Origin: Armatimonadota bacterium | GTDB lineage: Bacteria > Armatimonadota > Hebobacteria > CAIYQO01 | Direction of reading: 5' to 3' | DNA: 64,000 nucleotides | NCBI GenBank assembly: GCA_029553475.1 | Contig: JAKPKV010000186.1 | Span: 7,808-71,807 of the forward strand | Shown here: in pieces, positions 1 through 64,000 of the stretch | Layout of the letters: each line of letters begins with the position of its first letter | Position numbering within the stretch: the first letter of the stretch is position 1 | The notes under the pieces: generated by a model | What the model was told of the DNA's origin: nothing | Seen by the model: the letters and a program-made list of their open reading frames with translations, nothing else | Database searches by the model: none | Translations under genes and position numbers: made by a program

Positions 1-295
1 CCAGGAGCAAGTGACCGGGTGCGCGGACATCGACCTGGGATTCACGCCGGCAACGAACATGCTCCCGGTGCGCCGTCTCGCCTTACGCCCTGGCGATGCC
101 GCCGATGCCCCGGCGGCCTGGCTCAGCTTCCCGGAGCTGGCCCTCGCGCGATTGGCGCAGCATTACCGCCGGGTGGGCGCAGATCAGTATGCCTATCAAG
201 CACCCGACGTCGGCTACACCGGCACCCTGGTGGTGTCCGACGCCGGATTTGTCACCACGTATCCCGGCCTGTGGGCAGTCGAAGCGCTCCAGTAA
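1..295 (+). CDS. C-terminal fragment of a putative glycolipid-binding (DUF1089-like) family protein; start lies upstream of the window
   Basis: ORF runs in from the window edge and stops at 293-295. Motifs DIDLGFTP-N-LP-RRL and YPGLW match my recollection of PF06475-type proteins. Confidence 0.4.
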   Translation, partial: QEQVTGCADIDLGFTPATNMLPVRRLALRPGDAADAPAAWLSFPELALARLAQHYRRVGADQYAYQAPDVGYTGTLVVSDAGFVTTYPGLWAVEALQ

Positions 296-312
296 CCTGC
301 TTGCGCTTCATC

Positions 313-834
313 CTATCCCATGCCCTCTGCAAGATCGCGCACCAGGTGGAGGATCGCGTCCACCACCTGATCGAGCGGCATACTGGTATTGATTTCGTAA
401 TCAGCGCGTTGGCGCAGCAGCGGCTCGATGGTGTGCATCTGCCCCAGGATGCGTCTCACTTCGTCGGGATGCTTGCCATAGGCATTATCGGTTCTGGTGG
501 CCAAGCGTTCGACGATAACATCGGCAGGGGCACTCAACAGCACGATGTGGTCGAACTGCGGATAGAACTGCCCCATGTTCTCGGCACAGCCGCTCACAAA
601 CAGCAGGTCAGCGTCATCAGTGGCCAGCAGGTGCTGCATACGGTCTGCGCGCCACACCCAGTCTCGACCAGGTGCGACCGGTGACCCGAGTGCAGCGGGT
701 GTGCGGACGTCGTCCGTCCAGGCGGACCAGGCATCCGTGTCCGCATCAATCGCGTGATATCCTCGGGCCAGGAGTTCGCGGATCACCGTCGACTTCCCGA
801 CGCCCGAGATGCCGGTCAACAACACACGCTGCAT
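313..834 (-). CDS. P-loop NTPase / AAA-family ATPase (shikimate-kinase-like nucleotide kinase fold)
   Basis: Walker A LLTGISGVGKST is at the chosen Met (MQRVLL), 18 codons inside the ORF-track start. About 174 aa, typical small kinase size. Confidence 0.55.
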   Translation of the reverse strand: MQRVLLTGISGVGKSTVIRELLARGYHAIDADTDAWSAWTDDVRTPAALGSPVAPGRDWVWRADRMQHLLATDDADLLFVSGCAENMGQFYPQFDHIVLLSAPADVIVERLATRTDNAYGKHPDEVRRILGQMHTIEPLLRQRADYEINTSMPLDQVVDAILHLVRDLAEGMG

Positions 835-881
835 GCACACACCATGCCTTTCGCTCCGCCCGAGATGCCCTGAATCGTGAT

Positions 882-1559
882 TTACCACAGATACGGCACC
901 AAACGATAGCGTACCTTTTGCTCATAATCTACGTACCCCGGCAACTCGCGCTCCAGCAGTTTCTCCTCGTCGAGGATTCTCCACATGAGCACCGGCGTGA
1001 TGAGCACCACCACCCCGAGTCCCCACCAGAAGGCGAGCGCGAGGGGGATGCCGAGGGTCATCACCAGCACGCCCGCGTACATCGGGTGCCTGATGACCGC
1101 ATACGGGCCGGTCGTGATGACGGTTTGGCCGGCCACGACCTCGACCGTCGAGCCCCCGTAGCGATTGACTTTGAGCACGACAAAGTCGAGGAGGAATCCC
1201 AGCACGACCAGCGCATTGCCCAGCACGACCAGCGCGACCGGCACCGGCGACCACCCGAAGCGATGATTGAGACCGGAGCACACCAGCAACGCGATCCATG
1301 CCAGCAGGGCGAACGAGATGATGATTTTTTGCGCTGGACTCTGCTCCGCCGCCGGCCCCGCCTTCTTGCGCCGTTCCAGCAGTTCCGGGTCATGCAGGGC
1401 CAGGTAGACGCCGATGGCGTTCGCCGCGCCCAGGAAGACGGCGATGAAGACCCACGCCTGCCAGTAGGTGAGCGTCCCCGCCGGGAGAAACAGCAACGCG
1501 CCCAAGATGAGCACGCCGAGCAGGAACGTGCGGAGCGTGGGAATAATCAGGCGCTTCAT
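882..1559 (-). CDS. isoprenylcysteine carboxyl methyltransferase (ICMT) / phospholipid methyltransferase family membrane protein
   Basis: Multi-TM hydrophobic protein with conserved C-terminal RHPMY-G-E-L-YV-Y motif region (VIRHPMYAGVL ... EEKLLERELPGYVDYEQKVRYRLVP). Strong RBS AAAAGGAGG lies 6 nt upstream of the ATG. Confidence 0.7.
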   Translation of the reverse strand: MKRLIIPTLRTFLLGVLILGALLFLPAGTLTYWQAWVFIAVFLGAANAIGVYLALHDPELLERRKKAGPAAEQSPAQKIIISFALLAWIALLVCSGLNHRFGWSPVPVALVVLGNALVVLGFLLDFVVLKVNRYGGSTVEVVAGQTVITTGPYAVIRHPMYAGVLVMTLGIPLALAFWWGLGVVVLITPVLMWRILDEEKLLERELPGYVDYEQKVRYRLVPYLW

Positions 1560-1861
1560 GCCGACCTCCTTTTATTTGGCCTTGATCCAATGCGCGAAGT
1601 GCGGTAGTACTAGATATAGGGATTATGTGCGTCAACGGCCTCCGCGACGCCTTGGTCCGAAGGCACTCGTCGCCGCATAGAGACATCGTGCGCTGCGCGC
1701 TAAAAAATTGGCGGCGCCCCGTAAGTGGTGGAAATTGTGTCAACCACTGCGAGCGCCTGGTTGTACATTCGCCGTAATTCGGCGCGTCCCCCTGATGTCC
1801 GACTTTTTTGGCATCCAAGCCGGACAGCCGAAGGACTCTGCTCTCCAGCCTGGTGGGGTGC

Positions 1862-1926
1862 GTGAACCGTAACGCTACGCTTCACGCGCGTGTTTTCTCT
1901 GTCTGAAGCGTAACGTTACGGTTCAG
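1862..1926. promoter_or_regulatory. two tandem copies of a 24-bp near-palindromic motif (GTGAACCGTAACGCTACGCTTCAC ... CTGAAGCGTAACGTTACGGTTCAG), candidate tandem operator
   Basis: Read directly: 21 of 24 positions are complementary between the arms. The second arm contains the perfect 12-bp palindrome CGTAACGTTACG. Centre-to-centre spacing is 41 bp. It overlaps the 3' end of the small minus-strand ORF. Confidence 0.3.
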
Positions 1927-2197
1927 GCAGGTCATGTAACAGACTGATGGCCTCTTCGATCAGCCCGATCCGTCCCATGAAGGTCTCGCCACGTTCCGAT
2001 TCGTGCCACGCCTCGGACCGTGCCGCAGCGACGGCGGTCACCTCGCCCACGATCAGCACCCCGGACAGCACATACCACGCGGGGACACCCATCCGCTCCG
2101 CGCCCGGCCCGGCGAGGAGCAGCCCCACCGGCAAGGTCAGGATGACGGCGGACCCGGACTCGATAGTCAGCCACCAGATGAGCGCGAATTGGACCAC
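1916..2197 (-). CDS. hypothetical small membrane protein (two predicted TM helices); GTG start, possibly the remnant of a longer gene interrupted by an in-frame TGA at ~2221
   Basis: Hydrophobic stretches VQFALIWWLTIESGSAVILTLPVGLLLAG and VPAWYVLSGVLIVGEVTAVAAA. The same frame continues upstream past a TGA into MPHDVSAVPAAPRWERTFYPI. Confidence 0.25.
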   Translation of the reverse strand: MVQFALIWWLTIESGSAVILTLPVGLLLAGPGAERMGVPAWYVLSGVLIVGEVTAVAAARSEAWHESERGETFMGRIGLIEEAISLLHDLPEP

Positions 2198-2481
2198 CGC
2201 GCTCCCCAGCAGCGAGAACAGTTGTCCAACTCAGATGGGATAAAAGGTACGTTCCCAGCGCGGCGCAGCGGGAACGGCGGACACGTCGTGAGGCATGAAG
2301 GACTCCGGTGATACGCAGGCGATACCAGCCAGCACCCCGTACGCGGGACGGTGGTGACACGCGTGAAACGGCAGCAAGCTGGCCGTTCGCGCAAGCGCAT
2401 GGGCGTATCCACATGAGCATCATGGTCGCCATGTCGGACGCGCGTGGCGATGCGGGCGTGCCACGACGGTATAACGAGGAT

Positions 2482-3489
2482 ATGCAGCGATCCATGTTTT
2501 TGCACTACCTTGTCCTCGTCCTGCTGTGGACGTTCGGCGCAGCGGCCGTGGCGCAACAGCCGCCACATGCCATTCTACTGCACGGGAACGCGCTGGTGCC
2601 GGTGCGCCCGCTGGCGGCGGGCGTGGGGGCGACGGTCAGCCTGGATGACGCCACGCGCGCGGTGACGCTCACGCGGGGCGAGCTCACGTTGACGCTGATC
2701 CCGTATGATCCCGTGGCGCGTGCTGGCGATACAACGGTCAATCTCCCCGTGCCGCCGCTGCTGCGCGCGGGGCACTTGTTCGTGCCCGCGCGTGCGGTGG
2801 CAACGGCTTTCGGGGCGACGGTGGAGCTGCGCGGCGGCACGGCGGACGACGCGGCCAAACGCCTAGCGGTGACCTACGGCGAGGCGACCACCCTCTTCCG
2901 CGCGGTGGAGGGCGGGCAGGTGCTCACCGCGGATCTCACCGGCGATGGGCGGGCGGAGACCGCCTTCGCGGTGGCCAATGTCCCCGGCATCGATGCCTAC
3001 AACAGCCCGTATCTCTCCGACCTCGTGCCGCTGGAGGTCTGGGTCGTGCAGGGCACGCGGACCCTCTGGCGGACCTCGCTCGCCACCGGGGTGTCCGTCA
3101 GCCGATTCACGGCGCCGGAGCTGACCGGCGACCGCACGACGGAATTGCTCCTCTCCTACTTCACGCGGCATAGCTCTATGGGGCCATACCCGGGCAGCAC
3201 GTACACCGTGCGGGCTTTCGGATGGCAGGGGCGCACCTTCGAGCGCCTGCTCGCGCTGGAATATTCGCGCGAGCACGGACGGCTCTACACCGAGCCGGCG
3301 ACGCTGGGCAAGGCGGCGGCGTTCATCCTGGTGGATACGGACTGGCGACGGCGGCAGGACAGCAGCCGGTATATTGCCGAACTATACGCGTGGAATGGGC
3401 GCCGCTTCCCGCTGGCGGCACGGAGGGTCACCACCAGCCCGATCCCCAACGAGGCCGCCGCGCGCCGGCTCCTTGGCCTGGTTGAGTGA
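2482..3489 (+). CDS. secreted protein with copper-amine-oxidase N-terminal (stalk-like) domain
   Basis: Signal peptide MQRSMFLHYLVLVLLWTFGAAAVAQQ. LLHGNALVPVRPLAAGVGATVSLDD...LFVPARAVATAFGATVEL resembles PF07833-type repeats. RBS GAGGA immediately precedes the ATG at 2482. Confidence 0.5.
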   Translation: MQRSMFLHYLVLVLLWTFGAAAVAQQPPHAILLHGNALVPVRPLAAGVGATVSLDDATRAVTLTRGELTLTLIPYDPVARAGDTTVNLPVPPLLRAGHLFVPARAVATAFGATVELRGGTADDAAKRLAVTYGEATTLFRAVEGGQVLTADLTGDGRAETAFAVANVPGIDAYNSPYLSDLVPLEVWVVQGTRTLWRTSLATGVSVSRFTAPELTGDRTTELLLSYFTRHSSMGPYPGSTYTVRAFGWQGRTFERLLALEYSREHGRLYTEPATLGKAAAFILVDTDWRRRQDSSRYIAELYAWNGRRFPLAARRVTTSPIPNEAAARRLLGLVE

Positions 3490-3523
3490 TAGGAGAAAGA
3501 TTCGCCGTGGCAGCAGCGCGCGC

Positions 3524-6109
3524 CTACGCGGGGGGCAACACCTCCACCGTGCCGCGCCCGCCATCCACCCGCACCCGGTCGCCGGTGCGCAGGCGCAGCG
3601 TGGCGTCGCCGCAGCCGACCACGGCGGGGATGCCGAGTTCGCGGGCGACGATGGCGGCGTGCGAGAGCGGGGCGCCGATGTCGGTGACGATGGCAGCCGC
3701 GCGGGGGAAGAGCGGCGTCCATCCGACGTTGGTGACGCTGGTCACCAGGATGTCACCCGGCCGCAACTGCTCTCCCTCCTCGGCCGTGCGGAGCACGCGG
3801 GCGCGCCCCTCCACCACGCCCGCCGCACCGGGAAAGCCGGTGATCGCTCCGCCGTTAGCGGTGGGCGCATGCACGTGCGTCGCATCATAGATATCGCTGC
3901 GCCGCCGCGGGTCCGCCGCCCAGCGGAAGGGATCGAAATGCCCGCGAATGAGCGCCGGATACGGCGGCAGTGCCGTATAGCGCGCGTGGGCGGCGCGGCG
4001 GGCCGCGATCGAGTCTAACGATGTGTTATCCCCCGTGAGGACATCGAGAACCTCGTCGATAGACAGGAAGAACAGGCCGTCACCCTGTCCGGTTAGTTCC
4101 CCGGCCCGCAGGACGAAGGCGCGCAGCACCCCGAAGACGCGGATCACCTCCGAGCGTGCCGCTTCGCGGTGGCGTAAGACGTTCGCCATCCGCGCCATGT
4201 GCCGACGCATGGCGGCGGCCCGGCGCGGGGAGCGTGCGACGAATCTCTCCCACGCGGCCGCCTGCGCCTCCCGCTGGCGCGCGAGCAGCGCCGCGACCTC
4301 CACCGGCGTCGCGCGCAGGCCCGCCAGTTGCTGGTCGATCCACGCCGGGTCTTCCGCCGGGCGGGGGAGGGAGACTTCGAACTCGTGCGGGCTGCGATGG
4401 CCGTAGCGCCGCGCGAAGGTGGCGCGGTCGATCTCGCCGCGCGCCAACTGCGTCAACCCCAGCAGCGGCCCGAGGCTGGCGAGTTCCGCCGTGTCGCCGT
4501 GCAATCCGGTGAGCAAGGCGTTGGCGTCCGCTTCGCCCACCAGCGCGCGCAGCCGGTGACGGATGGTGACGAACGCGCTCCCCTCCTGCTTGGCCGCCGC
4601 CTCCAGCATGCGGTTGGCCTCATGGAAGAAGGGGGCCAGCGCCGTCTGCCACAGCTCCACCAACTCAGCGGCGCCGGCGGCCTGTATCCGGGCGTGCAAC
4701 GCCTCGCAGCGCGCCGGTGCGGCGGCGAGGAAGGCGGGCAGTCGCCTCCGGTTGCGCCGGACACGGCGCACCACGCCGGCGGCCACCGGCAGCAGCCGGC
4801 GCAACACGTGCCAGCGCGCCAGCGGGACCAGCGGGATTTCCAGCCCCTCCGGCAGGCGGCCGAACACATCCTCGATAAGCACTCGAAAGTCTGTGGACGT
4901 GAAGCCGAATGCCGCGGTCAGCGCAGCGGAGATGCTCAAGTTCATGTAGAATCGCCCGCCGATGTTGCCATACCCATAGTAGGGCGCCACGGAGATGCTG
5001 GCCATCGCGTCGGCCATGAAGATCTGCACCAGCGACCAGGTGCAGGGAGTCATGACATCGGGGATCGCTTCCCCCAGGTTGCCGTTCGACCACAAATAGT
5101 CGCCGAACAGGCTGTCGTTCCACTCGCCGGCTGTCGGGTTATGGCCGTGCAGCGCGGTGATGGGGCGGGCTTGCATGATGAAAAGGTGGTGATGGGAGCG
5201 TGCCCACTCGATGTCCATGGGCCGATCATACAGGCGCTCGATCCGCAATCCCACGTGTATCAGTTGCTTCACCTGCGCCGCATCAAGCACCGGAAGCGTG
5301 CGCCGGTCCGCCGGCACCGGCTCCTCATGTGTGCCCTCCGTGGTACGTACCGTCATGACCGTCTTCTCGCGAATCTGCTGTTCGATGATCTTCCCACTGG
5401 CCTTCTCTACCACGATGGTGTCAGGCGTCACCTGTCCGCCGACAATGGCCTCGCCCAGCCCCCAGGCGGCGTTGATCACCAGTTGATCGCGCGCCCCGGT
5501 CAGCGGGTGGGCGGTGAAAAGGATGCCGGCAGCCTCGGCGTCTACCATCCGCTGCACCACCACCGCCAAGCTCACCTCATCGTGGGCAATGCCATGTCGC
5601 GCCCGGTAATCGATGGCCCGCGCTGTCCAGAGCGATGCCCAGCAGCGTTTAACCGCCTCCAGCACCCTCGCGTCCCCGTGCACGTTAAGATACGTCTCCT
5701 GCTGCCCGGCGAACGACAGCTCCGGCAGGTCCTCCGCGGTGGCGGACGAGCGCACCGCGACCGCGAGATCACTCCCGCCGAGTGTGGCATACGCCCGGCG
5801 AATCGCGATGGCGATCTCCTCCGGCATGGGATGCGCGGCAAACAGCCGGGAAATCTGTTGCGACGCGGCGTCGAGCGTCGCCGGCTCATCCGGCGTGACC
5901 GCCGAGACCGTCGCCAGCAGTGGGCCCTGCAGTCCGTGTGCGGCGATAAAACGGCGATAGGCCGCGGTGGTGACATGGAATCCGGCAGGGACGGGCAGGT
6001 TGGCGCGCGCCAGGCGTGCCAGCGACGCGCCTTTGCCGCCCACCGTATCCAGCACCGCCGCGGCATCATCCAGGGCTAGCACGAACGGGCTACTGTGTCC
6101 GTGGCGCAT
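3524..6109 (-). CDS. PEP-utilising enzyme of the PEP-synthase / rifampicin-phosphotransferase (Rph)-like family: N-terminal ATP-grasp/PPDK_N domain, C-terminal swivel phosphohistidine domain, no PEP-binding TIM barrel
   Basis: 861 aa. N-terminus PFVLALDDAAAVLDTVGGKGASLARLARANLPVPAGFHVT has the PPDK_N signature. C-terminus GAPLSHAAIVARELGIPAVVGCGDAT is the PEP-utilisers mobile domain. RBS GAGGA lies 7 nt before the ATG at 6109. Confidence 0.75.
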   Translation of the reverse strand: MRHGHSSPFVLALDDAAAVLDTVGGKGASLARLARANLPVPAGFHVTTAAYRRFIAAHGLQGPLLATVSAVTPDEPATLDAASQQISRLFAAHPMPEEIAIAIRRAYATLGGSDLAVAVRSSATAEDLPELSFAGQQETYLNVHGDARVLEAVKRCWASLWTARAIDYRARHGIAHDEVSLAVVVQRMVDAEAAGILFTAHPLTGARDQLVINAAWGLGEAIVGGQVTPDTIVVEKASGKIIEQQIREKTVMTVRTTEGTHEEPVPADRRTLPVLDAAQVKQLIHVGLRIERLYDRPMDIEWARSHHHLFIMQARPITALHGHNPTAGEWNDSLFGDYLWSNGNLGEAIPDVMTPCTWSLVQIFMADAMASISVAPYYGYGNIGGRFYMNLSISAALTAAFGFTSTDFRVLIEDVFGRLPEGLEIPLVPLARWHVLRRLLPVAAGVVRRVRRNRRRLPAFLAAAPARCEALHARIQAAGAAELVELWQTALAPFFHEANRMLEAAAKQEGSAFVTIRHRLRALVGEADANALLTGLHGDTAELASLGPLLGLTQLARGEIDRATFARRYGHRSPHEFEVSLPRPAEDPAWIDQQLAGLRATPVEVAALLARQREAQAAAWERFVARSPRRAAAMRRHMARMANVLRHREAARSEVIRVFGVLRAFVLRAGELTGQGDGLFFLSIDEVLDVLTGDNTSLDSIAARRAAHARYTALPPYPALIRGHFDPFRWAADPRRRSDIYDATHVHAPTANGGAITGFPGAAGVVEGRARVLRTAEEGEQLRPGDILVTSVTNVGWTPLFPRAAAIVTDIGAPLSHAAIVARELGIPAVVGCGDATLRLRTGDRVRVDGGRGTVEVLPPA

Positions 6110-6404
6110 GGCTTCATCCTCACGTGTATCATTCTATAATACTACGACAATGCCACGTCCCGCCGGCGCCGAGAATCAGGCGTTGTCGGTTTTGATACAC
6201 GGCGTGTATGTCGGGCACACGAATGGAGAGCAGGCACATGAACGCGGCGGATGAGGAAAAGGCCCCTGTCGAAGCCACACGACAGGATCGGCAGTGTCCA
6301 CTCGGATGTCCCCTCATTGCACGCCGCTGCCGGCTGTTTCTCCCGTATTATGCGGGTCACACAGTAGATAGGGATCGCGCGAGAAGAGCGCGAAGGAGGT
6401 GTGT

Positions 6405-6773
6405 ATGCCCCGTGTGGTACACTTTGAGATCGCCGTGGATGATCCCGAGCGGGCGGTCGCCTTTTATCGCGACGCGTTCGGGTGGAAGATCGAGAAATGG
6501 AGCGGCCCGATGGACTACTGGCTCGTCACCACCGGTGAGGCGAACGAGCCGGGCATCGACGGTGCCCTGACCCCGCGCGCCGACGCCGCGGCGCCGATCG
6601 TCAATACGATCGGCGTGCCGTCGGTGGAGGCATTCCAGGAGAAGATTACCGCCGCCGGCGGAGCGGTGCTCGCGCCGAAAGCGGCCATCCCCGGCGTCGG
6701 CTATTTTGCCTTATGCCGGGACACCGAAGGCAATCCCTTCGGCATCATCGAGGCTGATATGAGCGCGCAGTAA
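6405..6773 (+). CDS. VOC family protein (glyoxalase/bleomycin-resistance/dioxygenase fold)
   Basis: VHFEIAVDDPERAVAFYRDAFGW ... GNPFGIIE is a typical VOC pattern. AGGAGG lies 5 nt upstream of the ATG at 6405. Confidence 0.7.
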   Translation: MPRVVHFEIAVDDPERAVAFYRDAFGWKIEKWSGPMDYWLVTTGEANEPGIDGALTPRADAAAPIVNTIGVPSVEAFQEKITAAGGAVLAPKAAIPGVGYFALCRDTEGNPFGIIEADMSAQ

Positions 6774-6929
6774 CCCGCAGCCAGGCGTCCGCCGGCCGTG
6801 AGATGCCCGGCTGGCGGACCGGCGCAGAACGCTCACCCGCGCGTTGTCGCTTTGCGGGTGGTGGGGTTCTCGGGCCGCCTGGAAAGCGGATGAGCCGCAT
6901 CAGCGGGGGTGAGGGCACACGGCACGTTT

Positions 6930-7330
6930 ACGGGGTAGGTATCCGATACTCCCAGCCTTCTCGCCAGGCAAAGTCCGCGCGAATCAGCTCCGCTAACGGG
7001 ATGCCGCTGAGTAGATGGTCACATGCCCACCGGGTCACCGCTTGCCGCCAGCTCTCCCCATAGGGGTATGGTATGTCCAGAAAACGTCCACGGTCGCGAT
7101 GCAGGTCATCCGCTCTGTGGCCGTTGCACGTGCCGTAGTTGCACTCGCGCAGCCGCCAGTCAACAAAGACGGGGATGCCGGTGTGGCCAAACGCAATGTG
7201 GGCTGTTTCGACCGCACGCCCACACCTGCCCGGTGCGGGCGCTGCAGCGCTGGCTGACCGACGCCGGTATCACCGGGCGATGGCTGTTAGATCATCATGG
7301 AAAGCCTGGAGCCGGTTGAATTTATACCAG
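6930..7330 (-). pseudogene. degraded histidine-phosphatase (phosphoglycerate-mutase-like, GpmB-type) pseudogene with frameshifts and stops
   Basis: One minus-strand frame gives GRAVETAHIAFGHTGIPVFVDWRLRECNYGTCNGHRADDL...PYGESWRQAVTRWACDHLL, matching GpmB-like -RA-ETA...D-RLRE-N-G--E...GES. The upstream piece (KFNRLQAFHDDLTAIAR, like WN-E-RLQG--D-PLT) sits in another frame and ends in a stop. The SHG motif is lost. Confidence 0.35.
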
Positions 7331-7579
7331 GTATCGTATGCCCCTCCATTCACCTAACCTCGAACCCTCCGAGCGCTTCCCGCCACTTTGAACGTGAAAA
7401 AACTGTGGACAACTACGGGGGGTCGTCTTCAGTTACCAGAGAGACAGAGAGAGAAATCGGGCTGTGAGGGGCGATTTCGGGGATTTTGCGGGTTGGGGTC
7501 GTCCACGGTTTCCCTGCAGGGAGATTTCGCGTTGCATGTATAAGGAATGGGGTGGTGAGGCGAAATAACGGCCACCAAC

Positions 7580-7611
7580 GAAAAAACCGCCGGAGAGTAA
7601 CCTCCGGCGGC
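7580..7611 (-). terminator. rho-independent terminator downstream of tRNA-Glu
   Basis: Minus-strand transcript reads GGCGGAGGUUACUCUCCGGCGG followed by UUUUUU (plus strand: AAAAAACCGCCGGAGAGTAACCTCCGGCGG). Confidence 0.55.
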
Positions 7612-7616
7612 AATGT

Positions 7617-7692
7617 TGGTAGGGCGTACGGGAATCGAACCCGTCATCTTCGGCTTGAAAGGCCGACGTCCTAACCGATAGACCAACGCCCC
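7617..7692 (-). tRNA. tRNA-Glu (anticodon TTC), encoded CCA
   Basis: Reverse complement GGGGCGTTGGTCTATCGGTTAGGACGTCGGCCTTTCAAGCCGAAGATGACGGGTTCGATTCCCGTACGCCCTACCA folds as a cloverleaf with anticodon loop CTTTCAA. Confidence 0.85.
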
Positions 7693-7733
7693 ATGACAGG
7701 GGGATTATAACGGATGCGCCGCAATTTGTAAAC

Positions 7734-8870
7734 TCAGGTCGCACACGCGGCGCGCAGGTGCGGATTGGCGGGCTCGCGGACGCGCAGGGCGGGGAGGGCG
7801 GCCTGGACTTCCGCGAAGGTGCGCGCGCCCTGCGACAGGTCCACGTGCAGCGCGCTGGCGCAGTGGGCGAGGCGCGTGATCTCCGCCAGCGACGGGAGAC
7901 CCATGCACATGCCGGTGAAGAGGCCGGCGGTGAAGGTGTCGCCGGCGCCGGTGGTGTTCAGCGGGCCGTCCACCCGGAAGGCGGGCACGAAGAGCCGCTG
8001 GTTCGCCCAGCCGGACAGGTCGGCGGGCGCCAGCGGCACCCCGCGCAGCCTCGCCGCGTCGCCGGTGCAGACGAAGGCGCCGTTGGGGCCGAGGGTGAGC
8101 ACCACGATGGGCACGCCCGCCGCCAGCAGCCGCTCGCCGATCTCGGTGAGTTCCTCCAGCGTGATGATTTCCTCGATCTCCAGCGCCTGCCCCGCGGCCT
8201 GGGAAGCCGCGCGGGCGCGCTCAACCAGTCGCGAAAAGAGCCCGACGGTCTGCGCCGCTTCCATCACGTTCGGGGTGAAGAGGTGCGCCAGCGGCAGCGC
8301 GGGGCCCAGCATGCGCGCCAGCGTCACGTCGTCCGCCACCGGCGTGGTGTCCAGCGATACCAGCACCCCCGTCTCGCGCACCGCGGCCAGCGTCGCCGCC
8401 AGCTCCTCGCCCTGCAGGCGCGCCATCAGCGGCGGATAGCCGATATGGAAGACCTGCCGCTCGCGCAGCACCTCCAGGTAGCGCCGATCGGGACCGAACA
8501 GATTCTCCAACCCCATCATCTCGTTCGTGCCGGGGCAGAAATACACGCCGCGCTTGCCGTCCGCGTAGACGGGGATGGTGCTCAGCGCGGTGCCCCTGTC
8601 GCGCGCGCGCACCACCATGCGCGTGTCAATGCCGTCGTCCTCCCACAGCTTCATCAGGATGTCGCCATTGGCGTCCGCGCCGATGACGGTGATATACTCC
8701 ACCGGCATGCCCAGCTTCACCAGCGCGCGCCCGGTGTTGGAGGTGGCGCCGCCGGGGCGATACTGCGTCTCGCGCACCATGGACAGACTCTCGCGGGTCG
8801 GCAGCGGCGCCGTGCCGTATAAAAACAGGTCCAGACAGGACACGCCGGAACAAACAATCCCTCGACGCAT
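7734..8870 (-). CDS. PfkB-family carbohydrate kinase (ribokinase-like sugar kinase)
   Basis: N-terminus IVCSGVSCLDLFLYG. GAGDTFTAGLFTG is the PfkB signature 2 region. Start chosen at the Met with GAGGAG-like RBS, 14 codons inside the ORF-track start. Confidence 0.7.
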   Translation of the reverse strand: MRRGIVCSGVSCLDLFLYGTAPLPTRESLSMVRETQYRPGGATSNTGRALVKLGMPVEYITVIGADANGDILMKLWEDDGIDTRMVVRARDRGTALSTIPVYADGKRGVYFCPGTNEMMGLENLFGPDRRYLEVLRERQVFHIGYPPLMARLQGEELAATLAAVRETGVLVSLDTTPVADDVTLARMLGPALPLAHLFTPNVMEAAQTVGLFSRLVERARAASQAAGQALEIEEIITLEELTEIGERLLAAGVPIVVLTLGPNGAFVCTGDAARLRGVPLAPADLSGWANQRLFVPAFRVDGPLNTTGAGDTFTAGLFTGMCMGLPSLAEITRLAHCASALHVDLSQGARTFAEVQAALPALRVREPANPHLRAACAT

Positions 8871-9069
8871 GCACACACTCCTCACGCGGAATACCACCCC
8901 ATTCGCGCGCACCCCCCCATGTTCCTGCCGAAACGACGACGCGGATGCGCAGACACGCCATTGCGCACAACCTGTATGCCACGTCTGTCTCCTTTACGCG
9001 GGCATGTTCGCGTCTTTGCGGTGATTTTTCTGGTTTTGGTAGCTCCGGTTATCGCTCCTGTATAACCCA

Positions 9070-9426
9070 TATGTGTAGCGGGCCGTCACGTGGTCTTTTG
9101 CCATACGCACCGTAGTGCGCGCCCGCCTGCCTGCCCCGATGGAATCGTGGGTGGCGCGCGGGGGGTGGAAGTGTCCGCGCCGTGCCCGATGTTCACGCCG
9201 CCGGGCGCGAGATCAACTGATAGTGGTTCCTTTGGCGCATGCCCAGCCCGCTCTCGCGTCGACGCTCAAGGACCGGGCGTGTCTGGCCAAATACCTGACG
9301 GGTTACATCAACGAACTCTTCGTCTTCGTGCAGCCCCCCGAGGTGCCGCACGAGAACAACCCGGCCGAGCGGGCCATCCGTCCGCTGGTCATCACCCGCA
9401 AAGTCTGCGGGGAGACATCCCCATCG
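9070..9426 (+). mobile_element. remnant of an IS66-family element: MITE/IS-like terminal motif (9070-9110) followed by a C-terminal transposase fragment (~9289-9426), internally deleted
   Basis: Translated fragment LAKYLTGYINELFVFVQPPEVPHENNPAERAIRPLVITRKV matches the IS66 TnpC C-terminal L-RYL...NN-AERAIRP-AIGRKN region, with no upstream part. The 5' motif GTGTAGCGGGCCGTCACGTGG is shared with other repeat copies in this window. Confidence 0.4.
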
Positions 9427-9735
9427 TCACGGCGTCCGGTCCAGCCGCTCCCACGTAAACGGCACGCGCGCCGTGCGGCCGGGCACCAGCAGGTAGGAAG
9501 CCCCGGTGTTGCTGTCCAGCAGGATGGTCAGCGTCTGCGCGCGGTCGGGAGACGGGAGGGTGAAGAGCTGCCAGCGCCCCTGCATGTAGGTATACACCGG
9601 CAGCGTATACGGCACGGCCGGCGCCACCTGCGGCGTGAGGGGCGTCTGTCCCTGCGCGGGGGTGAGCAGGCTGCCGCCCCATACCCCCAGCGCGAATGTC
9701 GCCAGCAAGGCGCCAACCAGATACCATCGTCGCAT
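9427..9735 (-). CDS. hypothetical small secreted protein (signal peptide)
   Basis: MRRWYLVGALLATFALGVWGGSLLTPAQG gives a signal-peptide-like N-terminus; no recognisable domain. Confidence 0.3.
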   Translation of the reverse strand: MRRWYLVGALLATFALGVWGGSLLTPAQGQTPLTPQVAPAVPYTLPVYTYMQGRWQLFTLPSPDRAQTLTILLDSNTGASYLLVPGRTARVPFTWERLDRTP

Positions 9736-9848
9736 CGCACACCTCGTGAGAGTAGAGTCGTCGCCGATATACCCGTCCGCCGCCCCCGCCGCGCGGCGCG
9801 CATGGCCAGGCTCTTGACATGCGCCGCGCGATTGGTGAGACTGTGCAC

Positions 9849-10604
9849 ATGAAGGCGCTGAACGACGATGCCCTGCGCGCGCGGCTGACCGGCCCCGTGC
9901 ACTACCATGCCGAGGTCACCTCGACGAATGATGTCGCGATGCAGTTGGCCCGGGAGGGCGCGCCGGCGGGCACGCTAGTCTGCGCCGACTTTCAACGCGC
10001 CGGCCGCGGGCGCCGCGGCGCGGCATGGACGGCTCCGGCGGGCACGTCCGTCCTCGCGTCGCTGCTGCTGCGCCCGGGGAAAACGCTGCCGGCGTCGCAC
10101 CTGGCCATTCTCACCGGCGTCGGCCTCGCCAACGGGCTGCGCGCGGAGGACATCGCGGCGCAAATCAAGTGGCCGAACGACCTGATGGTGCGCAACCGCA
10201 AGGTGGCCGGCATCCTGGTGGAGACGGCGGCCGACGCCGTGGTGGTGGGGTTTGGCATCAACTGCGCCATCCCGGAGGAGGCCTTCCCGCCGGCGCTGCG
10301 CGACCGCGCCGGCTCGCTGCACGCGCTGCTGGAGCGCGACATCAGCCGCGAGGCGATCCTCGCCGCCGCCGTCGCGGGGCTGCTGGACGCCGTCGCGCGC
10401 GTGGAAGCCGGCGGCATCATCAAGGTGCTGCTGGAGTGGAACGCTATGAACTGGCTGCGGCGCCGCGAGGTGCGCGTCACCGGCCCGCTGGGCGCGGTGG
10501 AAGGCGATGGGCTCTTCCTGGACGGCCACAAGCTGGTCTTCCACGTCTTCAAAGACGGCGGCGTGGTGCACATGCCGCTGGCCAGCACGGTGGAGGCGCG
10601 CTGA
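9849..10604 (+). CDS. birA: biotin--[acetyl-CoA-carboxylase] ligase
   Basis: ADFQRAGRGRRGAAWTAPAGTSVLASLLLRP and KWPNDLMVRNRKVAGILVE are BPL catalytic-domain signatures. The stop overlaps the rsmD start (ATGA). Confidence 0.8.
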   Translation: MKALNDDALRARLTGPVHYHAEVTSTNDVAMQLAREGAPAGTLVCADFQRAGRGRRGAAWTAPAGTSVLASLLLRPGKTLPASHLAILTGVGLANGLRAEDIAAQIKWPNDLMVRNRKVAGILVETAADAVVVGFGINCAIPEEAFPPALRDRAGSLHALLERDISREAILAAAVAGLLDAVARVEAGGIIKVLLEWNAMNWLRRREVRVTGPLGAVEGDGLFLDGHKLVFHVFKDGGVVHMPLASTVEAR

Positions 10605-11170
10605 TGCGCATCAGTGGCGGACGTTTTCGCGGGCGCATGCTGAAAACGCCGAAGGGTGACGCCACCCGCCCCACCTCGGGCGTGGTGCGCGAGACGCTCT
10701 TCAACATTCTCGCGGCGGAGCTGCCCGGCGCCCGCGTGCTCGACCTCTTCGCCGGCAGCGGCGGCGTCGCCCTGGAGGCGCTGGGCCGCGGCGCCGCCCA
10801 CGCCACGCTGGTGGAGCACGCCCGCCCCGCCCTCGCCTGCCTGAAGGCGAATATCGCCGCCCTCGCCGTCGGTGAGGCGGTGACCGTGATGCCCATCCCC
10901 GTCACCCGCGCCCTCGACGTCCTCGCCCGCCAGGACGCGCAGTTTGACCTCGTCTTCCTCGACCCCCCTTTCGCCGCCGCCGCCGCCTACCAGCAGGCGC
11001 TCGCGACCCTCGCCGGCGCCGAGTTGCTCGCGGAGGATGGCGTCATCGTCGCCCAGCACGACCGCCGCCTGCCCCTCCCCGACGCGGTGGGCGCCGTGAA
11101 GCGGGTGCGCCGGAAAGAGATCGGCGATAACGCGTTGTCTTTCTACCGGCGGGCATCTCTTGCGCGATGA
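10604..11170 (+). CDS. rsmD: 16S rRNA (guanine966-N2)-methyltransferase
   Basis: N-terminus MRISGGRFRGRMLKTPKGDATRPTSGVVRETLFNIL. The DPPF motif (LVFLDPPFAAAA) is present. Translationally coupled to birA. Confidence 0.8.
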   Translation: MRISGGRFRGRMLKTPKGDATRPTSGVVRETLFNILAAELPGARVLDLFAGSGGVALEALGRGAAHATLVEHARPALACLKANIAALAVGEAVTVMPIPVTRALDVLARQDAQFDLVFLDPPFAAAAAYQQALATLAGAELLAEDGVIVAQHDRRLPLPDAVGAVKRVRRKEIGDNALSFYRRASLAR

Positions 11171-11249
11171 GACGTGATAATGGGGATCGTGCGTGATTGT
11201 CATCACGTACCGTTGGTGATACCATTAGTGGTACGTTTGGAGGTATCAC

Positions 11250-11531
11250 ATGGTAAAAACACCCCATATCATTCCCGTCAGCGATCTTCGGCAAGATGCC
11301 GCCGGAGTCATCAAGCGCATGCGTGGTTCGAAAGAGCCTGTCATTGTCACGCAGCGTGGCCGTGCCGCGGCCGTGATGATGAGTGTCGAAGCATACGAAC
11401 GCACGGAACACGAGCGGGAACTCCTGCGCCTGCTCGCGAAAGGTGAACAGGACATCGAAGCGGGCGCGGGCTACACGCTTGCGGAAGTGATGGCGGAAGC
11501 GGACCGCTTGCTTGCGGATGACCAGCGATGA
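11250..11531 (+). CDS. type II antitoxin, Phd/YefM family
   Basis: 93 aa. N-terminus VSDLRQDAAGVIKRMRGSKEPVIVTQRGRAAAVMMSVEAYE is typical YefM. RBS GGAGG. It overlaps the downstream toxin gene by 4 nt. Confidence 0.8.
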   Translation: MVKTPHIIPVSDLRQDAAGVIKRMRGSKEPVIVTQRGRAAAVMMSVEAYERTEHERELLRLLAKGEQDIEAGAGYTLAEVMAEADRLLADDQR

Positions 11532-11821
11532 CACTCAGATTCACCCCGTCGGCAAGGGCACATTTCATCACGGCATTGGCCTACACCCACCAGGATAATC
11601 CCCGTGCGGCACAGAAATTTCGCCAGCATGCCGAAGAGGTGCTCAGCCGCCTCCAACAGTTTCCCGATTCCGGCAGGCTGATACCGGAGTTCCCTGACGT
11701 ACCCTATCGCGAAGTAGTCGTGCCGCCATATCGCTTCTTCTACCGGCGAAAGGACGACACCATTTGGGTTGTCGCCGTGTGGCATGGCGCCCAATTGCCG
11801 ACAATTCCGGACGCGCACTGA
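11528..11821 (+). CDS. type II toxin, RelE/ParE family
   Basis: 97 aa. C-terminus YRFFYRRKDDTIWVVAVWHGAQ (RelE/ParE fold). ATGA overlap with the antitoxin gene. Confidence 0.75.
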   Translation: MTLRFTPSARAHFITALAYTHQDNPRAAQKFRQHAEEVLSRLQQFPDSGRLIPEFPDVPYREVVVPPYRFFYRRKDDTIWVVAVWHGAQLPTIPDAH

Positions 11822-11870
11822 TCCATGCGCTCCGGTTTACCTCTCGCCATCGTACCAGCCCACTGCCGCT

Positions 11871-12230
11871 TTACTCCCCCACCGTGCGCCGGTCCGCGCT
11901 GTCAAACGCGATGGCGAGCATGGCGGTGTCGTCGCCGATATTGCGGGCGTTGTGGTTCAGGTTGGGCGGCACGGTGATGACATCGCCGGCGGACATCACC
12001 ACCTCCTCGTCGCCGTAGGAGTGGACAATCGTGCCCCGCAGCACGTGCAGCACTTCGCTGCAGTTCGGATGGTGGTGCCGGGGATTCGCCTGACCGGGTT
12101 TGATCTCGCAGATGCCCACGGTCATGCTGGCGGAGTTCCCCAGCGCCGCCGACGCCTTCCACACCAGGCGTCCCCATGCCATCTCCTGGACCTGCGCCTC
12201 CGCGGCGGGCAACAGCGTGATCGCCTTCAT
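11871..12230 (-). CDS. cupin domain protein
   Basis: 119 aa with the cupin_2 pattern PGQANPRHHHPNCSEVLHVLRGT...GDVITVPPNLNHNARN. Last gene of a minus-strand operon with a 4-nt overlap upstream. Confidence 0.6.
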   Translation of the reverse strand: MKAITLLPAAEAQVQEMAWGRLVWKASAALGNSASMTVGICEIKPGQANPRHHHPNCSEVLHVLRGTIVHSYGDEEVVMSAGDVITVPPNLNHNARNIGDDTAMLAIAFDSADRRTVGE

Positions 12231-13231
12231 GCTGGCTCCTTTCGCGCGCCGGCGCGCAACGGCTCATACGCCACGTCCACGGCCTCGCCGCGCGCGGCGG
12301 AGGCGAGGATGGCCTCGTAGAGCACCATCGTCTTATAACTCTCGTAGATATTCGATCGCGTGGTGCGCCCCTCGCGCAGCGCGGCGAGAAAATCCACGAT
12401 CTCCGCCAGGTGCCCGGTATCGTTGCCGCTGTCACCCGCGCTGGTGAAGGTCGGCGGTTCGCGCCACTCGGTGCATACGCCGCCTTCCGTCACCCGCCAA
12501 GACGAGGAGTTATGCACCGTCATAAAATTGCCGCCGCGCGCGGTGATCTCCACCTCTTCCGTGGGAATGCTGAATGAGCGGCCATCAGCGAAGGTGAACG
12601 ACCCGACGGCCCCGTTGCGGAACCGCAGGCTGACGGCATACGCGTCAGGCCCTTTATCAAAGGCGAAGACCCGCGCCGCGTCGCCGAACAGATACCCCGC
12701 CAGGTCAATGACATGCAGGCAGAAGTCGAAGAGAAACGAACCGCGCAGCGTATCATTGGGGTATTGCGCCGCGCAATAATCGAAGGAAATGGCGTACAGG
12801 TCATCGGCCGGGAACCGGTCAATCCACGCCTTCGCGCGCGCATAGGCGGCGGCGTAGCGTTTCTTGAAGGCGGTCGTGCAGAGCACCCCGGTTTCTTCCG
12901 ACACCCGGGCGACGGCCAGCGCGGCGGCGGCGGACGGCGCCGGCGGCTTTTCCGTATAGACGGGAATGCCGCGGCGCATGGCCGCCTGCGCGAGCGTCGC
13001 GTGGCGATCCATGTCAATGCAGATGATGACGCCATCAGGCTTCTCGGCATCGAGCATCGTCTCCATCTCCTGGTAGACGGCGCCGCCGAAACGCCGGGCA
13101 TTGCGCTCGGCCTTCTCCCGGTCCAGGTCGCACACGCCGACCAACTCGGCGCCGGCCAGGCCGATGTAGGGATAAATGCGGCGGGAAGACAGGTTTCCCG
13201 CGCCGACGATGCAAAGCCGTGGATCAGACAT
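12227..13231 (-). CDS. Gfo/Idh/MocA family oxidoreductase
   Basis: N-terminal Rossmann CIVGAGNLSSRRIYPYIG; central EKP motif (VYTEKPPA). Confidence 0.75.
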   Translation of the reverse strand: MSDPRLCIVGAGNLSSRRIYPYIGLAGAELVGVCDLDREKAERNARRFGGAVYQEMETMLDAEKPDGVIICIDMDRHATLAQAAMRRGIPVYTEKPPAPSAAAALAVARVSEETGVLCTTAFKKRYAAAYARAKAWIDRFPADDLYAISFDYCAAQYPNDTLRGSFLFDFCLHVIDLAGYLFGDAARVFAFDKGPDAYAVSLRFRNGAVGSFTFADGRSFSIPTEEVEITARGGNFMTVHNSSSWRVTEGGVCTEWREPPTFTSAGDSGNDTGHLAEIVDFLAALREGRTTRSNIYESYKTMVLYEAILASAARGEAVDVAYEPLRAGARKEPA

Positions 13232-13997
13232 ACCCGGCCTCCTCCAGCAACCGCTCCGAAAACACACGTGCCGCACCGAGCCAGTGCAGCGTCTGCTCGA
13301 TGCCGGCGCCCTCCACTTCCATCTCGACGACGAATTCCCCGTCATAGCCGATGGCCTTCAGGCGGGCAAACAGGCCCCGCAGATCGAGCTCCCCTTCGCC
13401 GAACGGCACTTCCTTGCCGGCTTTCATGTCGCGAAAATGCACGAGTCCGATGGTGCTGCGGGCGCTGAGCAAGTCAAAACCATCCTCCCAGCGCTCCCCG
13501 GCGCGCACGAACTGCCCCACCTCCAGCAGCGTCTGCATGCGCGGGTCGTTGATGCCCGCCAGCACTTCACGAAAATCATCGCTGGTGGAAATCGGCGTGC
13601 CGTGGTGATTCTGCAGGACGGGTATCACCCCCCACCCATCAATGGCCTCCAGATACTGCGGCGCGGCCGCGATATACGTCGGCCGGCTCGTGGCTTTGAA
13701 CAGCACCCGTGTGACGCCCAGCGCCCGCGCGAAACGGGTCGCCGCGATCGCCCGGTGGAGCGTGGCGTCCAGCTCGCGCGCATCCACCGGCGGCAGGTGC
13801 ATGGAGCAGAAGGCGAAGCCGTACCGGTCGCCCAGCGCCCGGTAGGCCGCCGGGTCGTGATCGAGCGAGACGGCAGAGGCGGCCCAACTGGTGAACACCT
13901 CGAACTTGCGATACCCCAGCGCGGCATACCGCCGCAGCGCCTCCTCCAGGGGAAGCGTCGGGGTGCTGCAGGGACTGACCACCAGGCGATCGGTCAT
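13224..13997 (-). CDS. sugar phosphate isomerase/epimerase (xylose-isomerase-like TIM barrel)
   Basis: Pattern LGYRKFEVFTSW ... GVIPVLQNHHGT ... DGEFVVEME is characteristic of AP-endonuclease-2 / xylose-isomerase-like TIM proteins. Confidence 0.65.
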   Translation of the reverse strand: MTDRLVVSPCSTPTLPLEEALRRYAALGYRKFEVFTSWAASAVSLDHDPAAYRALGDRYGFAFCSMHLPPVDARELDATLHRAIAATRFARALGVTRVLFKATSRPTYIAAAPQYLEAIDGWGVIPVLQNHHGTPISTSDDFREVLAGINDPRMQTLLEVGQFVRAGERWEDGFDLLSARSTIGLVHFRDMKAGKEVPFGEGELDLRGLFARLKAIGYDGEFVVEMEVEGAGIEQTLHWLGAARVFSERLLEEAGYV

Positions 13998-14016
13998 GTA
14001 CGGCTCCATCCCCACC

Positions 14017-14568
14017 CTACTGCGGCGGCGAAAAGATCGCGAGATACGTCACGCGCTCGGTGAGCGGGGTGAGATCATGCGTGTCGAGCGCGTTGAAATA
14101 CAGGCTGTCGCCGGGGCGCAGATGGTACGTTTGGTCGCCCACGCGATACGCCATCTCGCCCTCCAGCACATAGACGAACTCATCGCCGGCATGCGTGAGA
14201 CCGTGCGGCGTCACCTGTCCCCGCCTGGCGGTGATGAGAAATGGCTGCATCGTCTTGTCCGTGCGCCCGGCCGCGAAGGCATAATACGCATAGCCCTTAT
14301 CCGTCCGCGGCCAATCCGCCGCGTGGAGCGCCTCGGCGGGGGTATACACGGTGGCGGCCGTCTCCTCCTCATCCAGCAACGCCGACGCCGTCACCCCGAG
14401 GGCGCGGGCGATCTTCGTCAACATGGCCAGCGTTGGCTGGCATTTGCCCGCTTCGATTTTGGACACCAACCCCTTGGTACAGCCGCACGCCTCGGCAATC
14501 TGCTGCTGCGTGCGCTGTTGCTGGCGGCGTATCGTGCGTATGCGCAAACCGAGGATACTCATCGGCAT
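14017..14568 (-). CDS. XRE-family transcriptional regulator with C-terminal cupin domain
   Basis: HTH LRIRTIRRQQQRTQQQIAEACGCTKGLVSKIEAGKCQPTLAMLTKIARALGV plus cupin HAGDEFVYVLEGEMAYRVGDQTYHLRPGDSLYF. First gene of the 14568-11871 minus-strand cluster. Confidence 0.75.
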   Translation of the reverse strand: MPMSILGLRIRTIRRQQQRTQQQIAEACGCTKGLVSKIEAGKCQPTLAMLTKIARALGVTASALLDEEETAATVYTPAEALHAADWPRTDKGYAYYAFAAGRTDKTMQPFLITARRGQVTPHGLTHAGDEFVYVLEGEMAYRVGDQTYHLRPGDSLYFNALDTHDLTPLTERVTYLAIFSPPQ

Positions 14569-14667
14569 TTCAACCTCGTTGAATTATATGCTACACCGTT
14601 GAAGCCGTCAAATCATCGCCGGCGTGCTGCATCAGCGAAAGCCTTCGGAACCGCTTGAACGTTTATC

Positions 14668-14900
14668 GCGGCACATAGTATCATGGCATGTAGTTGTACT
14701 GGGCCGTCACGTTGCACCTTGCTCTGTAGTCCGCGCCCTCCGCGGCGCGTGGTGACGCATTTTTACCCCGTGCCCGATGACGGTGGTGTCGGACACAGGT
14801 GCGCATGTCGGTCACACGCGCCGCGGAGGGCGCGGACTACCCCGGGCTGGTTTGCTACACAGAGTACACCGTGACAACCCGCGGCACGTAGTATCATGGT
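14668..14900. repeat. MITE-like palindromic repeat element (copy A)
   Basis: Flanked by near-identical direct repeats CGCGGCAC(A/G)TAGTATCATGG at 14668-14690 and 14879-14900. Internal 25-bp inverted repeat TAGTCCGCGCCCTCCGCGGCGCG / CGCGCCGCGGAGGGCGCGGACTA. Terminal motifs GTACTGGGCCGTCACGTTGCACCTTGC and GTGACAACCCGCGGCAC are shared with copies at ~9075, 18140 and 45313. Confidence 0.5.
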
Positions 14901-14933
14901 CCGGCAGCACGATGGGGAATGGAGGAGTACGCC

Positions 14934-16004
14934 ATGACGTTTGTCGCTGAACCGGCCGCGGACGGCCCGCAGGCACGCCCCACCCTTGGCGCTATCCGCT
15001 GGGATGCCTGGAGCGGCGGCGGGGTTACCCGGCAAGTCGAGCGCACCCTCGCGCCCGCGAAATACCATGCGCGATTGCCCTGGTTTGCCGAGGTGTCAGG
15101 TGACGGCAGCGTGCGTATTGATAGCAACCGGCAGGAGATCATGGACCGGGAGATCGCGTATGCCGCCGATGCCGGCCTGGACTACTGGGCCTTCCTGCTC
15201 TACCCGGATGGGACCGACATGAGCGAGGCGCTGCGCCGGTATCGTGCCAGCCGCCTGCGCCGCCGGCTGAATTACTGCGTGATCCTGCACAACGCCTTCG
15301 GGGTGCAGGACGAGGCATGGCCGCGGGAGCGCGACCGCGCGGTGGCGCTGCTGCGCGAGCCGGGATATCAGCGCGTGTGCGGGGGCCGTCCGCTGGTGTA
15401 TGCCTTCGCGGTGCGCCATCACGGCGCCTTTCCGGCGGCGCGTTTCACCGAGTTCCGCCAGGCCGCGCGCGCAACGGGCGTTGATCCCTATTGCGTCTCC
15501 ATGGGCTGGAGCCCGGCGGACGAGTATGCACGGGCCGCCCCGTTGGGTTTCGACGCAGTCTCGCACTACGCCTGCGGCAGCGACGATGCCACGTTTACGG
15601 CGTTGTGCCGGCGTGTCGAAACCGGCTTCTGGGGGCAGGCGGCGGATGCGCGCGTTCCCTATGTTCCGCTGGTTACCACCGGTTGGGAGAAGAATCCGCG
15701 CAAGGATCACCCGGTCTCCTGGGAGTTGGACCACGATTATCACCAGCAGGCCGTCTTTCCCTCGATTGCCGCGCCGGCGGAGATTGTCGCCCACCTCGGC
15801 CGCGCTTGCGCCTTCGTGAACCACCATGCCGACCTGTGCCCCGCCGACACGGTCATCGCCTACGCGTGGAACGAGCATGACGAAGGCGGCTGGCTGTGCC
15901 CGACCTGGACGCCGGAGGGGACGCCGAACACCGAGCGCCTGGACGCCATTCGCGCGCTGCTGGGAAACGGCGACGGCCGGCGGCGGACGGCGCGCGTGCC
16001 GTGA
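14934..16004 (+). CDS. hypothetical protein, possibly a TIM-barrel glycoside-hydrolase-like enzyme
   Basis: AIRWDAWSGG ... LVTTGWEKNPRKDHP ... AYAWNEHDEGGWLCP is reminiscent of GH-like families, but I cannot assign a family. GGAGGA lies 7 nt before the ATG at 14934. Confidence 0.4.
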   Translation: MTFVAEPAADGPQARPTLGAIRWDAWSGGGVTRQVERTLAPAKYHARLPWFAEVSGDGSVRIDSNRQEIMDREIAYAADAGLDYWAFLLYPDGTDMSEALRRYRASRLRRRLNYCVILHNAFGVQDEAWPRERDRAVALLREPGYQRVCGGRPLVYAFAVRHHGAFPAARFTEFRQAARATGVDPYCVSMGWSPADEYARAAPLGFDAVSHYACGSDDATFTALCRRVETGFWGQAADARVPYVPLVTTGWEKNPRKDHPVSWELDHDYHQQAVFPSIAAPAEIVAHLGRACAFVNHHADLCPADTVIAYAWNEHDEGGWLCPTWTPEGTPNTERLDAIRALLGNGDGRRRTARVP

Positions 16005-16005
16005 A

Positions 16006-18120
16006 TCACCGCGCCACCCACCCCGTTGGCAGGGTGATCGTATCCCGCGGTATCACCAGTTGCGAGAGATCCCAGTTGTCGGTATGGAAGGGATAGATGG
16101 GCAGGTTTTCGCGGTTATACAGGTTGCACACCGGGTTCGTGGCCCAGGCGTAGCGCACCGCGACCGGCGCCGGCACCTTGTCGGACCAGACGACCACCTC
16201 CTCCCCTTCGATGGTCGCCCGCGCGAAGTAAAACGCCCGGTCGGCGCCGGCGATCGCGAACCCGACGGGCGGATCGCCTTTGGCATGCAGGCCGTCGGCG
16301 TAATCGAAACGCAGGCGGATGCGCTGCCCCTCACGCTTCATGGACCGGTAGACCGGACCGAAGAACAGCCCTTTGTGCCCGTACGCCGTCGCCAGCGCGC
16401 CCAGCGCCAGCCGCCGTCCCACCTCCTGCTTGTTCTTGGGATGGATGTTGTCTCCCTCGCCGATATCCATCGCCGTCGCCAAAAAAGTGCCCGGCACGCG
16501 GAGCGCCATCGCCTGCGCTTCGCGGAGATTGATGTACCCCCCGCGGTCCACCGGCGCCGTCTGCTGCGCGTGATAGCTGGCCAACTGCACGATGCCGAAG
16601 GGGAACTCGCCCTGCCCCCATTCCTTCCGCCAGGAGGTAATCAGCCCCGGCAGTAGCTCGCGGTAGTCGGTATAAAAGGGCGCGTTCGCCTCGCCCTGAT
16701 ACCAGATCGCGCCGCGAATGGCGTAGGGGATGAGCGGGTGGATGAGCCCATGATACATCACCGCCGGATGCCCGTACGCGCTGCCGGGCGCTGCCGTGCC
16801 GATCGGCGGCAGTTGCGGCTGCGCGCCGGCGTCCAGGTCCTGCGCCTTCCGCATGCGCCATGCGCCCGCCAGCCACACCGCCTCTCCCTCCGGCGCGCCC
16901 TTCCGCACCAGCTTCATCTCCGCCGCCGGCCCGAAAAGGCCCATGTGGTAGATCAGCTTGAGCAGGCGCACGGACAGCGTCACCGTGGTGGAGGTCACCG
17001 CCGACGCCGGCACCGGATAGACGCGCGAGATGGACCAATATTCCCGTGTGTCGAACCAGGTGCGCCCAACGCGGATGCCGTTCACATAGCTGTCATCTAC
17101 CGCGTCCACCACGCCCAGGTGCAGCTCCAGCTCCTGGCCCACCCACGCCGGCGGGATGGTGACCTCCCGGCGGAACCAGATGGAGGCCACCGGCGCGCCA
17201 ATGGGATTGTCCGCCACGGACACCGGCAGCGCAACCGCTTCCCACTGCTCCGTCGCCAGCCCCGGCGCCATCCACCGCCCCGTGATGCCGGGGTCCTCGG
17301 CGTCAAGCTGCGCGAACCACGCCTGCTCGCGCGCCGCGACCCGCGCCGTCATCGCCTCCAGCGCTTGCGGATACCCGTTCGGGTCCGTCAGATAGGCCTG
17401 CACCGCTTCTTCGTATGCCGCTGCCCGCGCGCGGTAGCGCGGCACCGCTTTCAAACCGGGCAGGCTGGTCCACGCCTCTATCGCCGACGCGCCGTAGGCG
17501 GCAACGAGAATCCCCACCGGCACGCCCAGCCGGGCGTGCAGGTCGCGCGCGAAAAAGTAGCCCACCCCCGACCAGTTCTTCGCCGTGTCCGGCGTGCAGA
17601 CGTCCCACGACCCCAGGCAGCGCGTCTGCGGCGCCAGCGCGAAGCGGTGCTCTTTCGGCGCAATGCGGTAGTCGCCATCCTGTCCCGCGGCGTAGCGGGC
17701 GGTGAAGGCGCGGATGGCCGGATATCGCGCTGTCGCGGCCTCCGCCGCGCCATCGTTCGACAGCCGCACCGGCCAGTCCATATTTGACTGCCCGCCGCAT
17801 AACCACACCTCGCCGACGAGCACGTCCGTGAAGGTGAGGGTGTTCGCCGCGCCGGCGATCGTCAGCTCGCGCGGCTCGGCGCTGGGTTTCATCGCCTGCA
17901 ACCGCACCCGCCATGCGCCGTCGGGGCCCGCCGTCGTCCGCGCCGTCTGCCCGGCGAAGGCCACCGTCACCGCCTCGCCCGGCGCCGCCGTGCCCCACAC
18001 CGGCACCGCGCACTCGCGCTGCAGCACCATGTGGTCCCCGAAGACGCACGCCGCCTGTACCGCCGCCCGCGCCCCACCGAAGAGGAGCATGGCCATCATG
18101 CCTGTGAAAAGAAGACGCAT
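16006..18120 (-). CDS. sialate O-acetylesterase family protein (SASA / DUF303, SGNH-like) with signal peptide
   Basis: 704 aa. Signal peptide, then GEVWLCGGQSNMDWP motif and tandem esterase and beta-sandwich regions typical of 9-O-acetylesterases. Confidence 0.75.
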   Translation of the reverse strand: MRLLFTGMMAMLLFGGARAAVQAACVFGDHMVLQRECAVPVWGTAAPGEAVTVAFAGQTARTTAGPDGAWRVRLQAMKPSAEPRELTIAGAANTLTFTDVLVGEVWLCGGQSNMDWPVRLSNDGAAEAATARYPAIRAFTARYAAGQDGDYRIAPKEHRFALAPQTRCLGSWDVCTPDTAKNWSGVGYFFARDLHARLGVPVGILVAAYGASAIEAWTSLPGLKAVPRYRARAAAYEEAVQAYLTDPNGYPQALEAMTARVAAREQAWFAQLDAEDPGITGRWMAPGLATEQWEAVALPVSVADNPIGAPVASIWFRREVTIPPAWVGQELELHLGVVDAVDDSYVNGIRVGRTWFDTREYWSISRVYPVPASAVTSTTVTLSVRLLKLIYHMGLFGPAAEMKLVRKGAPEGEAVWLAGAWRMRKAQDLDAGAQPQLPPIGTAAPGSAYGHPAVMYHGLIHPLIPYAIRGAIWYQGEANAPFYTDYRELLPGLITSWRKEWGQGEFPFGIVQLASYHAQQTAPVDRGGYINLREAQAMALRVPGTFLATAMDIGEGDNIHPKNKQEVGRRLALGALATAYGHKGLFFGPVYRSMKREGQRIRLRFDYADGLHAKGDPPVGFAIAGADRAFYFARATIEGEEVVVWSDKVPAPVAVRYAWATNPVCNLYNRENLPIYPFHTDNWDLSQLVIPRDTITLPTGWVAR

Positions 18121-18139
18121 CGCCAGTTCTCCTACTACT

Positions 18140-18470
18140 CTGCGTGTACTGGATCGTCACGTTGCACCTTGCCGCGTCCATCGTCGGGAACGCCGTCCCT
18201 GGCGTTCCGGTGCGCATTCTGTCGAGCCGCTCTCGGTCACCAGCAGACTCGCGCCCGCATCGGCCCACCCCTGCGGCGACCCGGAACGCCACGGAGGGCA
18301 TTCCCGACAATTAGGGGTTGGGGATGAGGGATTGGGCGCGCGCTACAGGCGGTTATCCTGATACGCACACGACAACGTAACGACCCCCTAACCCCTAATC
18401 CCCAACCCCTCACCCCGACCAGCGGTCGGTGCGCAGAGCACGAGACAGCGTGACAACCCGCTGCACTCTG
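18140..18470. repeat. MITE-like palindromic repeat element (copy B, larger) with internal G-rich/C-rich inverted repeats
   Basis: 5' end GTGTACTGGATCGTCACGTTGCACCTTGC and 3' end CAGCGTGACAACCCGCTGCAC match copy A termini. Internal TTAGGGGTTGGGGATGAGGGATTGGG is inverted as CCCCTAACCCCTAATCCCCAACCCCTCACCCC. Confidence 0.45.
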
Positions 18471-18547
18471 CGCACTATACCACAAATTCATGCGCATGCG
18501 CGAGGGGTGAAAAAGGAAACCGCCTCCCTTTCCGCGAAATGCAGTCA

Positions 18548-18748
18548 GCACGTTGATGGGTAACCGTTCAGTCTTGTCAGCATGATGTGGCGTCTGCCCG
18601 CCCACCTCTCCCCCCGCCCCTCCCCTGAGCGGGGAGGGGAGCACCGGATCTGCACACCCATCACTCCCCCTTCCCTCGCAGGGAAGGGGGATGGGGGGTG
18701 AGGTTTGGCATCAATCGGCGACATGCTGATAAGACTGAACGGTTACGT
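18548..18748. repeat. second-family MITE-like element with ~25-bp terminal inverted repeats, enclosing GC-rich hairpins, directly upstream of the next gene
   Basis: Left end CGTTGATGGGTAACCGTTCAGTCTTGTCAGCATG and right end CATGCTGATAAGACTGAACGGTTACGTTGATGG are reverse complements. The interior contains CCTCTCCCCCCGCCCCTCCCCTGAGCGGGGAGGGGAG, a solo copy of the 36945 hairpin repeat, and CCCCCTTCCCTCGCAGGGAAGGGGG. Confidence 0.4.
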
Positions 18749-18762
18749 TGATGGAGTTCACC

Positions 18763-20526
18763 ATGCCCAACCTCTATACCGCCCTGCTCACCGCCTGGTG
18801 CGACGCCCTGCTCGCGCTGCAGCACACCGATGACCGCTGGCCCAGCCTCTCCGGCGGCCTCCTCTGCCCCGCGTGCTCGCTCATTCACGGCCGCTGCGCC
18901 GATGCCGTCTATCCGCTGCTGCGAATGGCTTCCGACACGGGGGACTCGCGCTACCTGGACGGCGCCATCCGCCTGCAGGCGTGGTCGGATCATGTGTCGC
19001 TGCCCGACGGCAGTTGGCTGAACGATCCGATGGGGCATGACTGGACAGGCATCACCGTCTTCGGCGCCCTGGCGCTCGGCGAAGCGCTGCGGCACTACGG
19101 CCATCTCCTCGAGGCCCCGGCGCATGCCCGCTGGCTGACGCGCTTCCGCGCCGCCATGGGCTTCCTCGATGGCTTCATGACCATGCGCACCGGCAACATC
19201 AATTACCCCATCACCTGCGCCGCCACGATGGCCGTTGCCGCCAACCTGCTGGACGACCGCCACTACGCTGCACGCGCCCGCTTCTTCGCCCACGAAAGCC
19301 TGCGCTACTTCACCGATAACGGCCTGATTTTCGGCGAAGGCCACCCCCAGGACGGCTATTCGCCGCGCGGCTGCCGCCCCGTAGACCTGGGGTACAACGT
19401 GGAGGAATCGCTCCCCGCTCTCGCGCTCTATGGCCGCCTCACCGACGACGCGGAGGTGCTGGACGCGGTGACCGCCTCGCTGCGCCGCCATCTGGAATTC
19501 ATGCTGCCGGATGGCGGCTGGGACAACAGTTGGGGCAGCCGCAACTACAAGTGGACCTACTGGGGCAGCCGCACCTCCGATGGCTGCCAGCCCGCCTGCG
19601 CCCTGCTGGCCGACCGTGACCCGCGCTTCGCCGAAGCCGCCGATCGCCATACCCAGCTCCTCGCCGCCTGCACCCACGACGGCCTGCTCCATGGCGGGCC
19701 GCATTACCGCATCCACGGCGAGCTGCCCTGCATCCACCACACCTTCTGCCACGCCAAGGCGCTGACCACGGTGCTGGACTACGGCGTCCCCGCGCCGACC
19801 GGCGCCCCTCTCCCGCGCGAGACGGCCGCCGGCGTGCAGGCCTTTCCGGAAGTCCTCACCTGGCTCCTCGCCCGCGGACCCTGGCGCGCCACCGTCACCG
19901 CCTACGACTGGGAGTATGCGCCCGAAGCCCATGCCACCGGCGGCGCGCTCACCCTCCTCTGGCACCCCGCCACCGGCCCGCTCATCACCGCCGGCCTCAC
20001 TGCATATCGCTCGACCATCGAGGTCTCGAATATGCAGCCCCTGCGCGAACCCGTCAATCTTTCCCTCACTCCGCAGCTCATCGCACACGTGGAGGGCCGC
20101 ATCTATCGCAGCATCAACGATGACGCCGCGAACGTGGAGGCGATCGAGACGGGAGGCGCCATCGTCATCACCGCGCACGGCACGCTGCCGGGCAGCCCGG
20201 GCGCCATCCCCTTCACCCTGCGTTATCACGTCACCGATGATCGCGTCACCATCATCGCCGCCGTCCCCACCGCCCCCGCCGGCGCCGACTTTTGCTACAT
20301 CCTCCCCATCGTCTCCGCGCATACCGAACCCGTCGCGATTGGCGATACCGCCGTCACCATCAGCAAACCTGGCGGTACCGTCCGCCTCAGCAGCACTCAC
20401 CCGCCGCGCATCTTCGACTGCGGGCGCCCCCGTCTTTTCAGCCCCGTCCCGGGCCATGAAGCGATACCGCTGGTCTATACCCTGCACTGCGGAGAGTCGC
20501 TGGAGGTCACGATAACCGTGCGCTAA
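18763..20526 (+). CDS. hypothetical protein; N-terminal alpha-helical repeat region plus C-terminal beta-rich region, possibly an (alpha/alpha)6-barrel glycosidase/lyase-like enzyme
   Basis: 588 aa with Cys/His-rich motifs (CPACSLIHGRC, CIHHTFCHAK). GGAG lies 7 nt upstream of the ATG at 18763. Its context, next to an esterase and GH-like genes, suggests carbohydrate metabolism; this is inference only. Confidence 0.45.
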   Translation: MPNLYTALLTAWCDALLALQHTDDRWPSLSGGLLCPACSLIHGRCADAVYPLLRMASDTGDSRYLDGAIRLQAWSDHVSLPDGSWLNDPMGHDWTGITVFGALALGEALRHYGHLLEAPAHARWLTRFRAAMGFLDGFMTMRTGNINYPITCAATMAVAANLLDDRHYAARARFFAHESLRYFTDNGLIFGEGHPQDGYSPRGCRPVDLGYNVEESLPALALYGRLTDDAEVLDAVTASLRRHLEFMLPDGGWDNSWGSRNYKWTYWGSRTSDGCQPACALLADRDPRFAEAADRHTQLLAACTHDGLLHGGPHYRIHGELPCIHHTFCHAKALTTVLDYGVPAPTGAPLPRETAAGVQAFPEVLTWLLARGPWRATVTAYDWEYAPEAHATGGALTLLWHPATGPLITAGLTAYRSTIEVSNMQPLREPVNLSLTPQLIAHVEGRIYRSINDDAANVEAIETGGAIVITAHGTLPGSPGAIPFTLRYHVTDDRVTIIAAVPTAPAGADFCYILPIVSAHTEPVAIGDTAVTISKPGGTVRLSSTHPPRIFDCGRPRLFSPVPGHEAIPLVYTLHCGESLEVTITVR

Positions 20527-20614
20527 CGACGGACGGGGCACCATACGATGCCCCGTCCGTCGTCAGCGCGCACTCGCGCGATTATCCGCATCAACGCCGG
20601 TCAGCCGCGCCGCA

Positions 20615-21241
20615 TCACGCCCCGACCCCCGCGCCGACCAGCCGGGCGGCAATCTCCGCCACGTGCCGTCCCTGAAAGCGGGCGATGGCCAGCTCGTTTT
20701 CGCTGGGCAAGCGCTGCCCCTGGCCGCCGGTGATGGTGCCGGCGCCGTAGGGGGAGCCGCCGGTGATTTCGTCGAGCGTCAACAGGCGCGCTTCCGCATA
20801 CGGCACCCCGACGATGAGCATGCCGTGATGCAGCAGCGTGGTGTGGAAGCCCAGGATCGTGCTCTCCTGCCCGCCGTGCTGGGTGGCGGTGCTGGTGAAC
20901 ACGCTGCCCACCTTGCCGATGAGCGCGCCCTGCGCCCACAATCCGCCGGTCTGGTCGAGGAAGTTGCGCATCTGCGCCGCCATAGTGCCGAAACGGGTCG
21001 GCGCGCCGAAGATGATGGCATCGGCCTCCGGCAGCCGCTCGACGTCCGCGAGCGGGATCTGCGCGAACGCCGCTTGCGCCGCCGCCGCGCCCGTGCGCTC
21101 CAACGCCTCCGCCGGCACCAGTTCGGGCACCCGCAGCAGCGTCACGTCGGCGCCCGCCGCACCCGCCCCCTCCGCCACCGCCTCCGCCATACGGTAGACA
21201 TGCCCATACATGCTGTAGAACACGACCTGTATCTTCGCCAT
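20615..21241 (-). CDS. wrbA: NAD(P)H:quinone oxidoreductase, WrbA-type flavodoxin-like protein
   Basis: [26 protein letters not shown] ... [50 protein letters not shown] is a near-canonical WrbA sequence. GGAGG RBS lies 9 nt upstream of the start. Confidence 0.8.
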
Positions 21242-21329
21242 AACATCACCCTCCTTCGAACATCGCCCCCGCGTGTCGGCCGTGCGCCCTGGAGGGCGAG
21301 ACTCCGTCGAGCCGCCGCACTGGGGCCGC

Positions 21330-21465
21330 GTCCCGATGAAATCGGGACGCATTTACCGGGGCCGCGGAGTTGTACTCCGCACGAGTGCCCTCACCCTGTC
21401 GTTGAACACAGAGCGTGCCAACGCGTGCGGAGTACAACTCCGCGGCCCCAGTGTCCCCCGGATTG
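21330..21465. repeat. cluster of three palindromes in the wrbA-hisI intergenic region (MITE-like)
   Basis: CGTCCCGATGAAATCGGGACG (21331-21351). A 26-bp perfect inverted repeat GGGGCCGCGGAGTTGTACTCCGCACG-N30-CGTGCGGAGTACAACTCCGCGGCCCC (21356-21440). A 16-bp perfect palindrome CCGGATTGCAATCCGG (~21447-21462). Shares AGTTGTACT and ACACAGAG with copy A termini. Confidence 0.4.
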
Positions 21466-21546
21466 CAATCCGGAGACGCACACCTGCCGATGCACAGCCC
21501 ACCAGAGCGAAAACACGTTGGCAAAGCGCATCAATCCGCGGGACGG

Positions 21547-21969
21547 CTAATCAGCTTTCTGATCATCTTCCGTCGTATAGACCTGCTCCGCGTCAAACAC
21601 CGTCGCCTCGACGATGCTGATGCGGCCGTCCTTGATGACGCGGTAGAAGCAGGAATAGTAACCGGTATGGCAGGCGCCGCCCGTCTGCTCCACCTTCAGC
21701 ACCAGGCAGTCCAGGTCGCAGTCTACGCGCACCTCCAGCACGCGCTGGCGGTGGCCGCTGCTCTCGCCTTTGCGCCACATCGCCCGCCGGCTGCGGCTGT
21801 AATAGGTGGAGAATCCCGTCTCCAGCGTCTCCGCCAGCGCCGCGCGATTCATGTAGGCCACCATCAATACTTCGCCTTTCACGTCCTGTACCACCGCCGG
21901 GATCAACCCGGCATCGTCCCATTTCATCTGCGCCAGGTCCAGCGTCATCTCGCCTTCGTATGGTTTCAT
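21547..21969 (-). CDS. hisI: phosphoribosyl-AMP cyclohydrolase
   Basis: [27 protein letters not shown] ... [11 protein letters not shown] are the HisI metal-binding motifs. Confidence 0.8.
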
Positions 21970-22084
21970 CGGTTCTGTCCTCGTGATGGAAGATCGGGCA
22001 GAGTATACCATCCCTCCCCCCTCGGCGTAAATCGGGGATACCCCGCACAGATACGCGCCCGCCGCCCGTCGGATGCATCCGCTG

Positions 22085-22118
22085 CTGCCGTAGACGCCGG
22101 CCCCCTAGCGTGATAGAA
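22085..22118 (+). promoter_or_regulatory. candidate sigma70-type promoter for thyX (extended -10 TGATAGAAT)
   Basis: TAGACG-N17-TAGAAT with a TG extension, about 40 nt upstream of the thyX ATG. Confidence 0.3.
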
Positions 22119-22156
22119 TACTTCATCGCCACAGATTTAGCGTCAGGAGCCACTCG

Positions 22157-22894
22157 ATGACCGCCGAGACTGCCCGTGAAACCACCCTCGCCGTCCGCCT
22201 GGTTCATTGGACCGGCACGCTCTTTCCCGCCTACGCGGCGGCGCGGTTATGCTACAGCAAAGGCGGATTTGCCGGCATCCAGCCGCTGGAGAGCGAGCAG
22301 GCGATGGGCGTGTGGCTGCGCGACCGGGTGCTCTCGCGCGGACACTGGGGTATCCTGGAGCACCTTACCTTCCAGTTCGCCATCGGCGGCATCTCCCGCG
22401 CCTGCTCGCATCAACTGGTGCGCCATCGCCTTGCCTCGTATGCGCAGCAGAGCCAGCGTTATGTGGACAAAGCGGGATTCCGGTACCTCGTGCCGCCGCA
22501 TATCGCCGCCTGCCCGGAAGCGCTGGCGCTCTTCCGCCGGACGATGGACGAGCTCGGCACGCGATACGAGGAGCTGCAGCACCTGCTGCGCGCGGCGAAT
22601 CCCGCCGCAACCGGAGAATCGGTGAACGAAGACGCGCGCTTCGTGCTGCCCAATGCCTGCGAAACTGAGTTGGTGATGACGGTGAACGGCCGGCAACTGA
22701 TGACGATGACGCGCGAACGGCTGTGCATCCGCGCCCAGTGGGAGATCCGCGCGCTCTTTGAACGCATCCGCGCGCTGGCGCAGGCGGAAGTGCCGGTGGT
22801 CTTCGACAATCTCGGTCCCGATTGCGCCTGGGGCAAGTGTCATGAGGGCGGCTGTGAGCTGGCGGCAACCTATCGGAGGCGTCCAGGCTGGTGA
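22157..22894 (+). CDS. thyX: FAD-dependent thymidylate synthase
   Basis: ThyX signature RHRLASYAQQSQRY (RHR-X7-S). AGGAG RBS. Confidence 0.85.
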   Translation: MTAETARETTLAVRLVHWTGTLFPAYAAARLCYSKGGFAGIQPLESEQAMGVWLRDRVLSRGHWGILEHLTFQFAIGGISRACSHQLVRHRLASYAQQSQRYVDKAGFRYLVPPHIAACPEALALFRRTMDELGTRYEELQHLLRAANPAATGESVNEDARFVLPNACETELVMTVNGRQLMTMTRERLCIRAQWEIRALFERIRALAQAEVPVVFDNLGPDCAWGKCHEGGCELAATYRRRPGW

Positions 22895-23367
22895 GGATGT
22901 CGGATCACCACAACATCATGGCCGCCCCACCGTCTGCTGTCAGTGGATCACCGTCTACCGCCGTGGAATAGACGGCGCCGGATTTCCCACGCCATGTCGG
23001 ATCATGTGCACAATACGCGCGCAATCGCCCTTGCGTCCCGCCAATGTTGCGGTATCATAGGGGCGCGGGTGGGAGTGAAGTCGGAACAGATGCACGGGAC
23101 CGACGAATGTCGGACTAAGCATCCGGTGCACAGGGGCCGCCAATACAACCCGGTGAGCTCATCCCCGTGGGTGGATGGCAAACCGCCCGGAGGGTGCAGA
23201 AGGAACACTTCACCCCCCCGCGCGCAACGAGAACGGACAGTGAACGGGAGATCCTACCCGGAGAGGGGGGACAGGGACGGGACGCCAAAGCCCGTCCCTG
23301 TTCATTTACCTGTCCGCGGAGCCGCGGCAGTGCTCGCCGATGCGGCATCCTGCGCCGGGCACCTGCC

Positions 23368-24330
23368 TCACCACCACGTCCGCATGATCCACTGCCGCGC
23401 ACGCGACAGCGCATCCAGCTCCGCCTCTTCCTCCGCGGTGAGTCGCCAGCCGAGGGCGCCGGCGTTCTCGGCCACCTGTGCCGCCGTCCTCACCCCGGCG
23501 ATCGGCACGACGCCTTTGCCGATCGTCCAGTTCAGCGCCACTTGCGCGGGGGTGCGTCCGCCATGCGCGTCCCCGACGCGGCGCAGGGCCTCCAGCAATG
23601 GCGCCACCGCTTCCAGCTCGCGCTGGCGATACCGGCGCCCACGCGGACCGTTCGGCGGATGCTCAGGCGTATACTTCCCGGTGAGCAGGCCCTGCGCCAG
23701 CGGCATGGAGGCGATGAGCGTGATGCCCAGGTCGCGACAGACGTCGAGCAGGCCGCGCGTCTCCGGCGCGCGGTGCAGCAGGCTGTAGTGCACCTGATTG
23801 GACGCCAGTGCGACGCCCCGTTTCTCCAGCAACGCGTGCGCCCGCACCATCTGCATGGCGGAGAAATTGCTCACCCCGGCGGCGCGCGCCACGCCGGCCT
23901 CCACCGCCTCCGCCAGCGCCGCCAGCCAGGTATCCATCGGCGTCAAGGCATATGGCACGTGAAGCTGGTACAGGTCCACCGCCGGTAGGCGCAGCCGTTC
24001 CAGGCTGTCGCGCAGCGCACCGAGCAGCGCGCCTTTGCGAAGGCGGAACGGCAGCAGCGGGTGGAACTTCGTCGCGATCACCGGCCTGTCCGGCAGGTCC
24101 ACGATGCAGCGCCCGAGCAGTCGCTCGGCATGGCCCAGGCCGTACACTTCCGCGGTATCGAAGAAGGTCAGCCCGGCTTCCAGCGCCGCCCGGTAGGCGC
24201 CGCGCAGTTCCGCCTCCCTATCCTCCGTGCCGTAGCCCCGGAGGAATCGTTGCCCCCACCGCCGGGTGCCGATTCCCAGCGCCGGAATCGTAATCGGCGT
24301 ACGGCCCAGCGTTGTGCGCACGGTATCCAT
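23368..24330 (-). CDS. aldo/keto reductase
   Basis: GIGTRRWG...FFDTAEVYG...IATKF...LHVPY pattern gives the AKR Tyr/Lys catalytic tetrad region. Confidence 0.8.
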   Translation of the reverse strand: MDTVRTTLGRTPITIPALGIGTRRWGQRFLRGYGTEDREAELRGAYRAALEAGLTFFDTAEVYGLGHAERLLGRCIVDLPDRPVIATKFHPLLPFRLRKGALLGALRDSLERLRLPAVDLYQLHVPYALTPMDTWLAALAEAVEAGVARAAGVSNFSAMQMVRAHALLEKRGVALASNQVHYSLLHRAPETRGLLDVCRDLGITLIASMPLAQGLLTGKYTPEHPPNGPRGRRYRQRELEAVAPLLEALRRVGDAHGGRTPAQVALNWTIGKGVVPIAGVRTAAQVAENAGALGWRLTAEEEAELDALSRARQWIMRTWW

Positions 24331-24446
24331 GAGATTGCATTATACCAGCATCCACGTCAGCCGCTGTTCGCACCGCCTGCGCCGCGGCGCGTAGAGACGA
24401 GAACACCCGCCGCAGGAGCAACCTGTACGGCGGGTGCGATGCAGCA

Positions 24447-24522
24447 TGGTACGCCCGGCAGGAATCGAACCTGCGACCTCTAGGTCCGCAACCTAGCGCT
24501 CTATCCCCTGAGCTACGGGCGC
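24447..24522 (-). tRNA. tRNA-Arg (anticodon GCG)
   Basis: Reverse complement GCGCCCGTAGCTCAGGGGATAGAGCGCTAGGTTGCGGACCTAGAGGTCGCAGGTTCGATTCCTGCCGGGCGTACCA; anticodon loop TTGCGGA. Confidence 0.75.
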
Positions 24523-24535
24523 ATGGCGTGATGTC

Positions 24536-24632
24536 TGGCGGAGAGGCCGGGATTCGAACCCGGGAAGAGAGTTTAATGCTCCCTTACCCGCTTAGCAGGC
24601 GGGCGCCTTCAGCCTGACTCGGCCACCTCTCC
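24536..24632 (-). tRNA. tRNA-Ser (anticodon GCT), long variable arm
   Basis: Reverse complement GGAGAGGTGGCCGAGTCAGGCTGAAGGCGCCCGCCTGCTAAGCGGGTAAGGGAGCATTAAACTCTCTTCCCGGGTTCGAATCCCGGCCTCTCCGCCA. Confidence 0.85.
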
Positions 24633-24826
24633 GCGTGACCGGGATATTGTAGCAGAAGTCGAAAGGGATGGCAATACCCGTGACGGGGCTTCCTGCGAGA
24701 CGCGGACGATCTTGTGGTGGGCCAGCGCGATGTCCGGTGTGCAGCCCCCGCCGCCGGAGTACGCGTTGCCGCGACCATGAAAAGGTCCGGGGGCATGGCG
24801 CGGCGAAAGAGGGATGCCGGAGGTGG

Positions 24827-25555
24827 ATGCCGGTGACTGATGACGTGATGATTGCCGCGGAACCGAAGGTGGTGCCGCTGACCCCGATACGCAAGGCGAT
24901 TGCCGACCGCATGGTGGTGAGCAAGACGACGGCCCCCCATGCCTACGTGGTGATGGACGTGCCGATGGCGGCCGCGCTGCGCTTCCGCGAAGCCTTCAAC
25001 GCCGGCGGGCAGGGGAATACCGCCGGCGCGCGCATCTCGGTGAACGACCTGGTGGTGAAGGCGGCGGCGCTGGCGCTGCGCCAGGTGCCGGCGGTGAACG
25101 CCACTTTCGAAGACGGCGCGGTGGTGATGCATCCGGCGGTCAACGTCGGCGTGGTGGTGGCCATCGAGGGTGACGAGGGCATCCTCGTGCCGGTCATCCC
25201 CCATACCGATACGAAAGCGCTGCCGGAGATGAGCGCGGAAATCCGCGCCAAAGCGGAGCTCGCCCGCAAAAAACGCCTGCGCGCCAGCGACAGCCGCGGC
25301 GGCACCTTCACTATCTCCAACGTCGGCATGTTCGGCGTCACCTACCTGGTGGCGGTAGTGCAGCCCCCGCAGGTGGGCATCCTCGGCGTGGGCGCGGTGA
25401 CGCAGGTCGCCGCGGTGGAAGACGGCCAGGTGGTGGCGCGCCCGGTGATGGGCGTCGCCCTCTCCTTCGATCACCGCGCGGTGGACGGCGCGGTGGCGGC
25501 GAAATTCCTGGCGGCGTTCGCGGCGGTGCTGCAGGCGCCGGAGCACCTGCGGTAA
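24827..25555 (+). CDS. 2-oxoacid dehydrogenase acyltransferase (E2) catalytic domain only, without lipoyl or E3-binding domains
   Basis: LTPIRKAIADRMVVSKTTAPHAYVVMDV ... SFDHRAVDGAVAAKFLAAFAAVLQAPEHL carries the E2 catalytic DHRxxDG motif. Only about 243 aa. GGAGG lies 4 nt before the ATG. Confidence 0.6.
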   Translation: MPVTDDVMIAAEPKVVPLTPIRKAIADRMVVSKTTAPHAYVVMDVPMAAALRFREAFNAGGQGNTAGARISVNDLVVKAAALALRQVPAVNATFEDGAVVMHPAVNVGVVVAIEGDEGILVPVIPHTDTKALPEMSAEIRAKAELARKKRLRASDSRGGTFTISNVGMFGVTYLVAVVQPPQVGILGVGAVTQVAAVEDGQVVARPVMGVALSFDHRAVDGAVAAKFLAAFAAVLQAPEHLR

Positions 25556-25624
25556 GTCCGGCAGGCCAATCATGGCGTTTGCCCCCTGTTGCGGATGGAC
25601 AAGCCGGCATCAGGGGGTTTTCGC

Positions 25625-26149
25625 ATGAATGAGATACGCAAACCCACGCGACGGCGCTGGGCGCGGTGGGCGCTGGCGACGCTGGCGGCCCTGGGGGTCC
25701 TCGCGCTGGGGCTGACCCTGGTGTCCGCACACCTCTACCAGGGGCCGCGCACCCTGGATGCCGTCATCGCCGCCATGCCGGAGGCGCCGATTTTTCCCTT
25801 TTCCGAGTTGACGGCGAATAACCGCGCGGGACAGCGCGCGATGGCGATCCCCCTCTGGCTGCTGCGGCGGCAGGGCGCGGCGCGCGCGGAGACGGCGTTC
25901 CTCTGCGTGCCGGCTGATCCGGTATTTCTCCGCGCGTGGTATACGGGAGAGCTGACGAAAGCGGACTGGACACTGGCCACCAACGGGCAGCAGCGTCTCG
26001 TGTTCGTCAAAAATCATGCGGCCATCCAGGTACTCATTGGCCCGCGGCGCGACCTGCTGACCGCGTATCAACTGGTGTATCTGGACGGGTTGACGGACCG
26101 GCAGGTGGCGCAGTTGCTGGCCCCGGCGCGGGTAGACGCTCCCCGGTGA
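25625..26149 (+). CDS. hypothetical membrane-anchored protein
   Basis: N-terminal TM WALATLAALGVLALGLTLV; no recognisable domain. Confidence 0.35.
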   Translation: MNEIRKPTRRRWARWALATLAALGVLALGLTLVSAHLYQGPRTLDAVIAAMPEAPIFPFSELTANNRAGQRAMAIPLWLLRRQGAARAETAFLCVPADPVFLRAWYTGELTKADWTLATNGQQRLVFVKNHAAIQVLIGPRRDLLTAYQLVYLDGLTDRQVAQLLAPARVDAPR

Positions 26150-26168
26150 ATCCGGTAGACTGTGCAGC

Positions 26169-27359
26169 ATGGCGGACGATTTTACGGCGAAACACGGCGA
26201 AGCGACGCGGGCGATACACGGCGGGCAGGAGCCGGACCCGTATATCGGCGCGGTGAGCACGCCGATTTATCAGACCGCCTCTTTCGCCTTCGACTCGGTC
26301 GAGCAGGCGGTGGCGCGGGCGGCGCACCTGGAGGAAGGCTACAGTTACTCACGGGTTGGAAATCCCACCACGGACGCCCTCGAGCACAAGCTGGCGCTGC
26401 TGGAGGAGGCGGAGGCGTGCGTCGTCTTCGGCTCCGGCATGGGGGCCATCAGCGCGCTCTTCCTCGGTCTCTGCCGCACGGGCGAACACGTCGTCTGCGC
26501 CGACAGCATCTACGGCGCCACCCACGGCCTGCTCACCGGGCCGCTGGCGAAATGGGGCCTGAGCGCCACCTTCGTGGATGCCCGCGAACCCGGTAACGTG
26601 GCGCGCGCCATCCGCCCGGATACCCGCCTCGTCTACCTGGAAAGCCCCTCCAACCCCACCCTGCGCCTGGTGGATTTCGAGGCGGTGGCGCAGGTGGCGC
26701 ACGACCGCGGCGTGCTGGTGGCGGCGGACAATACCTTCGCCACCTCGGTGAACCAACTACCGCTGCGTGTGGGCGTGGACCTGGTGCTGTACAGCGCGAC
26801 GAAATACATCAGCGGCCACGGCGACACGCTGGGCGGCGCGGTGCTCGGCGGCGCGGAACTGATACGGCGCGTGCGGCAGGCAGAAATCCTGCACGGCGCC
26901 ACCCTCAGCCCGATGAACGCCTTCCTGCTGCTGCGCGGCGCGCAGACGCTGCCCCTGCGCGTGCGCGCGCACAATGCCCATGCGCTGGCGGTGGCGCGCT
27001 GGCTGGAGGGCCATCCCGCCGTCGGCCAGGTCATCTACCCCGGCCTGGAGCGCCACCCGCAGCACGCGCTGGCCCGCCATCAGATGCGCGGCTTCGGCGG
27101 CGTCGTCAGCTTCGACATGGGCAGCGAAGCGCGCGCCGAGCAGTATATTGACGCCCTGCGCCTCTGCACCATCGCCGCCAGCCTGGGCGATGTGAAGACG
27201 CTCGTCCTGCAGCCCGCGCGCATGTCGCACCGCTTCATGCCGCCCCAGGCCCGCGCCGACGCCGGCATCACCCCCGGCCTGGTGCGCCTCGCCGTCGGCC
27301 TGGAAGACGTGGAAGACATCATCGCCGATCTGGAGCAGGCGCTGGCGCGGGTGGAATAA
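26169..27359 (+). CDS. Cys/Met-metabolism PLP-dependent enzyme (cystathionine gamma-synthase / methionine gamma-lyase / O-acetylhomoserine sulfhydrylase family)
   Basis: PLP-lysine motif YSATKYISGHGD. PIYQTASF and GNPT motifs at the N-terminus. Confidence 0.8.
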   Translation: MADDFTAKHGEATRAIHGGQEPDPYIGAVSTPIYQTASFAFDSVEQAVARAAHLEEGYSYSRVGNPTTDALEHKLALLEEAEACVVFGSGMGAISALFLGLCRTGEHVVCADSIYGATHGLLTGPLAKWGLSATFVDAREPGNVARAIRPDTRLVYLESPSNPTLRLVDFEAVAQVAHDRGVLVAADNTFATSVNQLPLRVGVDLVLYSATKYISGHGDTLGGAVLGGAELIRRVRQAEILHGATLSPMNAFLLLRGAQTLPLRVRAHNAHALAVARWLEGHPAVGQVIYPGLERHPQHALARHQMRGFGGVVSFDMGSEARAEQYIDALRLCTIAASLGDVKTLVLQPARMSHRFMPPQARADAGITPGLVRLAVGLEDVEDIIADLEQALARVE

Positions 27360-27398
27360 GCAGCTGTAGTCTGCGGTAATATAATAAGGAAGGCCGAG

Positions 27399-28715
27399 AT
27401 GAGCATGACAGGATGGCGACAGCGATCTCCTCAACGGCAGCGTCGGCTTCGGGTTTTCCTTGTTGCGATTTTTCTGCTGATAACCGGCATCGGTTGGATG
27501 CGGTTATCAGCGCCGGCGCGGCTGACAAAGACCAATCACTGGCGGTATAATCAGCACGTTGATATTCGTCAGCTGCTTGACGATGGCATGATCGTCGTGC
27601 ATCACCCGCGGGTGACCGGCAAAGCCGCTACGTATTCCCGGCTGGATTGGGCAGGACGGGAGGCGGCAATCATCACGACGCTGCCTTCACCCGTCAGTTT
27701 TCGCATAGAGGCGAGGTCGCCTGATGAGCGGATCATCGCCTCCTTCTCGACTGACGCACGCACCGCCACGCTCATCACCCTGAATAGCCACCACGTCATC
27801 AGCCGCGTCACTTTTCCCATCGGGTTACTGCATCCTCCCGCCCACTTCGATATCGCGGAACGTTACGACGTGGCGGTAGATGAGGCCGGTCGGGTCATGA
27901 TCGCCTGTCCCAACGCCCCTGTTGTCTCGTTGGTTGCGGTACAGCATGGCACAGTTGTTGCGATGGGACGCTGCAATGGCAGCTTGCCAAAGCCGAAACA
28001 GTACGAAGGCTTTTACGCCCAGTTAACCAGCGATGGTTCGGCACTGGTCAACACCGTCACCGATGCCGCGGCCACGCGGTACGAGTATCACCGCATTGAG
28101 CATACCGGCCAACGGCTCACCACCACGCTGCTGTGGACCGGCGCGCGAGATTCCTTTGATCCTGCTGGCGCCGGCGATTGTATGATCGGGAGTGATTACC
28201 AGCAGGACGATGGGTGGATCGTGCGCACAGTGCTCACAGCTACGCACCGCGACACGCCTGCTTACGCGGGAATGCGCTTGCTGAATTCGCAGCGAGTCGC
28301 CGGGGGATGGATCGCCATACGCGGCAGCACTACAGCGTTCGTACGCATACAGCATGTCGTATCGGGTGACCACTGGCAGTTTCGGTGCACCACGCCAGCG
28401 CCTCGGGTATACCTCACACCCGATGGACGCTACGCGCTGTGCGTTGAACCCGTTGCCGAGACACCGGTCGTGACGCTGACGAAACGGTGCTGGTCTCTCG
28501 CGCCCTGGCACAAGAAGCCCATTCTGCTGCCCGAAGTGCGGATATCCATCTTTGAACGCCCCGGTCGCTTGCGGGCCAGCGCCTACAGCCGATATGGCGC
28601 ATATCCCGCGCCCACAGCATCATGGGCATTCGGAACCGACTACCACCTCTCGCCCGACGGCCGGACCGTCGTGGTGAACTGTGAAAAGCATGGCGCGACG
28701 GTTTTCTCCTGGTAG
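27399..28715 (+). CDS. hypothetical membrane-anchored protein, lower GC than its neighbours
   Basis: N-terminal TM VFLVAIFLLITGIGW; no known domain. By eye about 58% GC. Confidence 0.35.
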   Translation: MSMTGWRQRSPQRQRRLRVFLVAIFLLITGIGWMRLSAPARLTKTNHWRYNQHVDIRQLLDDGMIVVHHPRVTGKAATYSRLDWAGREAAIITTLPSPVSFRIEARSPDERIIASFSTDARTATLITLNSHHVISRVTFPIGLLHPPAHFDIAERYDVAVDEAGRVMIACPNAPVVSLVAVQHGTVVAMGRCNGSLPKPKQYEGFYAQLTSDGSALVNTVTDAAATRYEYHRIEHTGQRLTTTLLWTGARDSFDPAGAGDCMIGSDYQQDDGWIVRTVLTATHRDTPAYAGMRLLNSQRVAGGWIAIRGSTTAFVRIQHVVSGDHWQFRCTTPAPRVYLTPDGRYALCVEPVAETPVVTLTKRCWSLAPWHKKPILLPEVRISIFERPGRLRASAYSRYGAYPAPTASWAFGTDYHLSPDGRTVVVNCEKHGATVFSW

Positions 28716-28813
28716 CTCCCCCGCCGATGTCCGCCGGCGACGCCGGTGCCCCTCTCCGCCATCTTTCTGAAATGACGGGAGGAAATCGTGCCCGCCACAC
28801 GAAGTCTACGCAT

Positions 28814-29815
28814 ATGACCAGCCGCGACATCGTCATCCGCACGTTAGAGTTCACCGGTCCCGCGCGCACCGCCTACGCCTTCGCGTATGACCACTTTTCC
28901 GACCTGTGCGGGGCCAGCGCCTCGGCCACGACGCTGACCCGCCCGCCGCGCGATCTGCACGCGGAGTTCCCCGACTTCGCCGGCGACCTGTGGGAGGACG
29001 AGTGGGGCAACGTCTGGGGCCGGCTGGATCAGTTCTCCAAAGGGGAGAGCCTCGCCGGCGCGATCCGCGCGTGGAGCGATCTGGACACCTATCGTTGGCC
29101 GGACCTGGACAACCCTGCGCGCTACGCCGACTGCGCGGCGCGCTGGGCGGCGCACCCCGACAAGTACCACCTGGCGTGGATGGCGGGCTGGGCCTTCAAT
29201 ATCTGCCGCTACCTGCGCAAATTCGAGACCTTCCTGATGGACATCGCCGCCGAGCCGGAACAGGTGGCGCGCCTGCTGGCGATGGCGGACGACCTCATCT
29301 GCCGGCAGATAGACTGCCTGGCCGATGCCGGCGCCGACGGCGTGATGGTGGGCGAAGACTGGGGCACGCAGGACCGGCTGCTCATCAGCCCGCTGGCGTG
29401 GCGCGATCTCTTCAAACCGGGCATCGCCCGCTGCTGCGCCCGCGCCCACGCGCGCGGCCTGCACGTCTGGATGCACTCCTGCGGCTGCATGACCGCCGTC
29501 ATCCCCGATCTCATCGAGTGCGGGGTGGACCTGCTGCAGTTCGACCAGCCGGCGCTGCACGGCATCGAGCGGCTGGGCCGCGAATTCGGCGGCATGGTCG
29601 CCTTCTGGTGCCCGGTGGATATTCAGACCACCATGCAGACCGGCGACCGCGCGACCATCGAGGCGGAAGCGCGCGCGCTGATTGACCGGCTCGGCCGCTT
29701 CGGCGGCGGCTTCGTCGCCGGCGAATATGGCTCCTGGGAGGCCATCGGCGTGGAGCGCGCCTGGGGCGACTGGGCCTGCGACGCCTTCATGGCCTATGGC
29801 GGGCGGCCGGCATAA
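28814..29815 (+). CDS. uroporphyrinogen decarboxylase (URO-D) family protein (MtaA/CmuA-like)
   Basis: MTSRDIVIRTLEF...DR-P N-terminus and a TIM-barrel-like body with a URO-D family C-terminus. Confidence 0.6.
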   Translation: MTSRDIVIRTLEFTGPARTAYAFAYDHFSDLCGASASATTLTRPPRDLHAEFPDFAGDLWEDEWGNVWGRLDQFSKGESLAGAIRAWSDLDTYRWPDLDNPARYADCAARWAAHPDKYHLAWMAGWAFNICRYLRKFETFLMDIAAEPEQVARLLAMADDLICRQIDCLADAGADGVMVGEDWGTQDRLLISPLAWRDLFKPGIARCCARAHARGLHVWMHSCGCMTAVIPDLIECGVDLLQFDQPALHGIERLGREFGGMVAFWCPVDIQTTMQTGDRATIEAEARALIDRLGRFGGGFVAGEYGSWEAIGVERAWGDWACDAFMAYGGRPA

Positions 29816-29859
29816 CCTCCGTCATGCCGGCCGCCGCGCCGCGCCATCACTCCGCGCGC

Positions 29860-30501
29860 CTATGTATTGGTCCCCGGCAGGTAGGACGTGGTGATGTCCC
29901 GCCCGATGCCTTCGCTGATATACGTGTGGCGCAGCGCCACCGCGTCCTTCAGGTATTCCGGATAGGTGACGTAGATGGCGATCACCTGCCGTTCCGCGCT
30001 GCCCGGCCCCAGCGGGGCCACATCGAACGAGATGCCCTGGTTGATATAGTAGAATTCGCGCAGCGTGAACCCCTGCATCGGCACGGCGAAGACGAAATCG
30101 GGTTTCCCGTAGGCGTCCAGCATCTCCCGCTCCGTCATGAAGCAGGTGATGCCCTTCTCCGTTTTCAGCCCGTCAAAGCCGATGGCCATCACCAGGTCCA
30201 CCCGGTCGCTGCCCCGCGCCGTCTCCACGGCAAGGTCGGGCACCGTGTAGCCGGGATTATCAATCATGAACCAGCCGTAGGCTTCGCTGTCCGCCGGGCC
30301 GCCGTACAGCTCCAGCATGCCGCCGGTCTGCACCATGTCGGGCTTGCCCATCTTCGCCGTCAGGTCATCCAGCGTCAGCGTGCCGGGACGCAGGCCGTTC
30401 AGGCTCTCCGGCGGCGCCGTGCGTTTCGTCTGCGCCTGGAGCTGCCCCACGCCCAGGCAAAGCGCCAGGCCCAGAATCAGTAATCGTTGCGACAATGTCA
30501 T
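29860..30501 (-). CDS. hypothetical secreted protein, paralog of the next gene
   Basis: Signal peptide MTLSQRLLILGLALCLGVGQLQAQ. Shares LAGL-PG, VETARGSDRVDLVMAIGFDGL and TYPEYLKDAV with 30530-31177. GGAGG RBS. Confidence 0.5.
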   Translation of the reverse strand: MTLSQRLLILGLALCLGVGQLQAQTKRTAPPESLNGLRPGTLTLDDLTAKMGKPDMVQTGGMLELYGGPADSEAYGWFMIDNPGYTVPDLAVETARGSDRVDLVMAIGFDGLKTEKGITCFMTEREMLDAYGKPDFVFAVPMQGFTLREFYYINQGISFDVAPLGPGSAERQVIAIYVTYPEYLKDAVALRHTYISEGIGRDITTSYLPGTNT

Positions 30502-30529
30502 CTGCTCCTCCTTTGTGGGGCCGGGGCCG

Positions 30530-31177
30530 TTATTCCGGCGGAATGGCGAGCCGCGCCCAGACCCGATAACCAGCGGTAATGTCTTCCACGCGCGCGCCGC
30601 GGCGCACCATCTCCACGCGCCAGGACACGCCATTCCGCAGATAGGCCGGATAGGTGAGGATCAGCCGGGTGATCGTCCAGTTCGGCCGCCCGGTGATCTG
30701 CGACAACACCAGGTGCACCCCGGCATCCAGGTAGAACAGCTCGCGGTAGCGCGCGTAGCCGATCTGCCATTCAAAGGCGAAATCCGGCAGGCCGTACAAT
30801 CGCACCGCCACGTCATCGCCCACCAGCGTGGTCAGCCCGCGCCCGGTGCCCAGGCCGGGATAGGAATCCACCATGATGAGATTCACGCGCGCGTCGCGAT
30901 AGCCCGTCTCCACCGTCACCCCGCGGTACGGCCCGATATCGCCCGGCGCCCAGCGATAGGCGCGGGACAGCGCCTCGCCGCCGGAGAAATAGGACATGCT
31001 GCCCGGCACCGCGGCGTCATACCCGCCCAGCACGCGCACCGCGTCCGCCAGCAGCACCCGCCCCGGCGTCAATCCCGCCAGTGTCTCCGGCGGCGCGGCG
31101 GGCGCCTGCGCCCCGGCCGGCAGGCAGACCATCATGCAGAACACGATCGGCATCAGCCGTGCGAATATGGCGTTCAT
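30530..31177 (-). CDS. hypothetical secreted protein, tandem paralog
   Basis: Signal peptide MNAIFARLMPIVFCMMVCLPAGAQA. Motifs VETGYRDARVNLIMVDSYPGL and TYPAYLRNGV parallel the upstream paralog. GGAGG RBS. Confidence 0.5.
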   Translation of the reverse strand: MNAIFARLMPIVFCMMVCLPAGAQAPAAPPETLAGLTPGRVLLADAVRVLGGYDAAVPGSMSYFSGGEALSRAYRWAPGDIGPYRGVTVETGYRDARVNLIMVDSYPGLGTGRGLTTLVGDDVAVRLYGLPDFAFEWQIGYARYRELFYLDAGVHLVLSQITGRPNWTITRLILTYPAYLRNGVSWRVEMVRRGARVEDITAGYRVWARLAIPPE

Positions 31178-31324
31178 CAGGATGCCTCCGCTGACACCGT
31201 CCCCACCGCGCCGACATCCGACACCGACGCCGTGCTCCGCCCGCGCGCTGTTGCGCGCCGTTGGCGACAATGGCGCTTCGCGCGCTCAGCGCCAGCGGCG
31301 GGCGGAACACTCCCGCCACGCATG

Positions 31325-31345
31325 CGCCGTTTCTGGTATAATGCG
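31325..31345 (+). promoter_or_regulatory. extended -10 promoter TGGTATAATGCG upstream of the SIS gene
   Basis: TGgTATAAT at about 31334-31342, 43 nt upstream of the ATG. The same 12-mer TGGTATAATGCG recurs in the pyr promoter. Confidence 0.35.
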
Positions 31346-31384
31346 GTCGGACCGCCGTCAACCGGACGCTGGAAGGAGACCGCC

Positions 31385-32446
31385 ATGCCCGACGCCGCCC
31401 CCGGCCACCTCATGATTAACGAAATCCGCGAGCAGCCGCTGGCCATCAGCCGGCTCATCGCCGCCGAGCTCGAGCGCGTCTGGGCGATGGCCGAGCGCTG
31501 GCACGCCGCGCCGCCGCGCATGATCTTCATCGCCGCGCGCGGCACCTCCGACCACGCGGCGCTCTACGCGAAGTACCTCTTCGAGACGGCGACGGAAATC
31601 CCGGTGGGGCTGGCGGCGCCCTCCGTCGCCAGCGTCTATCAGGCGGATGTGCGCTATGACGGCGCGCTGGTCATCGGCATCTCGCAATCCGGCGAGGCGG
31701 CGGATGTCATCAGCGTGCTGGAGCGCGCGGCGCGCAACGGCGCCGACACGCTGGCGATCACCAATGTGGCGGACTCGCCGCTCATCGCCGCCGCCCAGCA
31801 ATCGCTCATCCTGCACGCCAACCCGGAGCTCTCGGTGGCGGCGACGAAGACTTTCACCAGCACGCTGGCCGGCCTGCTGCTGCTCGCCGCGGCCATCGGC
31901 CGCGACCAGGCGCTGCGCGACCACCTGCTCGCCATCCCGCGCATCATGCTGGAGGTGCTGGGCCGCGAAGGCGAGATCCGCGCGAAGGTGGAGCGCTTCC
32001 GCTATCTGGAAGAGTGCGTGGTGCTCGGCCGCGGCTACAACCTGGGCACCGCGTATGAATTGGCGCTGAAACTGCGCGAGACGAGCTACATCCGCGCGCA
32101 GCCCTTCGCCTCGCCGGACTTCGTGCACGGCCCCATCGCCATCATCGAAGCGGGCTACCCGGTCATCGCCTTCGCCAATGACGGCCCGACGCTGCCGACG
32201 GTGATGCAGGTGATCGAGCAGACGCAGGCGCTGGGCGCGGAGGCGGTGGTCATCGGCAACGCCGCGAGCGCGCTGCGCGCGGCGGACGTGGCCTTCTCCG
32301 TGGCGGTGGGCCAGCCGGTGCCGGAAGTCATCAGCCCGTTCCCCGCCATCCTCGCCGGCCAGCTCATCGCCCAGGCGCTCTCCGTGCTCAAGGGAAACGA
32401 TCCCGACGCGCCGCGAGGCTTGCGCAAGGTGACCATTACGCGTTAA
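31385..32446 (+). CDS. SIS-domain sugar isomerase (GlmS C-terminal-like / AgaS / glucosamine-6-phosphate deaminase type, two SIS domains)
   Basis: IFIAARGTSDHAALYAKYLFE ... GISQSGEAADVISVLERAARNGADTLAITN is the SIS motif. GGAAGGAG RBS. Confidence 0.7.
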   Translation: MPDAAPGHLMINEIREQPLAISRLIAAELERVWAMAERWHAAPPRMIFIAARGTSDHAALYAKYLFETATEIPVGLAAPSVASVYQADVRYDGALVIGISQSGEAADVISVLERAARNGADTLAITNVADSPLIAAAQQSLILHANPELSVAATKTFTSTLAGLLLLAAAIGRDQALRDHLLAIPRIMLEVLGREGEIRAKVERFRYLEECVVLGRGYNLGTAYELALKLRETSYIRAQPFASPDFVHGPIAIIEAGYPVIAFANDGPTLPTVMQVIEQTQALGAEAVVIGNAASALRAADVAFSVAVGQPVPEVISPFPAILAGQLIAQALSVLKGNDPDAPRGLRKVTITR

Positions 32447-32556
32447 TATAAGTGCGCGGACCGCGGATAGACTTGTATGCCGATACGACCGCGCGGCATA
32501 TTGCGTATACCATCAACGGTCTCGTTCGCCCGCGGCAGCATTCCCGGCGATCACCC

Positions 32557-32578
32557 CCCGTGTGCATGCACACGGGGT
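32557..32578. promoter_or_regulatory. perfect 22-bp palindrome CCCCGTGTGCATGCACACGGGG, candidate operator upstream of the DegT-like gene
   Basis: Read directly; self-complementary, about 40 nt upstream of the ATG at 32619. Confidence 0.3.
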
Positions 32579-32618
32579 CACCCCGTCAACACAGACGAAT
32601 CTGAGGAGGTTTTCTCGC

Positions 32619-33737
32619 ATGCAGGTCAGTTTCTATGGCCACGTCCGCCAGTATCACACCCTGAAGGCCGAGATTGACGCGGCCATTCTGCAGGTGCTCG
32701 AGTCCGGCCAGTACGTCATGGGTCCCGCCCTGTCGCGTTTCGAAGGCGAATTGGCGGCCTACGCCGGCACCAAGCACGCCATCGGCGTGGGCAACGGCAC
32801 CGACGCCATCTGGCTCGTGCTGATGGCGCTGGGCATCGGCCCCGGCGATGAAGTCATCACCATGCCCAACACCTTCTTCGCCACCGCCGAGGCGATCTGG
32901 GTCGCCGGCGCCAAGGCCGTCTTCGTGGACTGCGACCCCAAGACGAAGAACATTGACCCGGCGCTGATCGAGGCCGCCATCACCCCGCGCACGAAGGCCA
33001 TCATCCCCGTGCACCTGTACGGGCAGTGCGCGCAGATGGACAAGATCGCCGCCATCGCGAAGCAGCACAACCTCTTCGTGATCGAGGACAACGCCCAGGC
33101 CATTGATGCCGCCGGCGACACCTTCCGCGTCGGCGAGCTCTCCGACGCCGTCTGCACCAGCTTCATCATCCAGAAGAACCTGGGCACCTTCGGCGATGGC
33201 GGCGCGGTGATGACCGATCGCGACGATATCCTCGCCGGCGTGAAGCGCCTGCGCAACCACGGCTCCACCAAGCGCTCCGTGCATTCCTTCGGCTTCAACA
33301 GCCGCCTGGATGACCTGCACGCCGCCATCCTGGGCGTCAAGCTGCAGCGCATCACCGCCTGGTCGGACCGCCGCCGCGCAATCGCCGCCATGTATACGCA
33401 AGCGCTCGCCGGCACCGGCCTGGAGCTGCCCTACGAGCTGCCCGGCTATCGCCACGTCTATCACCTCTACGTCATCGAGACCGCGGCCGAACAGCGCGAC
33501 GCAATGCTCGACTTCCTGGTCGCGCGCGGCGTGGACGCCAAGCAGCACTACCCCATCGCCATCCATCAGCAGGAAGGCTATCCGTGGGGCAAAGAGGCGG
33601 AGATCGTCGGCAGCGTCGCCAACGCCGAAGCCAACGCCGCCCGCTGCATCTCGCTGCCGATGTTCCCGGAACTCACCCAGGACGAGATTGACTACACCAT
33701 CGAGCAGGTGCTCGCCTGGTGCAAGCAGAACGGTTAA
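32619..33737 (+). CDS. DegT/DnrJ/EryC1/StrS family sugar aminotransferase (PLP-dependent)
   Basis: YVMGPALSRFEGELAAYAGTKHAIGVGNGTDAIWL ... typical DegT family. GAGGAGG RBS at 8 nt spacing. Confidence 0.8.
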   Translation: MQVSFYGHVRQYHTLKAEIDAAILQVLESGQYVMGPALSRFEGELAAYAGTKHAIGVGNGTDAIWLVLMALGIGPGDEVITMPNTFFATAEAIWVAGAKAVFVDCDPKTKNIDPALIEAAITPRTKAIIPVHLYGQCAQMDKIAAIAKQHNLFVIEDNAQAIDAAGDTFRVGELSDAVCTSFIIQKNLGTFGDGGAVMTDRDDILAGVKRLRNHGSTKRSVHSFGFNSRLDDLHAAILGVKLQRITAWSDRRRAIAAMYTQALAGTGLELPYELPGYRHVYHLYVIETAAEQRDAMLDFLVARGVDAKQHYPIAIHQQEGYPWGKEAEIVGSVANAEANAARCISLPMFPELTQDEIDYTIEQVLAWCKQNG

Positions 33738-33786
33738 TCACCGGGGCCGCGGACTTGCAGTCCGCCTCGAACAGTAACAACGCGGG

Positions 33787-33818
33787 GGCGAGGGTATCCC
33801 TCGCCCCCGCGTAATCCA
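33787..33818 (+). terminator. GC-rich hairpin GCGGGGGCGAGGG-TATC-CCTCGCCCCCGC after the DegT-like gene (no U-tract)
   Basis: Perfect 13-bp stem read directly. Terminator function is inferred. Confidence 0.35.
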
Positions 33819-33840
33819 TCAGCACCGAGAGGAACCCAGC

Positions 33841-34932
33841 ATGAGTGATCGCGTGTATACCGTGGTCGTCGTCGGCATGGGCAAGCGCGGCAAGCACCAC
33901 GCCGCCGCCTTCCACGCCAACCCGCGCTTCAAAGTCGCCGGCATCTGCGACATTGACGCCGCCCGCCTGGAGGCGGCGGCCGCCGACCTCGGCAACCCGA
34001 AGATCGGCACCGACGCCGCGGCGCTGGCGGCGGAGTTGCGCCCCGACGTCTTCTGCTTCGCCACCATGCCGAATCTCCGCTACGAGATGATGCAGATCGG
34101 CGTGGAGAACGGCGCGAAGCTCATCGCGTTTGAAAAACCCATCGCCCTCACCACCACCGAGGCGCGGCGCATCATGGCGCTGGCGCGCGGCGCGGGCGTG
34201 AAGGCGGTGGTGAGCCACCAGCACCGCTACGGCGAGCACTATCAGCAGGTGAAACAGATCATCGCCAGCGGCGCCATCGGCCGCGTGCAGACCGTCTACG
34301 GCCATGCCACCGGCTGGATGATGCACATGATGACGCACATGCTTGACTACATGAGTTGGTTCAACGGCTCGTATGAGGCCGAGTGGGTGATGGGCCAGGC
34401 CAGCGGCACCGGCAAATTCAGCGACATCCACGCCTCGCCGGATTACCTCGCCGGCGTCATTCAGTACCGCAACGGCGTGCGCGGCTACGTGGAGACCGGC
34501 GCCGGCGCCCCGGACGTGCCGGAGGTGGAGTACTGGTGGCGGAAATGCCGCATCGGCGCGCAGGGCACCGAGGGCTTCGCCGAGACGCTCACCGGCGGCG
34601 GCTGGCGCGCGGTGACAAAGGACGGCGTCTTCAGCGGCCCCGGCTGCATGAACTACGACCTGGACATGCCGCCCTATATCGCCGACATGGCGGCGTGGCT
34701 GGACGACGACGGCGCCGTGCATCCGTGCAATATCGAGGCCGCCTACCGGGGGTTCGAGATGATGATGGGCCTCTGCCGCTCCGTCGTCTCCCGCGGCCAG
34801 GTCGCCCTCCCGCTCGGCGACGGCCCGGCGGAGATTGACGCCCTGCGAGACGTCCTCGGCGGCACCCCGGCCCTGCTGTCCCTGGCAGGCAACCTGAAGG
34901 AATATCCGAACGGCGTCATCGTCTCCGCCTGA
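33841..34932 (+). CDS. Gfo/Idh/MocA family oxidoreductase
   Basis: VVVVGMGKRGKHHAAAF Rossmann motif; EKP motif (AFEKPIALT). Confidence 0.75.
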   Translation: MSDRVYTVVVVGMGKRGKHHAAAFHANPRFKVAGICDIDAARLEAAAADLGNPKIGTDAAALAAELRPDVFCFATMPNLRYEMMQIGVENGAKLIAFEKPIALTTTEARRIMALARGAGVKAVVSHQHRYGEHYQQVKQIIASGAIGRVQTVYGHATGWMMHMMTHMLDYMSWFNGSYEAEWVMGQASGTGKFSDIHASPDYLAGVIQYRNGVRGYVETGAGAPDVPEVEYWWRKCRIGAQGTEGFAETLTGGGWRAVTKDGVFSGPGCMNYDLDMPPYIADMAAWLDDDGAVHPCNIEAAYRGFEMMMGLCRSVVSRGQVALPLGDGPAEIDALRDVLGGTPALLSLAGNLKEYPNGVIVSA

Positions 34933-35023
34933 CCCCGCGGCCAACGCGCCTCCCCGCGCGGTGATCCGCGTGGGGAGGGCGCGATTGAGCGGGGGGATAT
35001 ACGCCGCGGCGGGCCGCCGCCCG

Positions 35024-36094
35024 TTAGAACCGCAGCGCGCGCACCTGATCCAGATACCACGTATACTCCGCCAGCGACACGCCGGGGGTGATCAGGTGGT
35101 CGGGGAGCAGGAGAAAACCCCCGTCCTTCATCAACGGCATGAGACGCGCGAACTCCGCCTCCACGTCGGCGCGCCCGCGCTCCAGCGCCAGCTTGTCAAA
35201 ATTCCCGATGACGCGCAATTCCTTGCCGTAGCGCTTCCGGTACGCGTTGGCATCGCCCTTCCACGTGCCCACCTCGATGGGGAACTGCACGTTGACGCCG
35301 GCATCGAGCCAGTGGCCGACCAGATCGCGCACGTCGCCGTCGGAATCAATGCCGAGCAGCTTCACGCCGTATTCTTCCAGCTTGTTGCGGATCTTGCGGT
35401 AGCCGGGCGCCACGCACTCGTCGAAAATCTCCGGGCTCACCAGCGGCCCGCTCTTGCCGCAGATATCCTCCCAGCCATGCGCGTAATCCACGCCGCTCTT
35501 CACCTTCGGCAGCACCTGGTCAATGGCCCAGCAGGTCAGGTCGGCGAGCGTCATTACCATGTCGGCGTAGACATCGCGGTCGTCATACATCAGGTAGGAC
35601 ATATTCTCGACGCCCATCCAGTTGCGAATCCACCCCATCATTGAGGCGATCTCGAACTCCACGGGCAGGCCGGATGCCTCGATAGCGGCGATGCGCGCGT
35701 CAATATCCGCCGGGATGCGGTCGGGATGCGGCTGCAAGCGTTTTTTGTATGCCTCCCAGCCGCCGGCGTCTTTCAGCGTGAAGTCAATGTAATGGGGGAT
35801 GCAGCTTTTGTGCTTCCAATCCTGGCAGACGACGCCGTCACGGTCGCGGACGATGCGGTATTCCTCCGTTTCCTCCAGCACCTCTTCGTCAAACCAGGGG
35901 TAGAGACTCAATCGCGTCCAGATGCCCGCCCACAGCGGACTGGCATGAAAATACTCGTGCACGTTGGCGTCGCGCGGCAAGCCTTCGGCATACCAGCGCT
36001 CCATCGTTTCTTCCCAGCCCGTCCAGTGCAGCACGGGCATGCGATCGTAATCGCCGTAAAACATGATCTCGCGGAACAGGTCACGGTAGGTCAT
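35024..36094 (-). CDS. uroporphyrinogen decarboxylase (URO-D) family protein, second paralog
   Basis: MTYRDLFREIMFYGDYDRMPV N-terminus with a URO-D-like body. AAGGA RBS lies 9 nt before the second ATG. Confidence 0.6.
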   Translation of the reverse strand: MTYRDLFREIMFYGDYDRMPVLHWTGWEETMERWYAEGLPRDANVHEYFHASPLWAGIWTRLSLYPWFDEEVLEETEEYRIVRDRDGVVCQDWKHKSCIPHYIDFTLKDAGGWEAYKKRLQPHPDRIPADIDARIAAIEASGLPVEFEIASMMGWIRNWMGVENMSYLMYDDRDVYADMVMTLADLTCWAIDQVLPKVKSGVDYAHGWEDICGKSGPLVSPEIFDECVAPGYRKIRNKLEEYGVKLLGIDSDGDVRDLVGHWLDAGVNVQFPIEVGTWKGDANAYRKRYGKELRVIGNFDKLALERGRADVEAEFARLMPLMKDGGFLLLPDHLITPGVSLAEYTWYLDQVRALRF

Positions 36095-36290
36095 GGGCAA
36101 ATCCTTCATTCAAGCAGTCTTGCAAAGCTTCGCCCTTCGGAGCCGAGTCCCTGCCGTTCCACGACATTGGGTTGTGGACCGTGCAGCCATCACATCATGC
36201 TGACGGGCGCGCCTATTGTCACCATTTCCCCTGCCTGGCCAGCGCGTTCTCCGCTACCATACCGGTATCACCATCCGAAAGGAGCGATCC

Positions 36291-36935
36291 ATGACGTTCA
36301 TAGCGAAAGAGTTCCCCTCGGTGCAGGGGGTGGACGGGCTGTCCCGGCGGCAGCAGGAGGAGCATTACGCGCTCTACACGGGCTACATCACGAAATGCAA
36401 CGAGCTGACGCGCAAGCTCCGCGAGGTGGACGTGAGCAAGGGCAATGCCACCTACGCTGACGCGCGGGAGATCAAGATCGAGCTGGCGTACGCGCTGGAC
36501 GCGGTGAAGAGCCACGAGCTCTACTTCGGCGCGCTGACGCAGGGCGCGGGCGGCACGCCGGTGGGCAAGACCGCCGAGTTCATCGAACGCGACTTCGGCG
36601 GTTTTGGCGCCTTCCGCGCGGAGATGACCGGCACGGTGATGAGCGCCCGCGGCTGGGCGTGGCTGGCGTATGACCGCTACGACGAGATGCTGCACATCTA
36701 CATCGGCGACACCCACCATACCTACCCCATCTGGGACGCCGCCCCCATCTTCGCCTTCGATGCCTATGAACACGCCTACTTCATGGACTACGGCACCGCG
36801 CGCGCCCAATTCATTGACGCCGTCTTCCGCAATCTCGACTGGAGCGTCATCGAAGACACGCTCCAGTGCGCCCTCCGCGGCGACGCGGTGACGAAAGCCC
36901 GCTGGGAACCGGGGGCGAGCGCGCAAGCGGCGTAA
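36291..36935 (+). CDS. Fe/Mn superoxide-dismutase-like protein (divergent N-terminal domain)
   Basis: C-terminal domain GWAWLAYDRYDEMLHIYIGDTHHTYP...FAFDAYEHAYFMDYGTARAQFIDAVFRNLDWSVIE matches the SOD D-x-WEHAYY pattern. The N-terminal His pairs are partly degenerate. AAGGAG RBS. Confidence 0.55.
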   Translation: MTFIAKEFPSVQGVDGLSRRQQEEHYALYTGYITKCNELTRKLREVDVSKGNATYADAREIKIELAYALDAVKSHELYFGALTQGAGGTPVGKTAEFIERDFGGFGAFRAEMTGTVMSARGWAWLAYDRYDEMLHIYIGDTHHTYPIWDAAPIFAFDAYEHAYFMDYGTARAQFIDAVFRNLDWSVIEDTLQCALRGDAVTKARWEPGASAQAA

Positions 36936-36944
36936 CGCGTTCGG

Positions 36945-37096
36945 TCACCGGGGGTCACCTCTCCCCCCGCCCCCCTCCCCTAAGCGGGGAGGGGGAGTGA
37001 GTTGAGATGCGAAAACGTGTTGTCTTCTCTCTCCGTTTCTCCCCCTCCCCGCTTAGGGGAGGGGGCCGGGGGAGAGGTGACCCCCGATGACGGGCT
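36945..37096. repeat. MITE-like hairpin element with ~47-bp GC-rich terminal inverted repeats
   Basis: GGGGGTCACCTCTCCCCCCGCCCCCCTCCCCTAAGCGGGGAGGGGGAG and its reverse complement flank a 41-bp spacer. A solo copy lies at 18604-18650. The element ends exactly at the pyr promoter -35. Confidence 0.45.
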
Positions 37097-37124
37097 TGAC
37101 GTCCCGCGCCCGCGTTGGTATAAT
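37096..37124 (+). promoter_or_regulatory. sigma70-type promoter of the pyr operon: TTGACG-N17-TATAAT
   Basis: Read directly: -35 at 37096-37101, -10 at 37119-37124. Confidence 0.55.
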
Positions 37125-37150
37125 GCGCTGACACTCGACCTTTTAACGGG

Positions 37151-38889
<1,739 letters not shown>

Positions 38890-38893
<4 letters not shown>

Positions 38894-40167
38894 CGTTAGC
38901 GCTCAAAGATGTGGTACATCAGGGGGAACTGGTCTCGCTGCTCGTTGAAGGCACTGAAGTCTCCACCGTGCGCGATATCCCCGGCGGTGTTGACGTGCTT
39001 GATGGCCGCGGCATGGAAGCGGTTCCCGCGTTGTGGGACGCGCACGTCCACTTCCGCGAACCCGGCAATACCGACGCCGAAGACCTGCTTTCCGGCGCCC
39101 GCGCGGCTGCCGCCGGCGGGTATGGCGCCGTCTGCTGCGAGCCGAATACCCGACCGGTGATGGATACCCTCGACGCGATTCAGGCATTTGACCGCCGCGT
39201 CGAAGCATTGGGCATCCCCATCGGCGTCTACCCGAAGGCGGCTTTGACAAGAGGGCAAGACGGCGCGGAGCTCGTTGACATCGAAGCCATCGCGCCGGAA
39301 GTCACTGCCTTCAGCACGGATGGCGAACCCGTCGTGGACCGTGAGCTGTTGATTGAAGCATTCCGCCGCACGTTCGCATTTGACGAAGAGCAGCCGCGCG
39401 AGATCCACGCCCATTGCGAGGAAACGCCTCGTTCGCACGACCGCGTCGTCGCCGCATTGGGCGATGGGCCCTACCTCGCCCGCGAGACCGAGATCGTGCG
39501 CCTGCACCTTGAAGCGCTCGAAGCCGCCGGCATGGGTTACCTGCGCATTCAGCACGTCAGTCTCCCCGAAACGGTGGAACTGGTCAAGGCGTTCATGTCG
39601 CGCATGCTCGATAGCCCCGGATTATCTCCCATCCTGGTCACGATGGAAGTGACGCCGCACCACCTGCGGCTCTGTCAGGATGATATTCCTGTTGTCGAAG
39701 GCCAACCCGATCCACATTGGAAAATGAATCCGCCGCTGCGCAGCGCGAAGGCACAGCGGGGACTGCTGGCGCACCTGTGGGATTTTGCATATATCGCCAC
39801 TGACCATGCGCCGCATACGCCCGCGTCGAAAGCGCGTCCGTGGGATGATGCGCCGTTCGGCGTCATTGGGCTTGAGACAGCTTTTGGCGCGCTGGCGTCA
39901 TTTGAAGACAATCCGCATTTGCCGATGCAGCGGCAACTGCTGCTCGATCGTTTATCGCCGTCGAATAAAGTGATGTCCCCGGACTCCTCACGGTTCGCGC
40001 AGGGGATTACCCTCATTGACTGGGATCACGTCTGGACGGTAGACCCCGACCGATTCTACTCCAAGTCGCGCAACTGCCCCTTCGCCGGGATGACGTTCCG
40101 CGGGAAGCCGATGTATACCATTGCTGGCGGCCGGGTGGTGATGGCCGAGGGCGAGGTGTTGTTTTGA
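38890..40167 (+). CDS. pyrC: dihydroorotase (ATCase-associated type)
   Basis: DAHVHFREPG ... TDHAPH amidohydrolase metal-ligand motifs. ATGA overlap with pyrB. Confidence 0.75.
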
Positions 40168-40192
40168 ACTTGCAACCCGGAATCTGGAACCG

Positions 40193-41338
40193 ATGATGAA
40201 TGCAAAGCTTGTACTGAGTGATGGCACCGTCTTCACCGGCCTTTCCATCGGGGCGCCGGTGACCCACGTCGGCGAGGTGGTCTTCAATACCTCAATGACC
40301 GGGTATCAAGAGATGTTGACGGACCCGAGTTACCGGGGGCAGATTCTCACCCTCACCTATCCGCTCATCGGCAACTACGGGGTGATGGCGGAGGATTGGG
40401 AATCGGGCGAGATTCAGGTGCGCGGCTTCGTGGTGAAGCAGCTCTGCGACGCCCCCAGCAACTGGCGCGCCACCGGCGCGCTGGACGCCTTCCTGAAGGA
40501 GCGCGGGGTGCCGGGCATCGCCGGGGTGGATACGCGGGCGCTCACCCGCCTCATCCGCGCGGGCGGCGTGATGATGGGCGCGCTGAGCGGCGAGGATCTG
40601 TCGACCGAGGAGGTGCTGGCGCGCATCGCCGCGGAGCCGAACTACGGCGCCAATGATTTCGTGAGGGAGGTGAGCGGCGGGCGGACATACCCGTGGACGG
40701 AGCCGGCCCAGGCGCCCTACGATACGCTGAAACGGTTCGTTGCCCCGGAGCCGCTGCGCGTGACAGTGGTGGACTACGGCGTGAAGCGCAACATCCTGCG
40801 CCTGCTCGCCACCCGCGGCTGCGCGGTGCGCGTGGTGCCGTGCGAGGCGTCGCCGGCGATGATGCTGGAGGGCCGGCCGGACGGCATCGTCTTCTCGCCC
40901 GGCCCCGGCGATCCGGCGCTGCTGGATTACGCCCGCGAGAGCATGAAGGCGGTGGTGGGCGTGGGCATCCCAATTCTGGGCATCTGCCTGGGGCACCAGC
41001 TCATGGCGCACGCGTTCGGCGGGCGCACCTTTAAATTGAAGTTCGGCCACCGCGGCAGCAACCACCCGGTGAAAGATTTGGTGCGCGCCGGCACGGTGCA
41101 CATCACCGCGCAGAATCACGGCTACGCGGTGGACGCCGACAGCATCGCCGGCAGCGGCCTGGAGGTGTCGCATATCAACCTGAACGACGGCACGGTGGAA
41201 GGCATGGTCCATCGGACCCTGCCCATCATGACGATGCAGTTTCACCCGGAGGCCAGCGGCGGCCCGCGTGACACGGAGTATATGTTCGACGAATACGTCC
41301 GCCTGGTCGCCGAAAAGCGCGCGGCGGTGAAGGTGTAG
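40193..41338 (+). CDS. carA: carbamoyl-phosphate synthase small (glutaminase) subunit
   Basis: GICLGHQLMAHAFGG is the class-I glutamine amidotransferase Cys motif, on a CPSase small N-terminal domain. Confidence 0.85.
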   Translation: MMNAKLVLSDGTVFTGLSIGAPVTHVGEVVFNTSMTGYQEMLTDPSYRGQILTLTYPLIGNYGVMAEDWESGEIQVRGFVVKQLCDAPSNWRATGALDAFLKERGVPGIAGVDTRALTRLIRAGGVMMGALSGEDLSTEEVLARIAAEPNYGANDFVREVSGGRTYPWTEPAQAPYDTLKRFVAPEPLRVTVVDYGVKRNILRLLATRGCAVRVVPCEASPAMMLEGRPDGIVFSPGPGDPALLDYARESMKAVVGVGIPILGICLGHQLMAHAFGGRTFKLKFGHRGSNHPVKDLVRAGTVHITAQNHGYAVDADSIAGSGLEVSHINLNDGTVEGMVHRTLPIMTMQFHPEASGGPRDTEYMFDEYVRLVAEKRAAVKV

Positions 41339-41631
41339 AGAATGAAAGGCTATATGCACGGTACCACTGGGACTGACTGCGCATGGCCGTATTGGCAAGC
41401 CGTGGCATCAGTGCGCCCCCGTGGCGGGGTGAGCGCAGTCGTGCCATGCGTAGTCTGTCCCTTCAACGCTGGGACCAAACTATCAAGATTTCACGCAGGG
41501 ATGGCACCGCCGTCCGGACGGCAAGGGGGCATCGGATGATTGTCACCGCATGACCCACCGACGACCGGATGCAGAAGAAAGCCAGAGAGAGGAGGTAGAC
41601 CGCGTTCCCCCCTTGATACACGGGAGCAGCA

Positions 41632-42595
41632 GATGACACAGGAACACATCGAAGACACGACACCGTCCATCGAGACGCCGGCGACAACCATGATCGGCAG
41701 CCTGCTGCCGCGGCTGCGGGCGCTGCTGATGACCTGGCCCGACGTGCGGCTGGCCTATTTCCAGCCCGCGCCGGCGGACGATCAGCTGTGCCTGCTGGGG
41801 CCGGACCGCGCGCGGGTGATCCTCTGCTTCGCGCGCAGTGTCTCCGGCGAGCACATCAGCAAGCGGCTGGCGAAGATTCGCCGGCACTGCAAACCGCTGA
41901 CGCGGGGCGAGGTGGAGTTCCTGGATATCGAGGACCTAGACTACCGCGAGGCCTGCGAGGTGGCGTTCAACGCGCAGGTGGCCTACGGCGCGCTGGAGAG
42001 CGCCGAGCGCGACCGGCTCTATCGGTATAACGTCTTCCTGGAGTGGAACGCCAGCAAGCGGATACAGGGCACGCGGCAGGACACCCCGCCGGTGCTGGCC
42101 CCCTCGCTGGAGCGCCCGCCGACGGTGGTGCCGGTGCAAAAGTTTCTCAGGCCGCTCTACCGGCAGATGAAACTGCTGGACGGCTACCTGCGCGAGCTGC
42201 GGCGCATTGCCGAAATGGCGCCGAACGAGTTCACCGCCGACGCGGCAAACAAAGGACAGGCGGAGTCCTGCCTGTTGAAAGGCATTCAGAGCGTCATCCT
42301 GGTGACGTTGAGCATCGTGCATCGGAACATGCGGCTGGCCGCGCGCGATTATCGCGACCTGTTCCTGCTGCTGCCGCTGTATGGCCTGATGCCGCGCGAG
42401 CGCGCGAACAAGCTGGCGAAATGCGCCGAGCTGCGCGACCGCCTCATGTTCCAATACGACGACGTCACCGCGCTGGAGGTGCACGGGCACGTGGAAGCCG
42501 TGCTGGATACGCTGGCCGACTTCAAGAGCTATATGCTCGAGTGGCTATTCGATAGATATTATGATCCGACCGGCGAGTTGGTCCAAACAGAATAA
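41632..42595 (+). CDS. hypothetical protein with C-terminal DUF86 / HepT-like (HEPN) domain and a possible degenerate nucleotidyltransferase N-terminal domain
   Basis: C-terminus LKGIQSVILVTLSIVHRNMRLAARDY ... AELRDRLMFQYDDV resembles HepT R-x4-H-x-Y, with the His replaced. GGGAG RBS. Confidence 0.35.
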
Positions 42596-42608
42596 GCGAG
42601 GCCAGACG

Positions 42609-43103
42609 GTGCGCGCCATCGCGACGGCACTGGTTGAACACCACGGCCACCTGCTGCTCTGTCAGCTTGCGCGCGGTGAATACGCCGGTTTCTGGCTGCT
42701 GCCGTCGGCGTCGGTAGATGACGGGACGGTGTTGCAGACCGCGCAGCGGATGCTGCCGGAGCGCACCGGCTACACCGCGACGGCGCTGGAGCTGGTGAGC
42801 GTGGTTGAGGAACCGAAGACGAACGCGTTGAGCCTGCGTTTCGTCTTTGCCGCCGCCGTGGCGGACCCGCAGGCCGAGCACAGCGATACGGATATCCTGC
42901 AGGCGCGTTGGTTCAGCCGCGCCGCGGCGCGGGAGCTGCTGGCGGAGCGGGACGTGGTGCCGAATCTCGGCGTGATGTCGCTGGTGCGCGCCTGGGCGGA
43001 CGGCATCACCCCGCGGCCGCTGGAGTTGCTGGACGAGAGCGCGCCGTGCCCATGCGGGTCAGGCTACGGCTTCCGCGGGTGTTGCGGATGGGATAGCAAA
43101 TAG
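42609..43103 (+). CDS. NUDIX hydrolase with C-terminal SEC-C metal-binding motif
   Basis: NUDIX-fold body; terminal CPCGSGYGFRGCCG. GTG start with GAGG RBS. Confidence 0.5.
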   Translation: MRAIATALVEHHGHLLLCQLARGEYAGFWLLPSASVDDGTVLQTAQRMLPERTGYTATALELVSVVEEPKTNALSLRFVFAAAVADPQAEHSDTDILQARWFSRAAARELLAERDVVPNLGVMSLVRAWADGITPRPLELLDESAPCPCGSGYGFRGCCGWDSK

Positions 43104-43134
43104 CCCCAGCGGGGCGTGTGCGTGAGGAACACGA

Positions 43135-44820
43135 ATGCCAAAGCGAACCGATCTGAAAACAGTCATGGTCATCGGCTCCGGCCCGATCGTCATCGGGCAG
43201 GCGGCGGAGTTTGACTACGCCGGCACCCAGGCCTGCCGCTCGCTGCGCGAGGAGGGCCTGTCCGTGGTGCTGGTGAACAGCAACCCGGCCACCATTATGA
43301 CGGACATGAACATGGCCGACCGGGTGTATGTGGAGCCGCTGACGGTGGAGTTCCTCACCCGCATCATCGCCAAGGAGCGCCCGGACGGCCTGCTGCCCAC
43401 GCTGGGCGGGCAGACGGGCCTGAACCTCGCCACCAAGCTGGCGAAGAAAGGCGTGCTAGACGAGTACCGCGTGGAGCTGCTCGGCACGCCGCTGGAGTCC
43501 ATCGAAAAGGCGGAGGACCGCGAGCATTTCAAGGCGCTGATGCAGGAGATCGGCGAGCCGGTGCCGGAATCGGCCATCGTCGAGCGCATGGACGAGGTGG
43601 AAGAGTTCCTCGACGAGCTGGTGCGCGTCGAGGCGAAGACCGGCCAGCCCGTCTACCCCATCATCGTGCGGCCTGCCTACACGCTGGGCGGCACCGGCGG
43701 CGGCATCGCCGACACCTGGGACGAGCTGCGCGACATCTGCGTGCGCGGCTTCCGCATGTCCATGACCTCGCAGTTGCTGCTGGAGCGCTGCCTGCTCGGC
43801 TGGAAAGAGATCGAGTACGAGGTGATGCGCGACGGCGCCGACAACTGCATCACCATCTGCAATATGGAGAATTTCGACCCGATGGGCATCCACACGGGCG
43901 ACTCCATCGTCATCGCCCCCAGCCAGACGCTCACCGATAAAGAGTACCAGATGTTGCGCACGGCGTCGCTGAAGATCATCCGCGCGCTGGGCATCGAGGG
44001 CGGCTGCAACGTGCAGCTCGCGCTGGATACCAACTCCTTCCGCTACTACGTCATCGAGGTGAATCCGCGCGTGAGCCGCTCCTCGGCGCTGGCCTCCAAG
44101 GCCACCGGGTACCCCATCGCCCGCGTGGCGGCGAAGATCGCCGTGGGCCTGCATCTGGATGAAATCCAGAACGCGGTGACGAAGCGCACGCTGGCCTGTT
44201 TTGAGCCCGCGCTGGATTACTGCGTGCTGAAGATCCCGCGCTGGCCTTTTGACAAGTTCAACTTCGCCAACCGCCGCATCGGCACGCAGATGAAGGCCAC
44301 CGGCGAGGTGATGGCCATTGACCGCACCTTCGCGGGCGCGCTGATGAAGGCGGTGCGCTCGCTGGAGATCGGGCAGCTCGGCCTGGCGATGAAAGGCATC
44401 GGCGAGTGGTCGGAGATGAAGCTGGAAGAGGTGCTGCGCCACGCCACCGACGAGCGCCTCGCCGCCATCTGCGAAGCCTTCCGCCGCGGCATGGACGTGC
44501 CCGAGGTGCGGCAGCTCACCAACGTGGACCCGTGGTTCCTGCGGCAGGTGAAAGACCTGGTGGAGTTGGAATTGGAGTTCCGCGCCCACTTCGGCCTGCC
44601 GGATGAAGCGATGCTGCGCCGCGCCAAAGAGTGGGGCTTCAACGACCACTACCTGGCCGAGCTGTGGGGCGTGAAAGAGGCGGAAATCCGCGACCTGCGC
44701 CGCCACTGGGGCATCCAGCCCGTCTACAAAATGGTGGATACCTGCGCCGCCGAGTTCGAATCGGAGACGCCGTATTTCTACTCGACGTACGACCGGGAGA
44801 ATGAATTGGCCGTGGTATAA
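43135..44820 (+). CDS. carB: carbamoyl-phosphate synthase large subunit, N-terminal half (carboxyphosphate domain plus oligomerisation domain)
   Basis: [34 protein letters not shown]... It ends [14 protein letters not shown] exactly at the boundary between the two homologous halves of full-length CarB. Confidence 0.85.
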
Positions 44821-44839
44821 TGGGCGCGAGGTCAGTTCC

Positions 44840-45193
44840 ATGCAAAAAACCACCAGGAATATCGCACGACGATTCACACCACGCCAATGGGAGGTGATCT
44901 CCGCCGTGAAGGCAGCCGCCCGACATGTACTGCCGGACGCGGACATCATCCTCTATGGCTCCCGCGCGCGCGGCACCGCCGGGCCGGAGTCCGACTGGGA
45001 TTTCCTGATCCTCACTGACGAGACAGTGACCGTGGCACTGGAAGAGACGATGCGCAAAGCGATGGATGCCCTATCGCTGGAGATCGCGGAGGTGATCAGC
45101 GCATTTCTCGAAAATCGCCAGACCTGGAAAACACCATTGTTGAAAGCAACACCCTACCATCAGGCGATCGAACAGGAGGGAATCGCGGTATGA
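44840..45193 (+). CDS. nucleotidyltransferase-domain protein (MNT-type antitoxin-like)
   Basis: Minimal NTase motif GSRARGTAGPESDWDFLIL (GS-x9-D-x-D). GAGG RBS. Confidence 0.65.
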   Translation: MQKTTRNIARRFTPRQWEVISAVKAAARHVLPDADIILYGSRARGTAGPESDWDFLILTDETVTVALEETMRKAMDALSLEIAEVISAFLENRQTWKTPLLKATPYHQAIEQEGIAV

Positions 45194-45312
45194 GCGACGA
45201 GCGAGCCACGCTGATACGCTACCGATTGGAACGAGCGCACGAAGCACTGGAAGAGGCGGACGTATGCTGGAAGATGGCACATTACAATTCATACGTCAAC
45301 CGGCTCTATTAC
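45190..45312 (+). pseudogene. HEPN-domain gene N-terminal fragment, truncated by insertion of MITE copy C
   Basis: MSDERATLIRYRLERAHEALEEADVCWKMAHYNSYVNRLYYAC resembles a HEPN helix-1/2 pattern ending in RLYYA. The reading frame then runs into the repeat terminus TGTAGCGGGTCGTCACG. Confidence 0.4.
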
Positions 45313-45545
45313 GCATGCTGTAGCGGGTCGTCACGATGTACCTTGTTCTTCGTATCAACTCAAGCGTCTTGTAGGGAATGTCCCGCCGTGGCATTCCAGA
45401 AGCGGTGCGCGGTGGAGTCCGCGACCAAACGCTATCGTCCCGTGCAGCGTGCCGATTCGCGACGGTCGGGAATGCCACGGCGGGACATTCCCTACCAGCG
45501 CTGATACCGATGTCGCAGCCGTGGTTGCCCGCGGCGACACGGTTT
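45313..45545. repeat. MITE-like repeat (copy C) with a 27-bp perfect internal inverted repeat
   Basis: Terminus TGTAGCGGGTCGTCACGATGTACCTTG. Internal GTAGGGAATGTCCCGCCGTGGCATTCC is inverted as GGGAATGCCACGGCGGGACATTCCCTAC. 3' end CCGTGGTTGCCCGCGGCGAC. Confidence 0.4.
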
Positions 45546-45626
45546 ATCGCGTTTGTTGAGGACGTCATCACACCATACACCACCGAGTGGTGCATGAGAG
45601 ATCACCTGGCGTTGACGAGGAAAACC

Positions 45627-45923
45627 ATGTTCATCCATTCCGTCTATTTCTGGCTGCGCGACGACCTGACCGACGCGCAGCGCGCGGCCTTCACCGAAGG
45701 CGTGCGGTCGCTGGCGACGATTCCGGCCGTGCGGAGCGGCTATGTCGGCGCCCCGGCGGCCACCGACCGCCCGGTGATTGACCGCAGCTATTCCGTCGGC
45801 CTGGTGGTGGACCTGGGCGACCTGGCCGGGCACGAGGCCTACCAGGCGCACCCAACGCACCTGGCCTTCCTGGAGCAGTTCAAGCCATTCTGGACGAAGG
45901 TGCAGATTTACGATTTCGCGTAA
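45627..45923 (+). CDS. Dabb-family stress-responsive alpha/beta-barrel protein
   Basis: 98 aa. MFIHSVYFWLRDDLTDAQRAAFTEGVRSL ... HEAYQAHPTHLAFLEQ. GAGGA RBS 8 nt upstream. Confidence 0.6.
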   Translation: MFIHSVYFWLRDDLTDAQRAAFTEGVRSLATIPAVRSGYVGAPAATDRPVIDRSYSVGLVVDLGDLAGHEAYQAHPTHLAFLEQFKPFWTKVQIYDFA

Positions 45924-45976
45924 ACCTGCGCCTCCGTGCTCTCCGTGTCTCTGTGTTTGAGTATTGAGGATCAGTC

Positions 45977-47548
45977 ATGTCCGAGAAGCAACGCGTCATC
46001 GTCATCGGCTCCGGGCCCATCCGCATCGGGCAGGGAATCGAGTTCGACTACTGCTCCGTGCACTCCGTGTGGGCGCTGCGCGAGGAGGGGTACGAGGCGA
46101 TCATCATCAACAACAACCCGGAGACGGTCTCCACCGACTTCGACACCTCGGACGCCCTGTTCTTCGAGCCGCTCACCGTGGAGGACGTGCTGAATCTGAT
46201 TGACCAGGTGCAGCCGGAGGGCGTGGTGGTGCAGTTCGGCGGGCAGACTGCCATCAACCTGGCGGGGCCGCTGCACGCGGCGGGGGTGAAGATCCTCGGC
46301 ACCGACTTCCGCGGCATCGAGCTGGCGGAAGACCGCAAGCTCTTCGACGCGCTGCTCACCGACCTCGACATCGAGCGCCCGAAGGGCCGCGCCATCACGT
46401 CCGTGCCGGAAGCGGTGGAGGCCAGCCGCGCAATCGGCTTCCCGCTGCTCATCCGCCCCAGCTTCGTGCTCGGCGGCCGCGCGATGGAGATCGTCTACGA
46501 TGAAGAGCACCTGCGCCGCTACATGACCTACGCCGTGGACGTCGCGCCTGACCGCCCCATCCTGGTGGACCGCTACATCGTCGGCAAAGAGGTGGAGGTG
46601 GACTGCATTTCCGACGGCACGGACGTGCTCATCCCCGGCATTATGGAGCACATCGAGGCCGCCGGCGTGCACAGTGGCGACTCCATGTCCGTCTACCCGC
46701 CCGTCACCCTCTCCCGGCAGGTGAAGGATACCGTGGTGGAGTACGCCATGCGCCTCTGCCGCGGCATCGGCGTGGTGGGGCTGATGAACATCCAGTACGT
46801 GGTGGACGAGCACGACACCGTCTACATCATCGAGGTGAACCCGCGCGCCTCGCGCACCGTGCCCTACATGAGCAAGGTCACCGGCGTGCCGATGGTGAGC
46901 CTGGCCACCAAATGCGCCCTCGGCCGCACGCTCAACGAGCTGGGCTACGCGCACGGTCTCTATCCCGAGCGCCCCTACTTCGCGGTGAAGGCGCCGGTCT
47001 TCAGCTTCTCAAAACTCACCGAGCTGGACGTCTCCCTCGGGCCGGAGATGAAGTCCACCGGCGAAATCATGGGCGTGGACCCGTCCTACCCGCACGCGCT
47101 GTACAAGGCGATGGTCGGCTCGCACATTGACGTGCCGCTGCGCGGCTCGATGATCGCCACCATCGCCGAGCGCGACAAACCGCGCGCGCTGCCCATCATC
47201 CGGCGCTTCCGCGAGCTGGGGTTCAAGGTCTACGCCACCCGCGGCACCGCGCTTTTCCTCATCCAGCACGGCGTGGACGCGCAGAGCGTGGCGAAAATCT
47301 CCCAGGGCAGCCCGCACCTGCTCGACCTCATCCGCGAGGAGAAGATTGACCTGCTGCTGAACACGCTCTCGCCGGAGAAGACGGTGGAGCAGGAGGGCGC
47401 CCGCATCCGCCGCGCCTCGGTGGAGCACAACATCCCCTGCCTCACCTCCCTCGACACCGCCGAAGCCCTCCTCCTCGCCCTGGAAGCCCGCCGCGCCGGC
47501 GAAGATTTTGCCGTCTACGCGCTGGACGAGCTGCTGCAGATGGCGTAA
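45977..47548 (+). CDS. carB: carbamoyl-phosphate synthase large subunit, C-terminal half (carbamate-phosphorylation domain plus MGS-like domain)
   Basis: MSEKQRVIVIGSGPIRIGQGIEFDYCSVH ... with a C-terminal MGS-like region. It has its own GAGGA RBS 7 nt upstream. Confidence 0.85.
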   Translation: MSEKQRVIVIGSGPIRIGQGIEFDYCSVHSVWALREEGYEAIIINNNPETVSTDFDTSDALFFEPLTVEDVLNLIDQVQPEGVVVQFGGQTAINLAGPLHAAGVKILGTDFRGIELAEDRKLFDALLTDLDIERPKGRAITSVPEAVEASRAIGFPLLIRPSFVLGGRAMEIVYDEEHLRRYMTYAVDVAPDRPILVDRYIVGKEVEVDCISDGTDVLIPGIMEHIEAAGVHSGDSMSVYPPVTLSRQVKDTVVEYAMRLCRGIGVVGLMNIQYVVDEHDTVYIIEVNPRASRTVPYMSKVTGVPMVSLATKCALGRTLNELGYAHGLYPERPYFAVKAPVFSFSKLTELDVSLGPEMKSTGEIMGVDPSYPHALYKAMVGSHIDVPLRGSMIATIAERDKPRALPIIRRFRELGFKVYATRGTALFLIQHGVDAQSVAKISQGSPHLLDLIREEKIDLLLNTLSPEKTVEQEGARIRRASVEHNIPCLTSLDTAEALLLALEARRAGEDFAVYALDELLQMA

Positions 47549-47755
47549 AACAGCGGCGGGCGAGACGCCGTCGAGCCGCATACACCGTGCCGGCCGCGTC
47601 TGCGCCCTCTGTCTCCACAGGGGAATCCCTCGCCTTCCCGAATTTGTGCGCAGATCCCCGCCGGCTACCTGTTTGACGGCAGGATTAGCGCCCGCTATAG
47701 TGGGGAGAGAGCCACAGGTCGTGAATTCCCGGAGATCGGGAGCGGAGAAGATCGT

Positions 47756-50700
47756 ATGACACGACGGCCAGGGTGGCGCGGAGGGCTCCTGAGCGTGCTG
47801 CTGGTGGGAATGCTGTGTGCATACGCTCAAGAGGCAGCGCTGCCGCGCCCCCCGGACCCGCCCCCCCATCGCGATCACCCCCAGTGACGGCTTCAGCCTC
47901 GAAGTGGTGGACCAGACCACCCCGCACTACGTCATCGTCAAACTCACCTCCCCCGCGCACAACTGGCTCGCTGGCACCTTCACCCACCTCCCCACGGACA
48001 AAGACGTCACTATCGGCCTATCCATAGCCGGCAACGATACCAAGAGCAATGCCGCCGACGTGAAGAAGTGGCAGGGACTGGTGCCGGTGATGACCTACGC
48101 CGACCCGAAACAGTACGAGACCTACAAGTGGGATGCGCAGGGCCGATGGGTGAGCGGCGACCCCTTCAAGCAGGATGAAGCGAAGTACGCCGGCACTGGC
48201 AAAGTGCCAGCGCAGGCGGTCATTCCGAAGGATATGGCCGAGCAGTTCCTCTCGGCAGACGGGAAATACTGGTCTGCGTGGCGGGAGGTGGACACGGCAG
48301 AAGCGTTGCCGGGGATCAACGTCTTCCGCATCACCCAGCGCTTTGGCCAGGCCACCGCGACGGTGGCGATGCGGGTGCCCTACACCTATACCCGCGGCGC
48401 GCCCTGGGCGTCCGCGACGAAGACGCCGTCGGCCAGTACCGCCTGGAATCTGGCGACTACCACGGTGCCCTCGCCGGTCTACATCGAGGGCACGGGGGCG
48501 AGCAGCGCGGTAGGCGACCTGGAGGTGATCCTGCGCTACGCGAACGGGGGGACGACGACACAGGACGTGGTGAAGGCGACGGTGGTTGACGTTAACCTGG
48601 AGATCGAGGGCGTGGCGGACGCTGACGAGGAGACGGTCGGCGGAGTTGTCGGGAAAGGTGCCGGTCTGCTTCCGATCACCCTCTCGATTCCTGAGAGCTT
48701 GCGGACCGGTGTTGTCTCTTTGGAGGCGACCGCCGGCGGCACGCGGATTGAACTCTACGAAGATGCGGAAGGGACAACAGCGCTCCCGCTGGTGCCTGTG
48801 CCGACATGGAATCTGGCTAACCAAGAGGCCGTCTCGCAAACGCTCTATATCAACGGTGTCCAGGCAAGTGCCGCAATGCGCGATGCCACCCTTAAGCTGC
48901 GGTACGAAAAGGCTGGGCAGGCGGCGGAAGATTTCGTCAAACTCACGGTGGCGAAGATCGATCTCGTCATCCAGAATCTCGCTGAAGAAATCGATGCCGG
49001 AGGAAATCCCCCGCATGAGACGGATCCGGACGCATTTCTGCCGGCCAATACCGATGATGATAACGGTAATGGGATCGCGGATCATGCGGAAGTTGCCGTG
49101 TGGGACGAGGACCTACAGGTTGATCGCACGTATGTCGAGAGTGAAAATGACTTGGTCGCCCTCAAAATTGGAACCCTCCCCGTCGGGTCTACCGGCACGG
49201 TTACGTTGGCAAGCAGTAACGATAAGCTCGTCTTCTGGACATCCCCGAAGAAAGACAGCAAAGTGTCCGATACGCTGACGCGGACCTGGACGATCGGCGA
49301 CGAGAACGATCCGATACCGGATACGGTGTATGTGGAAGGGGTCGCCGTCAGTACAGCGGTGCGCGATACCGAGATTACGCTCACCTACACCGGTGCAGGC
49401 ATTACCGTTGCGGATGTCCTCAAAGTGACCGTGGTGCAGGCCGACGTCTCCATCCAGGAATGCACTGAAGCGAGTGAAGTGTCGCCGGGCGCCATTGTCA
49501 TGCTGAATCGGGAAGGCGATGACCTGGTGCCGATGACGCTGACCCTCTCCCCCTCGGGGGTCGATGTCGGGAAGCTCGGACTCACCATGAGCGGAGGCGT
49601 GAAGCTCTGGACCTCTTTGGCGAAGGAGGTAGAAGCGCCTGCGTCATGGACGCTCGCCCCCGGCGCACCCTTCACTGGCGCCACGTATTACGTCGAAGGT
49701 ACAGCGGTGAGTACGGCATTGCGAGACAAAGCTGTGTCATTCACCTATGCCGTCAATGAGAAAAAAGTGCACGAAGATATCGGCAAGGTGACGGTCGCGA
49801 ACCTCACCATCAGTTTGCCGGAGAAGGCACTGTATACGAATACTGATGATGATAACTTAAATGGTACGGATGACATAAATGACCCGGGAGAAGTGGCGGA
49901 TGAAAATGACTTGAAACAGCTCTTGATTAAACTCGAACCGGCTGGCTTAACGGGAACCCTCACGGTAGCAGTGAAAACGCTTGAGACGGAGAATAACGCC
50001 GGCGAAGACTATGATGCCGCACCGCGCGTCAATCTGACAACGCTGCCGAAAGTGGGCCAGCGGTTGTCGGAAACGCATACGTGGCAGAGACCGAACGACA
50101 CGTTTCCCACCGCGCTCTGGGTTGAAGGGAAGCGTGTCAGCGCAGACGAGGATGACCAGGAGATCACCGTCACCTACGAATACGGCGCATCTTCCCTCTC
50201 GTCAATCGCGCTTGCGACGGTGGAAGCGCGAATCGCAACATCAGAAGTGTGTTTCCGGCTGTACCAAATGAATGACAGTAACCCAACGGTTGCCTCACTG
50301 GCGACCCAGCCGGAGATAAACGCGGGCACGGTGGGAGATACCGTCGCGGTGGTCATGGAAGTGAAGATCGGCCCGGACAACCGGGTCGCGCGGGATGCCG
50401 AAGGCACGCTCCTCGCGAATGAGGTGCAAGTGCTGATCAAGGACCTGTGGGAGGGCTATGAGCCTGATAAGTCACGGGCACAGTGCGATCCGACTGTCGC
50501 GCTCGATTGGGCCTCCCGGTTGTCGGAATGCCAGAACGTGGGCACCCCACAGGCGAGCTGGAATGCCGGTGGCGACACAGCACCATCCGAAAGTAACCTG
50601 AATGCCGCGAAGCCACGCATCTTCCGCGCAATCGTGAAAAAGTGGGACACCCGGACCGGGCCGGGCGTGACGTATTTCAACGAGGCGACACAACAATGGA

Positions 50701-52607
50701 CGGGCTTCACGCCGACGATGGGGCATAACACAAAACACTCCATCAGTGTAATGGCGATTGATGGGGATGCGACCAAAACGAAAATTCCGTTCCAACAATA
50801 CACGGTGGCCACGGACGGGTGGGGCACAGCGACCGAGGTGGACGTGAAGGCCCGCGAAGTGGAGGTGAAGAACCTGGTGGTGTCGAATGTGAATGCCACT
50901 ACAGGTACTGTTGACTACTTGCGCTATGATCCGGACCCCGACAGTCCGTATCATCGCCCGAGGATAACTTTTTCGGTTGATGATACGGTGTTTCCACAAC
51001 CCGACCATACGTACAAGTATTGGGTGATGATTCAACCGACGAAGGATAGCGGAAAGGAATTGTTGGACTTAGATGATATCTATTCGTATGCCTATACGTT
51101 CGCACATGGTCAAATGCCACCTGTCGTGAGTGAGATAGAATGGGTAGGAACGGATAGCATGGATGGTGAACCGGATAGTGCGCAGCGGGGAACATATACG
51201 TATGATGTAGTTGTAGAAGAATGGGTAGGTTCAACGCTTATCGATAGGTTTGCTTATAAGTGGCCATACTGTTTGACAGTGGATAAACACGATACTTGGG
51301 TTGATACTCTTGATAGTGGGCAAGTCATGAAGTTTCATTATACATTGTACGATTACTGTTATTACGATACTACGTTACCAAATTCGAAACTTCACTCTCC
51401 TACAGGAGTAAACGTCATTATCATAGATAACGAGTTGAACGAACGGCAGCTTACAAACCTAATTGCTAATCCAAACGAGATAGGAAACCCTCATGATGGT
51501 GGTGGAGATGGGTTAGTCGCATATGAAGCGAGTGATAGTGAGGTTATTGGCACTTGGAGGATATTAATAACTGGTAGAGATGAGTGTTGGGTAGCATACA
51601 GACGCGACCACAATCCATCATTAATGTTGGCTGTTAACAAAGAGAGCTTGCTTCAAGCGATAGTGCTGCACCCTATACAAATCTTGACTTCTTTTCTCAA
51701 TTTTGATACAGGTGGTCCAGATTGGATAAGAAATCTTGAAGGTAATGCTATGGGGTTAGTAAATTTCACTGCGGGAACACTAGATGTAGCCCTCACGAAT
51801 GGGCCAGTAAGTAACGCAAATATTTTAGTTGTTTATTGTCGTAACCAAGCAATGAAAGATGCAGTAGTATCAGGCTTTGGCACAATTCGTAAACATGGTA
51901 TGAAAATGTACGTGTCGCAAGAGATAAATAAATTTACACAGACACTACAGCAATACAAAGTATGGGAAATTGAAGATCCGTATGTTTTCGGTAAGAGATT
52001 TATGGAGGCTGGTCTCACGATATACTCCCTTGGTCGAGGCGCACAAGGCTTAGCCAAAGCATCTCTTCCGCCAAGGGCTGCTGTGCAAGGAGCGCCGAAG
52101 ATCGTTGAATTGAAATCCGGCTCACCGTCTGCTGCAACTATTTCGGTAGAAGTCACAAATCAGTTTCTTGCAGCAAGGGAGACAGCAGCACTAATGCGCC
52201 TCCCAAGCTATTATATTAGACTCTATCAAGCATGGACGTCGCCTAAAGGATTAGTATATACGAAAGCGTTAATTCGAAGAGGGAATAGCACACTGATTGA
52301 GTGTAGAGTAAAGCATGTATCAGTTGATCACTCACATGAATATGGTCTGCCAGGTAAAACATATTTCAAGTGTCCGCAAAAAGAAATTTTATCTGTCGTT
52401 GACAGGGCGTGGGAAAGAATCGTTATGAAAGATCCAGCAGTTAAGAAAGCGGTCGAAGGAGGACGAATAAAATATGAGATGAAACTCGGGTCAGGAACGG
52501 ATCATATCGGTACGGGAGGAGAGCAATGGATACAGATCATTGTTGAAGGTGAGTATGAAAACCTTCTCGTCTCAGCTTATCCGATACCTGTACCATCAAT
52601 ACCATAA
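47756..52607 (+). CDS. giant secreted tandem-repeat protein. Signal-peptide exon (47756-47887) is out of frame (-1) with the main ORF (47817-52607) at a poly-C tract. C-terminal ~500 codons sit in AT-rich DNA: candidate polymorphic-toxin-like or adhesin-like protein
   Basis: ATG at 47756 encodes MTRRPGWRGGLLSVLLVGMLCAYAQEAALP (signal peptide), then stops at 47885. Deleting one C in C6 (47848-53) or C7 (47861-67) reads through into ...IAITPSDGFSLEVVDQ... Body has ~120-aa repeats (YVEGVAVSTAVRDTEITLTY...DVLKVTVVQADVSIQ) and Asp-rich NTDDDNGNGIADH motifs. GC falls from about 65% to about 40% after ~50.9 kb. Confidence 0.55.
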
Positions 52608-52630
52608 CTTTTATATGGAGGTATTGCAAC

Positions 52631-53848
52631 ATGATATGTCCCTATTGCGAAATTGGACTGATCAAATGCATTCAACCAGAAGCACAGACTTCGATTGAGT
52701 CATCTGCATTTGAGTGCGGCAACTGCGATACTTGCTGGGCGACGATCACAGATCTTCTGAATTTACGTCATTTACGACCGCACGAATCAGCATTGCTCGA
52801 CAAATTATTGCACCAAGAAGCCTCGTTGGGATCACGAGATGTATGGTTTGAAAAAGCCGAAGAACGACGTTTCATTCATCTCGAACTGTTCGCGCAACTA
52901 CGTGAAGAGAATACCGAGCATGTCAAGCGTCTGATTCGTAAAGAAGACGGCGATGTCACAGATGAATACTACCGTACTGCCTTACATATTGCAGCACAAA
53001 AAAACATGTATGTAATTGTTGAGATGATACTGACTCATCAGCATGTCAGTATCAATGCAACGGATGATTATGGGTATACCCCTTTGCATTACGCGATGTG
53101 GCATGACAATACGGCGTTATATGATCTGTTGTTGAAACACGGCGCAGACTTGAATGCTCTGACACATAATGGTGATACTCCACTCATGACAAAGACATAC
53201 CAATGGGGGGATTATCAGCAATCATCTGTAAAATATTTGCTGAAAAAAGGCGCGGAAGTATCGCATGTTAACAAAGATGGACAGACAGCATATTCTTATT
53301 CGGTCATGCGAAACAGATATGACATTGCTAGTTTACTGGAAGGACATGGCGCTGCCATATTTCTACAGAATATATTTGGCATTACTCCCCTCCACTATGC
53401 CACGCGGCATAACTCACTCGACTTGGCTTACTTCCATATACAAAGAGAGCATCCAGCACAAGTTGTCAATAACGCCGGTAATACTCCGCTATATAATACG
53501 CTACTTGTTAAAGAATTAGTTCGCATAGGATTAGATGTCAATCATAGAAACAAGGATGGACAAACGCCACTGCACTATGCGGCACGATGGAATGCAAGTA
53601 ATACTCAATATTTGGAAATTCTGATTGCAAACGGGGCCATTGTGAATGCGACGGATTATTACGGATATACTCCCCTTCACTTAGCTGTACTAAACTCGTA
53701 CTACCCTGATTCTACACGATTGCTACTGCAGCACGGTGCCGATAAATTTGCAAGAGATGTCTGGGGACGAATGCCTTTGGACCTGCTACTTCAGCATTGC
53801 ACGGATACTGGAAGGCGTGAAATGTTTATCAGCCTGCTATCATGGTGA
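52631..53848 (+). CDS. ankyrin-repeat protein with N-terminal CxxC-x16-CxxC zinc-ribbon-like motif; candidate immunity or effector partner of the giant protein
   Basis: N-terminus MICPYCEIGLIKC...CGNCDTC. Multiple ANK repeats (TALHIAAQKN, TPLHYAMWHDNTALYDLLLKHGADLN, TPLHYATRHN, TPLHYAARWN, TPLHLAVLNS). GGAGG RBS. By eye about 40% GC. Confidence 0.75.
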   Translation: MICPYCEIGLIKCIQPEAQTSIESSAFECGNCDTCWATITDLLNLRHLRPHESALLDKLLHQEASLGSRDVWFEKAEERRFIHLELFAQLREENTEHVKRLIRKEDGDVTDEYYRTALHIAAQKNMYVIVEMILTHQHVSINATDDYGYTPLHYAMWHDNTALYDLLLKHGADLNALTHNGDTPLMTKTYQWGDYQQSSVKYLLKKGAEVSHVNKDGQTAYSYSVMRNRYDIASLLEGHGAAIFLQNIFGITPLHYATRHNSLDLAYFHIQREHPAQVVNNAGNTPLYNTLLVKELVRIGLDVNHRNKDGQTPLHYAARWNASNTQYLEILIANGAIVNATDYYGYTPLHLAVLNSYYPDSTRLLLQHGADKFARDVWGRMPLDLLLQHCTDTGRREMFISLLSW

Positions 53849-53952
53849 AACGAATGTAACTACTCCGGGTAAGCATCCGGTTCTGCCGGGAAACTCCAGC
53901 AGTTTGACAGTTGTGGGAACGGTATGAAGTTCACATACGGGAGACATGACGG

Positions 53953-56106
53953 ATGATTACGAAACCATTGTTCATAATTGCGCTATTATTCACACTCGGT
54001 AGTATCGTACATGCGCAGCAAGTCAGGCCGACAGACCGACCATTCGACGGAAAATCGCACGTGGACTACCTGACCGCATGGTCAAAAACGCCGGATGCCG
54101 GCGCGGCTGCGCTGCTCGACTGCGCGCAAATCGCCATTGCCGCTGATAAGACACAGAACTGGGACAGCGCGCTGATGGCGGAGATTCGCAAGGCATTGGC
54201 CGCTAATCCATTGGCGCTGGCACGACTTGACGCCTTTACGCAACTGCTGGGCGGTGACACGGCCGGGGCCGCGGCCCTCTTTGCGACACGGCAAAACGAG
54301 CCGGGCACGCGGGAAGCCACGACCGTGATTCGCTGGTTGCGCGGGTTTGACTACCCGCTGGCGGCGGATGCCGTGGAGGCCTTGACCCGCGACCTCACGA
54401 AAGCGCGCCTGATCGCCTGGCTGCGCATCCCCAAGGAGAAACGCGGTCCGATTGATGAGAACATGCTGCAGCGCTATCTGCCCAGCAGCATGAACCGGCG
54501 CGCCCTGGTGGAAATCGCCCTGAACCTGTATGCGGCCCCCCCGCCCGATTGCGGTCTGTCAGCGATTGATTTCCTGGAGTTCGCCGTCTGGTTCGGCAAA
54601 GACACCGGCCTGCTCACCTTGTCGCCTGCCGATGATCTGGCGTCGCGACGGCAATTTCAACCCGCCATCCTATATGCCCAGCGTCTTGCGGCGGTATATC
54701 CGACTGATTACCGATTGCAGCGCGTGATCTGTAGATTTTTCACAGAATGTGGGGATCGTCCGTCCGCAATCACACGCTATCAACAACTGCTCGCTGCCGA
54801 CCACGAACCTTACGTGCGCGAAGTGCGCCTCGATTATCTGGAGCGTCTTCGCACCGGATTCCTGAAACCGGAAAACGTGACGCTGGCCGGCATGCAGCAG
54901 GACGCCAATCCGCTGTGCGCCGGGGATGCGCTGCTGGTCGAGAAGAAGTATCCCGAAGCGGCGGCACAGTATCGCAAGGTATTTCAGGATGCCCGCGCGC
55001 CCCTGCCGCGGCGCCTTTCTGCCTGGACGGGGTTGCTGGACAATGAGCCGGCGTGGGCATTAGAGCAGGCGGATGCGCTCTTCACCGCGCTTGACGCGGC
55101 ACAAGCCTTGCCCGATCGCGCGGCGCTCGTCGTCTGGACCGGGTGGCAACTGGCGCGCATCACGGAACGCGAAATACCCCTTGCCTATGGCGTGCGGGAG
55201 GCGACCCGCCTGGAATACATCCCCGTCCCGACCGTCGAGGGATGGACAGCGCGGCTATCGGCCTTGATGGATCGGGTGGTCGCGATGGATCCGGTCGCCT
55301 GCTTGAAAACCGGCAACGTGGATCAGCCTTCTTTGCGGTATTCGGCCGCCCTCATCCATGCGTTGACCGGGAACATGAAGCAAGCCGATGCCGTCGCGAA
55401 ACAGGAAGTCACCTACATGGCTCCACCGCCACCGGGCGGCTGGTTCACCTTCCCCGGCACGCCGGATAAAGACGCGGACAAACCGCGTCAGCAGAAGAGC
55501 CCCGTCCCCGGCGAGCGCGAACAGCTCATGGCGAAATTGACGCCCGCCGTCGGCCGCTTCTTTGAAGCCGCGGTGAAGGAGCCCACCGCGAAAATCCCCC
55601 ACAGTCCGCCGAACCTCGAACTCATCTTTTCCCTGGCCTCGCGGGTGAATGTCGTCGAAATCCCTCATCAGCGCACGGCGAATATCCAGGAATTTGCCCG
55701 CCAGTTCATGTTGGCGATTGAATATTTAGACCCCAAACAGCGCAACCTGAGCCTGAAAAACCCGCCGCCACCGCCGCGGGAGGTAGATTTTTTACAGGTT
55801 GCATCGTTACGCACCGCCATCAATGTGGCCTTCAAACCCGATGGGGCAGCTAAAGAGGCGGTTCCCTTCGTGAAAGAAGGCCTGCAGGAAGCCATGCTCA
55901 TCGCCAGCAACCCGCGGTTGCTCAGCGAGCTCTGCGGGATCACCTTATTGGTGATTGACCGGTATGGCGAGGCGCTACAGGATACAAAGCTCGCGGAAGG
56001 GCTGGCGCATAACGTGGCGAAGTGGCTGGCCATCCGTGAAGTCTATGATATGCGCCCGTATGTGACGCGATTGCGAGAGCACTATACACCGCCTGACGCG
56101 GAATGA
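53953..56106 (+). CDS. hypothetical secreted alpha-helical protein
   Basis: Signal peptide MITKPLFIIALLFTLGSIVHAQQ. 717 aa, Ala/Leu-rich; no recognisable catalytic motif. GC returns to background. Confidence 0.45.
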   Translation: MITKPLFIIALLFTLGSIVHAQQVRPTDRPFDGKSHVDYLTAWSKTPDAGAAALLDCAQIAIAADKTQNWDSALMAEIRKALAANPLALARLDAFTQLLGGDTAGAAALFATRQNEPGTREATTVIRWLRGFDYPLAADAVEALTRDLTKARLIAWLRIPKEKRGPIDENMLQRYLPSSMNRRALVEIALNLYAAPPPDCGLSAIDFLEFAVWFGKDTGLLTLSPADDLASRRQFQPAILYAQRLAAVYPTDYRLQRVICRFFTECGDRPSAITRYQQLLAADHEPYVREVRLDYLERLRTGFLKPENVTLAGMQQDANPLCAGDALLVEKKYPEAAAQYRKVFQDARAPLPRRLSAWTGLLDNEPAWALEQADALFTALDAAQALPDRAALVVWTGWQLARITEREIPLAYGVREATRLEYIPVPTVEGWTARLSALMDRVVAMDPVACLKTGNVDQPSLRYSAALIHALTGNMKQADAVAKQEVTYMAPPPPGGWFTFPGTPDKDADKPRQQKSPVPGEREQLMAKLTPAVGRFFEAAVKEPTAKIPHSPPNLELIFSLASRVNVVEIPHQRTANIQEFARQFMLAIEYLDPKQRNLSLKNPPPPPREVDFLQVASLRTAINVAFKPDGAAKEAVPFVKEGLQEAMLIASNPRLLSELCGITLLVIDRYGEALQDTKLAEGLAHNVAKWLAIREVYDMRPYVTRLREHYTPPDAE

Positions 56107-56116
56107 TGCTGTCATA

Positions 56117-56986
56117 CTACTCCCCACGCACCACCAGCTTCGTGCGGCCGATGAGGATTTCGTCACCCGGATTGATCGGGGCGGATGCGGTCACCTCACC
56201 GTTCACCTTCGTCTTGTTGACGCTGTCCAGGTCGCGCACGATCCACGCGTCGCCCTCCTGGATGAACTCCAGGTGATCGCGTGACACGGCGTTATCGGTG
56301 AGCGGGATATCGTTTTTCGGCCCGCGGCCAATGCGCAGGCCGTGGCGCAGGCGGATGGTCAATCCCGCTTCATGGCCCTCCACGACCTCCAGGCTGGGGG
56401 CGAGGGTGAGCAGTTGCGTGGCCATGTCATCGGGGAGGAGCGGCAGCACCACCGTTTTCTCGCCCGTGCCGGCCCCTTCCGTCTTCTCGGTTGGCCCATC
56501 GGTGCGTTCCGCGCCGGCCACGGCGGTTTTGTCCAGATCATCGCCGGCGCGCAGCGGGTCGAGCACCGTTCCCTGCTTCGCGAGCTCCGCATCCAGCACG
56601 GCGTTCATCGGCGGCGGCGTCTTCATGCTCACCGGGGTGATCTTCACCTCGTGTGCCTTCAGCGATTCATCTTCCTGCAGGCGCACGGCAATGGGGCCGA
56701 CGGTTTTATACCCCTGATCGGCCACGTGCTGCTTGAGGAGCGTCTCGAACTCCGTCAGCAGCGGCGGGCACAGCATGCTGAACTTGGCGAAGGTGTCGGC
56801 GCTGACGATGATGACGAAGAGATTCGGCACGAAGGTTGAGCTGGGCGCCACCGTGCGATGGGCATCCATCTCGCGCACCAGCCGTTTGCCGATCTCCACC
56901 GGCTGTACCGGCGTGCGGAATACGCCGTCGGTAAATCGTTCAATCAACCCTTCCAGCGCTTTTTCTAACCGATCCAGCAGTTCCAT
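56117..56986 (-). CDS. FHA-domain protein with FhaA-like N-terminal domain (DUF3662)
   Basis: N-terminus MELLDRLEKALEGLIERFTDGVFR (FhaA N-terminal pattern). C-terminal FHA LTIRLRHGLRIGRGPKNDIPLTDNAVSRDHLEF...NGE. GGAGG lies 6 nt before the chosen ATG. Confidence 0.7.
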   Translation of the reverse strand: MELLDRLEKALEGLIERFTDGVFRTPVQPVEIGKRLVREMDAHRTVAPSSTFVPNLFVIIVSADTFAKFSMLCPPLLTEFETLLKQHVADQGYKTVGPIAVRLQEDESLKAHEVKITPVSMKTPPPMNAVLDAELAKQGTVLDPLRAGDDLDKTAVAGAERTDGPTEKTEGAGTGEKTVVLPLLPDDMATQLLTLAPSLEVVEGHEAGLTIRLRHGLRIGRGPKNDIPLTDNAVSRDHLEFIQEGDAWIVRDLDSVNKTKVNGEVTASAPINPGDEILIGRTKLVVRGE

Positions 56987-57045
56987 AATCATCCTCCCGC
57001 GCAGACACTCCTACCGATATACGCGTCTGAGCTGACGAGCTGCGA

Positions 57046-58221
57046 TCAGCACAGTGACGCGACGAATTGCCCCATCCGCGCCATCGCCTCCTCGATGAGC
57101 GGCAGCGCGGTGGCGTAGCAGCAGCGCACGTAGCCTTCGCCGCACTCACCGAAGGCGTTGCCCGGCACCACCGCCACCCGGTGCTCCATTAGGAAGCGCT
57201 CGGCGAATGCCGTTGACGTCAATCCCGTGCGAGTGATGCAGGGGAAGACGTAGAACGCGCCTTTCGGCTCGAAGCAGGACAGGCCCAGCGCCCGCAGCCG
57301 GTTGAGAATGACGCGGCGGCGCTGGTTGTAATCGTCGCGCATCATCGCCACGTCGCGGTCGCCGTGCTGCAGCGCTTCCACCGCCGCCATCTGTGCCATG
57401 GTCGGCGCGCACATGGCGGTATAGGCGTGCACCTTGTTCATCGCGTTGATGATCTCGGCGGACGCGGCCACGTAGCCCAGCCGCCAGCCGGTCATCGCGA
57501 ACGCCTTGGAAAAGCCGCTCAACACGATGGTGCGGTCGCGCATGCCCGGCAGTGACGCGAAGCACACCGGGTCGCCATCGTAGGTCAGCTCGGCGTAAAT
57601 TTCATCGGAGACCATCACCACGTCGCGCCGCGCCGCCACCTCGGCCAGCGCCGCCATGCGCGCGCGCGGCAGGATGGCGCCGGTGGGATTGTTCGGATAG
57701 CCGATCAGCGCCACCTTCGCGCCGCTCTCCGCCAGCGCGCGATCGAAATCCTCCGCCGCCAGCTCGAAATTGTTCTCGGCATACGTCGGCATGAAGACCG
57801 GTTCGCCGCCGGCCACCGACACCAGCGCGGGATAGGCCACGTAGCAGGGCTGCTGAATGACCGCGCGGTCGCCGGGGTTCAGCAAGACGCGCATCGCCAG
57901 GTCCAGCGCCTCGCTCACCCCCACCGTCACCAGGATTTCCGTCTGCGGATCGTAGGACACACCGAAACGCCGTCGCAAATACGTCGCGATCTCCCGGCGC
58001 AGCTCGATAATGCCGAGATTCGCGGTGTAGCGCGTATACCCTTTCTCCAGCGAGAAGATGCCGGATTCGCGCGTGCCCCACGGAGTGACGAAATCCGGCT
58101 CACCGATGCTCAACGAAATGGCATCGGGCATGGATTCCACCAGGCCGAAGAAGCGGCGGATCGGCGACGGCTGCAGTTGCCGCACGCGCTGCGAAATACG
58201 GGTTGCGGGATCAAACGACAT
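57046..58221 (-). CDS. pyridoxal-phosphate-dependent aminotransferase, class I/II (aspartate aminotransferase family)
   Basis: LSIGEPDF ... GYPNNPTG ... SGFSKAFAMTGWRLGY is the PLP-lysine motif region. Start is 52 codons inside the ORF-track start. Confidence 0.8.
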   Translation of the reverse strand: MSFDPATRISQRVRQLQPSPIRRFFGLVESMPDAISLSIGEPDFVTPWGTRESGIFSLEKGYTRYTANLGIIELRREIATYLRRRFGVSYDPQTEILVTVGVSEALDLAMRVLLNPGDRAVIQQPCYVAYPALVSVAGGEPVFMPTYAENNFELAAEDFDRALAESGAKVALIGYPNNPTGAILPRARMAALAEVAARRDVVMVSDEIYAELTYDGDPVCFASLPGMRDRTIVLSGFSKAFAMTGWRLGYVAASAEIINAMNKVHAYTAMCAPTMAQMAAVEALQHGDRDVAMMRDDYNQRRRVILNRLRALGLSCFEPKGAFYVFPCITRTGLTSTAFAERFLMEHRVAVVPGNAFGECGEGYVRCCYATALPLIEEAMARMGQFVASLC

Positions 58222-58501
58222 GATTATCCTTCGGTCTTCCCGGGATGGCCGGCACGCGGCGCATCTCCGCGCACGAGTATAACAAAGCGCGCCATAAACG
58301 GGCAAGGTCATGCCGGCGGTGGCGGCGTTGGTTGACAAAACGAACGCCGGCGTCGTCTTTCCGGGAAACCCCGTCACCTTTTCCGTCGCGCGGTGTCAAA
58401 AGATGCGGGAGCGGCGCGGCGGGCATGTTACAGGGAACCGCCGGCCGGGTACGTAGGAAGCGGGAACGCTTTCCCGTGCTGGAGGGGAGAGGGGTGATAG
58501 C

Positions 58502-59215
58502 GTGAACAGGATACCATACCTACTGCTGGGGTTGCTGGTCGCGGCGCTGCCCGCGCTCGCCGCCGGGCTTGGCAAGAGCGCGGTGGACCTGGACGGCCGC
58601 CGCGTCTCCAGCGAGGAGACGAACCTGGGGAATTTCGTCGCCGACGCCGTGCGCAACGGCAGCGGCGCCGATATCGCCGTGCTCTACCCGATGGCCTTCG
58701 CCCCCAACGCCCTCATCCCCGCCGGCGTGGTGGACGATCAGGCGATGCGCCGCGTGCTCGCCTTCCCCACCAGCAATATCGTCACGCTGAAGATGACGCC
58801 CGCGCAACTGCGCAATATGATGGAGCGCGCGCTGCGGAAATATCCCGAGCCGGATATGGCCTTTCTACAGTTCTCCGGCATGCAGATCGCTGTGGATCCC
58901 GCGAAGCCGGCGTCCTCGCGTGTGACGGAGATCAAGGTGAAAGAGAAAGCGGTGGATTTCTTCGATAACAAGACGAGCTTCACCGTGGCGATGCCCGCGC
59001 AGCTCGCGAACGGCGCCGCCGGCTATTTCGCGCTCTTCAATGAAATTCAGAATACGCGCAAATCGCTGGAGTTGACGCTGCTCGACGCGGTGACGAAAGA
59101 ATTCACCCGCGCCGGCGAGGTGACCACCAAAAGCGCGGGCGCGGACGACACCGTCATCAAACCGAAAGTGGACGGCCGCCTGAAAGACACGTCAAAGAAA
59201 GACCCGCCGAAATAA
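58502..59215 (+). CDS. secreted 5'-nucleotidase C-terminal (substrate-binding) domain protein
   Basis: Signal peptide MNRIPYLLLGLLVAALPALAAG. ETNLGNFVADAVR ... matches PF02872-type regions. GTG start. Confidence 0.6.
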   Translation: MNRIPYLLLGLLVAALPALAAGLGKSAVDLDGRRVSSEETNLGNFVADAVRNGSGADIAVLYPMAFAPNALIPAGVVDDQAMRRVLAFPTSNIVTLKMTPAQLRNMMERALRKYPEPDMAFLQFSGMQIAVDPAKPASSRVTEIKVKEKAVDFFDNKTSFTVAMPAQLANGAAGYFALFNEIQNTRKSLELTLLDAVTKEFTRAGEVTTKSAGADDTVIKPKVDGRLKDTSKKDPPK

Positions 59216-59460
59216 CGGGGGCATCCCCTCCTCCCGACCGCCGCGTCGTCGAGCCGGATGCCCACCGGGATAGTGATGGTCACCGGCTCGGCTCTCCACC
59301 CAGCCTTTACTTATACTCGGCCGGGCGGTGACTCTAATCTACAGCCGAGTGCCTATTCGCGGCGAGACGCCGCCGCCCCCCTCTTCACCCCCTCACCTCT
59401 TCACCTTTTCACCCCACCCGGCAGGAACCCCCCACCCCGTCGCGAATCTACTCCCTTGCC

Positions 59461-60210
59461 ATGCCCGTCCTGCACATCCTGCATACGAACGACTTGCATA
59501 ACAAGCTGACCCCGGCGAAGCGCGCCTTCATCGGCGAGTTGAAGCGGCACTTCGCGCCGGACGTACTGCTGCTGGATGCCGGCGACGCCGTGGGCGCGGG
59601 CAACCTGGGCACGCGCAGCCGCGAGCCGGTCCTCGCGATGATGGACGAAGCCGGCTATGACGCGATGGCGATGGGCAACCGCGAGAGCCACCCCACCCGC
59701 GCGGCGCTGGAGCAGAAGCTGAAGGACGCGCGCTTCCCGGTGCTAGCGGCGAATCTGCGCGCCCGCCGCAACGCCCGCATCCCGCGCGTCGTGCAGGAAT
59801 ACCTCGAGTTCGCCTTCGGCGAGGAGGACGAGGAGAGCATCGTCACCGTCTTCGGTCTGGCGCCCGCCATCACCCCGCCGGATTCCTTCTGGGCGAAGAT
59901 GACCGACTACGTCTACGACGACCCGCTGAAAACCGGCCCTGGCCTGGCGAAAAAGCTGCGCCCGGAAACCGACCTGCTCATCGCCCTCACCCATATCGGC
60001 TACGAGCGGGACGTGCGGCTCTGCGCGTCGCCCGACATTGATCTCGTCATCGGCGGCCATTCCCACCGCGCCGTCATGCCCCCCGAACGACACGGCCACG
60101 CCTGGCTCGCCGCCACCGAAGCCCACGCGACGCACGTCGGGCATCTGACGGTGACGTATGAGGCGGACGGCATCGAGGAGATTACCGGGGAACTGATTCC
60201 GCTGCCGTAA
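59461..60210 (+). CDS. calcineurin-like metallophosphoesterase (5'-nucleotidase N-terminal-domain-like), GNRE in place of GNHE
   Basis: ILHTNDLHNKL, LLDAGDAV and AMGNRESH are motifs I to III, with Arg at the usual catalytic His. No signal peptide. Confidence 0.6.
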   Translation: MPVLHILHTNDLHNKLTPAKRAFIGELKRHFAPDVLLLDAGDAVGAGNLGTRSREPVLAMMDEAGYDAMAMGNRESHPTRAALEQKLKDARFPVLAANLRARRNARIPRVVQEYLEFAFGEEDEESIVTVFGLAPAITPPDSFWAKMTDYVYDDPLKTGPGLAKKLRPETDLLIALTHIGYERDVRLCASPDIDLVIGGHSHRAVMPPERHGHAWLAATEAHATHVGHLTVTYEADGIEEITGELIPLP

Positions 60211-60310
60211 CGATATCGCCGTATCGAAACCCGCCGCTGCCAGCGGAGGACGGATTTCACGGCTGGCGAAGTATGGGGTGAAGAAGAGTCGTCAGCATAG
60301 CATGGATGGC

Positions 60311-60487
60311 TTACGCCGTCTTTTTTGCGCTGACAGGCTTGGGTGGATACGTGACCAACCGTTCGGAATGCTCCTGCTCATGCTTCCGTAGATCCTCCGC
60401 AAGCGCGGTGATGTCGTAATTCATTCGCTTCAGGTAGGCCTGGCGAGCTTTCCGAACTTCTTCAACGATAGGATCATTATGCATCAT
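60311..60487 (-). CDS. small (58 aa) antitoxin-like protein encoded immediately downstream of, and overlapping, the PIN toxin gene
   Basis: My own translation: MMHNDPIVEEVRKARQAYLKRMNYDITALAEDLRKHEQEHSERLVTYPPKPVSAKKTA. It falls below the ORF-track size cut-off and overlaps the PIN stop by 11 nt. Confidence 0.3.
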   Translation of the reverse strand: MMHNDPIVEEVRKARQAYLKRMNYDITALAEDLRKHEQEHSERLVTYPPKPVSAKKTA

Positions 60488-60959
60488 TCCCCTCCATTAA
60501 CTCCTCTGGTGTGCAGATCACCGGCGAGGCATATCCCTTTCCCTCAACCAGGGCGGTGATGCGATTCCTCAGTGTGGCATTCGCAAGGTGTTTGCAATTC
60601 CACGTCAGCAAGTAATCAATGCCGTTAACCGCCGCAAGCGCGATATGGAGTGCGTCCGCTCCGTATTCTCTCGGTATCGGGCCACTCTTAATCAACGCTT
60701 CCGAAAGCAGTATCGCGTCATTCGATATTGCCAATATGGGAAGCCTTTTCAACAACTCGACTCGGGCTTGTGCGGCGGAAGGATCGCCAGCCGAGGCCTC
60801 TTGATAAACGAGCTCTGATATTGTTAATTCGTACCGGGCGGCATATACGTCCCACCATGATCGAGTTATGTGCTGGTGAGCTGCGATAATTGTATCTCTG
60901 CTCAAACGTCCCAGCAAATAGCTTATGATACTGGTCTCTACGTAAACTCTCTCTATCAT
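60477..60959 (-). CDS. PIN-domain ribonuclease (VapC-like type II toxin)
   Basis: VYVETSIISYLL ... DALHIALAAVNGIDYLLTWNCKHL gives the PIN acidic-residue pattern. Confidence 0.6.
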   Translation of the reverse strand: MIERVYVETSIISYLLGRLSRDTIIAAHQHITRSWWDVYAARYELTISELVYQEASAGDPSAAQARVELLKRLPILAISNDAILLSEALIKSGPIPREYGADALHIALAAVNGIDYLLTWNCKHLANATLRNRITALVEGKGYASPVICTPEELMEGNDA

Positions 60960-61133
60960 GATTTATGGCCATACAGGAAGCCGTCAGTTGTTATATACGG
61001 TTCGTCTCGTGCATGCCGCAAGGATATACGACGGCCTCCGCTTGAGGTTACCGTCCATTATATCACCTTTCGTGGTAACAGTTGCGGTGTTTTCCCAATG
61101 CCCCTGGACGGCAACGCATTGGCAGGTTTCATA

Positions 61134-61330
61134 TCAGCATCCCCGATGATGTGAAGTCAGCGCCTCATCCAGCGCCGTCAAATTCGCCGGCGGCGTATCA
61201 ACCGGCACCTCGCAGCCCGGGGAGACGCAGAGACGGTCGCCGCCGTCGGCCAGGTTCCGGCGGGCGGCGCGGCGGACGTCTTCCGGCGTGCCACGCAGCA
61301 TGACGGCGGCGGGGTCAAACGTTGGCCCTT
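61134..61330 (-). pseudogene. C-terminal remnant of a third URO-D family gene
   Basis: FDPAAVMLRGTPEDVRRAARRNLADGGDRLCVSPGCEVPVDTPPANLTAL matches the URO-D/MtaA C-terminal pattern G-GFILSPGCE-PPDTPPEN. There is no upstream part in frame. Confidence 0.4.
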
Positions 61331-61335
61331 CACGC

Positions 61336-61773
61336 TTATCGCCGCCGCGGGCGCTCAAACTCAAAGAGATACACCGCCGACTCGTTCGGCATCGCGTAGA
61401 CCGGCATGCCATTGGTGCGGAAGTTCGGCCCGCGCGGGCTGTAGTAGCGATAAAAATGCGGGTCGCGCTCCATGATCACGCCCGGTCCGTGCGGGTTCCA
61501 GCGCAGCCGCACCACCGGCGGCGCGGTGGGCCGGATGAGCACCGGCACATAGCCCGGCGCGCTCACCACCAGGTCGTGATAGCCGTAATACGGATACGCG
61601 CCGGCGTCATCGTACAGGACCAGCGGCCCCGCGGACGGCAGCACCGCGCTCACCGGCGGCAACGGCGCGGGCGGCGGCGCCGGCCGCGTGGTCATGCGCA
61701 ATTGATAAATCGTCGAGCTGGCCTGGGCGGCCACCCAGAGCAGCGCCAGCGCGAAAATGAGTAGCTCTCGCAT
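61336..61773 (-). CDS. hypothetical secreted Pro/Tyr-rich protein
   Basis: Signal peptide MRELLIFALALLWVAAQASS; no domain recognised. Confidence 0.4.
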   Translation of the reverse strand: MRELLIFALALLWVAAQASSTIYQLRMTTRPAPPPAPLPPVSAVLPSAGPLVLYDDAGAYPYYGYHDLVVSAPGYVPVLIRPTAPPVVRLRWNPHGPGVIMERDPHFYRYYSPRGPNFRTNGMPVYAMPNESAVYLFEFERPRRR

Positions 61774-61862
61774 ACGCCAGCCTCCTCAGCCATGGATCAT
61801 TCCTGCTGAGTGGAGCGTTTCCGCATGCGGCGGCCGTATGCGCGCGCCATGTGCCGGTTCCG

Positions 61863-62726
61863 TTACAGCGGCGGCACGATGAAGCGCGCGCTCGCGGTCC
61901 AGGGGAAATCATTGGTGAGGTCGCGCGCCGCGTGGGCGGCGTGCGCGGCATCCGGGCAGATGCCGCACAGCGCGGAGCCGCTGCCGCAGAGCACCACGCC
62001 CAGGCAGCCCTCCTCCAGCATGCGCCGGCGCCCGCGCGCCAGCTCCGGCAGCAGCGCGAACGCCGGGGCTTCCAGGTCATTCACCAGCGCCCGCGCGATG
62101 GCTCCGACATCGCCCGCACGCAGCGCCGCGATCATCGCCGCCGTCTCCGGCAGCGGCGCGGGAGATGCGGGCGCCGGCGCGGCATGCAGGTGGGCGTAGA
62201 CGTCCGCGGTGGAGAGTCCGACGGCGGATTTGGCCAGCACCAGGTGACAGGCGGCATCGTGCAGCACCGGGACGACCGCCTCCCCGCGCCCGCGCACGAG
62301 GGAGCAGGGGCCGTCGAGGAAGAACGGCACGTCGGAACCGAGCTGCGCGGCCAGCGTCGCCAGCCGGTCCAGCGTCAGGCGGATGTCCCAGACCTCGTTG
62401 AGCGCCGCCAGCGCCGCCGCCGCGTCGCTGCTGCCGCCGCCCAGTCCGGCCTGCATGGGGATGGCCTTCTCCAGGTGGATCTTCGCCCCCCGCGGCGGCG
62501 TCGGGCACTGCGCCATCAGCAGCCGCGCGGCGCGCACCGCCAGATTGTCCTCGGTCCGCAGCGCGGGGTCGGAACAGGTGAACACCAGCCCGTCGGCATC
62601 CGCGACGGTGAGGGTATCCGCCAGCGTGCACATCTGCATGACGGATTCCACCTCGTGGAATCCGTCCGGGCGCCTGCCGCGCACGCGCAGCGTCAGGTTG
62701 ATTTTCGCCGGAGCCGGCACTTGCAT
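61863..62726 (-). CDS. ispE: 4-(cytidine 5'-diphospho)-2-C-methyl-D-erythritol kinase
   Basis: PAKINLTLRVRGRRPDGFHEVESV and PMQAGLGGGSSDAAAAL are GHMP kinase motifs in the IspE arrangement. Confidence 0.8.
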   Translation of the reverse strand: MQVPAPAKINLTLRVRGRRPDGFHEVESVMQMCTLADTLTVADADGLVFTCSDPALRTEDNLAVRAARLLMAQCPTPPRGAKIHLEKAIPMQAGLGGGSSDAAAALAALNEVWDIRLTLDRLATLAAQLGSDVPFFLDGPCSLVRGRGEAVVPVLHDAACHLVLAKSAVGLSTADVYAHLHAAPAPASPAPLPETAAMIAALRAGDVGAIARALVNDLEAPAFALLPELARGRRRMLEEGCLGVVLCGSGSALCGICPDAAHAAHAARDLTNDFPWTASARFIVPPL

Positions 62727-62814
62727 GGGTATAGCCTACAGGAGACGGCGCGCGCTGGCAACCCCGTGCGCTGTTTGCCTGTACGCATCCGGGCGCATCT
62801 GGTAGACTCAGCGT

Positions 62815-64000
62815 ATGGCTATCGCTCAATCGCGCCAACTGGCGCTGGAGGTGCTGCTGCGCGTCGCCGGCGGCGCGTCGGCCACTGCGGCGCTGGAGGA
62901 GGCGCTGTCCCGCGCCGACCTCGACCCGCGTGACCGCGGCTTCGTCACCGAGCTGGTGGATGGCACGCTGCGTTGGCAGGGACGGCTGGATCATCAGCTC
63001 GCGCAGCTCGTGGAAGGCCCGCTGGAGCAGCTCACTCCCGCCGTATGGCACATCCTGCGGCTGGGGGCGTACCAGCTCACCCGGCTGGAGCGCGTGCCCG
63101 CGCACGCGGCGGTGCACGACGCGGTGGAACAGGCGCGCGCGCGCGTACACGACGGCGCGGCGAAGCTGGTGAACGCGGTGCTGCGCCGCCTGGAGCGGGA
63201 GAAGGCTGCGCTGCCTTTCCCTGATCCGACGGATGACCCCGTCGCCCATCTGGCGGCGACGTATTCGCACCCTGCCTGGCTGGTGGAACGCTGGCTGGCG
63301 CGATTCGGGCCGCGGGAGACGGAGGCGCTGCTCGCCATCAATAACACGCCCCCGCCCCTCACCCTGCGCCTGAATCGCCGCTGGGTGACGCGCGAGGGCT
63401 TGCAGGCGTTTTTGAAGCTGCGCGAGATCGCGACGATCCCGACGGCCATCTCGCCGAACGGCCTCATCGTCACCTCCGGCGGCAACCCGCGCCAGGTGGA
63501 CCTCTACGCCGAAGGTCTCTACAGCATCCAGGGCGAAGGCTCGATGGTGATGGTGGAGCTGCTGAAGCCGGGCCGCCGCCGCGCCGGCTGGGACATGGCG
63601 GCCGGCGTGGGCGGCAAGACGACGTATCTGGCGGAATGGGTGGACGACAGCGGCTCGCTGCTAGCCACCGATACCTCCGCTGATCGCTTGCGCGTGTTGC
63701 GAAACGCCCTGGAGCGGCTGGAGCTGTCCTCCGTCCGCGTGGAGGCCGGCGACGCCCGCGCCGTCCCCGTCGCGCCGGAGAGCATGGACTATATCCTCCT
63801 CGACGCGCCCTGCTCCGGCACGGGCGCGCTGCGCCGGCAGGCGGACGCCCGCTGGCGCAAGGCGCCCGCGCAGCTTGCCGAGATGGCGATACTGCAGCGC
63901 GAGCTGCTGGAGGCCGCCGCCCGCGCCGCGAAACCCGGCGGCCTGCTGCTCTACTGCACCTGCTCGCTGGAGCCGGAGGAGAATGAGGCGGTGGTGGCGC
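62815..64000 (+). CDS. rsmB: 16S rRNA (cytosine967-C5)-methyltransferase RsmB/Sun, 3'-partial (runs off the window)
   Basis: NusB-like N-terminus (AVWHILRLGAYQLTRLERVPAHAAVHDAVEQAR) and MTase motif LLDAPCSGTGALRR. No stop before the window end. Not in the ORF track because it is unterminated. Confidence 0.75.
   Translation, partial: MAIAQSRQLALEVLLRVAGGASATAALEEALSRADLDPRDRGFVTELVDGTLRWQGRLDHQLAQLVEGPLEQLTPAVWHILRLGAYQLTRLERVPAHAAVHDAVEQARARVHDGAAKLVNAVLRRLEREKAALPFPDPTDDPVAHLAATYSHPAWLVERWLARFGPRETEALLAINNTPPPLTLRLNRRWVTREGLQAFLKLREIATIPTAISPNGLIVTSGGNPRQVDLYAEGLYSIQGEGSMVMVELLKPGRRRAGWDMAAGVGGKTTYLAEWVDDSGSLLATDTSADRLRVLRNALERLELSSVRVEAGDARAVPVAPESMDYILLDAPCSGTGALRRQADARWRKAPAQLAEMAILQRELLEAAARAAKPGGLLLYCTCSLEPEENEAVVA

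Follow-up and report, generated by a model that had tools for sequence, protein, structure and literature searches.

Four sites in this stretch of Armatimonadota DNA share a common left end (positions 9074, 14695, 18145 and 45319 of the window, i.e. the whole stretch of 64,000 nucleotides that was analysed); one of them lies near the remains of an IS66-family transposase gene and another lies inside a HEPN toxin gene. What sort of repeat this is, and which transposase has moved it, is the question that the locus raises. The left ends were recovered by a repeat search of the window, in which CGTCACGWTGYACCTTG occurs three times while 0.02 occurrences are expected by chance. When the window was scanned with the 17-nt core, the four left-end sites were found together with two 3' ends in reverse orientation (14870-14886 and 18449-18465), which makes six matches at no more than three mismatches, as compared to 0.23 expected from shuffled sequences. 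The terminal inverted repeats are 27 bp long, TGTAGCGGGTCGTCACGWTGYACCTTG, with the consensus form TGTAGCGGGTCGTCACG[A/T]TG[T/C]ACCTTG ... CAAGGTRCAWCGTGACGACCCGCTACA, and the alignment of 40 unique ends is conserved up to position 27. Two complete copies (A and B), one copy cut at its 3' end (C) and one 5' fragment make up the family in the window (Table). The copies, of 192, 321 and ~182 bp, stay below the ~600 bp taken as the upper size of a MITE, are all non-coding and carry no transposase gene. The sites listed in the initial annotation were retained, with the limits refined to those of the Table (~45500 for the end of copy C).

Table. Coordinates of the repeat family and associated features in the window
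Feature	Position	Strand	Remarks
Element 5' fragment	9074-9156	+	left repeat 9074-9100, then subterminal sequence; remainder lost
IS66-family transposase relic, C-terminal core, ~50 codons	9265-9414	+	150 bp, truncated on both sides
20-nt direct repeat CGCGGCAC[A/G]TAGTATCATGG at copy A	left 14667-14686, right 14880-14899	+	19/20 identical
Copy A left flank, TGTAGT	14689-14694		right flank CGTAGT 14887-14892, 5/6 identical
Copy A, complete, 192 bp	14695-14886	+	left repeat 14695-14721, right repeat 14860-14886
Copy A inner palindrome arms	14726-14751 and 14815-14840		
Exact 7-bp direct repeat CTCTGCG around copy B	18138-18144 and 18466-18472		
Copy B, complete, 321 bp	18145-18465	+	left repeat 18145-18171, right repeat 18439-18465
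Copy B inner palindrome arms	18180-18215 and 18276-18311		
Nested insert in copy B, 105 nt	18309-18413	+	missing in L158, L110 and L126 (alignment)
MNT nucleotidyltransferase partner gene, intact	44840-45193	+	Pfam NTP_transf_2, E=4.6e-10
HEPN toxin gene, codons 1-43	45190-45318	+	stops exactly at copy C left end
Copy C, 3'-truncated, ~182 bp	45319-45500	+	left repeat 45319-45345
Copy C inner palindrome arms	45368-45400 and 45466-45498		
HEPN C-terminal remnant	45510-45587	+	corresponds to residues 108-133 in the intact HEPN; in-frame fusion to Dabb gene

The family extends well outside the window. Scanning metagenomes with the extended 5' pattern revealed copies at 30 further loci, in which paired inverted ends are 93-320 bp apart; dispersed copies occupy ~17 distinct loci at unrelated sites, and one more is found just beyond the window (L158:5796-5968). 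The orientation relative to neighbouring genes is variable. The existence of a family with at least four copies was thus confirmed both by the significance of the shared ends in the window and by the metagenome copies: these are miniature, non-coding, inverted-repeat transposable elements (MITEs), a further example of a known and ordinary sort of mobile DNA. The 17-mer CGTCACGWTGYACCTTG is too short a pattern for a scan of the genome collection, in which all of the 105 matches listed were attributable to chance; three Fervidibacter matches fall within conserved coding sequence. There were 0 matches to the end pattern in viral contigs, and an artificial minimal element gave no BLAST match against plasmids.

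The flanks of the elements carry short duplications. Exact 6-bp duplications border six independent elements (ACTAAT twice, CCTGGT, GCTAGA, CATACG and GCTACC), whereas chance alone would give 0.005 in the 19 elements. No clean duplication is seen in about two thirds of the paired elements, many of which lie in repetitive or palindromic flanks. The 40 unique junctions yield the target consensus NCTAGN, with C in 21/40, T in 28/40, A in 28/40 and G in 22/40 at positions -5 to -2. Copy A is located between two divergent genes, an HTH/cupin gene on the minus strand and a gene of 361 residues on the plus strand, and can be aligned from end to end, at 91% identity (175/192), with an element of an unrelated locus (L116:2925-3117) that is flanked by an exact 6-bp duplication. 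Read in the 6-bp register, the hexamers on both sides of copy A are a decayed target duplication. Direct repeats had also been pointed out for this copy, and a 20-nt repeat is indeed present; it does not represent a simple target duplication, since its right copy takes in 7 nt of the terminus of the element itself. A promoter-like site (TTGAAC, 18 nt, TATCAT) has its -10 box within the left copy. Copy B, again, separates divergent genes, sialate O-acetylesterase-like (minus strand) and ulvan-lyase-like (plus strand), and its target duplication is exact over 7 bp. Empty sites were sought for copies A and B: the other assemblies of the same population all carry copy A, and the nearest homologue of the flanking 704-residue gene is only 69% identical, so that there is no orthologous empty site to compare. 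A simple 6-bp cut accounts neither for the 20-nt repeat at copy A nor for a long flanking repeat seen at L128.

The initial annotation had proposed that copy C disrupts a HEPN gene, and this proved correct. The reading frame is interrupted after codon 43, and 33 of the 43 residues encoded upstream are identical to an intact 133-residue HEPN protein (PF05168) at the syntenic locus L146. This 5' part gives a weak Pfam HEPN match (profile positions 2-34, E=0.032), and a PDB search with the 43-residue fragment returned no match. The adjacent MNT gene is intact and its homologues adjoin an intact HEPN gene. On the other side of copy C, tblastn with the L146 HEPN protein aligned the C-terminal remnant in the correct order and position (9/26 residues identical, 16/26 similar), and a JGI gene call of 137 residues begins there. 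A degenerate right end at ~45521-45540, previously taken as the 3' terminus of copy C, was rejected, as this stretch encodes the HEPN C-terminus; copy C is therefore devoid of a right end. A deletion has removed its last ~45 nt with the right repeat, and homology to its relatives stops after ACCAGCG. Copy C inserted behind codon 43 of the toxin gene of the MNT-HEPN pair, and its right end was lost in this later deletion, along with HEPN codons 44-107. The idea that the copy moved recently holds only in part: its left repeat matches the consensus at 27/27 positions, but the right end has since been deleted and the truncated state is the same in 4/4 assemblies covering the site.

The ends themselves point to a parent transposon family. 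The elements run from TGT to ACA, with T, G and T at positions 1-3 conserved at 92-97%, and in 31 of the 40 ends ACG(A/T)TG occupies exactly positions 15-20. When we compared 12 ends of IS481-family elements (six elements, five from annotated plasmids and ISLxc2 from PMC2516522), all 12 displayed TGT at positions 1-3 and A(C/G)GTT(G/C) at positions 15-20. In published descriptions of the IS481 family (PMC3053399, PMC2516522), the ends start with TGT, the duplication is of 6 bp at NCTAGN and the stop codon of the transposase lies in the target itself; the elements that we fetched are flanked by GCTAGG, CCTAGG and TCTAGT. In the MITEs, a frame that would end at the target TAG is open through the right repeat (..N/I-V-T-T-R-Y-S before the stop) with no transposase gene attached, in parallel to the C-termini of real IS481-family transposases (NLSEQHS, NNVPGHHT and NLLTLHS, each followed by the stop). 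Because of the 6-bp duplications, the NCTAGN target, the TGT start and the ACG(A/T)TG box at positions 15-20, we consider that the window copies are MITEs with IS481-type ends, probably moved in trans by an IS481-family transposase; the end architecture and the target logo alone suffice to infer the parent family. Such a DDE (rve-type) enzyme, encoded elsewhere in the genome or in the population, would bind the terminal repeats and make a 6-bp staggered cut. Insertion of the unit duplicates an NCTAGN-like target over 6 bp, or occasionally 7 bp. Copies A and B both entered divergent promoter regions.

The MITEs resemble IS481 of Bordetella pertussis, ISLxc2, IS1649, IS5564 and ISRel2 in their TGT/ACA ends, the A(C/G)GTTG-type box at positions 15-20, the 6-bp NCTAGN duplication and, apparently, a frame through the right end that would stop at the target TAG. 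They differ from these in being 93-320 bp long and lacking a transposase gene, in having longer and better conserved terminal repeats (27 bp) and an interior of long palindromes, and in their host, an uncultured Armatimonadota bacterium. Besides, no autonomous partner was found: the extended-pattern scan of the metagenomes gave short elements only, and the viral and plasmid searches gave no autonomous element with these ends. An IS481-type tblastn had no match in the window or in the metagenome and neighbouring loci among those fetched for it, the gene table lists no transposase in the 8.7 kb past the window end, and a protein search with a synthetic profile (conserved IS481 C-terminus plus the end-encoded peptide) returned no candidate sharing three words. 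IS1182 was considered as the parent and rejected: the IS1182 transposase beside an element end at L119 belongs to an element with its own ends, TAGGAGTCCGTCCGAGTAAC, that merely inserted into the MITE.

Each of copies A, B and C contains a long inverted repeat with 60-65 nt between its arms. The initial annotation had described these as perfect repeats of 25-30 bp, different in each copy. They do differ, and only copy A has a perfect one (arms of 26 nt, 100% complementary), the arms being of 36 nt and 83% in copy B and of 33 nt and 94% in copy C. The interiors are long hairpin-forming palindromes that move along with the unit, and their differences reflect both distinct subfamilies and acquired nested insertions. 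An example of the latter was seen by aligning copy B with uninterrupted relatives: in its insert, G-rich/C-rich heptamer tracts in inverted arrangement enclose a solo, degenerate end of an element (18376-18392), with CCCGAC on either side (18303-18308 and 18414-18419) and a heptamer array, CCCCTAA x4.6, at 18385-18416.

Since the 5' fragment lies close to an IS66-family relic, the elements had been suggested to be deletion derivatives of an IS66 element that use its terminal repeats and are moved by its transposase. The relic itself is real, being matched by Pfam DDE_Tnp_IS66 (PF03050, E=8e-8, profile positions 233-274 of 284) and by NCBIfam transpos_IS66 (E=3.9e-10, positions 304-349 of 387), and 191 bp separate its start from the left end upstream, at 9074. 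IS66 elements have ends of 20-30 bp starting with GTAAGCG and 8-bp duplications (PMC11946415, PMC12888890); the MITE end TGTAGCGGG is loosely like this start, and a published IS66 end, GTAAGCGTCCGGCGAACTCACCTT, likewise finishes with ACCTT (PMC12888890). However, the MITEs duplicate 6 bp and not 8, for when an 8-bp register was tried on L116 and L126 the central six bases alone matched and the outer positions differed; their target is NCTAGN, and their ends start with TGTAGCG and carry the IS481 box (ACGTTG), which is absent from the published IS66 end. The fragment (core TGTAGCGGGCCGTCACG, 1 mismatch in 17) shares 77% identity along 84 nt with an end of the L121 element, and this homology does not go beyond 9156, which leaves 109 bp up to the relic. 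The relic is a C-terminal piece positioned after the left end, the 17-nt core scan found no partner right end downstream of it, no IS66 genes are enclosed, and no IS66 sequence accompanies the elements at other loci. An IS66 origin is largely refuted and we regard it as highly improbable: the relic adjoins the element fragment, is separate and stands outside the repeat family, and the fragment would be a decayed copy that lies beside it by chance. A different, possibly undescribed DDE family with TGT ends (e.g. IS21 or IS3-like) could instead have moved the MITEs, the likeness to IS481 being convergent. The cognate transposase was not found in the loci searched, and the IS21-family ISLxc1 does combine TGT ends with a 6-bp duplication (PMC2516522), but its end, TGTCTGTGTCACTGTTAGCG, lacks the box and it has no NCTAGN target. 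As the 6-bp duplication, NCTAGN, TGT ends, box at positions 15-20 and an open frame that would end in the target TAG all coincide, as they do in the IS481-family elements examined, we judge this alternative unlikely.

The palindromes invite two further readings. REP sequences begin with GTAG, and so do the outer end (T-GTAG...) and the inner arms (GTAGTCCGCG... and GTAGGGAACGCC...) of the elements, with inner modules of 26 + 63 + 26 nt that approach the size of a REP doublet. A RAYT (Y1, IS200/IS605-like) enzyme may have spread them as REP/REPIN-like palindromes, or recombination may have amplified the palindromes, but exact 6-bp duplications flank the outer unit and Y1 enzymes make none; tblastn for RAYT/Y1 in the window and loci gave noise only, which is a weak negative. 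For the unit as a whole we hold this to be very unlikely; the inner modules alone could be REP-like. The elements could also be structured non-coding RNA genes or cis-regulatory hairpins, conserved for their fold and not mobile, in line with their very stable RNA folds (z-scores from -5.2, in copy A, to -6.5, in copy B), the pairing kept between arms that differ from copy to copy, and the position of copies A and B just upstream of genes. Against this, target duplications and sharp ends occur at unrelated loci, one copy is inside a coding gene, the orientation towards neighbouring genes is not constant, and the movement of subfamilies as whole units explains why the arms differ, as seen from the match between copy A and L116. 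Rfam returned no family match for the copies (tRNAs alone reach the gathering score, and the sole sub-threshold match, mir-3151 at E=0.84, falls on the heptamer hairpin), and a purely RNA-based explanation has hardly any probability left.

As MITEs with IS481-type ends, the elements compare with other bacterial MITEs, e.g. MITECca01 from ISCca4 (PMC9769881), in being multicopy and small and in coding for nothing, as well as in their terminal inverted repeats, their target duplications and their strong hairpin potential. They are also, like these, mostly intergenic and now and then gene-disrupting. Correia, RUP and Nezha elements are further bacterial MITEs. The present family differs in its sequence, in its parent type, which appears to be IS481, and in its interior of modular nested palindromes with heptamer tandem tracts at many copies. 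With it, a MITE family that is active, or was so recently, is on record for the Armatimonadota of anaerobic-digester-type metagenomes, an uncultured and poorly known phylum, and an attractive but wrong inference from the adjacency of the IS66 relic is corrected. Several metagenome contigs end at these repeats, which also occupy divergent promoter regions and have put out of action the toxin of a toxin-antitoxin pair; annotators of such genomes should mask and name them.

Heptamer tandem tracts accompany many of the copies. In sequence, the tracts of copy B (TTAGGGG/TTGGGGA/TGAGGGA) and L116 ((GGGATTA)n) are like the heptamers of GGGNATC type, rich in G, that are repeated in Xanthomonas and Nostoc (PMC4692102), which are also non-coding tandem 7-nt G-tract units, often about four in number. 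Unlike those, the tracts form inverted pairs around or inside the elements, and many are not of the G-tract type (GTGAGTA, CTTCTCA, AACCAGG). It is conceivable, if rather improbable, that IS481-type ends, REP-like GTAG hairpins and inverted heptamer tracts form a modular, self-nesting palindromic system in Armatimonadota, repeatedly combined and moved together, in which hairpins or heptamers might guide the insertion, or the inner modules might be subject to a second, undescribed mechanism of mobilisation. A new mechanistic question arises only if the nested heptamer/palindrome modules prove independently mobile. Such combinations may be seen in the heptamer-armed insert of copy B, between its CCCGAC flanks, and at L124, where heptamers and palindrome arms lie on both sides of a LuxR-type gene.

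Reading of individual sites, combined with repeat detection over the whole window, identified a four-member family sharing a common 5' end, which bears out the dispersed four-copy repeat proposed in the initial annotation. The window has three occurrences of the 17-nt motif CGTCACGWTGYACCTTG (0.02 expected), and scanning with the outer 17-nt core recovered the same sites together with two reverse-oriented ends, a total of 6 matches with at most three mismatches versus 0.23 in shuffles. In every copy a long inverted repeat, its arms 60-65 nt apart, occupies the interior, and folding is far stronger than in shuffled controls (z-scores of -5.2 to -6.5). Proteins identical to those of the window, which derives from an uncultured Armatimonadota bacterium, are present in a 122.6-kb NCBI MAG contig and in the JGI metagenome 3300010344. 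The end scan also gave a weak match, with 5 mismatches, to a 17-nt palindrome pair (CGTAACGCTACGCTTCA ... TGAAGCGTAACGTTACG), apparently an intergenic hairpin without relation to the elements.

Coordinates of the elements and neighbouring features (bare numbers, window; L-numbers, fetched loci outside the window)
Feature	Coordinates	Remark
Palindrome pair	1868-1920	
5' fragment	9074-9156	element homology ends at 9156
IS66 transposase relic	9265-9414	C-terminal piece
Promoter-like site	14655-14684	TTGAAC, 18 nt, TATCAT
Copy A	14695-14886	reverse-oriented end 14870-14886
20-nt repeat, right copy	14880-14899	first 7 nt lie in copy A
Copy B	18145-18465	reverse-oriented end 18449-18465
Copy B target duplication	18138-18144, 18466-18472	CTCTGCG, exact 7 bp
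Copy B nested insert	18309-18413	105 nt
Split carbamoyl-phosphate synthase genes	43135-47548	
Copy C	45319-~45500	right end lost
HEPN residues 108-133	45510-45587	fused in frame to Dabb
Core of copy B insert	L116:2594-2772	within another element
Relative of copy A	L116:2925-3117	
IS1182-family insertion	L119:205-1860	NCBIfam 365 bits
Heptamer and palindrome arms	L124:4310-5380	flank about 880 bp
Further palindromic repeat	L124:5255-5345	
Fifth copy	L158:5796-5968	about 2.8 kb past the window's end

Metagenomes were scanned with the extended pattern TGTANNGGNNCGTCACGWTGYACCTTG, and the 30 loci returned, once oriented and read, define the element. The terminal inverted repeat is 27 bp long, TGTAGCGGGTCGTCACG(A/T)TG(T/C)ACCTTG, the opposite end being its reverse complement ending in ...CGTGACGACCCGCTACA, and paired ends are spaced by 93 to about 320 bp. 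Among 40 unique ends, conservation is at least 70% through position 27, positions 10 and 18 excepted, and then collapses; the smallest elements, in L129 (93 bp) and L117 (114 bp), extend scarcely beyond the two repeats. An element found at a locus of no relation matches copy A with 91% identity across all 192 bp, and therefore the inner palindrome moves with the unit.

The elements are transposons. Exact 6-bp direct duplications lie right outside TGT...ACA in 6 of the 19 distinct paired elements, against a chance expectation of 0.005: ACTAAT at two different loci, CCTGGT, GCTAGA, CATACG and GCTACC. The duplication flanking copy B is exact and 7 bp long, and the flanks of copy A, TGTAGT and CGTAGT, match at five of six positions. 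When an 8-bp register was tried on L116 and L126, the match was limited to the central six bases; the outer T and A are therefore part of the element. Clean duplications are absent from many copies, which lie in heptamer or palindromic flanks. The MITE interpretation of the initial annotation is upheld.

As to their parentage, the MITEs had been proposed to be IS66 derivatives using the terminal repeats of that element, and there is a genuine IS66 transposase relic positioned after the left end of the 5' fragment. We rejected this origin: IS66 elements have GTAAGCG ends and 8-bp duplications, whereas the MITEs have TGT ends and 6-bp duplications; element homology stops short of the relic; the window end scan detected no right end after it; and at no other locus read does IS66 sequence lie beside an element. 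The likeliest reading is that fragment and relic are both mobile elements in decay, sharing one intergenic region. The ends resemble instead those of the IS481 family, which produces a 6-bp NCTAGN duplication, has ends starting with TGT and places the transposase stop codon within the target (PMC3053399; PMC2516522). Eight IS481-family elements were fetched from annotated plasmids and end sequences taken from five; with ISLxc2 (from PMC2516522) added, 12 ends of six elements were compared in register. Every one of the 12 opens with TGT (positions 1-3) and carries A(C/G)GTT(G/C) at 15-20, readable flanks being GCTAGG, CCTAGG and TCTAGT. The transposase ends at TAG just past the right end in 6/8 fetched elements, with C-termini ..NLSEQHS*, ..NNVPGHHT* and ..NLLTLHS* in those with matching ends. 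MITE ends have TGT at 1-3, and 31/40 have ACG(A/T)TG at exactly 15-20; at positions -5 to -2 of 40 unique junctions the target profile is C (21/40), T (28/40), A (28/40), G (22/40), that is NCTAGN; and in the right repeat the frame that would run to the target TAG stays open, reading ..N/I-V-T-T-R-Y-S*. The 15-20 box is missing from both an IS21-family end (ISLxc1) and an IS66 end, and the MITE ends were therefore assigned to the IS481 type. No autonomous partner was found by tblastn searches covering the window plus the metagenome and neighbouring loci then available, in the gene table of the 8.7 kb past the window's end, by the exact-pattern metagenome scan, in the viral contigs or plasmids searched, or by a synthetic-profile protein search. 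The copies in the window and the metagenomes make up a real MITE family of Armatimonadota, not named before, whose ends are of the IS481 type.

The initial annotation noted a different perfect inverted repeat in each copy. Three subfamilies have common ends and distinct inner palindromes (GTAGTCCGCGCCCTCC..., GTAGGGAACGCC..., GGTGGTTGAGTAGGCA...), and copy B contains a nested insert, missing from its relatives and bordered on both sides by CCCGAC, in which inverted tracts of G-rich (TTAGGGG-type) and C-rich (CCCCTAA-type) heptamers surround a solo degenerate element end. Subfamily membership and nesting thus explain the differing repeats, and compensatory evolution of an RNA is not needed. The insert's core recurs in another element. 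The same genome has a fifth copy, of the GTAGGGAACGCC subfamily, whose neighbours are an adh_short gene on one side and a 259-residue gene on the other; inverted heptamer tracts (GGGATTCGGGGTTAGGGG ... CCTAACCCCTAATCCCCAATCCCC) flank this copy.

Copy C disrupts the HEPN toxin gene, as originally reported. In a syntenic relative (L146-L149) the order is the N-terminal half of carB, MNT (112 residues), an intact HEPN (133 residues, PF05168), Dabb, three more genes and the C-terminal half of carB. HEPN residues 1-43 are kept in the window (33/43 identical to that relative) and break off precisely where copy C starts, at 45319; residues 108-133 resume downstream, and alignment with uninterrupted relatives places the end of element homology before them. 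The element therefore inserted after codon 43, and a later deletion took its last ~45 nt with HEPN codons 44-107. The earlier description of the copies was accurate save for the 3' terminus of copy C; CCGTGGTTGCCCGCGGCGAC, so designated, was rejected, as it lies past the element homology and codes for P-W-L-P-A-A-T of the HEPN C-terminal remnant. L137, which is more closely related (85% identity at the nucleotide level), has no MNT-HEPN pair at all. The carbamoyl-phosphate synthase large subunit is encoded by two split genes in the window, L137 and L146-L149, and the content between them varies: Dabb only in L137; MNT-HEPN-Dabb, DUF2461 and another gene in L146; MNT, the broken HEPN with the element in it, and Dabb in the window.

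Just upstream of copy A there is a promoter-like site, whose -10 region recurs downstream within the 20-nt repeat; the right end of the element provides a GTGACA hexamer 15 nt upstream of this duplicated -10 region, and the pair could be a putative hybrid promoter for a 361-residue gene. In L119 an IS1182-family insertion sequence with its own ends (TAGGAGTCCGTCCGAGTAAC) has inserted just within an element's terminal repeat, the element's remainder being absent on the far side.

Tandem 7-nt repeats (GTGAGTA, CTTCTCA, AACCAGG, GGTTTCT and others) flank many elements; the sole heptamer array of the window is the one within copy B. The flanking repeats form reverse-complementary arms in L108, L109, L111 and L125, centring the element in a larger palindrome, and direct tracts in L107, L112 and L129; in L129 the element with its 6-bp duplication is inserted into a pre-existing tract. 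The tracts may be mobile themselves or preferred targets. In L124, heptamer arms and GGTGGTTGAGTAGGCA palindrome arms enclose a stretch with no TGTAG terminal repeats. Evidently the inner palindrome can occur independently of the element; a 94-residue ORF there resembles, by look of sequence, a LuxR/GerE-type HTH. In L120/L135 the segment enclosed by the perfect 26-bp inner arms runs in the opposite direction to that in L112 and L116, with outer ends in the same orientation, which suggests a flip by recombination between the arms. A further palindromic repeat, CCCGGATTATTCATGAACCGC ... GCGGTTCATGAATAATCCGGG, adjoins heptamer tracts upstream in L108, downstream in L114 and in L124, and is probably another small repeat family of these genomes.

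Follow-up and report, generated by a model that had tools for sequence, protein, structure and literature searches.

Between a SOD-like gene and the promoter of the pyr operon in an uncultured Armatimonadota bacterium an inverted repeat is located, and the question raised by this locus is to which kind of element the repeat belongs and whether it serves one of the genes it separates. The stretch of DNA analysed, hereafter the window, comprises 64,000 nucleotides. The element upstream of pyr (hereafter the doublet) is probably an inverted pair of G/C-rich triplex-motif repeats of the BoxC kind, whereby its anatomy, the covariation following the triplex rule, family membership at the level of kind, presence or absence in relatives and the independence of the promoter could be demonstrated. 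At the pyr locus the doublet is most likely a tolerated passenger and no working part of either gene, its tolerance being suggested by its position, which is behind the SOD stop codon and ahead of the pyr promoter.

Anatomy of the doublet upstream of pyr

The repeat search of the window identified an inverted repeat at 36944-36994 and 37041-37091 with arms of about 48 nt, whose best-matching parts (36964-36997 and 37039-37072) comprise 34 nt, are 97% complementary and enclose 41 nt, so that the near-perfect inverted arms and the 41-nt spacer described in the initial annotation were recovered. The same holds for the palindrome reported for each arm, CCCCTCCCC-TAAGC-GGGGAGGGG, which forms a 10-bp hairpin in both arms and was found three times in the window by pattern search, as compared to none in 100 shuffles. 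The loop of the second hairpin, GCTTA, is the reverse complement of the TAAGC loop of the first one, and the arm ends read GGGGGTCACC / GGTGACCCCC. The folding energies of the doublet region were -133.7 kcal/mol (z -13.7) for RNA and -69.5 kcal/mol (z -11.6) for DNA, and with fold z-scores of about -12 to -14 the inverted repeat is far beyond chance. At the gathering score, Rfam reported three tRNAs only within the window and none over the doublet, and an E-value scan over the doublet returned microRNA-hairpin matches only, all of them sub-threshold, which were taken as generic long-hairpin matches.

Table 1. Position of the features described in the text (window coordinates; revcomp, reverse complement)
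Feature	Position	Strand	Source and remarks
Composite repeat, about 190 bp	18548-18748		fold and triplex scan; outer terminal inverted repeats, two-hairpin core
Unit B of composite	18605-18639	-	triplex scan
Hairpin A of composite, CCCCCTTCCCT-CGC-AGGGAAGGGGG	18666-18690		fold
G-flank GGGGGGTGAGGT of composite	18693-18704		fold
SOD-like gene (Sod_Fe_C)	36216-36935	+	gene/domain calls
Left-arm outer extension GTCACCGGGGGTCA	36944-36957		repeat search and folds; pairs with 37078-37091
Left unit, predicted class II purine-motif triplex motif	36958-36994	-	ITxF-style scan
Left unit, Y arm	revcomp of 36986-36994	-	ITxF-style scan
Left unit, loop 1	36981-36985	-	ITxF-style scan
Left unit, R arm	revcomp of 36972-36980	-	ITxF-style scan
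Left unit, loop 2	36967-36971	-	ITxF-style scan
Left unit, third (reverse-Hoogsteen) segment GGGGAGAGG	revcomp of 36958-36966	-	ITxF-style scan
Local hairpin 1, CCCCCTCCCC-TAAGC-GGGGAGGGGG, 10-bp stem	36971-36995		sequence and pattern search
Inter-arm spacer, 41 nt	36998-37038		repeat search; kept in L138 at an unrelated locus
Local hairpin 2, CCCCCTCCCC-GCTTA-GGGGAGGGGG	37041-37065		sequence and pattern search
Right unit, predicted class II purine-motif triplex motif	37042-37077	+	ITxF-style scan
Right-arm outer extension TGACCCCCGATGAC	37078-37091		inverted repeat
pyr promoter, TTGACG, 17 nt with TG, TATAAT	37096-37124	+	promoter scan; adjoins the doublet, outside the element
PyrR-binding attenuator leader	37135-37244	+	RF00515, 50.6 bits, E 5e-6 (gathering score 54)

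The rule for antiparallel purine-motif triplexes demands a mirror repeat in which each G faces a G and each A faces either A or T, giving G*G.C, A*A.T and T*A.T triads. In the class II definition of ITxF (Holder 2015) a single strand provides a Y arm, a loop, an R arm, a further loop and a reverse-Hoogsteen block, whereby the stem is limited to 6-15 nt, mismatched triads to at most one and loops to 1-6 nt. An ITxF-style re-implementation (stem 9, at most one mismatched triad, loops 1-6) identified four class II motifs in the window, namely the right and left units of the doublet, unit B of a second element (all listed in Table 1) and 18656-18688 on the minus strand; none was obtained from 40 Markov shuffles of the window. 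The left unit possesses a stem of 9, one mismatch and two loops of 5 nt each. Within the right unit, the Y arm CCCCTCCCC, the loop GCTTA and the R arm GGGGAGGGG are followed by a second loop, comprising 4 nt or, in the 10-nt register, the two nucleotides CC, and by the third segment GGGG(G)AGAGG, the A of which faces the A of the R arm while one A*G.C mismatch is left; one such mismatch (A opposite G) is found in the third block of both doublet arms. The blocks of window-type units read CCCCTCCCC / GGGGAGGGG / GGGGGAGAGG. As the two units are predicted on opposite strands with their third blocks pointing outward, the whole element could fold, or be extruded, as one long hairpin.

A second family element in the window

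The third window copy of the CCCCTCCCC/GGGGAGGGG palindrome is located at 18617-18639 and has one mismatch. It had been described as part of a solo arm at 18604-18645, which turned out to be half of a complete two-hairpin module with a second hairpin of different sequence. Folding of 18548-18748 revealed a middle stem, ACCTCTCCCCCC / GGGGGGTGAGGT, which encloses two local hairpins and is itself placed inside longer terminal inverted repeats. Two related loci match the composite (L226, 93%; L130, 91%) only over window positions 18557-18750 and not beyond, the composite itself being dispersed.

The triplex rule across related hairpins

From related loci 399 C-arm/G-arm hairpins were collected without any requirement on the flank, and their arms were modelled as G(m)-A-G(n) and the following flanks as G(p)-[A/T/C]-G(q). 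The units share the layout C-arm / loop / G-arm / 2-3 nt / G-rich flank, and in about 250 related loci of several phyla the flank was seen to mirror the G-arm, with A or T opposite A. Precisely, p is correlated with n (Spearman +0.43, p 6e-7) and q with m (Spearman +0.32, p 3e-4), p-values which overstate independence because the hairpin copies are related; mean p amounts to 2.7, 3.7, 4.3 and 4.5 for n = 2 to 5. Facing the arm A, T was the most frequent base (85 cases), ahead of A (35) and C (5). Asymmetric arms agreed with the mirror model in 31 cases and with the direct one in 3, while 8 followed neither, whereby arms with n > m give a weak mirror signal (4 mirror, 3 direct, 5 neutral). Variant pairs illustrate the rule: the G-arms GGGGGAGG, GGGGAGGGA, GGGGGAGGA and GGGAGAGGG are followed by the flanks GGAGGGGG, AGGGTGGGG, AGGTGGGGGG and GGGTGAGGG, respectively. 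Taken as comparative evidence, this hairpin-first covariation suggests that triplex-forming ability itself is under constraint, a point which the work in E. coli could not settle in vivo.

Two other organising principles were considered for the G-rich flank. A direct-repeat or alternative-hairpin model was ruled out, as the respective correlations are negative. Folding of the G-rich blocks into a G-quadruplex is an alternative that would compete with the triplex fold: a perfect four-tract quadruplex motif is present in the alphaproteobacterial unit, weaker ones in the flank of the Armatimonadota type and in the variant of hairpin A. As an organising principle the quadruplex was set aside, since it does not predict the mirror position of the A or T.

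Relation to BoxC, PIT and TMECO repeats

The class of triplex-motif repeats to which the doublet was compared has so far been characterised mainly in E. coli, where BoxC repeats (Bachellier) were re-described as PIT elements (Hoyne and Maher 2000) and subsequently as TMECO (Holder et al. 2015, PMC4666352). The TMECO consensus, CCCTCNCCC-N3-6-GGGNGAGGG-N3-GGGNGAGGG, was identified as a class II purine-motif intrastrand triplex, and the repeats were found to be intergenic and without strand bias, with five inverted pairs each combining a unit with a TTA loop and a unit with a CCG loop (PMC4666352). CD and NMR documented a stable triplex in vitro, whereas in vivo DMS footprinting in E. coli did not detect one (PMC4666352). 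Moreover, a TMECO unit was reported to block DNA polymerase in vitro and to mark unstable loci; TMECO loci are more variable between strains, and palindromic pairs tend to lose small parts while keeping the hairpin (PMC4666352).

The correspondence with the window element extends to several levels. Both possess a C-arm of 9-10 nt, a loop of 3-6 nt, a G-arm, a loop of 2-3 nt and a mirror G-block, and in both the second loops are of the TTA or CC(G) type. Both are intergenic, multi-copy, without strand bias and frequently arranged as inverted pairs, and local structural instability, including deletions which preserve the hairpin, is likewise common to them. The closest parallel in arrangement is provided by the lldD-trmL spacer of MG1655 (L251), in which, as in the window, an outward-facing doublet lies between co-directional genes: its left unit reads CCCTCACCC-TAA-CCCTCTCCC-TCA-GGGAGAGGG and is followed by 59 nt, its right unit CCCTCGCCCC-TCC-GGGGAGAGGG-CCG-GGGTGAGGGG.

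The two are not identical, however. The literal TMECO pattern had no match in the window, while matches were obtained in the E. coli locus L251 and in L021, L046, L071 and L253; the window element is therefore to be regarded as a sister variant and not as TMECO itself. The blocks are CCCTCNCCC / GGGNGAGGG / GGGNGAGGG there, as opposed to CCCCTCCCC / GGGGAGGGG / GGGGGAGAGG here, and the host of the window element is not a proteobacterium. Furthermore, the arms of the window doublet are near-identical, whereas E. coli pairs consist of a type A and a type B unit, a combination that is approached by the window copy at 18.6 kb, which joins two different units. Finally, the family described here has entire doublets that reappear at unrelated loci and keep their 41-nt spacer. 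In L021, L046 and L071 literal TMECO units share 8-kb stretches with GGGGAGGGG-type units.

The predicted fold also resembles H-DNA, with which it has the purine-tract mirror repeat and identical reverse-Hoogsteen triads in common. The difference is that one DNA strand supplies all three triplex strands by folding back twice, and for this reason the triplex unit would need single-stranded DNA, a supercoiled duplex being insufficient.

The SOD-pyrR spacer and its relatives

The doublet starts 8 nt past the SOD stop codon and occupies the gap up to the promoter. The promoter scan bore out the pyr promoter proposed initially, with the -35 hexamer TTGACG at 37096-37101 and TATAAT ending at 37124. 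Two other parts of the first description had to be revised: the element was stated to end at the exact base where the -35 begins, but the repeat extends to 37091 and its core to 37085, so that 4-10 nt lie between them and the -35, and the SOD-like gene and pyr were called convergent although both are encoded on the plus strand and hence co-directional. Downstream of the promoter, the PyrR attenuator contains a terminator-like hairpin (37220-37240) followed by a T-run, and the leader is succeeded by pyrR, pyrB and a gene for a dihydroorotase-like amidohydrolase. Named homologues of PyrB with 53-73% identity are assigned to Armatimonadota and the one with 91% to "bacterium ADurb.Bin429", which makes an Armatimonadota host probable; a contig of a digester-type metagenome (L001) matches the window with 100% identity along 20.6 kb.

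Relatives were ordered by PyrR identity with the window, which has the full doublet upstream of the -35, as reference. The closest of them (L256, 90%) has at least 55 nt of unrelated sequence at this position, up to the contig end. Two relatives at 87% (L125, L126) possess the right-hand unit alone, with the loop ATCTA, and at 84% (L127) a different, imperfect C-rich/G-rich hairpin followed by TGTTTTCT was found. At 76% (L249) there is no such unit upstream of the -35, and at 74% (L250) an unrelated inverted-repeat element takes its place. The promoter TTGACG-17-TATAAT is kept in the relatives of 84-90% identity and reads TTGACA-17-TATGAT in L249 and L250; the PyrR leader is kept in all compared relatives (L125, L126, L127, L249, L250 and L256). 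Since promoter and leader are kept whatever lies upstream, be it a half-element, another hairpin or nothing of the kind, the element did not bring the promoter, which is independent of it, and the earlier idea that the element delivered or displaced promoter context is not supported.

Transcription and gene context

Among the rival explanations, which are not all mutually exclusive with the triplex-doublet reading, a transcription element selected by the host is to be considered first. It assumes that the hairpin ends or pauses SOD transcripts, protects their 3' end or insulates the pyr promoter, for which the position directly behind the SOD stop codon, the filling of the gap to the promoter, the extremely stable RNA fold and the C-rich/G-rich imperfect hairpin with TGTTTTCT at the same site of the 84% relative speak. 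A terminator scan of 36500-37500, however, called only the PyrR attenuator and nothing in the doublet, and neither doublet hairpin is followed by a T-run. With the genes being co-directional, the bidirectional terminator between convergent genes which was envisaged at first is not supported. The hairpin of L127 had been read by eye as a conventional terminator, a view that was dropped as the scanner did not call it. In addition, the closest relative has unrelated sequence beside the same promoter, and E. coli PIT elements were reported to be without promoter or terminator activity (PMC4666352, citing follow-up work of the Maher laboratory).

The gene context of the family was derived from crude GC3-based gene calls in 172 high-GC loci. 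Of 87 elements, 46 lie between co-directional, 30 between convergent and 11 between divergent genes, as compared to an intergenic background of 63%, 20% and 17%, respectively (chi-square about 10, hand calculation). The enrichment of convergent and depletion of divergent contexts would suit a role at transcript ends, but any insertion that is tolerated would be enriched at the 3' ends of genes just as well. Single units located behind a gene showed no orientation bias (C-flank first in 16, G-flank last in 15), and a strand-specific RNA role of the units is accordingly not indicated. The orientation of single units was also compared to local GC skew as a measure of replication-strand bias, which was not significant (Fisher p 0.18), the power being low in loci of 8 kb. 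About a quarter of the grouped elements are located inside crude ORF calls, which were taken as over-extended gene starts. Considering both sides, an element selected by the host for transcription is unlikely, though some insulation or pausing is conceivable; that the doublet is without significant transcriptional effect at the pyr locus is, for its part, an even call.

Spread of the family and recurrence of whole doublets

The element had been regarded as a member of a repeat family, and the motif search showed it to be far from unique: the CCCCTCCCC-N5-GGGGAGGGG core is present in at least 119 stretches of species-representative genomes and the window-type arm CACCTCTCCCCC-N1-5-CCCCTCCCC in at least 120 metagenome stretches. 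Among the matches listed, hosts of the core are Rhizobiales, Caulobacterales and other Alphaproteobacteria, Chloroflexus, Anaerolineae, Planctomycetota, Longimicrobiaceae and a cyanobacterium. The arm pattern was found in 4 of 2.9 million viral contigs. Rfam gave no match over the units in 18 related loci, a literature search by exact unit strings returned no papers, and one by the short strings CCCCTCCCC and GGGGAGGGG unrelated eukaryotic matches only.

In genomes the common unit reads CCCCTCCCC-CTTGY-GGGGAGGGG-TTA-GGGGTGGGGGT and often forms inverted pairs 70-150 bp apart, whereby in Alphaproteobacteria and Chloroflexus the third block is GGGGTGGGGG in place of GGGGGAGAGG and alphaproteobacterial units have variable ends. 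Across related loci, pairs are oriented outward in 34 and inward in 33 cases. Besides doublets and single units, the metagenome matches listed comprise collapsed elements reduced to one long hairpin (L180, L188), tandem arrays (L199, L189, L173, L133) and two-type doublets in which a GGGGAGGGG hairpin is combined with a GGGAAGGGGG hairpin (L144, L237, L243). Much longer terminal repeats characterise some subfamilies (L164, L166, L225), and within AT-rich genomes GC-rich doublets with sharp ends were identified (L135, L204, L219).

Evidence for the recurrence of entire doublets comes from a second full copy (L138), which has the same arms and a 41-nt spacer differing at 2 positions, is embedded in unrelated flanks and matches the doublet with 91.5% identity over 129 nt (BLAST). 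Both of its loops changed together, reading TACAC / ATGTA where the window has TAAGC / GCTTA. Complementary loops were also found across doublets: in 28 outward doublets with loops of equal length the mean identity between one loop and the complement of the other is 0.87, with 20 perfect cases, as compared to 0.455 and 10% perfect for control loops drawn from different elements. Since paired loops are complementary within doublets, these evolve as units, and the arm-to-arm hairpin, or a repair templated by it, would therefore matter. Four further loci (L131, L136, L159, L180) carry the same CCGG-linker subfamily at other positions with similar read coverage, which suggests several copies in one population.

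The recurrence of whole doublets brings to mind REPIN/BIME sequences, which likewise consist of two inverted palindromic units forming one long hairpin, are multi-copy and intergenic and evolve as a unit. A REPIN moved by a RAYT-type enzyme would explain the doublet with a palindrome in each arm and its reappearance with conserved spacer at unrelated loci. It would also agree with the fact that a target-site duplication is not apparent, as expected for HUH enzymes, and with the element ends GGGGTCAC, which fit GGGGWSAS, a motif described in inverted repeats flanking TIRYT genes (Di Nocera et al., PMC3733652). Against it, two regular expressions applied to six-frame ORFs found no ORF with HUH...YxxxNP, neither in the window nor in 1.7 Mb of loci that carry the element, which is a weak negative because genes of this type number only one or a few per genome. 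The hairpins are not accompanied by a conserved GTAG or CGTC tag; a CGTC is present on a single side of the doublet, where it belongs to the reverse complement of GATGACGGGC. In the vicinity of the E. coli relatives no transposase was found either (PMC4666352), a feature in which the window family resembles them. Pairing of the arms leaves the mirror-repeat constraint on the flank unexplained, the third block having no counterpart in REPs. The REPIN/RAYT reading was thus rated as distinctly improbable, somewhat below a host-selected transcription element.

Least probable of all, and indeed very doubtful, is a classical MITE, i.e., an IS deletion derivative with arms serving as transposase-binding terminal inverted repeats for a DDE transposase: short length (<200 bp), non-coding nature, terminal inverted repeats, multiple dispersed copies with occasional nesting in other repeats, boundaries that are sharp in AT-rich hosts, the subfamilies with much longer terminal repeats and the outer repeats of the 18548-18748 element itself fit this description, but neither the window copy nor L138 nor the copies in AT-rich hosts show a target-site duplication, and no parent IS or transposase gene was found beside any copy. 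Moreover, half-elements, collapsed hairpins and tandem arrays are frequent, unlike in DDE-type MITEs, and the part that otherwise unrelated elements share across phyla is a structural module of 35 nt, as opposed to transposase-specific termini.

Proposed mechanism and implications

For the triplex-motif doublet of the BoxC kind the following sequence of events is conceivable. When single-stranded, a unit would fold into a hairpin whose major groove accommodates the third block by G*G.C, A*A.T and T*A.T triads. Transient single-stranded DNA, as formed in replication, repair or transcription, may allow one unit per strand, or the whole doublet, to fold. Triplex or hairpin folding was assumed to constrain the sequence and to promote slippage, deletion and copying, and some members of the family spread as whole units.

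A further-reaching possibility is that triplex-motif doublets are active non-autonomous mobile elements whose single-stranded fold is recognised by a mobilising or copying activity. Though this is unlikely on present data, it would explain why the mirror rule is kept across phyla and many sequence variants, why sharp-ended GC-rich copies occur in AT-rich genomes, and why doublets recur with conserved spacers and with loops that change in concert.

The kind of repeat, its pair architecture and its lack of an obvious function were already known. What is added here is the variant of the GGGGAGGGG type, a sister family that extends over several phyla with members in Alphaproteobacteria, Chloroflexota, Planctomycetota, Gemmatimonadota, a cyanobacterium and this Armatimonadota bacterium, together with the hairpin-first covariation test of the triplex rule and the evidence of whole doublets recurring with conserved spacers. 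By itself the pyr locus presents an ordinary passenger repeat beside a conserved promoter, and the wider family is the more useful subject.

A practical aspect concerns metagenome-assembled genomes, which call for caution in reading, as the family breaks metagenome assemblies and marks rearrangement junctions (L002-L004). Two contigs (L003, L004) break inside the element, and in L002 the DNA to the left of the element, which here lies upstream of pyrR, is unrelated to the window, with the switch located exactly at the left end of the element. This junction represents either a real rearrangement or an assembly join via another copy; a fold-back assembly artefact was ruled out, since the two flanks are not reverse complements of each other. 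L138, the second full copy of the doublet, originates from the same digester study as L002 and L005.

Other repeats in the window

The repeat at 18548-18748 was found to be a composite, in which a two-type triplex-motif doublet is bounded on the outside by terminal inverted repeats, each some 40 nt long (ACGTTGATGGGTAACCGTTCAGTCTTGTCAGCATGATGTGGCG...). Copies with 93% and 91% identity were retrieved from two related loci (L226 and L130 respectively), and as their similarity is confined to the element span, the flanks are unrelated and the composite, judged from these alignments, is a separate dispersed repeat family of its own. Further inverted repeats are listed in the table. Two of them, the 18180 and the 45368 element, have the arm motifs GGGAAYGYC ... 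GGCATTCCC in common and probably represent another MITE-like family; they are 73% identical by column in a pairwise alignment. The telomere-like inverted repeat directly adjoins the 18180 element, hence three different repeat elements are packed within 18180-18748.

Features identified in the window, with positions in related loci where a locus is named
Feature	Window position	Position in related loci	Structure
Composite repeat	18548-18748	L226 1872-2058; L130 2656-2839	~190 bp
Inverted-repeat element	18180-18311		arms 33-36 nt, spacer 60-65 nt (range of both elements)
Inverted-repeat element	45368-45498		as preceding row
Inverted repeat, telomere-like	18313-18410		G-rich/C-rich arms (AGGGGTTGGGGATGAGGGATTGGG / CCCTAATCCCCAACCCCT)
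Strong inverted repeat	14726-14840		perfect 26-nt pair, 63 nt apart
Strong inverted repeat	21355-21452		arms 45 nt, 8 nt between
Strong inverted repeat	1859-1929		arms 26 nt, 19 nt between
Low-GC island	about 48000-55000		
PyrB (aspartate carbamoyltransferase) ORF	37799-38893		
Carbamoyl-phosphate synthetase large subunit, first gene	43135-44820	L001 15918-17603	
Carbamoyl-phosphate synthetase large subunit, second gene	45977-47548	L001 18760-20331	

The pyr spacer in relatives and metagenome contigs

In the relative whose PyrR is 74% identical (L250), an unrelated long inverted/direct repeat element (GTAAGGTGTGGAAGGCACACTCTCAGTCTGGAAGG...) was located upstream of the same pyr promoter (3640-3840), and in several lineages repeats seem to accumulate in the spacer 5' of this promoter. 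The 87% relative (L125) possesses C-rich/G-rich hairpins of the same composition at several gene ends (196-215, 1377-1400 and 12307-12327), two of which are followed by T-runs and look like ordinary terminators. The one at 12307-12327 has a G-rich mirror-like flank. Metagenome contigs carrying the doublet found between the SOD-like gene and the pyr promoter either break within it or join it to DNA that matches nothing in the 64-kb window (contig ends of L003 and L004; L002 1-1337). Assembly is thus disturbed by the repeat, which may give rise to chimeric contigs in MAGs.

Low-GC island and pyrimidine genes

GC content drops to 0.44-0.50 at 50-54 kb as compared to about 0.65 in the rest of the window, and the host's high-GC3 pattern is absent from the ORFs of at least 90 codons at about 49.7-56.1 kb; on compositional grounds the low-GC island is probably foreign DNA. 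At its C-terminus the PyrB ORF matches PyrI_C, the regulatory-chain zinc domain (residues 323-361, E 1.7e-6), and precomputed domain assignments give the same PyrB + PyrI_C architecture for close homologues. The carbamoyl-phosphate synthetase large subunit is split over two genes, which are separated by a nucleotidyltransferase gene (NTP_transf_2), a small ORF and a gene with a Dabb domain, with a HepT-like and a NUDIX gene immediately upstream of the first half. The attenuator has its terminator hairpin at 37220-37240, with a T-run after it. The annotated pyrR ATG (37218) falls within the loop of this hairpin, and the true start codon may reside more 3', e.g., the GTG at about 37244.

Follow-up and report, generated by a model that had tools for sequence, protein, structure and literature searches.

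How the large subunit of carbamoyl-phosphate synthetase (CPSase) comes to be encoded by two genes with unrelated genes lying between them, and whether those genes caused the division or exploit it, is the question raised by a pyr gene cluster in a 64,000-nt stretch of DNA from an Armatimonadota bacterium (the whole stretch is hereafter called the window). The order of the genes is carA, a HepT-like gene, a NUDIX/SEC-C gene, carB-N, a minimal nucleotidyltransferase (MNT) gene, a HEPN remnant, a palindromic repeat, a Dabb gene and carB-C; all genes from carA to carB-C lie on the (+) strand, with a candidate PyrR-type leader upstream (Table 1). The gene-by-gene anatomy of the locus given in the initial annotation stands, since all of its features are present and small coordinate corrections were the only changes.

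Table 1. Features of the split carB locus (positions in the window).
Feature	Position (strand)	Size	Remarks
Sigma-70-like promoter candidate of the pyr operon	37096..37124 (+)		TTGACG-17-TATAAT with TG; basis, consensus match only
Candidate PyrR-binding leader/attenuator	37135..37244 (+)		Terminator-like hairpin 37220-37240 inside
carA (CPSase small, glutaminase subunit)	40193..41338 (+)		TIGR01368, 467 bits
Single-chain MNT-like + HepT-like protein	41633..42595 (+)	320 aa	Clade-specific
NUDIX-fold protein with C-terminal SEC-C-type CPCGSG..GCCGWD	42609..43103 (+)		Start uncertain; alternative ATG 42561
carB-N (carboxyphosphate synthetase unit + oligomerisation domain)	43135..44820 (+)	561 aa	dN/dS 0.04-0.16
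MNT-type minimal nucleotidyltransferase	44840..45193 (+)	117 aa	NTP_transf_2 E=4.6e-10; now an orphan antitoxin-type gene
HEPN N-terminal remnant	45190..45318 (+)	43 codons	4-nt overlap with MNT stop
Repeat element replacing HEPN core	45319..45498 (+)		28-nt head 45319-45346; palindrome 45368-45498
Probable HEPN C-terminal remnant QPWLPAATRFIAFVEDVI	45516..45569 (+)		Frame differs from N-terminal remnant; short, tentative
Dabb (stress-responsive alpha/beta barrel)	45627..45923 (+)	98 aa	Pfam E=7.8e-17
carB-C (carbamoyl-phosphate synthetase unit + MGS-like allosteric domain)	45977..47548 (+)	523 aa	Own RBS; dN/dS 0.08-0.20

The Two Halves of carB

The break in carB falls where the oligomerisation domain gives way to the second synthetase unit, as had been described from the outset: the product of carB-N covers positions 1-545 of the CarB profile (of 1058) and residues 1-552 of E. 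coli CarB, and that of carB-C covers profile positions 549-1050 and residues 558-1058. Each open reading frame encodes one preATP-grasp plus ATP-grasp synthetase unit; the Pfam domains CPSase_L_D1 and CPSase_L_D2 are found in both halves, D3 in the N half only and MGS in the C half only. The carB-C gene begins about 1.16 kb downstream of carB-N and, again in agreement with the earlier description, has its own ribosome-binding site (GAGGA, 6 nt 5' of the ATG).

One could suppose that one of the halves is a decaying pseudogene and that carbamoyl phosphate is supplied by an intact carB or by another source elsewhere in the genome, given that the 64 kb inspected are a part of the genome and that a fused carB does occur in some Armatimonadota. 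However, both halves are full length compared to their profiles, both are kept by every clade member seen, and both evolve under strong purifying selection, with dN/dS of 0.04-0.20 against six relatives (including L002, L082, L085, L088 and L089), while no second carB is present within the 64-kb window. We consider decay of either half extremely improbable: both are intact and selectively maintained.

The carB Split Is Older than the Clade

The 21 closest CarB-N clusters (83-92% identity) all consist of proteins of about 561 aa, and because the split is found again in these clusters and in many contigs, it is no assembly artefact. A neighbour-joining tree built from one half, CarB-N, recovers the clade containing the carB of the window as monophyletic, with the support of 100 out of 100 bootstrap replicates. 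In the same tree, whose deep nodes are weak (56-76% bootstrap), the state of the gene, split or fused, has changed at least four times in Armatimonadota, whether by repeated fission or by one fission and later re-fusion.

The initial annotation implied that insertions had split an essential carB, which in its explicit form means that the MNT/HEPN cassette, the MITE or the Dabb gene physically interrupted a once-fused gene in the lineage of the window. In favour of such a history, the cassette does sit exactly between the halves, and the nearest fused relative, L003, is only 72% identical. The comparison of related genomes proposed at that stage nevertheless turned up a clean split without any insert: in one relative, L083/L084, carB is divided identically, with a spacer of 70 nt. 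In L083 one reading frame runs through both halves, interrupted by a single stop codon, and this indicates a fission of the point-mutation type. In two other relatives, L002 and L082, carB is split although neither MNT nor HEPN is present, and beyond the clade the split is common in Armatimonadota and Abditibacteriota (it was found in Chthonomonadales, Capsulimonadaceae, Abditibacterium and Fimbriimonas), with the halves lying next to each other, 0.3-2.5 kb apart or at distances of more than 10 kb. The implied claim does not survive these observations, and division of carB by an insertion is hardly credible; the fission is older than the clade and common in the phylum. A literature search, limited in coverage, returned no paper on split carB in Armatimonadota.

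The explanation that we favour, and hold to be quite probable, is that carB was split before the clade arose, that the genes nested in it are tolerated passengers of a pyrimidine operon, and that the large subunit of CPSase is synthesized in the form of two polypeptides.

The Spacer between the Halves as a Permissive Slot

The content of the gap between carB-N and carB-C was different in every relative examined. It consists of Dabb alone, of DUF2461 and Dabb, of an IS200-like transposase and Dabb, of a DUF4258/MqsA pair with MNT remnants, or of MNT with an intact HEPN, Dabb and DUF2461. The spacer is thus a permissive slot, the gene content of which turns over among relatives. Dabb is its most frequent resident within the clade; the Dabb protein of the window, the presence of which had been noted correctly, is 83.5% identical at the amino acid level to those of L002 and L082, and the nucleotide differences fall mainly in third codon positions.

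The minimal nucleotidyltransferase recognized initially is likewise confirmed by its Pfam match (Table 1) and by a complete GS...DxD motif (YGSRARG...SDWDF; YGSRARGTAGPESDWDF). Orthologous MNT genes (62-73% identity) occupy this slot in both branches that descend from the root of the clade (L092, L094 and L096), and for this reason the MNT-HEPN pair is not a recent insertion; together with Dabb, it is an old resident of the slot, which has been cleanly lost, Dabb excepted, in the closest relatives, L002 and L082. An intact HEPN is retained in the slot in L092 and L096.

In the window, what remains of HEPN is a fragment that matches Pfam HEPN only weakly by itself (E=0.03), the 43 residues of which share 74% identity with the corresponding N-terminal residues (1-43) of the complete HEPN of L092; its alignment to cyanobacterial HEPN partners stops at residue 43 as well. 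Further downstream, QPWLPAATRFIAFVEDVI aligns to AEPWLTEATQFVETIEKLI of the L092 protein, a short and tentative match. Orthologous HEPN residues 44 to about 105, that is, some 62 central codons including YRQASDY, are replaced in the window by the repeat element, an event that has left the MNT an orphan and the module without a toxin.

The question had been raised earlier whether a defence or addiction module rides along with the pyr genes, and in its strongest form a positive answer would mean an active type VII-like toxin-antitoxin module deliberately co-expressed with them in this genome. The MNT of the window is intact in its GS...DxD motif, and the complete HEPN found at this position in L092 and L096 indicates that the pair has been retained there in those lineages. 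In the window, however, HEPN is down to 43 codons at its N-terminal end and about 18 at its C-terminal end, which are read in different frames, the conserved R..SDY segment is lost, and the module is altogether gone from L002 and L082. Since the HEPN core has been replaced or deleted, no toxin is left for an addiction or defence module, and we consider an active module in this genome very unlikely.

A Palindromic Repeat in Place of the HEPN Core

The element that occupies the place of the HEPN core is present, and thus fixed, in six independent assemblies of the population represented by the window. Its 28-nt head recurs at 9074, 14695 and 18145, which makes four copies in 64 kb where none is expected by chance. 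The palindrome that follows has arms of 27-33 nt lying about 65 nt apart, and its folding is far from that of shuffled sequences (z=-10). Two copies of the head motif are accompanied by near-perfect long palindromes, the arm sequences of which differ from copy to copy. Neither the head motif nor the palindrome arm is found in any of the related loci searched.

Being short, non-coding and multi-copy, and carrying GTAG at the foot of a long hairpin, the element resembles REP/REPIN-like or MITE-like palindromic repeats, from which it differs in that its conserved part is the 28-nt head whereas the arms vary. The initial annotation described the HEPN N-terminal fragment as truncated by a MITE. The fragment does end at the repeat, and this part of the description holds; as to the MITE, no target-site duplication is evident at 45319/45498, there is no Y1/IS200-like transposase or RAYT in the window, and the event replaced about 186 nt and was not a plain insertion.

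Genes between carA and carB-N

The presence of a DUF86/HepT-like gene and a NUDIX/SEC-C gene between carA and carB-N is confirmed; what has to be given up is the view of the former as an independent HEPN/MNT insertion. It encodes a clade-conserved single-chain fusion in which both a HepT fold and an MntA fold are present. The assignment of its N-terminal domain relies on structure and on alignment to canonical fusions, because a comparison of the family to the MNT of the window itself by hhalign found nothing. The Rx4HxY RNase motif is lost and reads RDRLMFQY, with the His replaced by a Phe that is invariant in 39 sequences, and of the nucleotidyltransferase motifs, as aligned with canonical fusions, GS has become QP and DxD has mostly become D-x-A. 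Clustered at 50% identity, the family amounts to essentially a single cluster in a set of 1.84 billion representatives. The catalytic motifs have decayed in a protein that has itself stayed conserved; purifying selection acts on the fusion, which is no toxin-antitoxin cassette. With a long-resident pair downstream and a conserved fusion upstream, the earlier notion that an essential transcript is interrupted by two independent HEPN/MNT insertions has to be abandoned. The neighbouring protein matches Pfam NUDIX at the level of the fold (E=1e-7; dN/dS 0.16-0.35), but the Nudix box GX5EX7REUXEEXGU has degenerated to ...RMLPERTGY, a sequence that the clade does not conserve.

The conservation of Dabb, the MNT-HepT fusion and the NUDIX/SEC-C protein under purifying selection exceeds what would be expected of passengers and leaves room for a functional link. 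It is conceivable that these proteins assist the split CPSase or pyrimidine control as functional accessories and might serve as nucleotide-sensing regulators or assembly factors. The dN/dS of the nested genes is 0.08-0.35 (a figure that does not include Dabb), most clade members have them at fixed positions, the MNT-HepT family is located between carA and carB-N in every example with inspected context, and the retention of folds with loss of catalytic motifs is typical of pseudoenzymes that keep ligand binding. At the same time, L083, L086 and L088 have a split carB but no MNT-HepT fusion, L083 and L089 do without Dabb, the NUDIX gene is missing from L088 and probably from L094/L095, and none of these nested genes occurs in other Armatimonadota with split carB, so an accessory role appears unlikely. 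Unlikely, too, is the evolutionary version of this idea, in which the MNT-HepT fusion with its dead motifs, the NUDIX/SEC-C protein with its dead Nudix box and Dabb would be domesticated scaffolds that now act as regulators or assembly factors of the split CPSase; if it were true, the operon would have become open to recruiting new subunits through the fission of carB.

Comparison with Known Systems

According to the account in PMC6022934, which cites Ahuja et al. 2001, the large subunit of Aquifex aeolicus CPSase is the product of two genes with one synthetase unit each, and the split halves assemble. The carB of the window is likewise present as two genes with one synthetase unit each. The carB halves of Aquifex are unlinked, whereas those of the window share one pyr operon and are separated by about 1.16 kb, in which unrelated genes are nested; the state of carB in Armatimonadota, moreover, is variable, split in many lineages and fused in some. 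In Methanocaldococcus jannaschii, which differs in being archaeal, the break in carB (MJ1378/MJ1381) is likewise at the seam of the halves, and other ORFs lie in between. The split itself is thus not new, being known from Aquifex and from methanogens. The comparative gain is that in Armatimonadota with linked halves the seam acts as a landing pad for small genes (toxin-antitoxin pairs, an IS200-like transposase, Dabb, DUF2461), which enter, persist for a long time, decay and are lost. Armatimonadota therefore offer a natural series for the study of gene fission and fusion and of selfish cassettes sheltering in essential operons.

From the HEPN/MNT type VII modules of Aphanizomenon flos-aquae (7AE2/7AE9) and Shewanella oneidensis (HepT/MntA, 5YEP) the locus differs in that its downstream HEPN is coreless, and its upstream protein consists of one chain in which Rx4F has replaced Rx4H and QP/DxA has replaced GS/DxD, so that, as far as can be judged from sequence, neither constitutes a working toxin-antitoxin pair. 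The locus is no demonstration of a defence system wired into pyrimidine synthesis. Single-chain MNT-HepT fusions (e.g., P0294, P0326, P0390 and P0344) have the domain order and length class of the family and align with it over the full length; these proteins keep GS, DxD and RNxxxH, which the family of the window has lost, and the family also has small insertions in the nucleotidyltransferase domain. A conserved, catalytically degenerate protein of this kind may be worth a biochemical study.

Transcription of the Cluster

The first gene of the cluster is a pyrR-like gene of the PRTase family. The candidate leader matches Rfam RF00515 over the full length of the model with 50.6 bits (E=2.2e-5), the gathering score being 54. 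Inside the cluster, neither a consensus promoter nor a terminator was found on the (+) strand, and an Rfam scan of 38000-49000 gave no known RNA family; the microRNA matches obtained in it are merely long hairpins.

Under the explanation favoured above, the locus represents the pyrimidine operon of a lineage of uncultured Armatimonadota, with CarB cut at the natural seam between homologous synthetase units. A single polycistronic mRNA would serve the cluster, each half of carB would be translated from its own ribosome-binding site, and CarA, CarB-N and CarB-C would then assemble into an active enzyme, by analogy with the subunits of Aquifex aeolicus. The nested genes would ride on the transcription of the operon as tolerated passengers, being neither the cause of the split nor a working addiction module. 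The palindrome (-57 kcal/mol) lies within the presumed transcript and could affect the expression of downstream genes.

The pyrC gene is 52% identical to that of L002, on the basis of which its horizontal replacement may be considered; among the other clade members compared, L002 not included, pyrC identities are 43-60%.

The split of carB and the operon that contains it

The locus is a new example, from the Armatimonadota, of a known split-CPSase arrangement, here with a decaying toxin-antitoxin passenger. As the initial annotation reported, an MNT gene (minimal nucleotidyltransferase, antitoxin-type), a remnant of its toxin-type partner HEPN, a repeat element and a Dabb gene separate carB-N and carB-C, the genes for the two halves of the CPSase large subunit; most of its coordinates stand, and three starts have been moved (see table). 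The break indeed falls between domains: CarB-N covers positions 1-545 and CarB-C positions 549-1050 of a full-length CarB profile (1058 positions), or residues 1-552 and 558-1058 of E. coli CarB (1073 aa). In the E. coli structure this point is where the oligomerisation domain meets the second synthetase unit. The ribosome-binding site claimed for carB-C is present (GAGGA, 6 nt 5' of the ATG), no further carB was found within the 64-kb window, and dN/dS (Nei-Gojobori, against the related loci L002, L082, L085, L088 and L089) is 0.04-0.16 for CarB-N and 0.08-0.20 for CarB-C. Each half would be translated independently and, by analogy, CarA, CarB-N and CarB-C would assemble. Biochemical precedent for a split CPSase comes from Aquifex aeolicus, as mentioned in PMC6022934, which cites Ahuja et al. 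2001.

Features of the pyr-car cluster (window positions)
Feature	Position	Strand	Remark
Promoter-like site	37096-37124	+	
PyrR-binding-site match (RF00515) with terminator-like hairpin	37135-37244	+	50.6 bits, gathering score 54; E=2e-5
pyrR, pyrB		+	in this order, then pyrC, between leader and carA
pyrC	38851-40167	+	
carA	40193-41338	+	
HepT-like gene	41633-42595	+	320 aa
NUDIX/SEC-C gene	42609-43103	+	start moved, probable
carB-N	43135-44820	+	
MNT	44840-45193	+	start moved
HEPN remnant	45190-45318	+	
Repeat element	45319-45498	+	
Dabb	45627-45923	+	start moved
carB-C	45977-47548	+	

Every gene between 37.1 and 47.5 kb lies on the + strand, and the whole cluster would be transcribed from the candidate PyrR-controlled promoter; a search of the + strand from 37240 to 47127 found neither a consensus promoter nor an intrinsic terminator. 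The sole long spacer in the cluster (41339-41632, 294 nt, non-coding, between carA and the HepT-like gene) matches no Rfam family and contains no consensus promoter. The pyrC genes of the window and L002 are 52% identical, against 91-96% between these two genomes for carA and both parts of carB; pyrC identity is 43-60% among the compared clade members other than L002, and its GC content is lower (0.59-0.65). Gene replacement or unusually fast evolution may account for the low identity. Directly 3' of the operon are a 1596-aa ORF (47817-52607) with no Pfam match and then an ankyrin-repeat gene.

The split is not tied to the genes in the gap

The window corresponds to a section of contig Ga0116243_10000461 in JGI metagenome 3300010344, and its closest genomic relatives are uncultured Armatimonadota. 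Searching proteins with CarB-N gave 21 clusters with 83-92% identity, each of ~561 aa, and the matches below 70% identity are all longer; on CarB-N, every one of 100 bootstrap replicates recovers the clade as monophyletic. In all relatives whose genomic context was compared carB is split, and the content of the gap differs from one to another, so the split is not tied to the insert.

Content of the gap between carB-N and carB-C in relatives (CarB-N identity to the window in brackets)
Locus	Gap
L083/L084 (86%)	no gene, 70-nt spacer
L002 (96%), L082 (92%)	Dabb only
L085	Dabb, 239-aa ORF
L086/L087	DUF2461, Dabb
Contig with protein P0007	DUF2461, Dabb, 197-aa ORF
L088	IS200-like Y1 transposase, Dabb
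L089	MNT C-terminal remnant, DUF4258/MqsA pair, another MNT, 42-aa HEPN fragment, TPR ORF
L092/L093	MNT, intact HEPN (132 aa), Dabb, DUF2461
L096/L097	MNT, intact HEPN (133 aa), Dabb, DUF2461
L094/L095	MNT, second nucleotidyltransferase, Dabb, MqsA-like

The clean split in L083/L084 is the very arrangement that the initial annotation had named as speaking against its reading of HEPN/MNT-type insertions in the operon. In L083, carB-C is in frame with carB-N and a single stop codon lies between them, which shows that the step of fission is small. The MNT-HEPN module is itself not a recent insertion. Orthologues of the intact window MNT (GS...SDWD) directly follow carB-N in L092/L093, L096/L097 and L094/L095 (62-73% identity), a remnant occupies the same position in L089 (56% identity over 34 residues), and the root of the clade separates these MNT-bearing relatives from the window. 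The occurrence of MNT in one slot across the root points to an old resident that several lineages, among them the closest relatives of the window, would have lost independently, or alternatively to movement by recombination between clade members.

The window HEPN is an orthologue of the intact HEPN of L092 and L096 (residues 1-43 are 74% identical). As had been noted, it is cut by the repeat element, which replaces ~62 central codons including the R..SDY stretch conserved in all intact homologues; a probable C-terminal remnant (QPWLPAATRFIAFVEDVI) follows in a different frame at ~45516-45569. With its core replaced, the toxin-type gene appears from its sequence to be dead and the MNT an orphan, which argues against a working defence or addiction module here, a question that the initial annotation had raised. 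The initial observation is thus confirmed and its interpretation supported in part.

The nested genes would be passengers, and passengers gather across the whole operon, beyond the carB seam alone. The pyrC/carA and carA/carB-N junctions of relatives also carry variable small genes, namely 23S_rRNA_IVP four-helix-bundle genes and one DUF1016_N gene (L082 2833-3222; L088 3905-4291 and 5621-5932; L094 5-643). The transposase in the L088 gap (7686-8620) is flanked on both sides by ~150-nt direct repeats, a layout that resembles RAYT with REP-type repeats.

The repeat element

The 28-nt head of the element (TGTAGCGGGTCGTCACGATGTACCTTGT) recurs at 9074 (9074-9101), 14695 (14695-14840) and 18145 (18145-18290), where the chance expectation is 0; these three copies are apparently intergenic, with no long ORF spanning them. 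The head is followed by a palindrome with arms of 27-33 nt that begin with GTAG and lie 65 nt apart (-56.8 kcal/mol as single-stranded DNA, z=-10). At 14695 the layout is the same, with a perfect palindrome whose 26-nt arms differ in sequence; the copies at 9074 and 18145 are degenerate. The element is present in 6 independent assemblies of the window's population and was found in none of the related loci searched. A target-site duplication and a transposase were looked for and not found. The element can reasonably be called a MITE for now, and in layout it is also similar to REP/REPIN elements. To find a conserved head together with hairpin arms that vary is unusual in a MITE or a REP element. 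With no U-tract behind it, the palindrome does not resemble an intrinsic terminator, and any effect on downstream expression is uncertain. A second type of long G/C-rich palindrome (CCCCTCCCCGCTTAGGGGAGGGG...) lies directly 5' of the pyr promoter-like site (36944-37091), with a related arm at 18610-18639; it explains the microRNA matches in Rfam, which are spurious.

Conserved genes between carA and carB-N

The upstream HepT-like gene described earlier is present and HepT-like, but it is not a toxin-antitoxin cassette. Unlike the canonical single-chain MNT-HepT fusions (proteins P0294, P0326, P0390 and P0344), which keep all motifs, its family has in the alignment QP for GS, mostly D-x-A for DxD, and RDRLMFQY for RNxxxH-x-Y, with the Phe of the latter invariant in 39 sequences. 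This loss of motifs together with purifying selection (dN/dS 0.08-0.29) points to a conserved, probably non-catalytic derivative. The family comprises 47 clusters, the named ones all from Armatimonadota; when 1.84 billion representatives were searched exhaustively with a profile, the family at full length formed essentially one 50%-identity cluster, and all other matches covered the C-terminal HepT domain only. The gene is absent in L083, L086 and L088. The NUDIX/SEC-C protein has a fold-level Pfam match, a degenerate and unconserved Nudix box and an invariant CPCGSG..GCCGWD motif; by tblastn its gene is in most clade members and was not found in L088 and L094/L095. A role in CPSase for Dabb, the MNT-HepT fusion or the NUDIX/SEC-C protein is uncertain.

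Fission and fusion across the phylum

The interest of the locus lies mainly in these conserved pseudoenzyme genes and in the phylum-wide series of carB fission and fusion. Among 80 loci compared, from one-genome-per-species collections, most Armatimonadota and Abditibacteriota genomes have a carB-N that stops at the seam seen in the window. It is separated from carB-C by 93 nt in L007 and L031, 267 nt in L016 and 0.9-2.5 kb in L010, L025, L027, L028, L032, L035-L037 and L075; in L047 carB-C is upstream of carB-N. No carB-C was found in the 10 kb downstream in L006, L012, L019-L021, L023, L026, L038, L039, L052, L054, L059, L065 and L077, or in the 7.4 kb downstream in L011. The gene is fused in all Chloroflexota and Bacillota loci compared and in eight Armatimonadota-type loci (L003, L005, L009, L014, L017, L030, L034 and L062). 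At the junction, which follows ...YFYSTY.xENE, the fused Armatimonadota genes have Ala/Pro-rich linkers that exceed the length usual in the outgroup (L081 aside); in L003, L009 and L030 the excess is 5-16 residues. The split or fused state changes at least 4 times on the CarB-N neighbour-joining tree (median 5 over bootstraps), which implies that carB was split several times, or that fission was followed in some cases by re-fusion. Re-fusion of a split carB is possible.

The gap of Chthonomonadaceae has its own conserved genes, a SAM-dependent methyltransferase (~270 aa) and/or a ~330-aa protein with no family match (seen in L010, L025, L027, L028, L032, L035, L036 and L037), and in the Fimbriimonas locus L075 the gap is occupied by genes for a 5'-nucleotidase and an OmdA-domain protein. 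The carB-N match in L044 (10001-11485), a locus on the complete Armatimonadota chromosome OY969427.1, extends no further than query residue 479, and its ORF ends early, which may reflect a frameshift or a truncated gene.

Follow-up and report, generated by a model that had tools for sequence, protein, structure and literature searches.

The low-GC region at 47756-53848 of the window, as we call the whole 64,000-nt stretch of Armatimonadota DNA analysed here, is probably the exchangeable end of a three-gene locus of polymorphic-toxin type that had previously been left without annotation. A preliminary description had suggested a polymorphic toxin with a linked immunity protein, and this reading is supported by a fixed junction followed by variable tails, toxin domains in homologues, a deaminase/Imm3 pair and recurrent ankyrin (ANK) partners. 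The kind of system is known; the conserved module, the junction motif and the third gene of this family are in no library searched, and none of the three has a matching model in Pfam or NCBIfam. All features given below lie on the forward strand.

Scaffold and variable tails of gene 1

The first gene is a long open reading frame (ORF) at 47817..52607 for a stalk protein of 1596 aa, or of 1616 aa with the frame repaired, which ends in a variable tail. The whole 1596-aa protein gave no match in Pfam, NCBIfam, PADLOC, PHROGs or PDB sequences, nor did six isolated segments of it at E<=10. Residues 193-805 (48393..50231) read as a divergent Ig-like repeat stalk, in which five '[VL]Y[IV]EG..S...D..[IL].L.Y...D..K.TV' units alternate with DDDN.NG..D...ENDL motifs. 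The stalk has no match in Pfam; in long homologues its position is taken by Big_9, Cadherin and Big_7 stalks. A similarity of the repeats to PAD middle domains, at first presumed, was dropped, the repeats being without a Pfam match. Next comes a conserved pre-module region (...GPDNRVARD...P.MGHN..H..., residues 806-1014, 50232..50858), which aligns with homologues P0008, P0009 and P0010 and with locus L010 and is kept in a 26-member alignment.

The last conserved part is a pre-toxin module of about 260 aa (residues 1015-1276, 50859..51644), common to 86 cluster representatives and ending in WRxxxTGxDxCWxxYRRDHxxSRMLAVN. All 86+ representatives are labelled 'hypothetical' in public data. The module is predicted, in a confident structural model, to consist of tandem Ig-like beta-sandwiches and not to be a protease, and a releasing peptidase domain was not found. 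The junction motif WRILITGRDECWVAYRRDHNPSLMLAVN at its end (residues 1247-1274, 51555..51638) is conserved family-wide; all homologues diverge directly after it, and the alignment stops at about window residue 1276.

Beyond the junction, homologous loci carry unrelated tails and not the same C-terminus everywhere. BLAST sorts the 68 tails into 46 clusters, of which 35 are singletons, the tail of the window among them. A conserved region joined to unrelated C-terminal domains is one mark of polymorphic toxins (Zhang et al. 2012) and is found here across 86 representatives and 46 tail clusters; another, a downstream small gene that varies with the tail, is found as well. Toxin-family domains occur in homologue tails, namely Toxin-deaminase (1.3e-27), Amidase_3 (1.4e-12) and Peptidase_C39_2 (1.1e-12), and further types are papain-like, metallopeptidase (metzincin-like), PGAP1/lipase, NAGPA and, by eye, a caspase-like His/Cys tail. 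Peptidases, lipases and glycosidases are frequent among the tails, and for these non-toxin roles are also possible. Tandem units are present in L008 and L014, and orphan standalone cassettes were not found within the 64-kb window.

The tail of the window itself (residues 1277-1596, 320 aa, 51645..52604, GC3 0.33) is a putative toxin region that matches no family, in Pfam not even at E<=10. The preliminary description could assign the C-terminal ~500 aa to no known toxin fold; the tail is without a Pfam or PDB-sequence match. A terminal domain of about 120 aa (52233..52586) shows the pattern H.S.DH...T.FK...E..S..D.AW...GG...YE...G..GE.WI.I.V...S.YPI, and its sole relative is P0089, a small standalone version of the domain (database E=6e-4; pairwise 30% identity, E=3e-15). 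The gene after P0089 is too short for comparison with the ANK protein. The terminal domain, too, lacks a Pfam or PDB-sequence match; we had presumed it to resemble EndoU/BECR-type RNase toxins, a resemblance that is unsupported by Pfam and PDB profile searches. An AF2 model of module plus tail from a seven-sequence alignment was discarded for its pLDDT of 36, the tail being without the homologues needed for modelling.

The ankyrin partner and the third gene

Gene 2 (52631..53848) begins 24 nt after the toxin ORF, with GGAGG 8 nt 5' of its ATG, and encodes a 405-aa protein in immunity position that has no signal peptide. Its domains are those first described, a four-cysteine zinc-ribbon-like motif at the start (CPYC...CGNC, residues 3-35, 52637-52735) and ankyrin repeats at about residues 85-385 (Pfam Ank_2, E=1e-46). 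The gene is identical in two independent ENA contigs.

A small gene lies 3' of the tail at every locus and is unrelated where tails differ. Related tails with related partners are seen in L017 and L020, the one of three related-tail pairs in which co-variation is detectable. The deaminase tail of P0016 is followed by Imm3 (27.7 bits versus a cut-off of 25), the listed immunity family for BURPS668_1122 deaminases (Zhang et al. 2012, PMC3482391). Ankyrin immunity proteins have been described, as the preliminary description held, in the form of the 'Imm-ank' class (Zhang et al. 2012, PMC3482391), and in this family ANK proteins stand in immunity position at the window locus and at two further loci (L010 and L014). 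These ANK partners follow different tails, and two of them are membrane-anchored. As an ankyrin protein directly 3' of a polymorphic toxin, gene 2 fits the Imm-ank class, with a putative protective function.

The same proteins could instead be, in the alternative that the preliminary description gave, a giant adhesin with an acquired foreign C-terminal domain and, beside it, an unrelated ankyrin effector against a eukaryotic host. The Ig-like stalk would suit this explanation, as would the scores of the ANK protein on Legionella Dot/Icm Ank effector models (NCBIfam), yet these are far under the cut-offs (96 versus 600 bits) and are due to the ANK repeats only. Since, moreover, ANK proteins recur precisely at the immunity position after different tails, the tail of the window is one of at least 46 alternatives at a fixed junction, and no type III or IV secretion genes were found near the window locus, we consider this explanation very improbable.

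A closer competitor holds that the stalk displays interchangeable hydrolases (peptidases, lipases, glycosidases, amidases) used in scavenging nutrients, in predation or in remodelling the matrix, and that the small genes encode inhibitors or chaperones against premature activity. It shares its genetic logic with the toxin reading, from which it differs largely in target. Most assignable tails are indeed hydrolases (metzincin-like, caspase-like His/Cys by eye, PGAP1/lipase, NAGPA, Amidase_3), the stalks are adhesin-like, and several small partners have N-terminal membrane anchors, as would fit extracytoplasmic inhibitors. A nucleic-acid deaminase tail with Imm3, however, can be understood only as a toxin acting inside cells, the partner in the window and several others are without signal peptides, implying a cytoplasmic threat, and an extreme turnover of tails, in cassettes that are AT-rich, is what conflict systems typically show. 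Polymorphic secreted exoenzymes are therefore an unlikely explanation, and the toxin reading is preferred.

Downstream of the small gene, on the right-hand flank of the cassette and at native GC, lies a conserved third gene (53953..56106) for a 717-aa exported protein with a signal peptide and weak TPR-like matches (TPR, E=4e-4); it gave no match in Pfam or NCBIfam. Full-length homologues with 30-59% identity come after the small gene in L004, L006, L007, L010, L014, L016, L017, L018, L019 and L020, and about 12 loci have stalk, small gene and ~720-aa gene in this order. The locus of the closest homologue (59% identity) differs from that of the window in both tail and small gene. The third gene belongs to the system, a correction to the preliminary description.

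Base composition and the state of the window copy

GC content in 400-nt steps falls from 0.64-0.69 to 0.39-0.45 between about 51.0 and 53.9 kb and is 0.64 again by 54.0 kb, this being the sole stretch below 45% GC in 64 kb (background 0.66 +/- 0.04). Along the long ORF, GC3 is about 0.9 in codons 1-250, 0.6-0.75 in codons 250-1025 and 0.3-0.4 from about codon 1050 to the end, and it stays low through the ankyrin gene until its recovery at 53953. The discontinuity first reported is present in both 400-nt GC and GC3; likewise, the ankyrin gene at 52631-53848 is as AT-rich as the end of gene 1 (GC3 0.40), GC is back to background at the gene starting at 53953, and carB, the second half of which ends at 47548, adjoins the island on the upstream side. 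A shift within one continuous ORF had also been claimed; the shift is real, but 47756-52607 is not one frame (4852 nt, not a multiple of 3). Similarly, the 3' part is AT-rich as proposed for a foreign C-terminal domain, but the break does not coincide with the toxin-domain boundary: GC begins to drop about 225 codons 5' of the variable domain, within the conserved pre-toxin module.

Module, tail and small gene form an AT-rich block (by GC3) between GC-rich flanks in six of the seven loci that could be measured. An abrupt 25-point change of GC in metagenome-derived sequence, and a frameshift located in a homopolymer, might point to an assembly chimera or sequencing artefact joining DNA from two organisms. 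The frame nevertheless runs on across the transition, with 546 AT-rich codons and no stop, the island boundaries are 100% identical in contigs from other samples (one of 95 kb from JGI, two short ones from ENA), and the trough lies at the same protein position in L010, L014, L017, L004, L019 and L020. The matching contigs and the shared trough effectively refute a chimera, the probability of which is negligible. L012, at first taken as a close relative (92%), proved to be this very sequence. A search for relatives of the cassette among phages, plasmids and viral contigs found none.

The window copy of gene 1 is frameshifted near its 5' end. Upstream lie a promoter-like site (TTGACG-17-TATAGT, 47673..47701; 10 of 12 matches in a consensus scan, a pattern match only) and GGAGAAG, followed by the ATG at 47756 and a canonical Sec-type signal peptide, MTRRPGWRGGLLSVLLVGMLCAYA, then QEA... 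(47756..47866). This frame, which is not that of the long ORF, runs for 43 codons to a stop, and the first start codon of the long ORF is GTG 47817. Removal of one C from a C7 homopolymer at 47861..47867 brings signal peptide and long ORF into a single ORF of 1616 aa, and in the relative L010 the orthologous signal peptide and the stretch that follows it are in one frame. The preliminary description, which took 47756 as the start, had thus read through the frameshift. The JGI contig L001 has the same C7. Phase variation at this run was not favoured, the run being too unexceptional to argue for it (C/G runs of at least 7 number five in 64 kb, with none of 8 or more).

The N-terminal domain (residues 15-192, 47859..48392) is homologous to the pre-catalytic part of M14 carboxypeptidase-like proteins, with 46-56% identity to P0002 and P0003, and is 78% identical to an intact M14 gene in L010. 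The similarity to M14 proteins stops at ...VPYTYT; unlike an M14 carboxypeptidase, gene 1 has the pre-catalytic domain without the Peptidase_M14 catalytic domain, of which no copy or remnant was found in any frame of the window. The N-terminus of gene 1 is borrowed from an M14 peptidase gene, the window copy being fused to the 5' end of that neighbouring gene, probably by a deletion. Being frameshifted, this copy may be non-functional, and with the deletion fusion and the C7 frameshift together the toxin may be switched off or decaying next to an intact immunity gene.

Known systems, proposed working and significance

With Sec-dependent polymorphic toxins (PMC3482391) the locus shares a repeat stalk, a conserved pre-toxin region, a hypervariable C-terminus and an immunity-type gene directly downstream, as well as a signal peptide that is in frame in L010 but out of frame with the long ORF in the window, and homologues of the window protein have Toxin-deaminase with Imm3. 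It differs in its Ig-like module, its YRRDHxxSRMLAVN end, its third gene of about 720 aa and in that no releasing peptidase domain was detected. Rhs elements have a GC-rich core and an AT-rich core extension with a downstream ORF (PMC7259588), and resemble the locus in the large conserved part, AT-rich variable tip, small AT-rich partner gene and sharp junction motif. The junction of the window family nonetheless ends in AVN, whereas that of Rhs is PxxxxDPxGL, and the AT-rich part of the window locus takes in about 260 codons of the conserved module. YD/RHS repeats, PAAR and VgrG were not found, nor was there an RHS Pfam match in the window protein or 26 long homologues; these homologues carry adhesin-type stalks and no other secretion marker.

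CdiA-CT/CdiI systems likewise combine a stalk protein, a conserved motif (VENN) that marks off the variable toxin tail, and an immunity gene cognate to it. In many CdiA-CTs an entry domain precedes the toxin domain, and the tail of the window seems similarly bipartite, with about 195 aa before the terminal ~120-aa domain. Of the CDI parts, however, none was detected (TPS domain, FHA repeats, VENN motif, CdiB transporter gene); the neighbours of the gene 1/gene 2 pair are carB and the TPR-like 717-aa gene, and this third gene is downstream with an alpha-helical product, not a beta-barrel. Ankyrin self-protection proteins that bind and neutralise an antibacterial enzyme from an adjacent gene are the T6SS protein Tli (bioRxiv 10.1101/2023.03.28.534661) and Bdellovibrio Bd3460 (PMC4686830); both are exported, as lipoprotein or periplasmic protein, while the ANK protein of the window lacks a signal peptide and has a zinc-ribbon-like motif.

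In the proposed working of the locus, gene 1 would be a Sec-exported, adhesin-like stalk whose scaffold, ending in the tandem Ig-like module and ...YRRDHxxSxMLAVN, presents a variable effector domain, here the 320-aa orphan tail with its last ~120 aa as a separate small domain. This tail would be toxic, and gene 2, a cytoplasmic zinc-ribbon and ankyrin protein, would be the cognate immunity-type partner that neutralises it; since that partner has no signal peptide, the tail would act in the cytoplasm. Gene 3 (717 aa, exported, TPR-like) may serve as a conserved accessory protein. The AT-rich cassette of module, tail and gene 2, which we liken to the tips of Rhs and CDI toxins, AT-rich as well, would have been introduced by recombination between the left scaffold and gene 3 on the right. 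Going further, the locus might represent a distinct three-component toxin-delivery system, named so far only from Armatimonadota MAGs, in which the ~720-aa protein is a dedicated export, presentation or activation partner, the Ig module with YRRDHxxSRMLAVN a new processing or recombination site and the tail, especially its terminal ~120 aa, a new toxin fold neutralised by the zinc-ribbon-ankyrin protein; this extension is possible, if rather doubtful.

Polymorphic toxins are a main means by which bacteria compete, and they have yielded new enzymes; base editors, for example, derive from toxin deaminases. As most of the 46+ tail types are without assigned function, the family offers many candidates for new toxin and immunity folds, from bacteria that are little studied and for the most part uncultured, and the fixed junction motif is a simple handle for mining more tails. 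That a 720-aa partner recurs suggests a step in delivery or processing that is absent from the classical systems.

Module, junction motif and variable tails

When the last 572 aa of the window's stalk gene product served as query in a word-indexed search, six homologues were returned, and the alignment of all of them ended at residue ~1275-1284 of the 1596-aa protein. An exhaustive HMMER search gave 86 cluster representatives, 52 of the 86 at E<=1e-10, and for nearly all 86 the match was restricted to residues ~1026-1276. This ~260-aa module is located ~180-390 aa from the C-terminus in proteins 430-3,542 aa long and ends in the strongly conserved motif W-R-x3-T-G-x-D-x-C-W-x2-Y-R-R-D-H-x2-S-R-M-L-A-V-N, which in the window is WRILITGRDECWVAYRRDHNPSLMLAVN at residues 1247-1274. 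Past this junction motif no similarity is left. The 68 tails of at least 100 aa fell into 46 BLAST clusters, 35 of them singletons including the window tail. One and the same C-terminus at all loci, named in the preliminary description as a refuting outcome, was therefore not seen. A Pfam scan of 52 homologue tails identified Toxin-deaminase (PF14424) in two tails (best E 1.3e-27), Peptidase_C39_2 (best E 1.1e-12), Amidase_3 (best E 1.4e-12), DUF6973 (best E 9e-11) and, at 1e-5 and weaker, PGAP1 / lipase-type hydrolases, NAGPA and metzincin-type peptidases.

The 320-aa window tail (residues 1277-1596) had no family match. Its last ~120 aa resemble one metagenomic protein, the 179-aa P0089 (database E=6e-4; pairwise 30% identity, E=3e-15), and share with it the motifs H..(D)H...T.FK...E...D.AW...GG...YE...G..GE.WI.I.V...[ST][AS][YF]PI, neither having a Pfam or PDB sequence match. 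The putative toxin region thus looks bipartite. No match to the 1596-aa protein or to six isolated segments was obtained in any library searched. By eye, stalk residues 193-805 form five divergent Ig-like units interleaved with DDDN.NG..D...ENDL motifs, repeats that BLAST did not detect. Upstream of the module the stalks of long homologues contain Big_9, Cadherin_4/5, Big_7, Big_1/Invasin_D3, Y_Y_Y and Filamin domains, and RHS, PAAR, TPS or LXG domains were not found in these proteins.

Composition and gene order of the cassette

GC in 400-nt windows is 0.64-0.69 upstream, 0.52-0.61 over 48.6-50.9 kb and 0.39-0.45 over ~51.0-53.9 kb; nowhere else in the 64-kb window does it drop below 45% (background 0.66 ± 0.04), and it is 0.64 again at 54.0 kb, in agreement with the claimed return at the gene starting at 53953. 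GC3 of the long ORF is ~0.9 in codons 1-250, 0.6-0.75 in 250-1025 and 0.3-0.4 from ~1050 to the stop. The shift along the ORF and into the next gene reported in the preliminary description is therefore large and real, and both measures are discontinuous; its placement at a foreign C-terminal domain was not upheld, since the compositional break sits within the conserved module.

GC3 was calculated per segment at seven loci, in the order upstream scaffold, module, tail, small gene and conserved third gene (720-family). The values were 0.73, 0.43, 0.33, 0.40 and 0.71 in the window, 0.78, 0.45, 0.32, 0.33 and 0.78 in L010, 0.58, 0.51, 0.29, 0.31 and 0.53 in L014, 0.65, 0.33, 0.23, 0.24 and 0.71 in L017, and 0.72, 0.40, 0.23, 0.25 and 0.65 in L004; L007, with no scaffold value, had 0.41, 0.32, 0.32 and 0.83. 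Only L006 was near-flat (0.90, 0.84, 0.78, 0.84 and 0.86), and the same trough was seen in raw GC in L016, L018, L019 and L020. The AT-rich unit therefore consists of module, tail and partner gene between two conserved GC-native flanks, which resembles the layout of Rhs elements, where a GC-rich core is joined to an AT-rich extension of that core (PMC7259588). This arrangement points to exchange of the unit by recombination, the putative breakpoints lying within the module or upstream of it. Searches of phage, plasmid and viral-contig sequences returned no cassette relatives.

Wherever sequence suffices, one or two small genes lie downstream of the stalk gene, ahead of a gene for a ~720-aa protein. 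Small-gene and 720-family products measure 405 aa (zinc ribbon and ankyrin repeats, ANK) and 717 aa (53953-56106) in the window, 160 and 718 aa in L004, 209 plus 258 and 718 aa in L006, 271 and 724 aa in L007, 233 (ANK) and 729 aa in L010, 125 and 731 aa in L014, 184 and 725 aa in L017, 244 (Imm3) and 713 aa in L019, and 188 and 705 aa in L020. Two such units lie in tandem in L014 (1-16582), the upstream one with a DUF6973-tailed stalk gene, a membrane-anchored 265-aa ANK protein and a 720-family gene broken into 156-aa and 567-aa ORFs. In L008 (1-10964), from a 35%-GC organism, three stalk-family genes (1182, 772 and 742 aa) are arrayed in tandem, every one with a tail and small genes of its own, and a 720-family gene is missing, so not all members of the family have the third gene. 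In L004 (1-5114) the stalk gene is immediately preceded by transposase genes of three kinds (DDE_3, Transposase_mut/MULE and Y1_Tnp).

The ~720-aa proteins are homologous over their full length (30-59% identity), carry signal peptides and have weak TPR matches (E=4e-4), and no Pfam or NCBIfam model matched them. The closest homologue of the 717-aa protein is in L016 (59% identity), where the window's cassette is absent and a P0008-like tail with a 92-aa partner is found instead. The tails of L017 and L020 are related (27% identity, E=5e-17) and so are their partners (24% identity, E=1e-14); the partners of two other related-tail pairs had no BLAST similarity, and small genes of different loci were otherwise without mutual relationship. 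Different tails followed by different small genes, a pattern that the preliminary description had proposed to look for, were found.

The protein following the deaminase-tailed P0016 matches Imm3 (27.7 bits vs a cut-off of 25), which is listed as the immunity family for BURPS668_1122 deaminases (Zhang et al. 2012, PMC3482391). The places of the window's tail and ANK gene are therefore filled there by a cognate pair known from the literature. The window's ANK gene product (52631-53848) was correctly described as an ankyrin protein with a CPYC...CGNC motif, the matches being strong (Ank_2 E=1e-46) and the motif N-terminal. ANK small genes follow three different tails, those of the window, L010 and L014. 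Since the window's ANK partner, with its four-Cys N-terminus, has no signal peptide, whereas those of L010 and L014 are membrane-anchored, we infer that the window's putative toxin targets the cytoplasm. Ankyrin immunity is documented as the class Imm-ank (PMC3482391), and ankyrin immunity or self-protection proteins as Tli (bioRxiv 10.1101/2023.03.28.534661) and Bd3460 (PMC4686830).

The 5′ end of the long gene and neighbouring genes

The long gene had been taken for a single continuous ORF from 47756, but 47756-52607 is not divisible by three. The ATG at 47756 opens a textbook signal peptide that meets a stop after 43 codons, and the long ORF, in another frame, has its first start codon at GTG 47817, from which it encodes 1596 aa. 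The two merge into a 1616-aa ORF when the C7 run at 47861-47867 is shortened by one C. The run is also present in a 95-kb JGI contig 100% identical across 11,962 bp, and the ANK gene and right-hand boundary are identical in two short ENA contigs of different sample origin, which excludes an assembly chimera. A short ENA contig (L012), 100% identical to window 52854-54280, departs within the 717-aa gene from ~54281 onward (L012 1428-1671), perhaps as a strain variant, perhaps because the end of the contig is chimeric.

The N-domain (residues 15-192) has native GC and 46-56% identity to the domain that two M14 carboxypeptidase-like proteins have ahead of their catalytic domain, the similarity ending at '...MRVPYTYT', and no M14 catalytic domain was found in any frame of the window. 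In L010 (MAG contig CAZPYA010000022.1) the M14 gene is intact (514 aa); the signal peptide and N-domain that it encodes share 78% identity with those of the window and are in a single frame ('...QPEPPPIAIIAQDGF'), and the stalk protein is encoded by a distinct gene downstream that has a signal peptide of its own. Given this arrangement and the missing catalytic domain, the window gene is best read, from sequence comparison, as a deletion fusion of the M14 gene's 5′ end with the stalk gene, the frameshift coming later. The metagenomic P0002 (900 aa) has three tandem copies of the N-domain before its peptidase domain, so that the N-domain is an independently duplicating module. In L010 an in-frame TAG (6535-6540) splits the stalk gene into 605-aa and 826-aa ORFs (...PVG*MALS...). 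It falls midway through an Ig-like domain, and may point to a pseudogene, to a sequencing error or to read-through.

Upstream in the window, carB (43135-47548) is two separate genes, 43135-44820 (561 aa) and 45977-47548 (523 aa), with three small genes between them: an NTP_transf_2 (MNT-type) nucleotidyltransferase (44801-45193), an unassigned 104-aa ORF (45190-45504) and a Dabb stress-barrel protein (45378-45923). A 351-aa protein (41540-42595) ends in a HepT-like ribonuclease domain (PF01934, E=8e-9); with the MNT-type gene that lies 2 kb further downstream, it hints at dispersed parts of an MNT/HEPN toxin-antitoxin system. The window's only other mildly low-GC patch (0.51-0.54) contains two overlapping reverse-strand ORFs, a PIN-domain gene (60477-60959, E=3e-5) and a 58-aa one (60311-60487), which are probably a VapBC-like pair of unusual order. 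A FhaA_N and FHA domain gene (56117-56992, reverse strand) is convergent with the 717-aa gene, and no evident tie to the toxin locus was seen.

Place among known systems

Nothing was found in the literature on polymorphic toxins in Armatimonadota, and named members of the family are solely hypothetical proteins of Armatimonadota MAGs. None of the libraries searched contains the pre-toxin module, the junction motif or the 720-aa partner of the stalk family. The candidate polymorphic-toxin interpretation holds after four corrections, namely the 5′ frameshift, the break inside the module, the M14 fusion and the conserved third gene, and the kind of system is already known, that of Sec-dependent polymorphic toxins.
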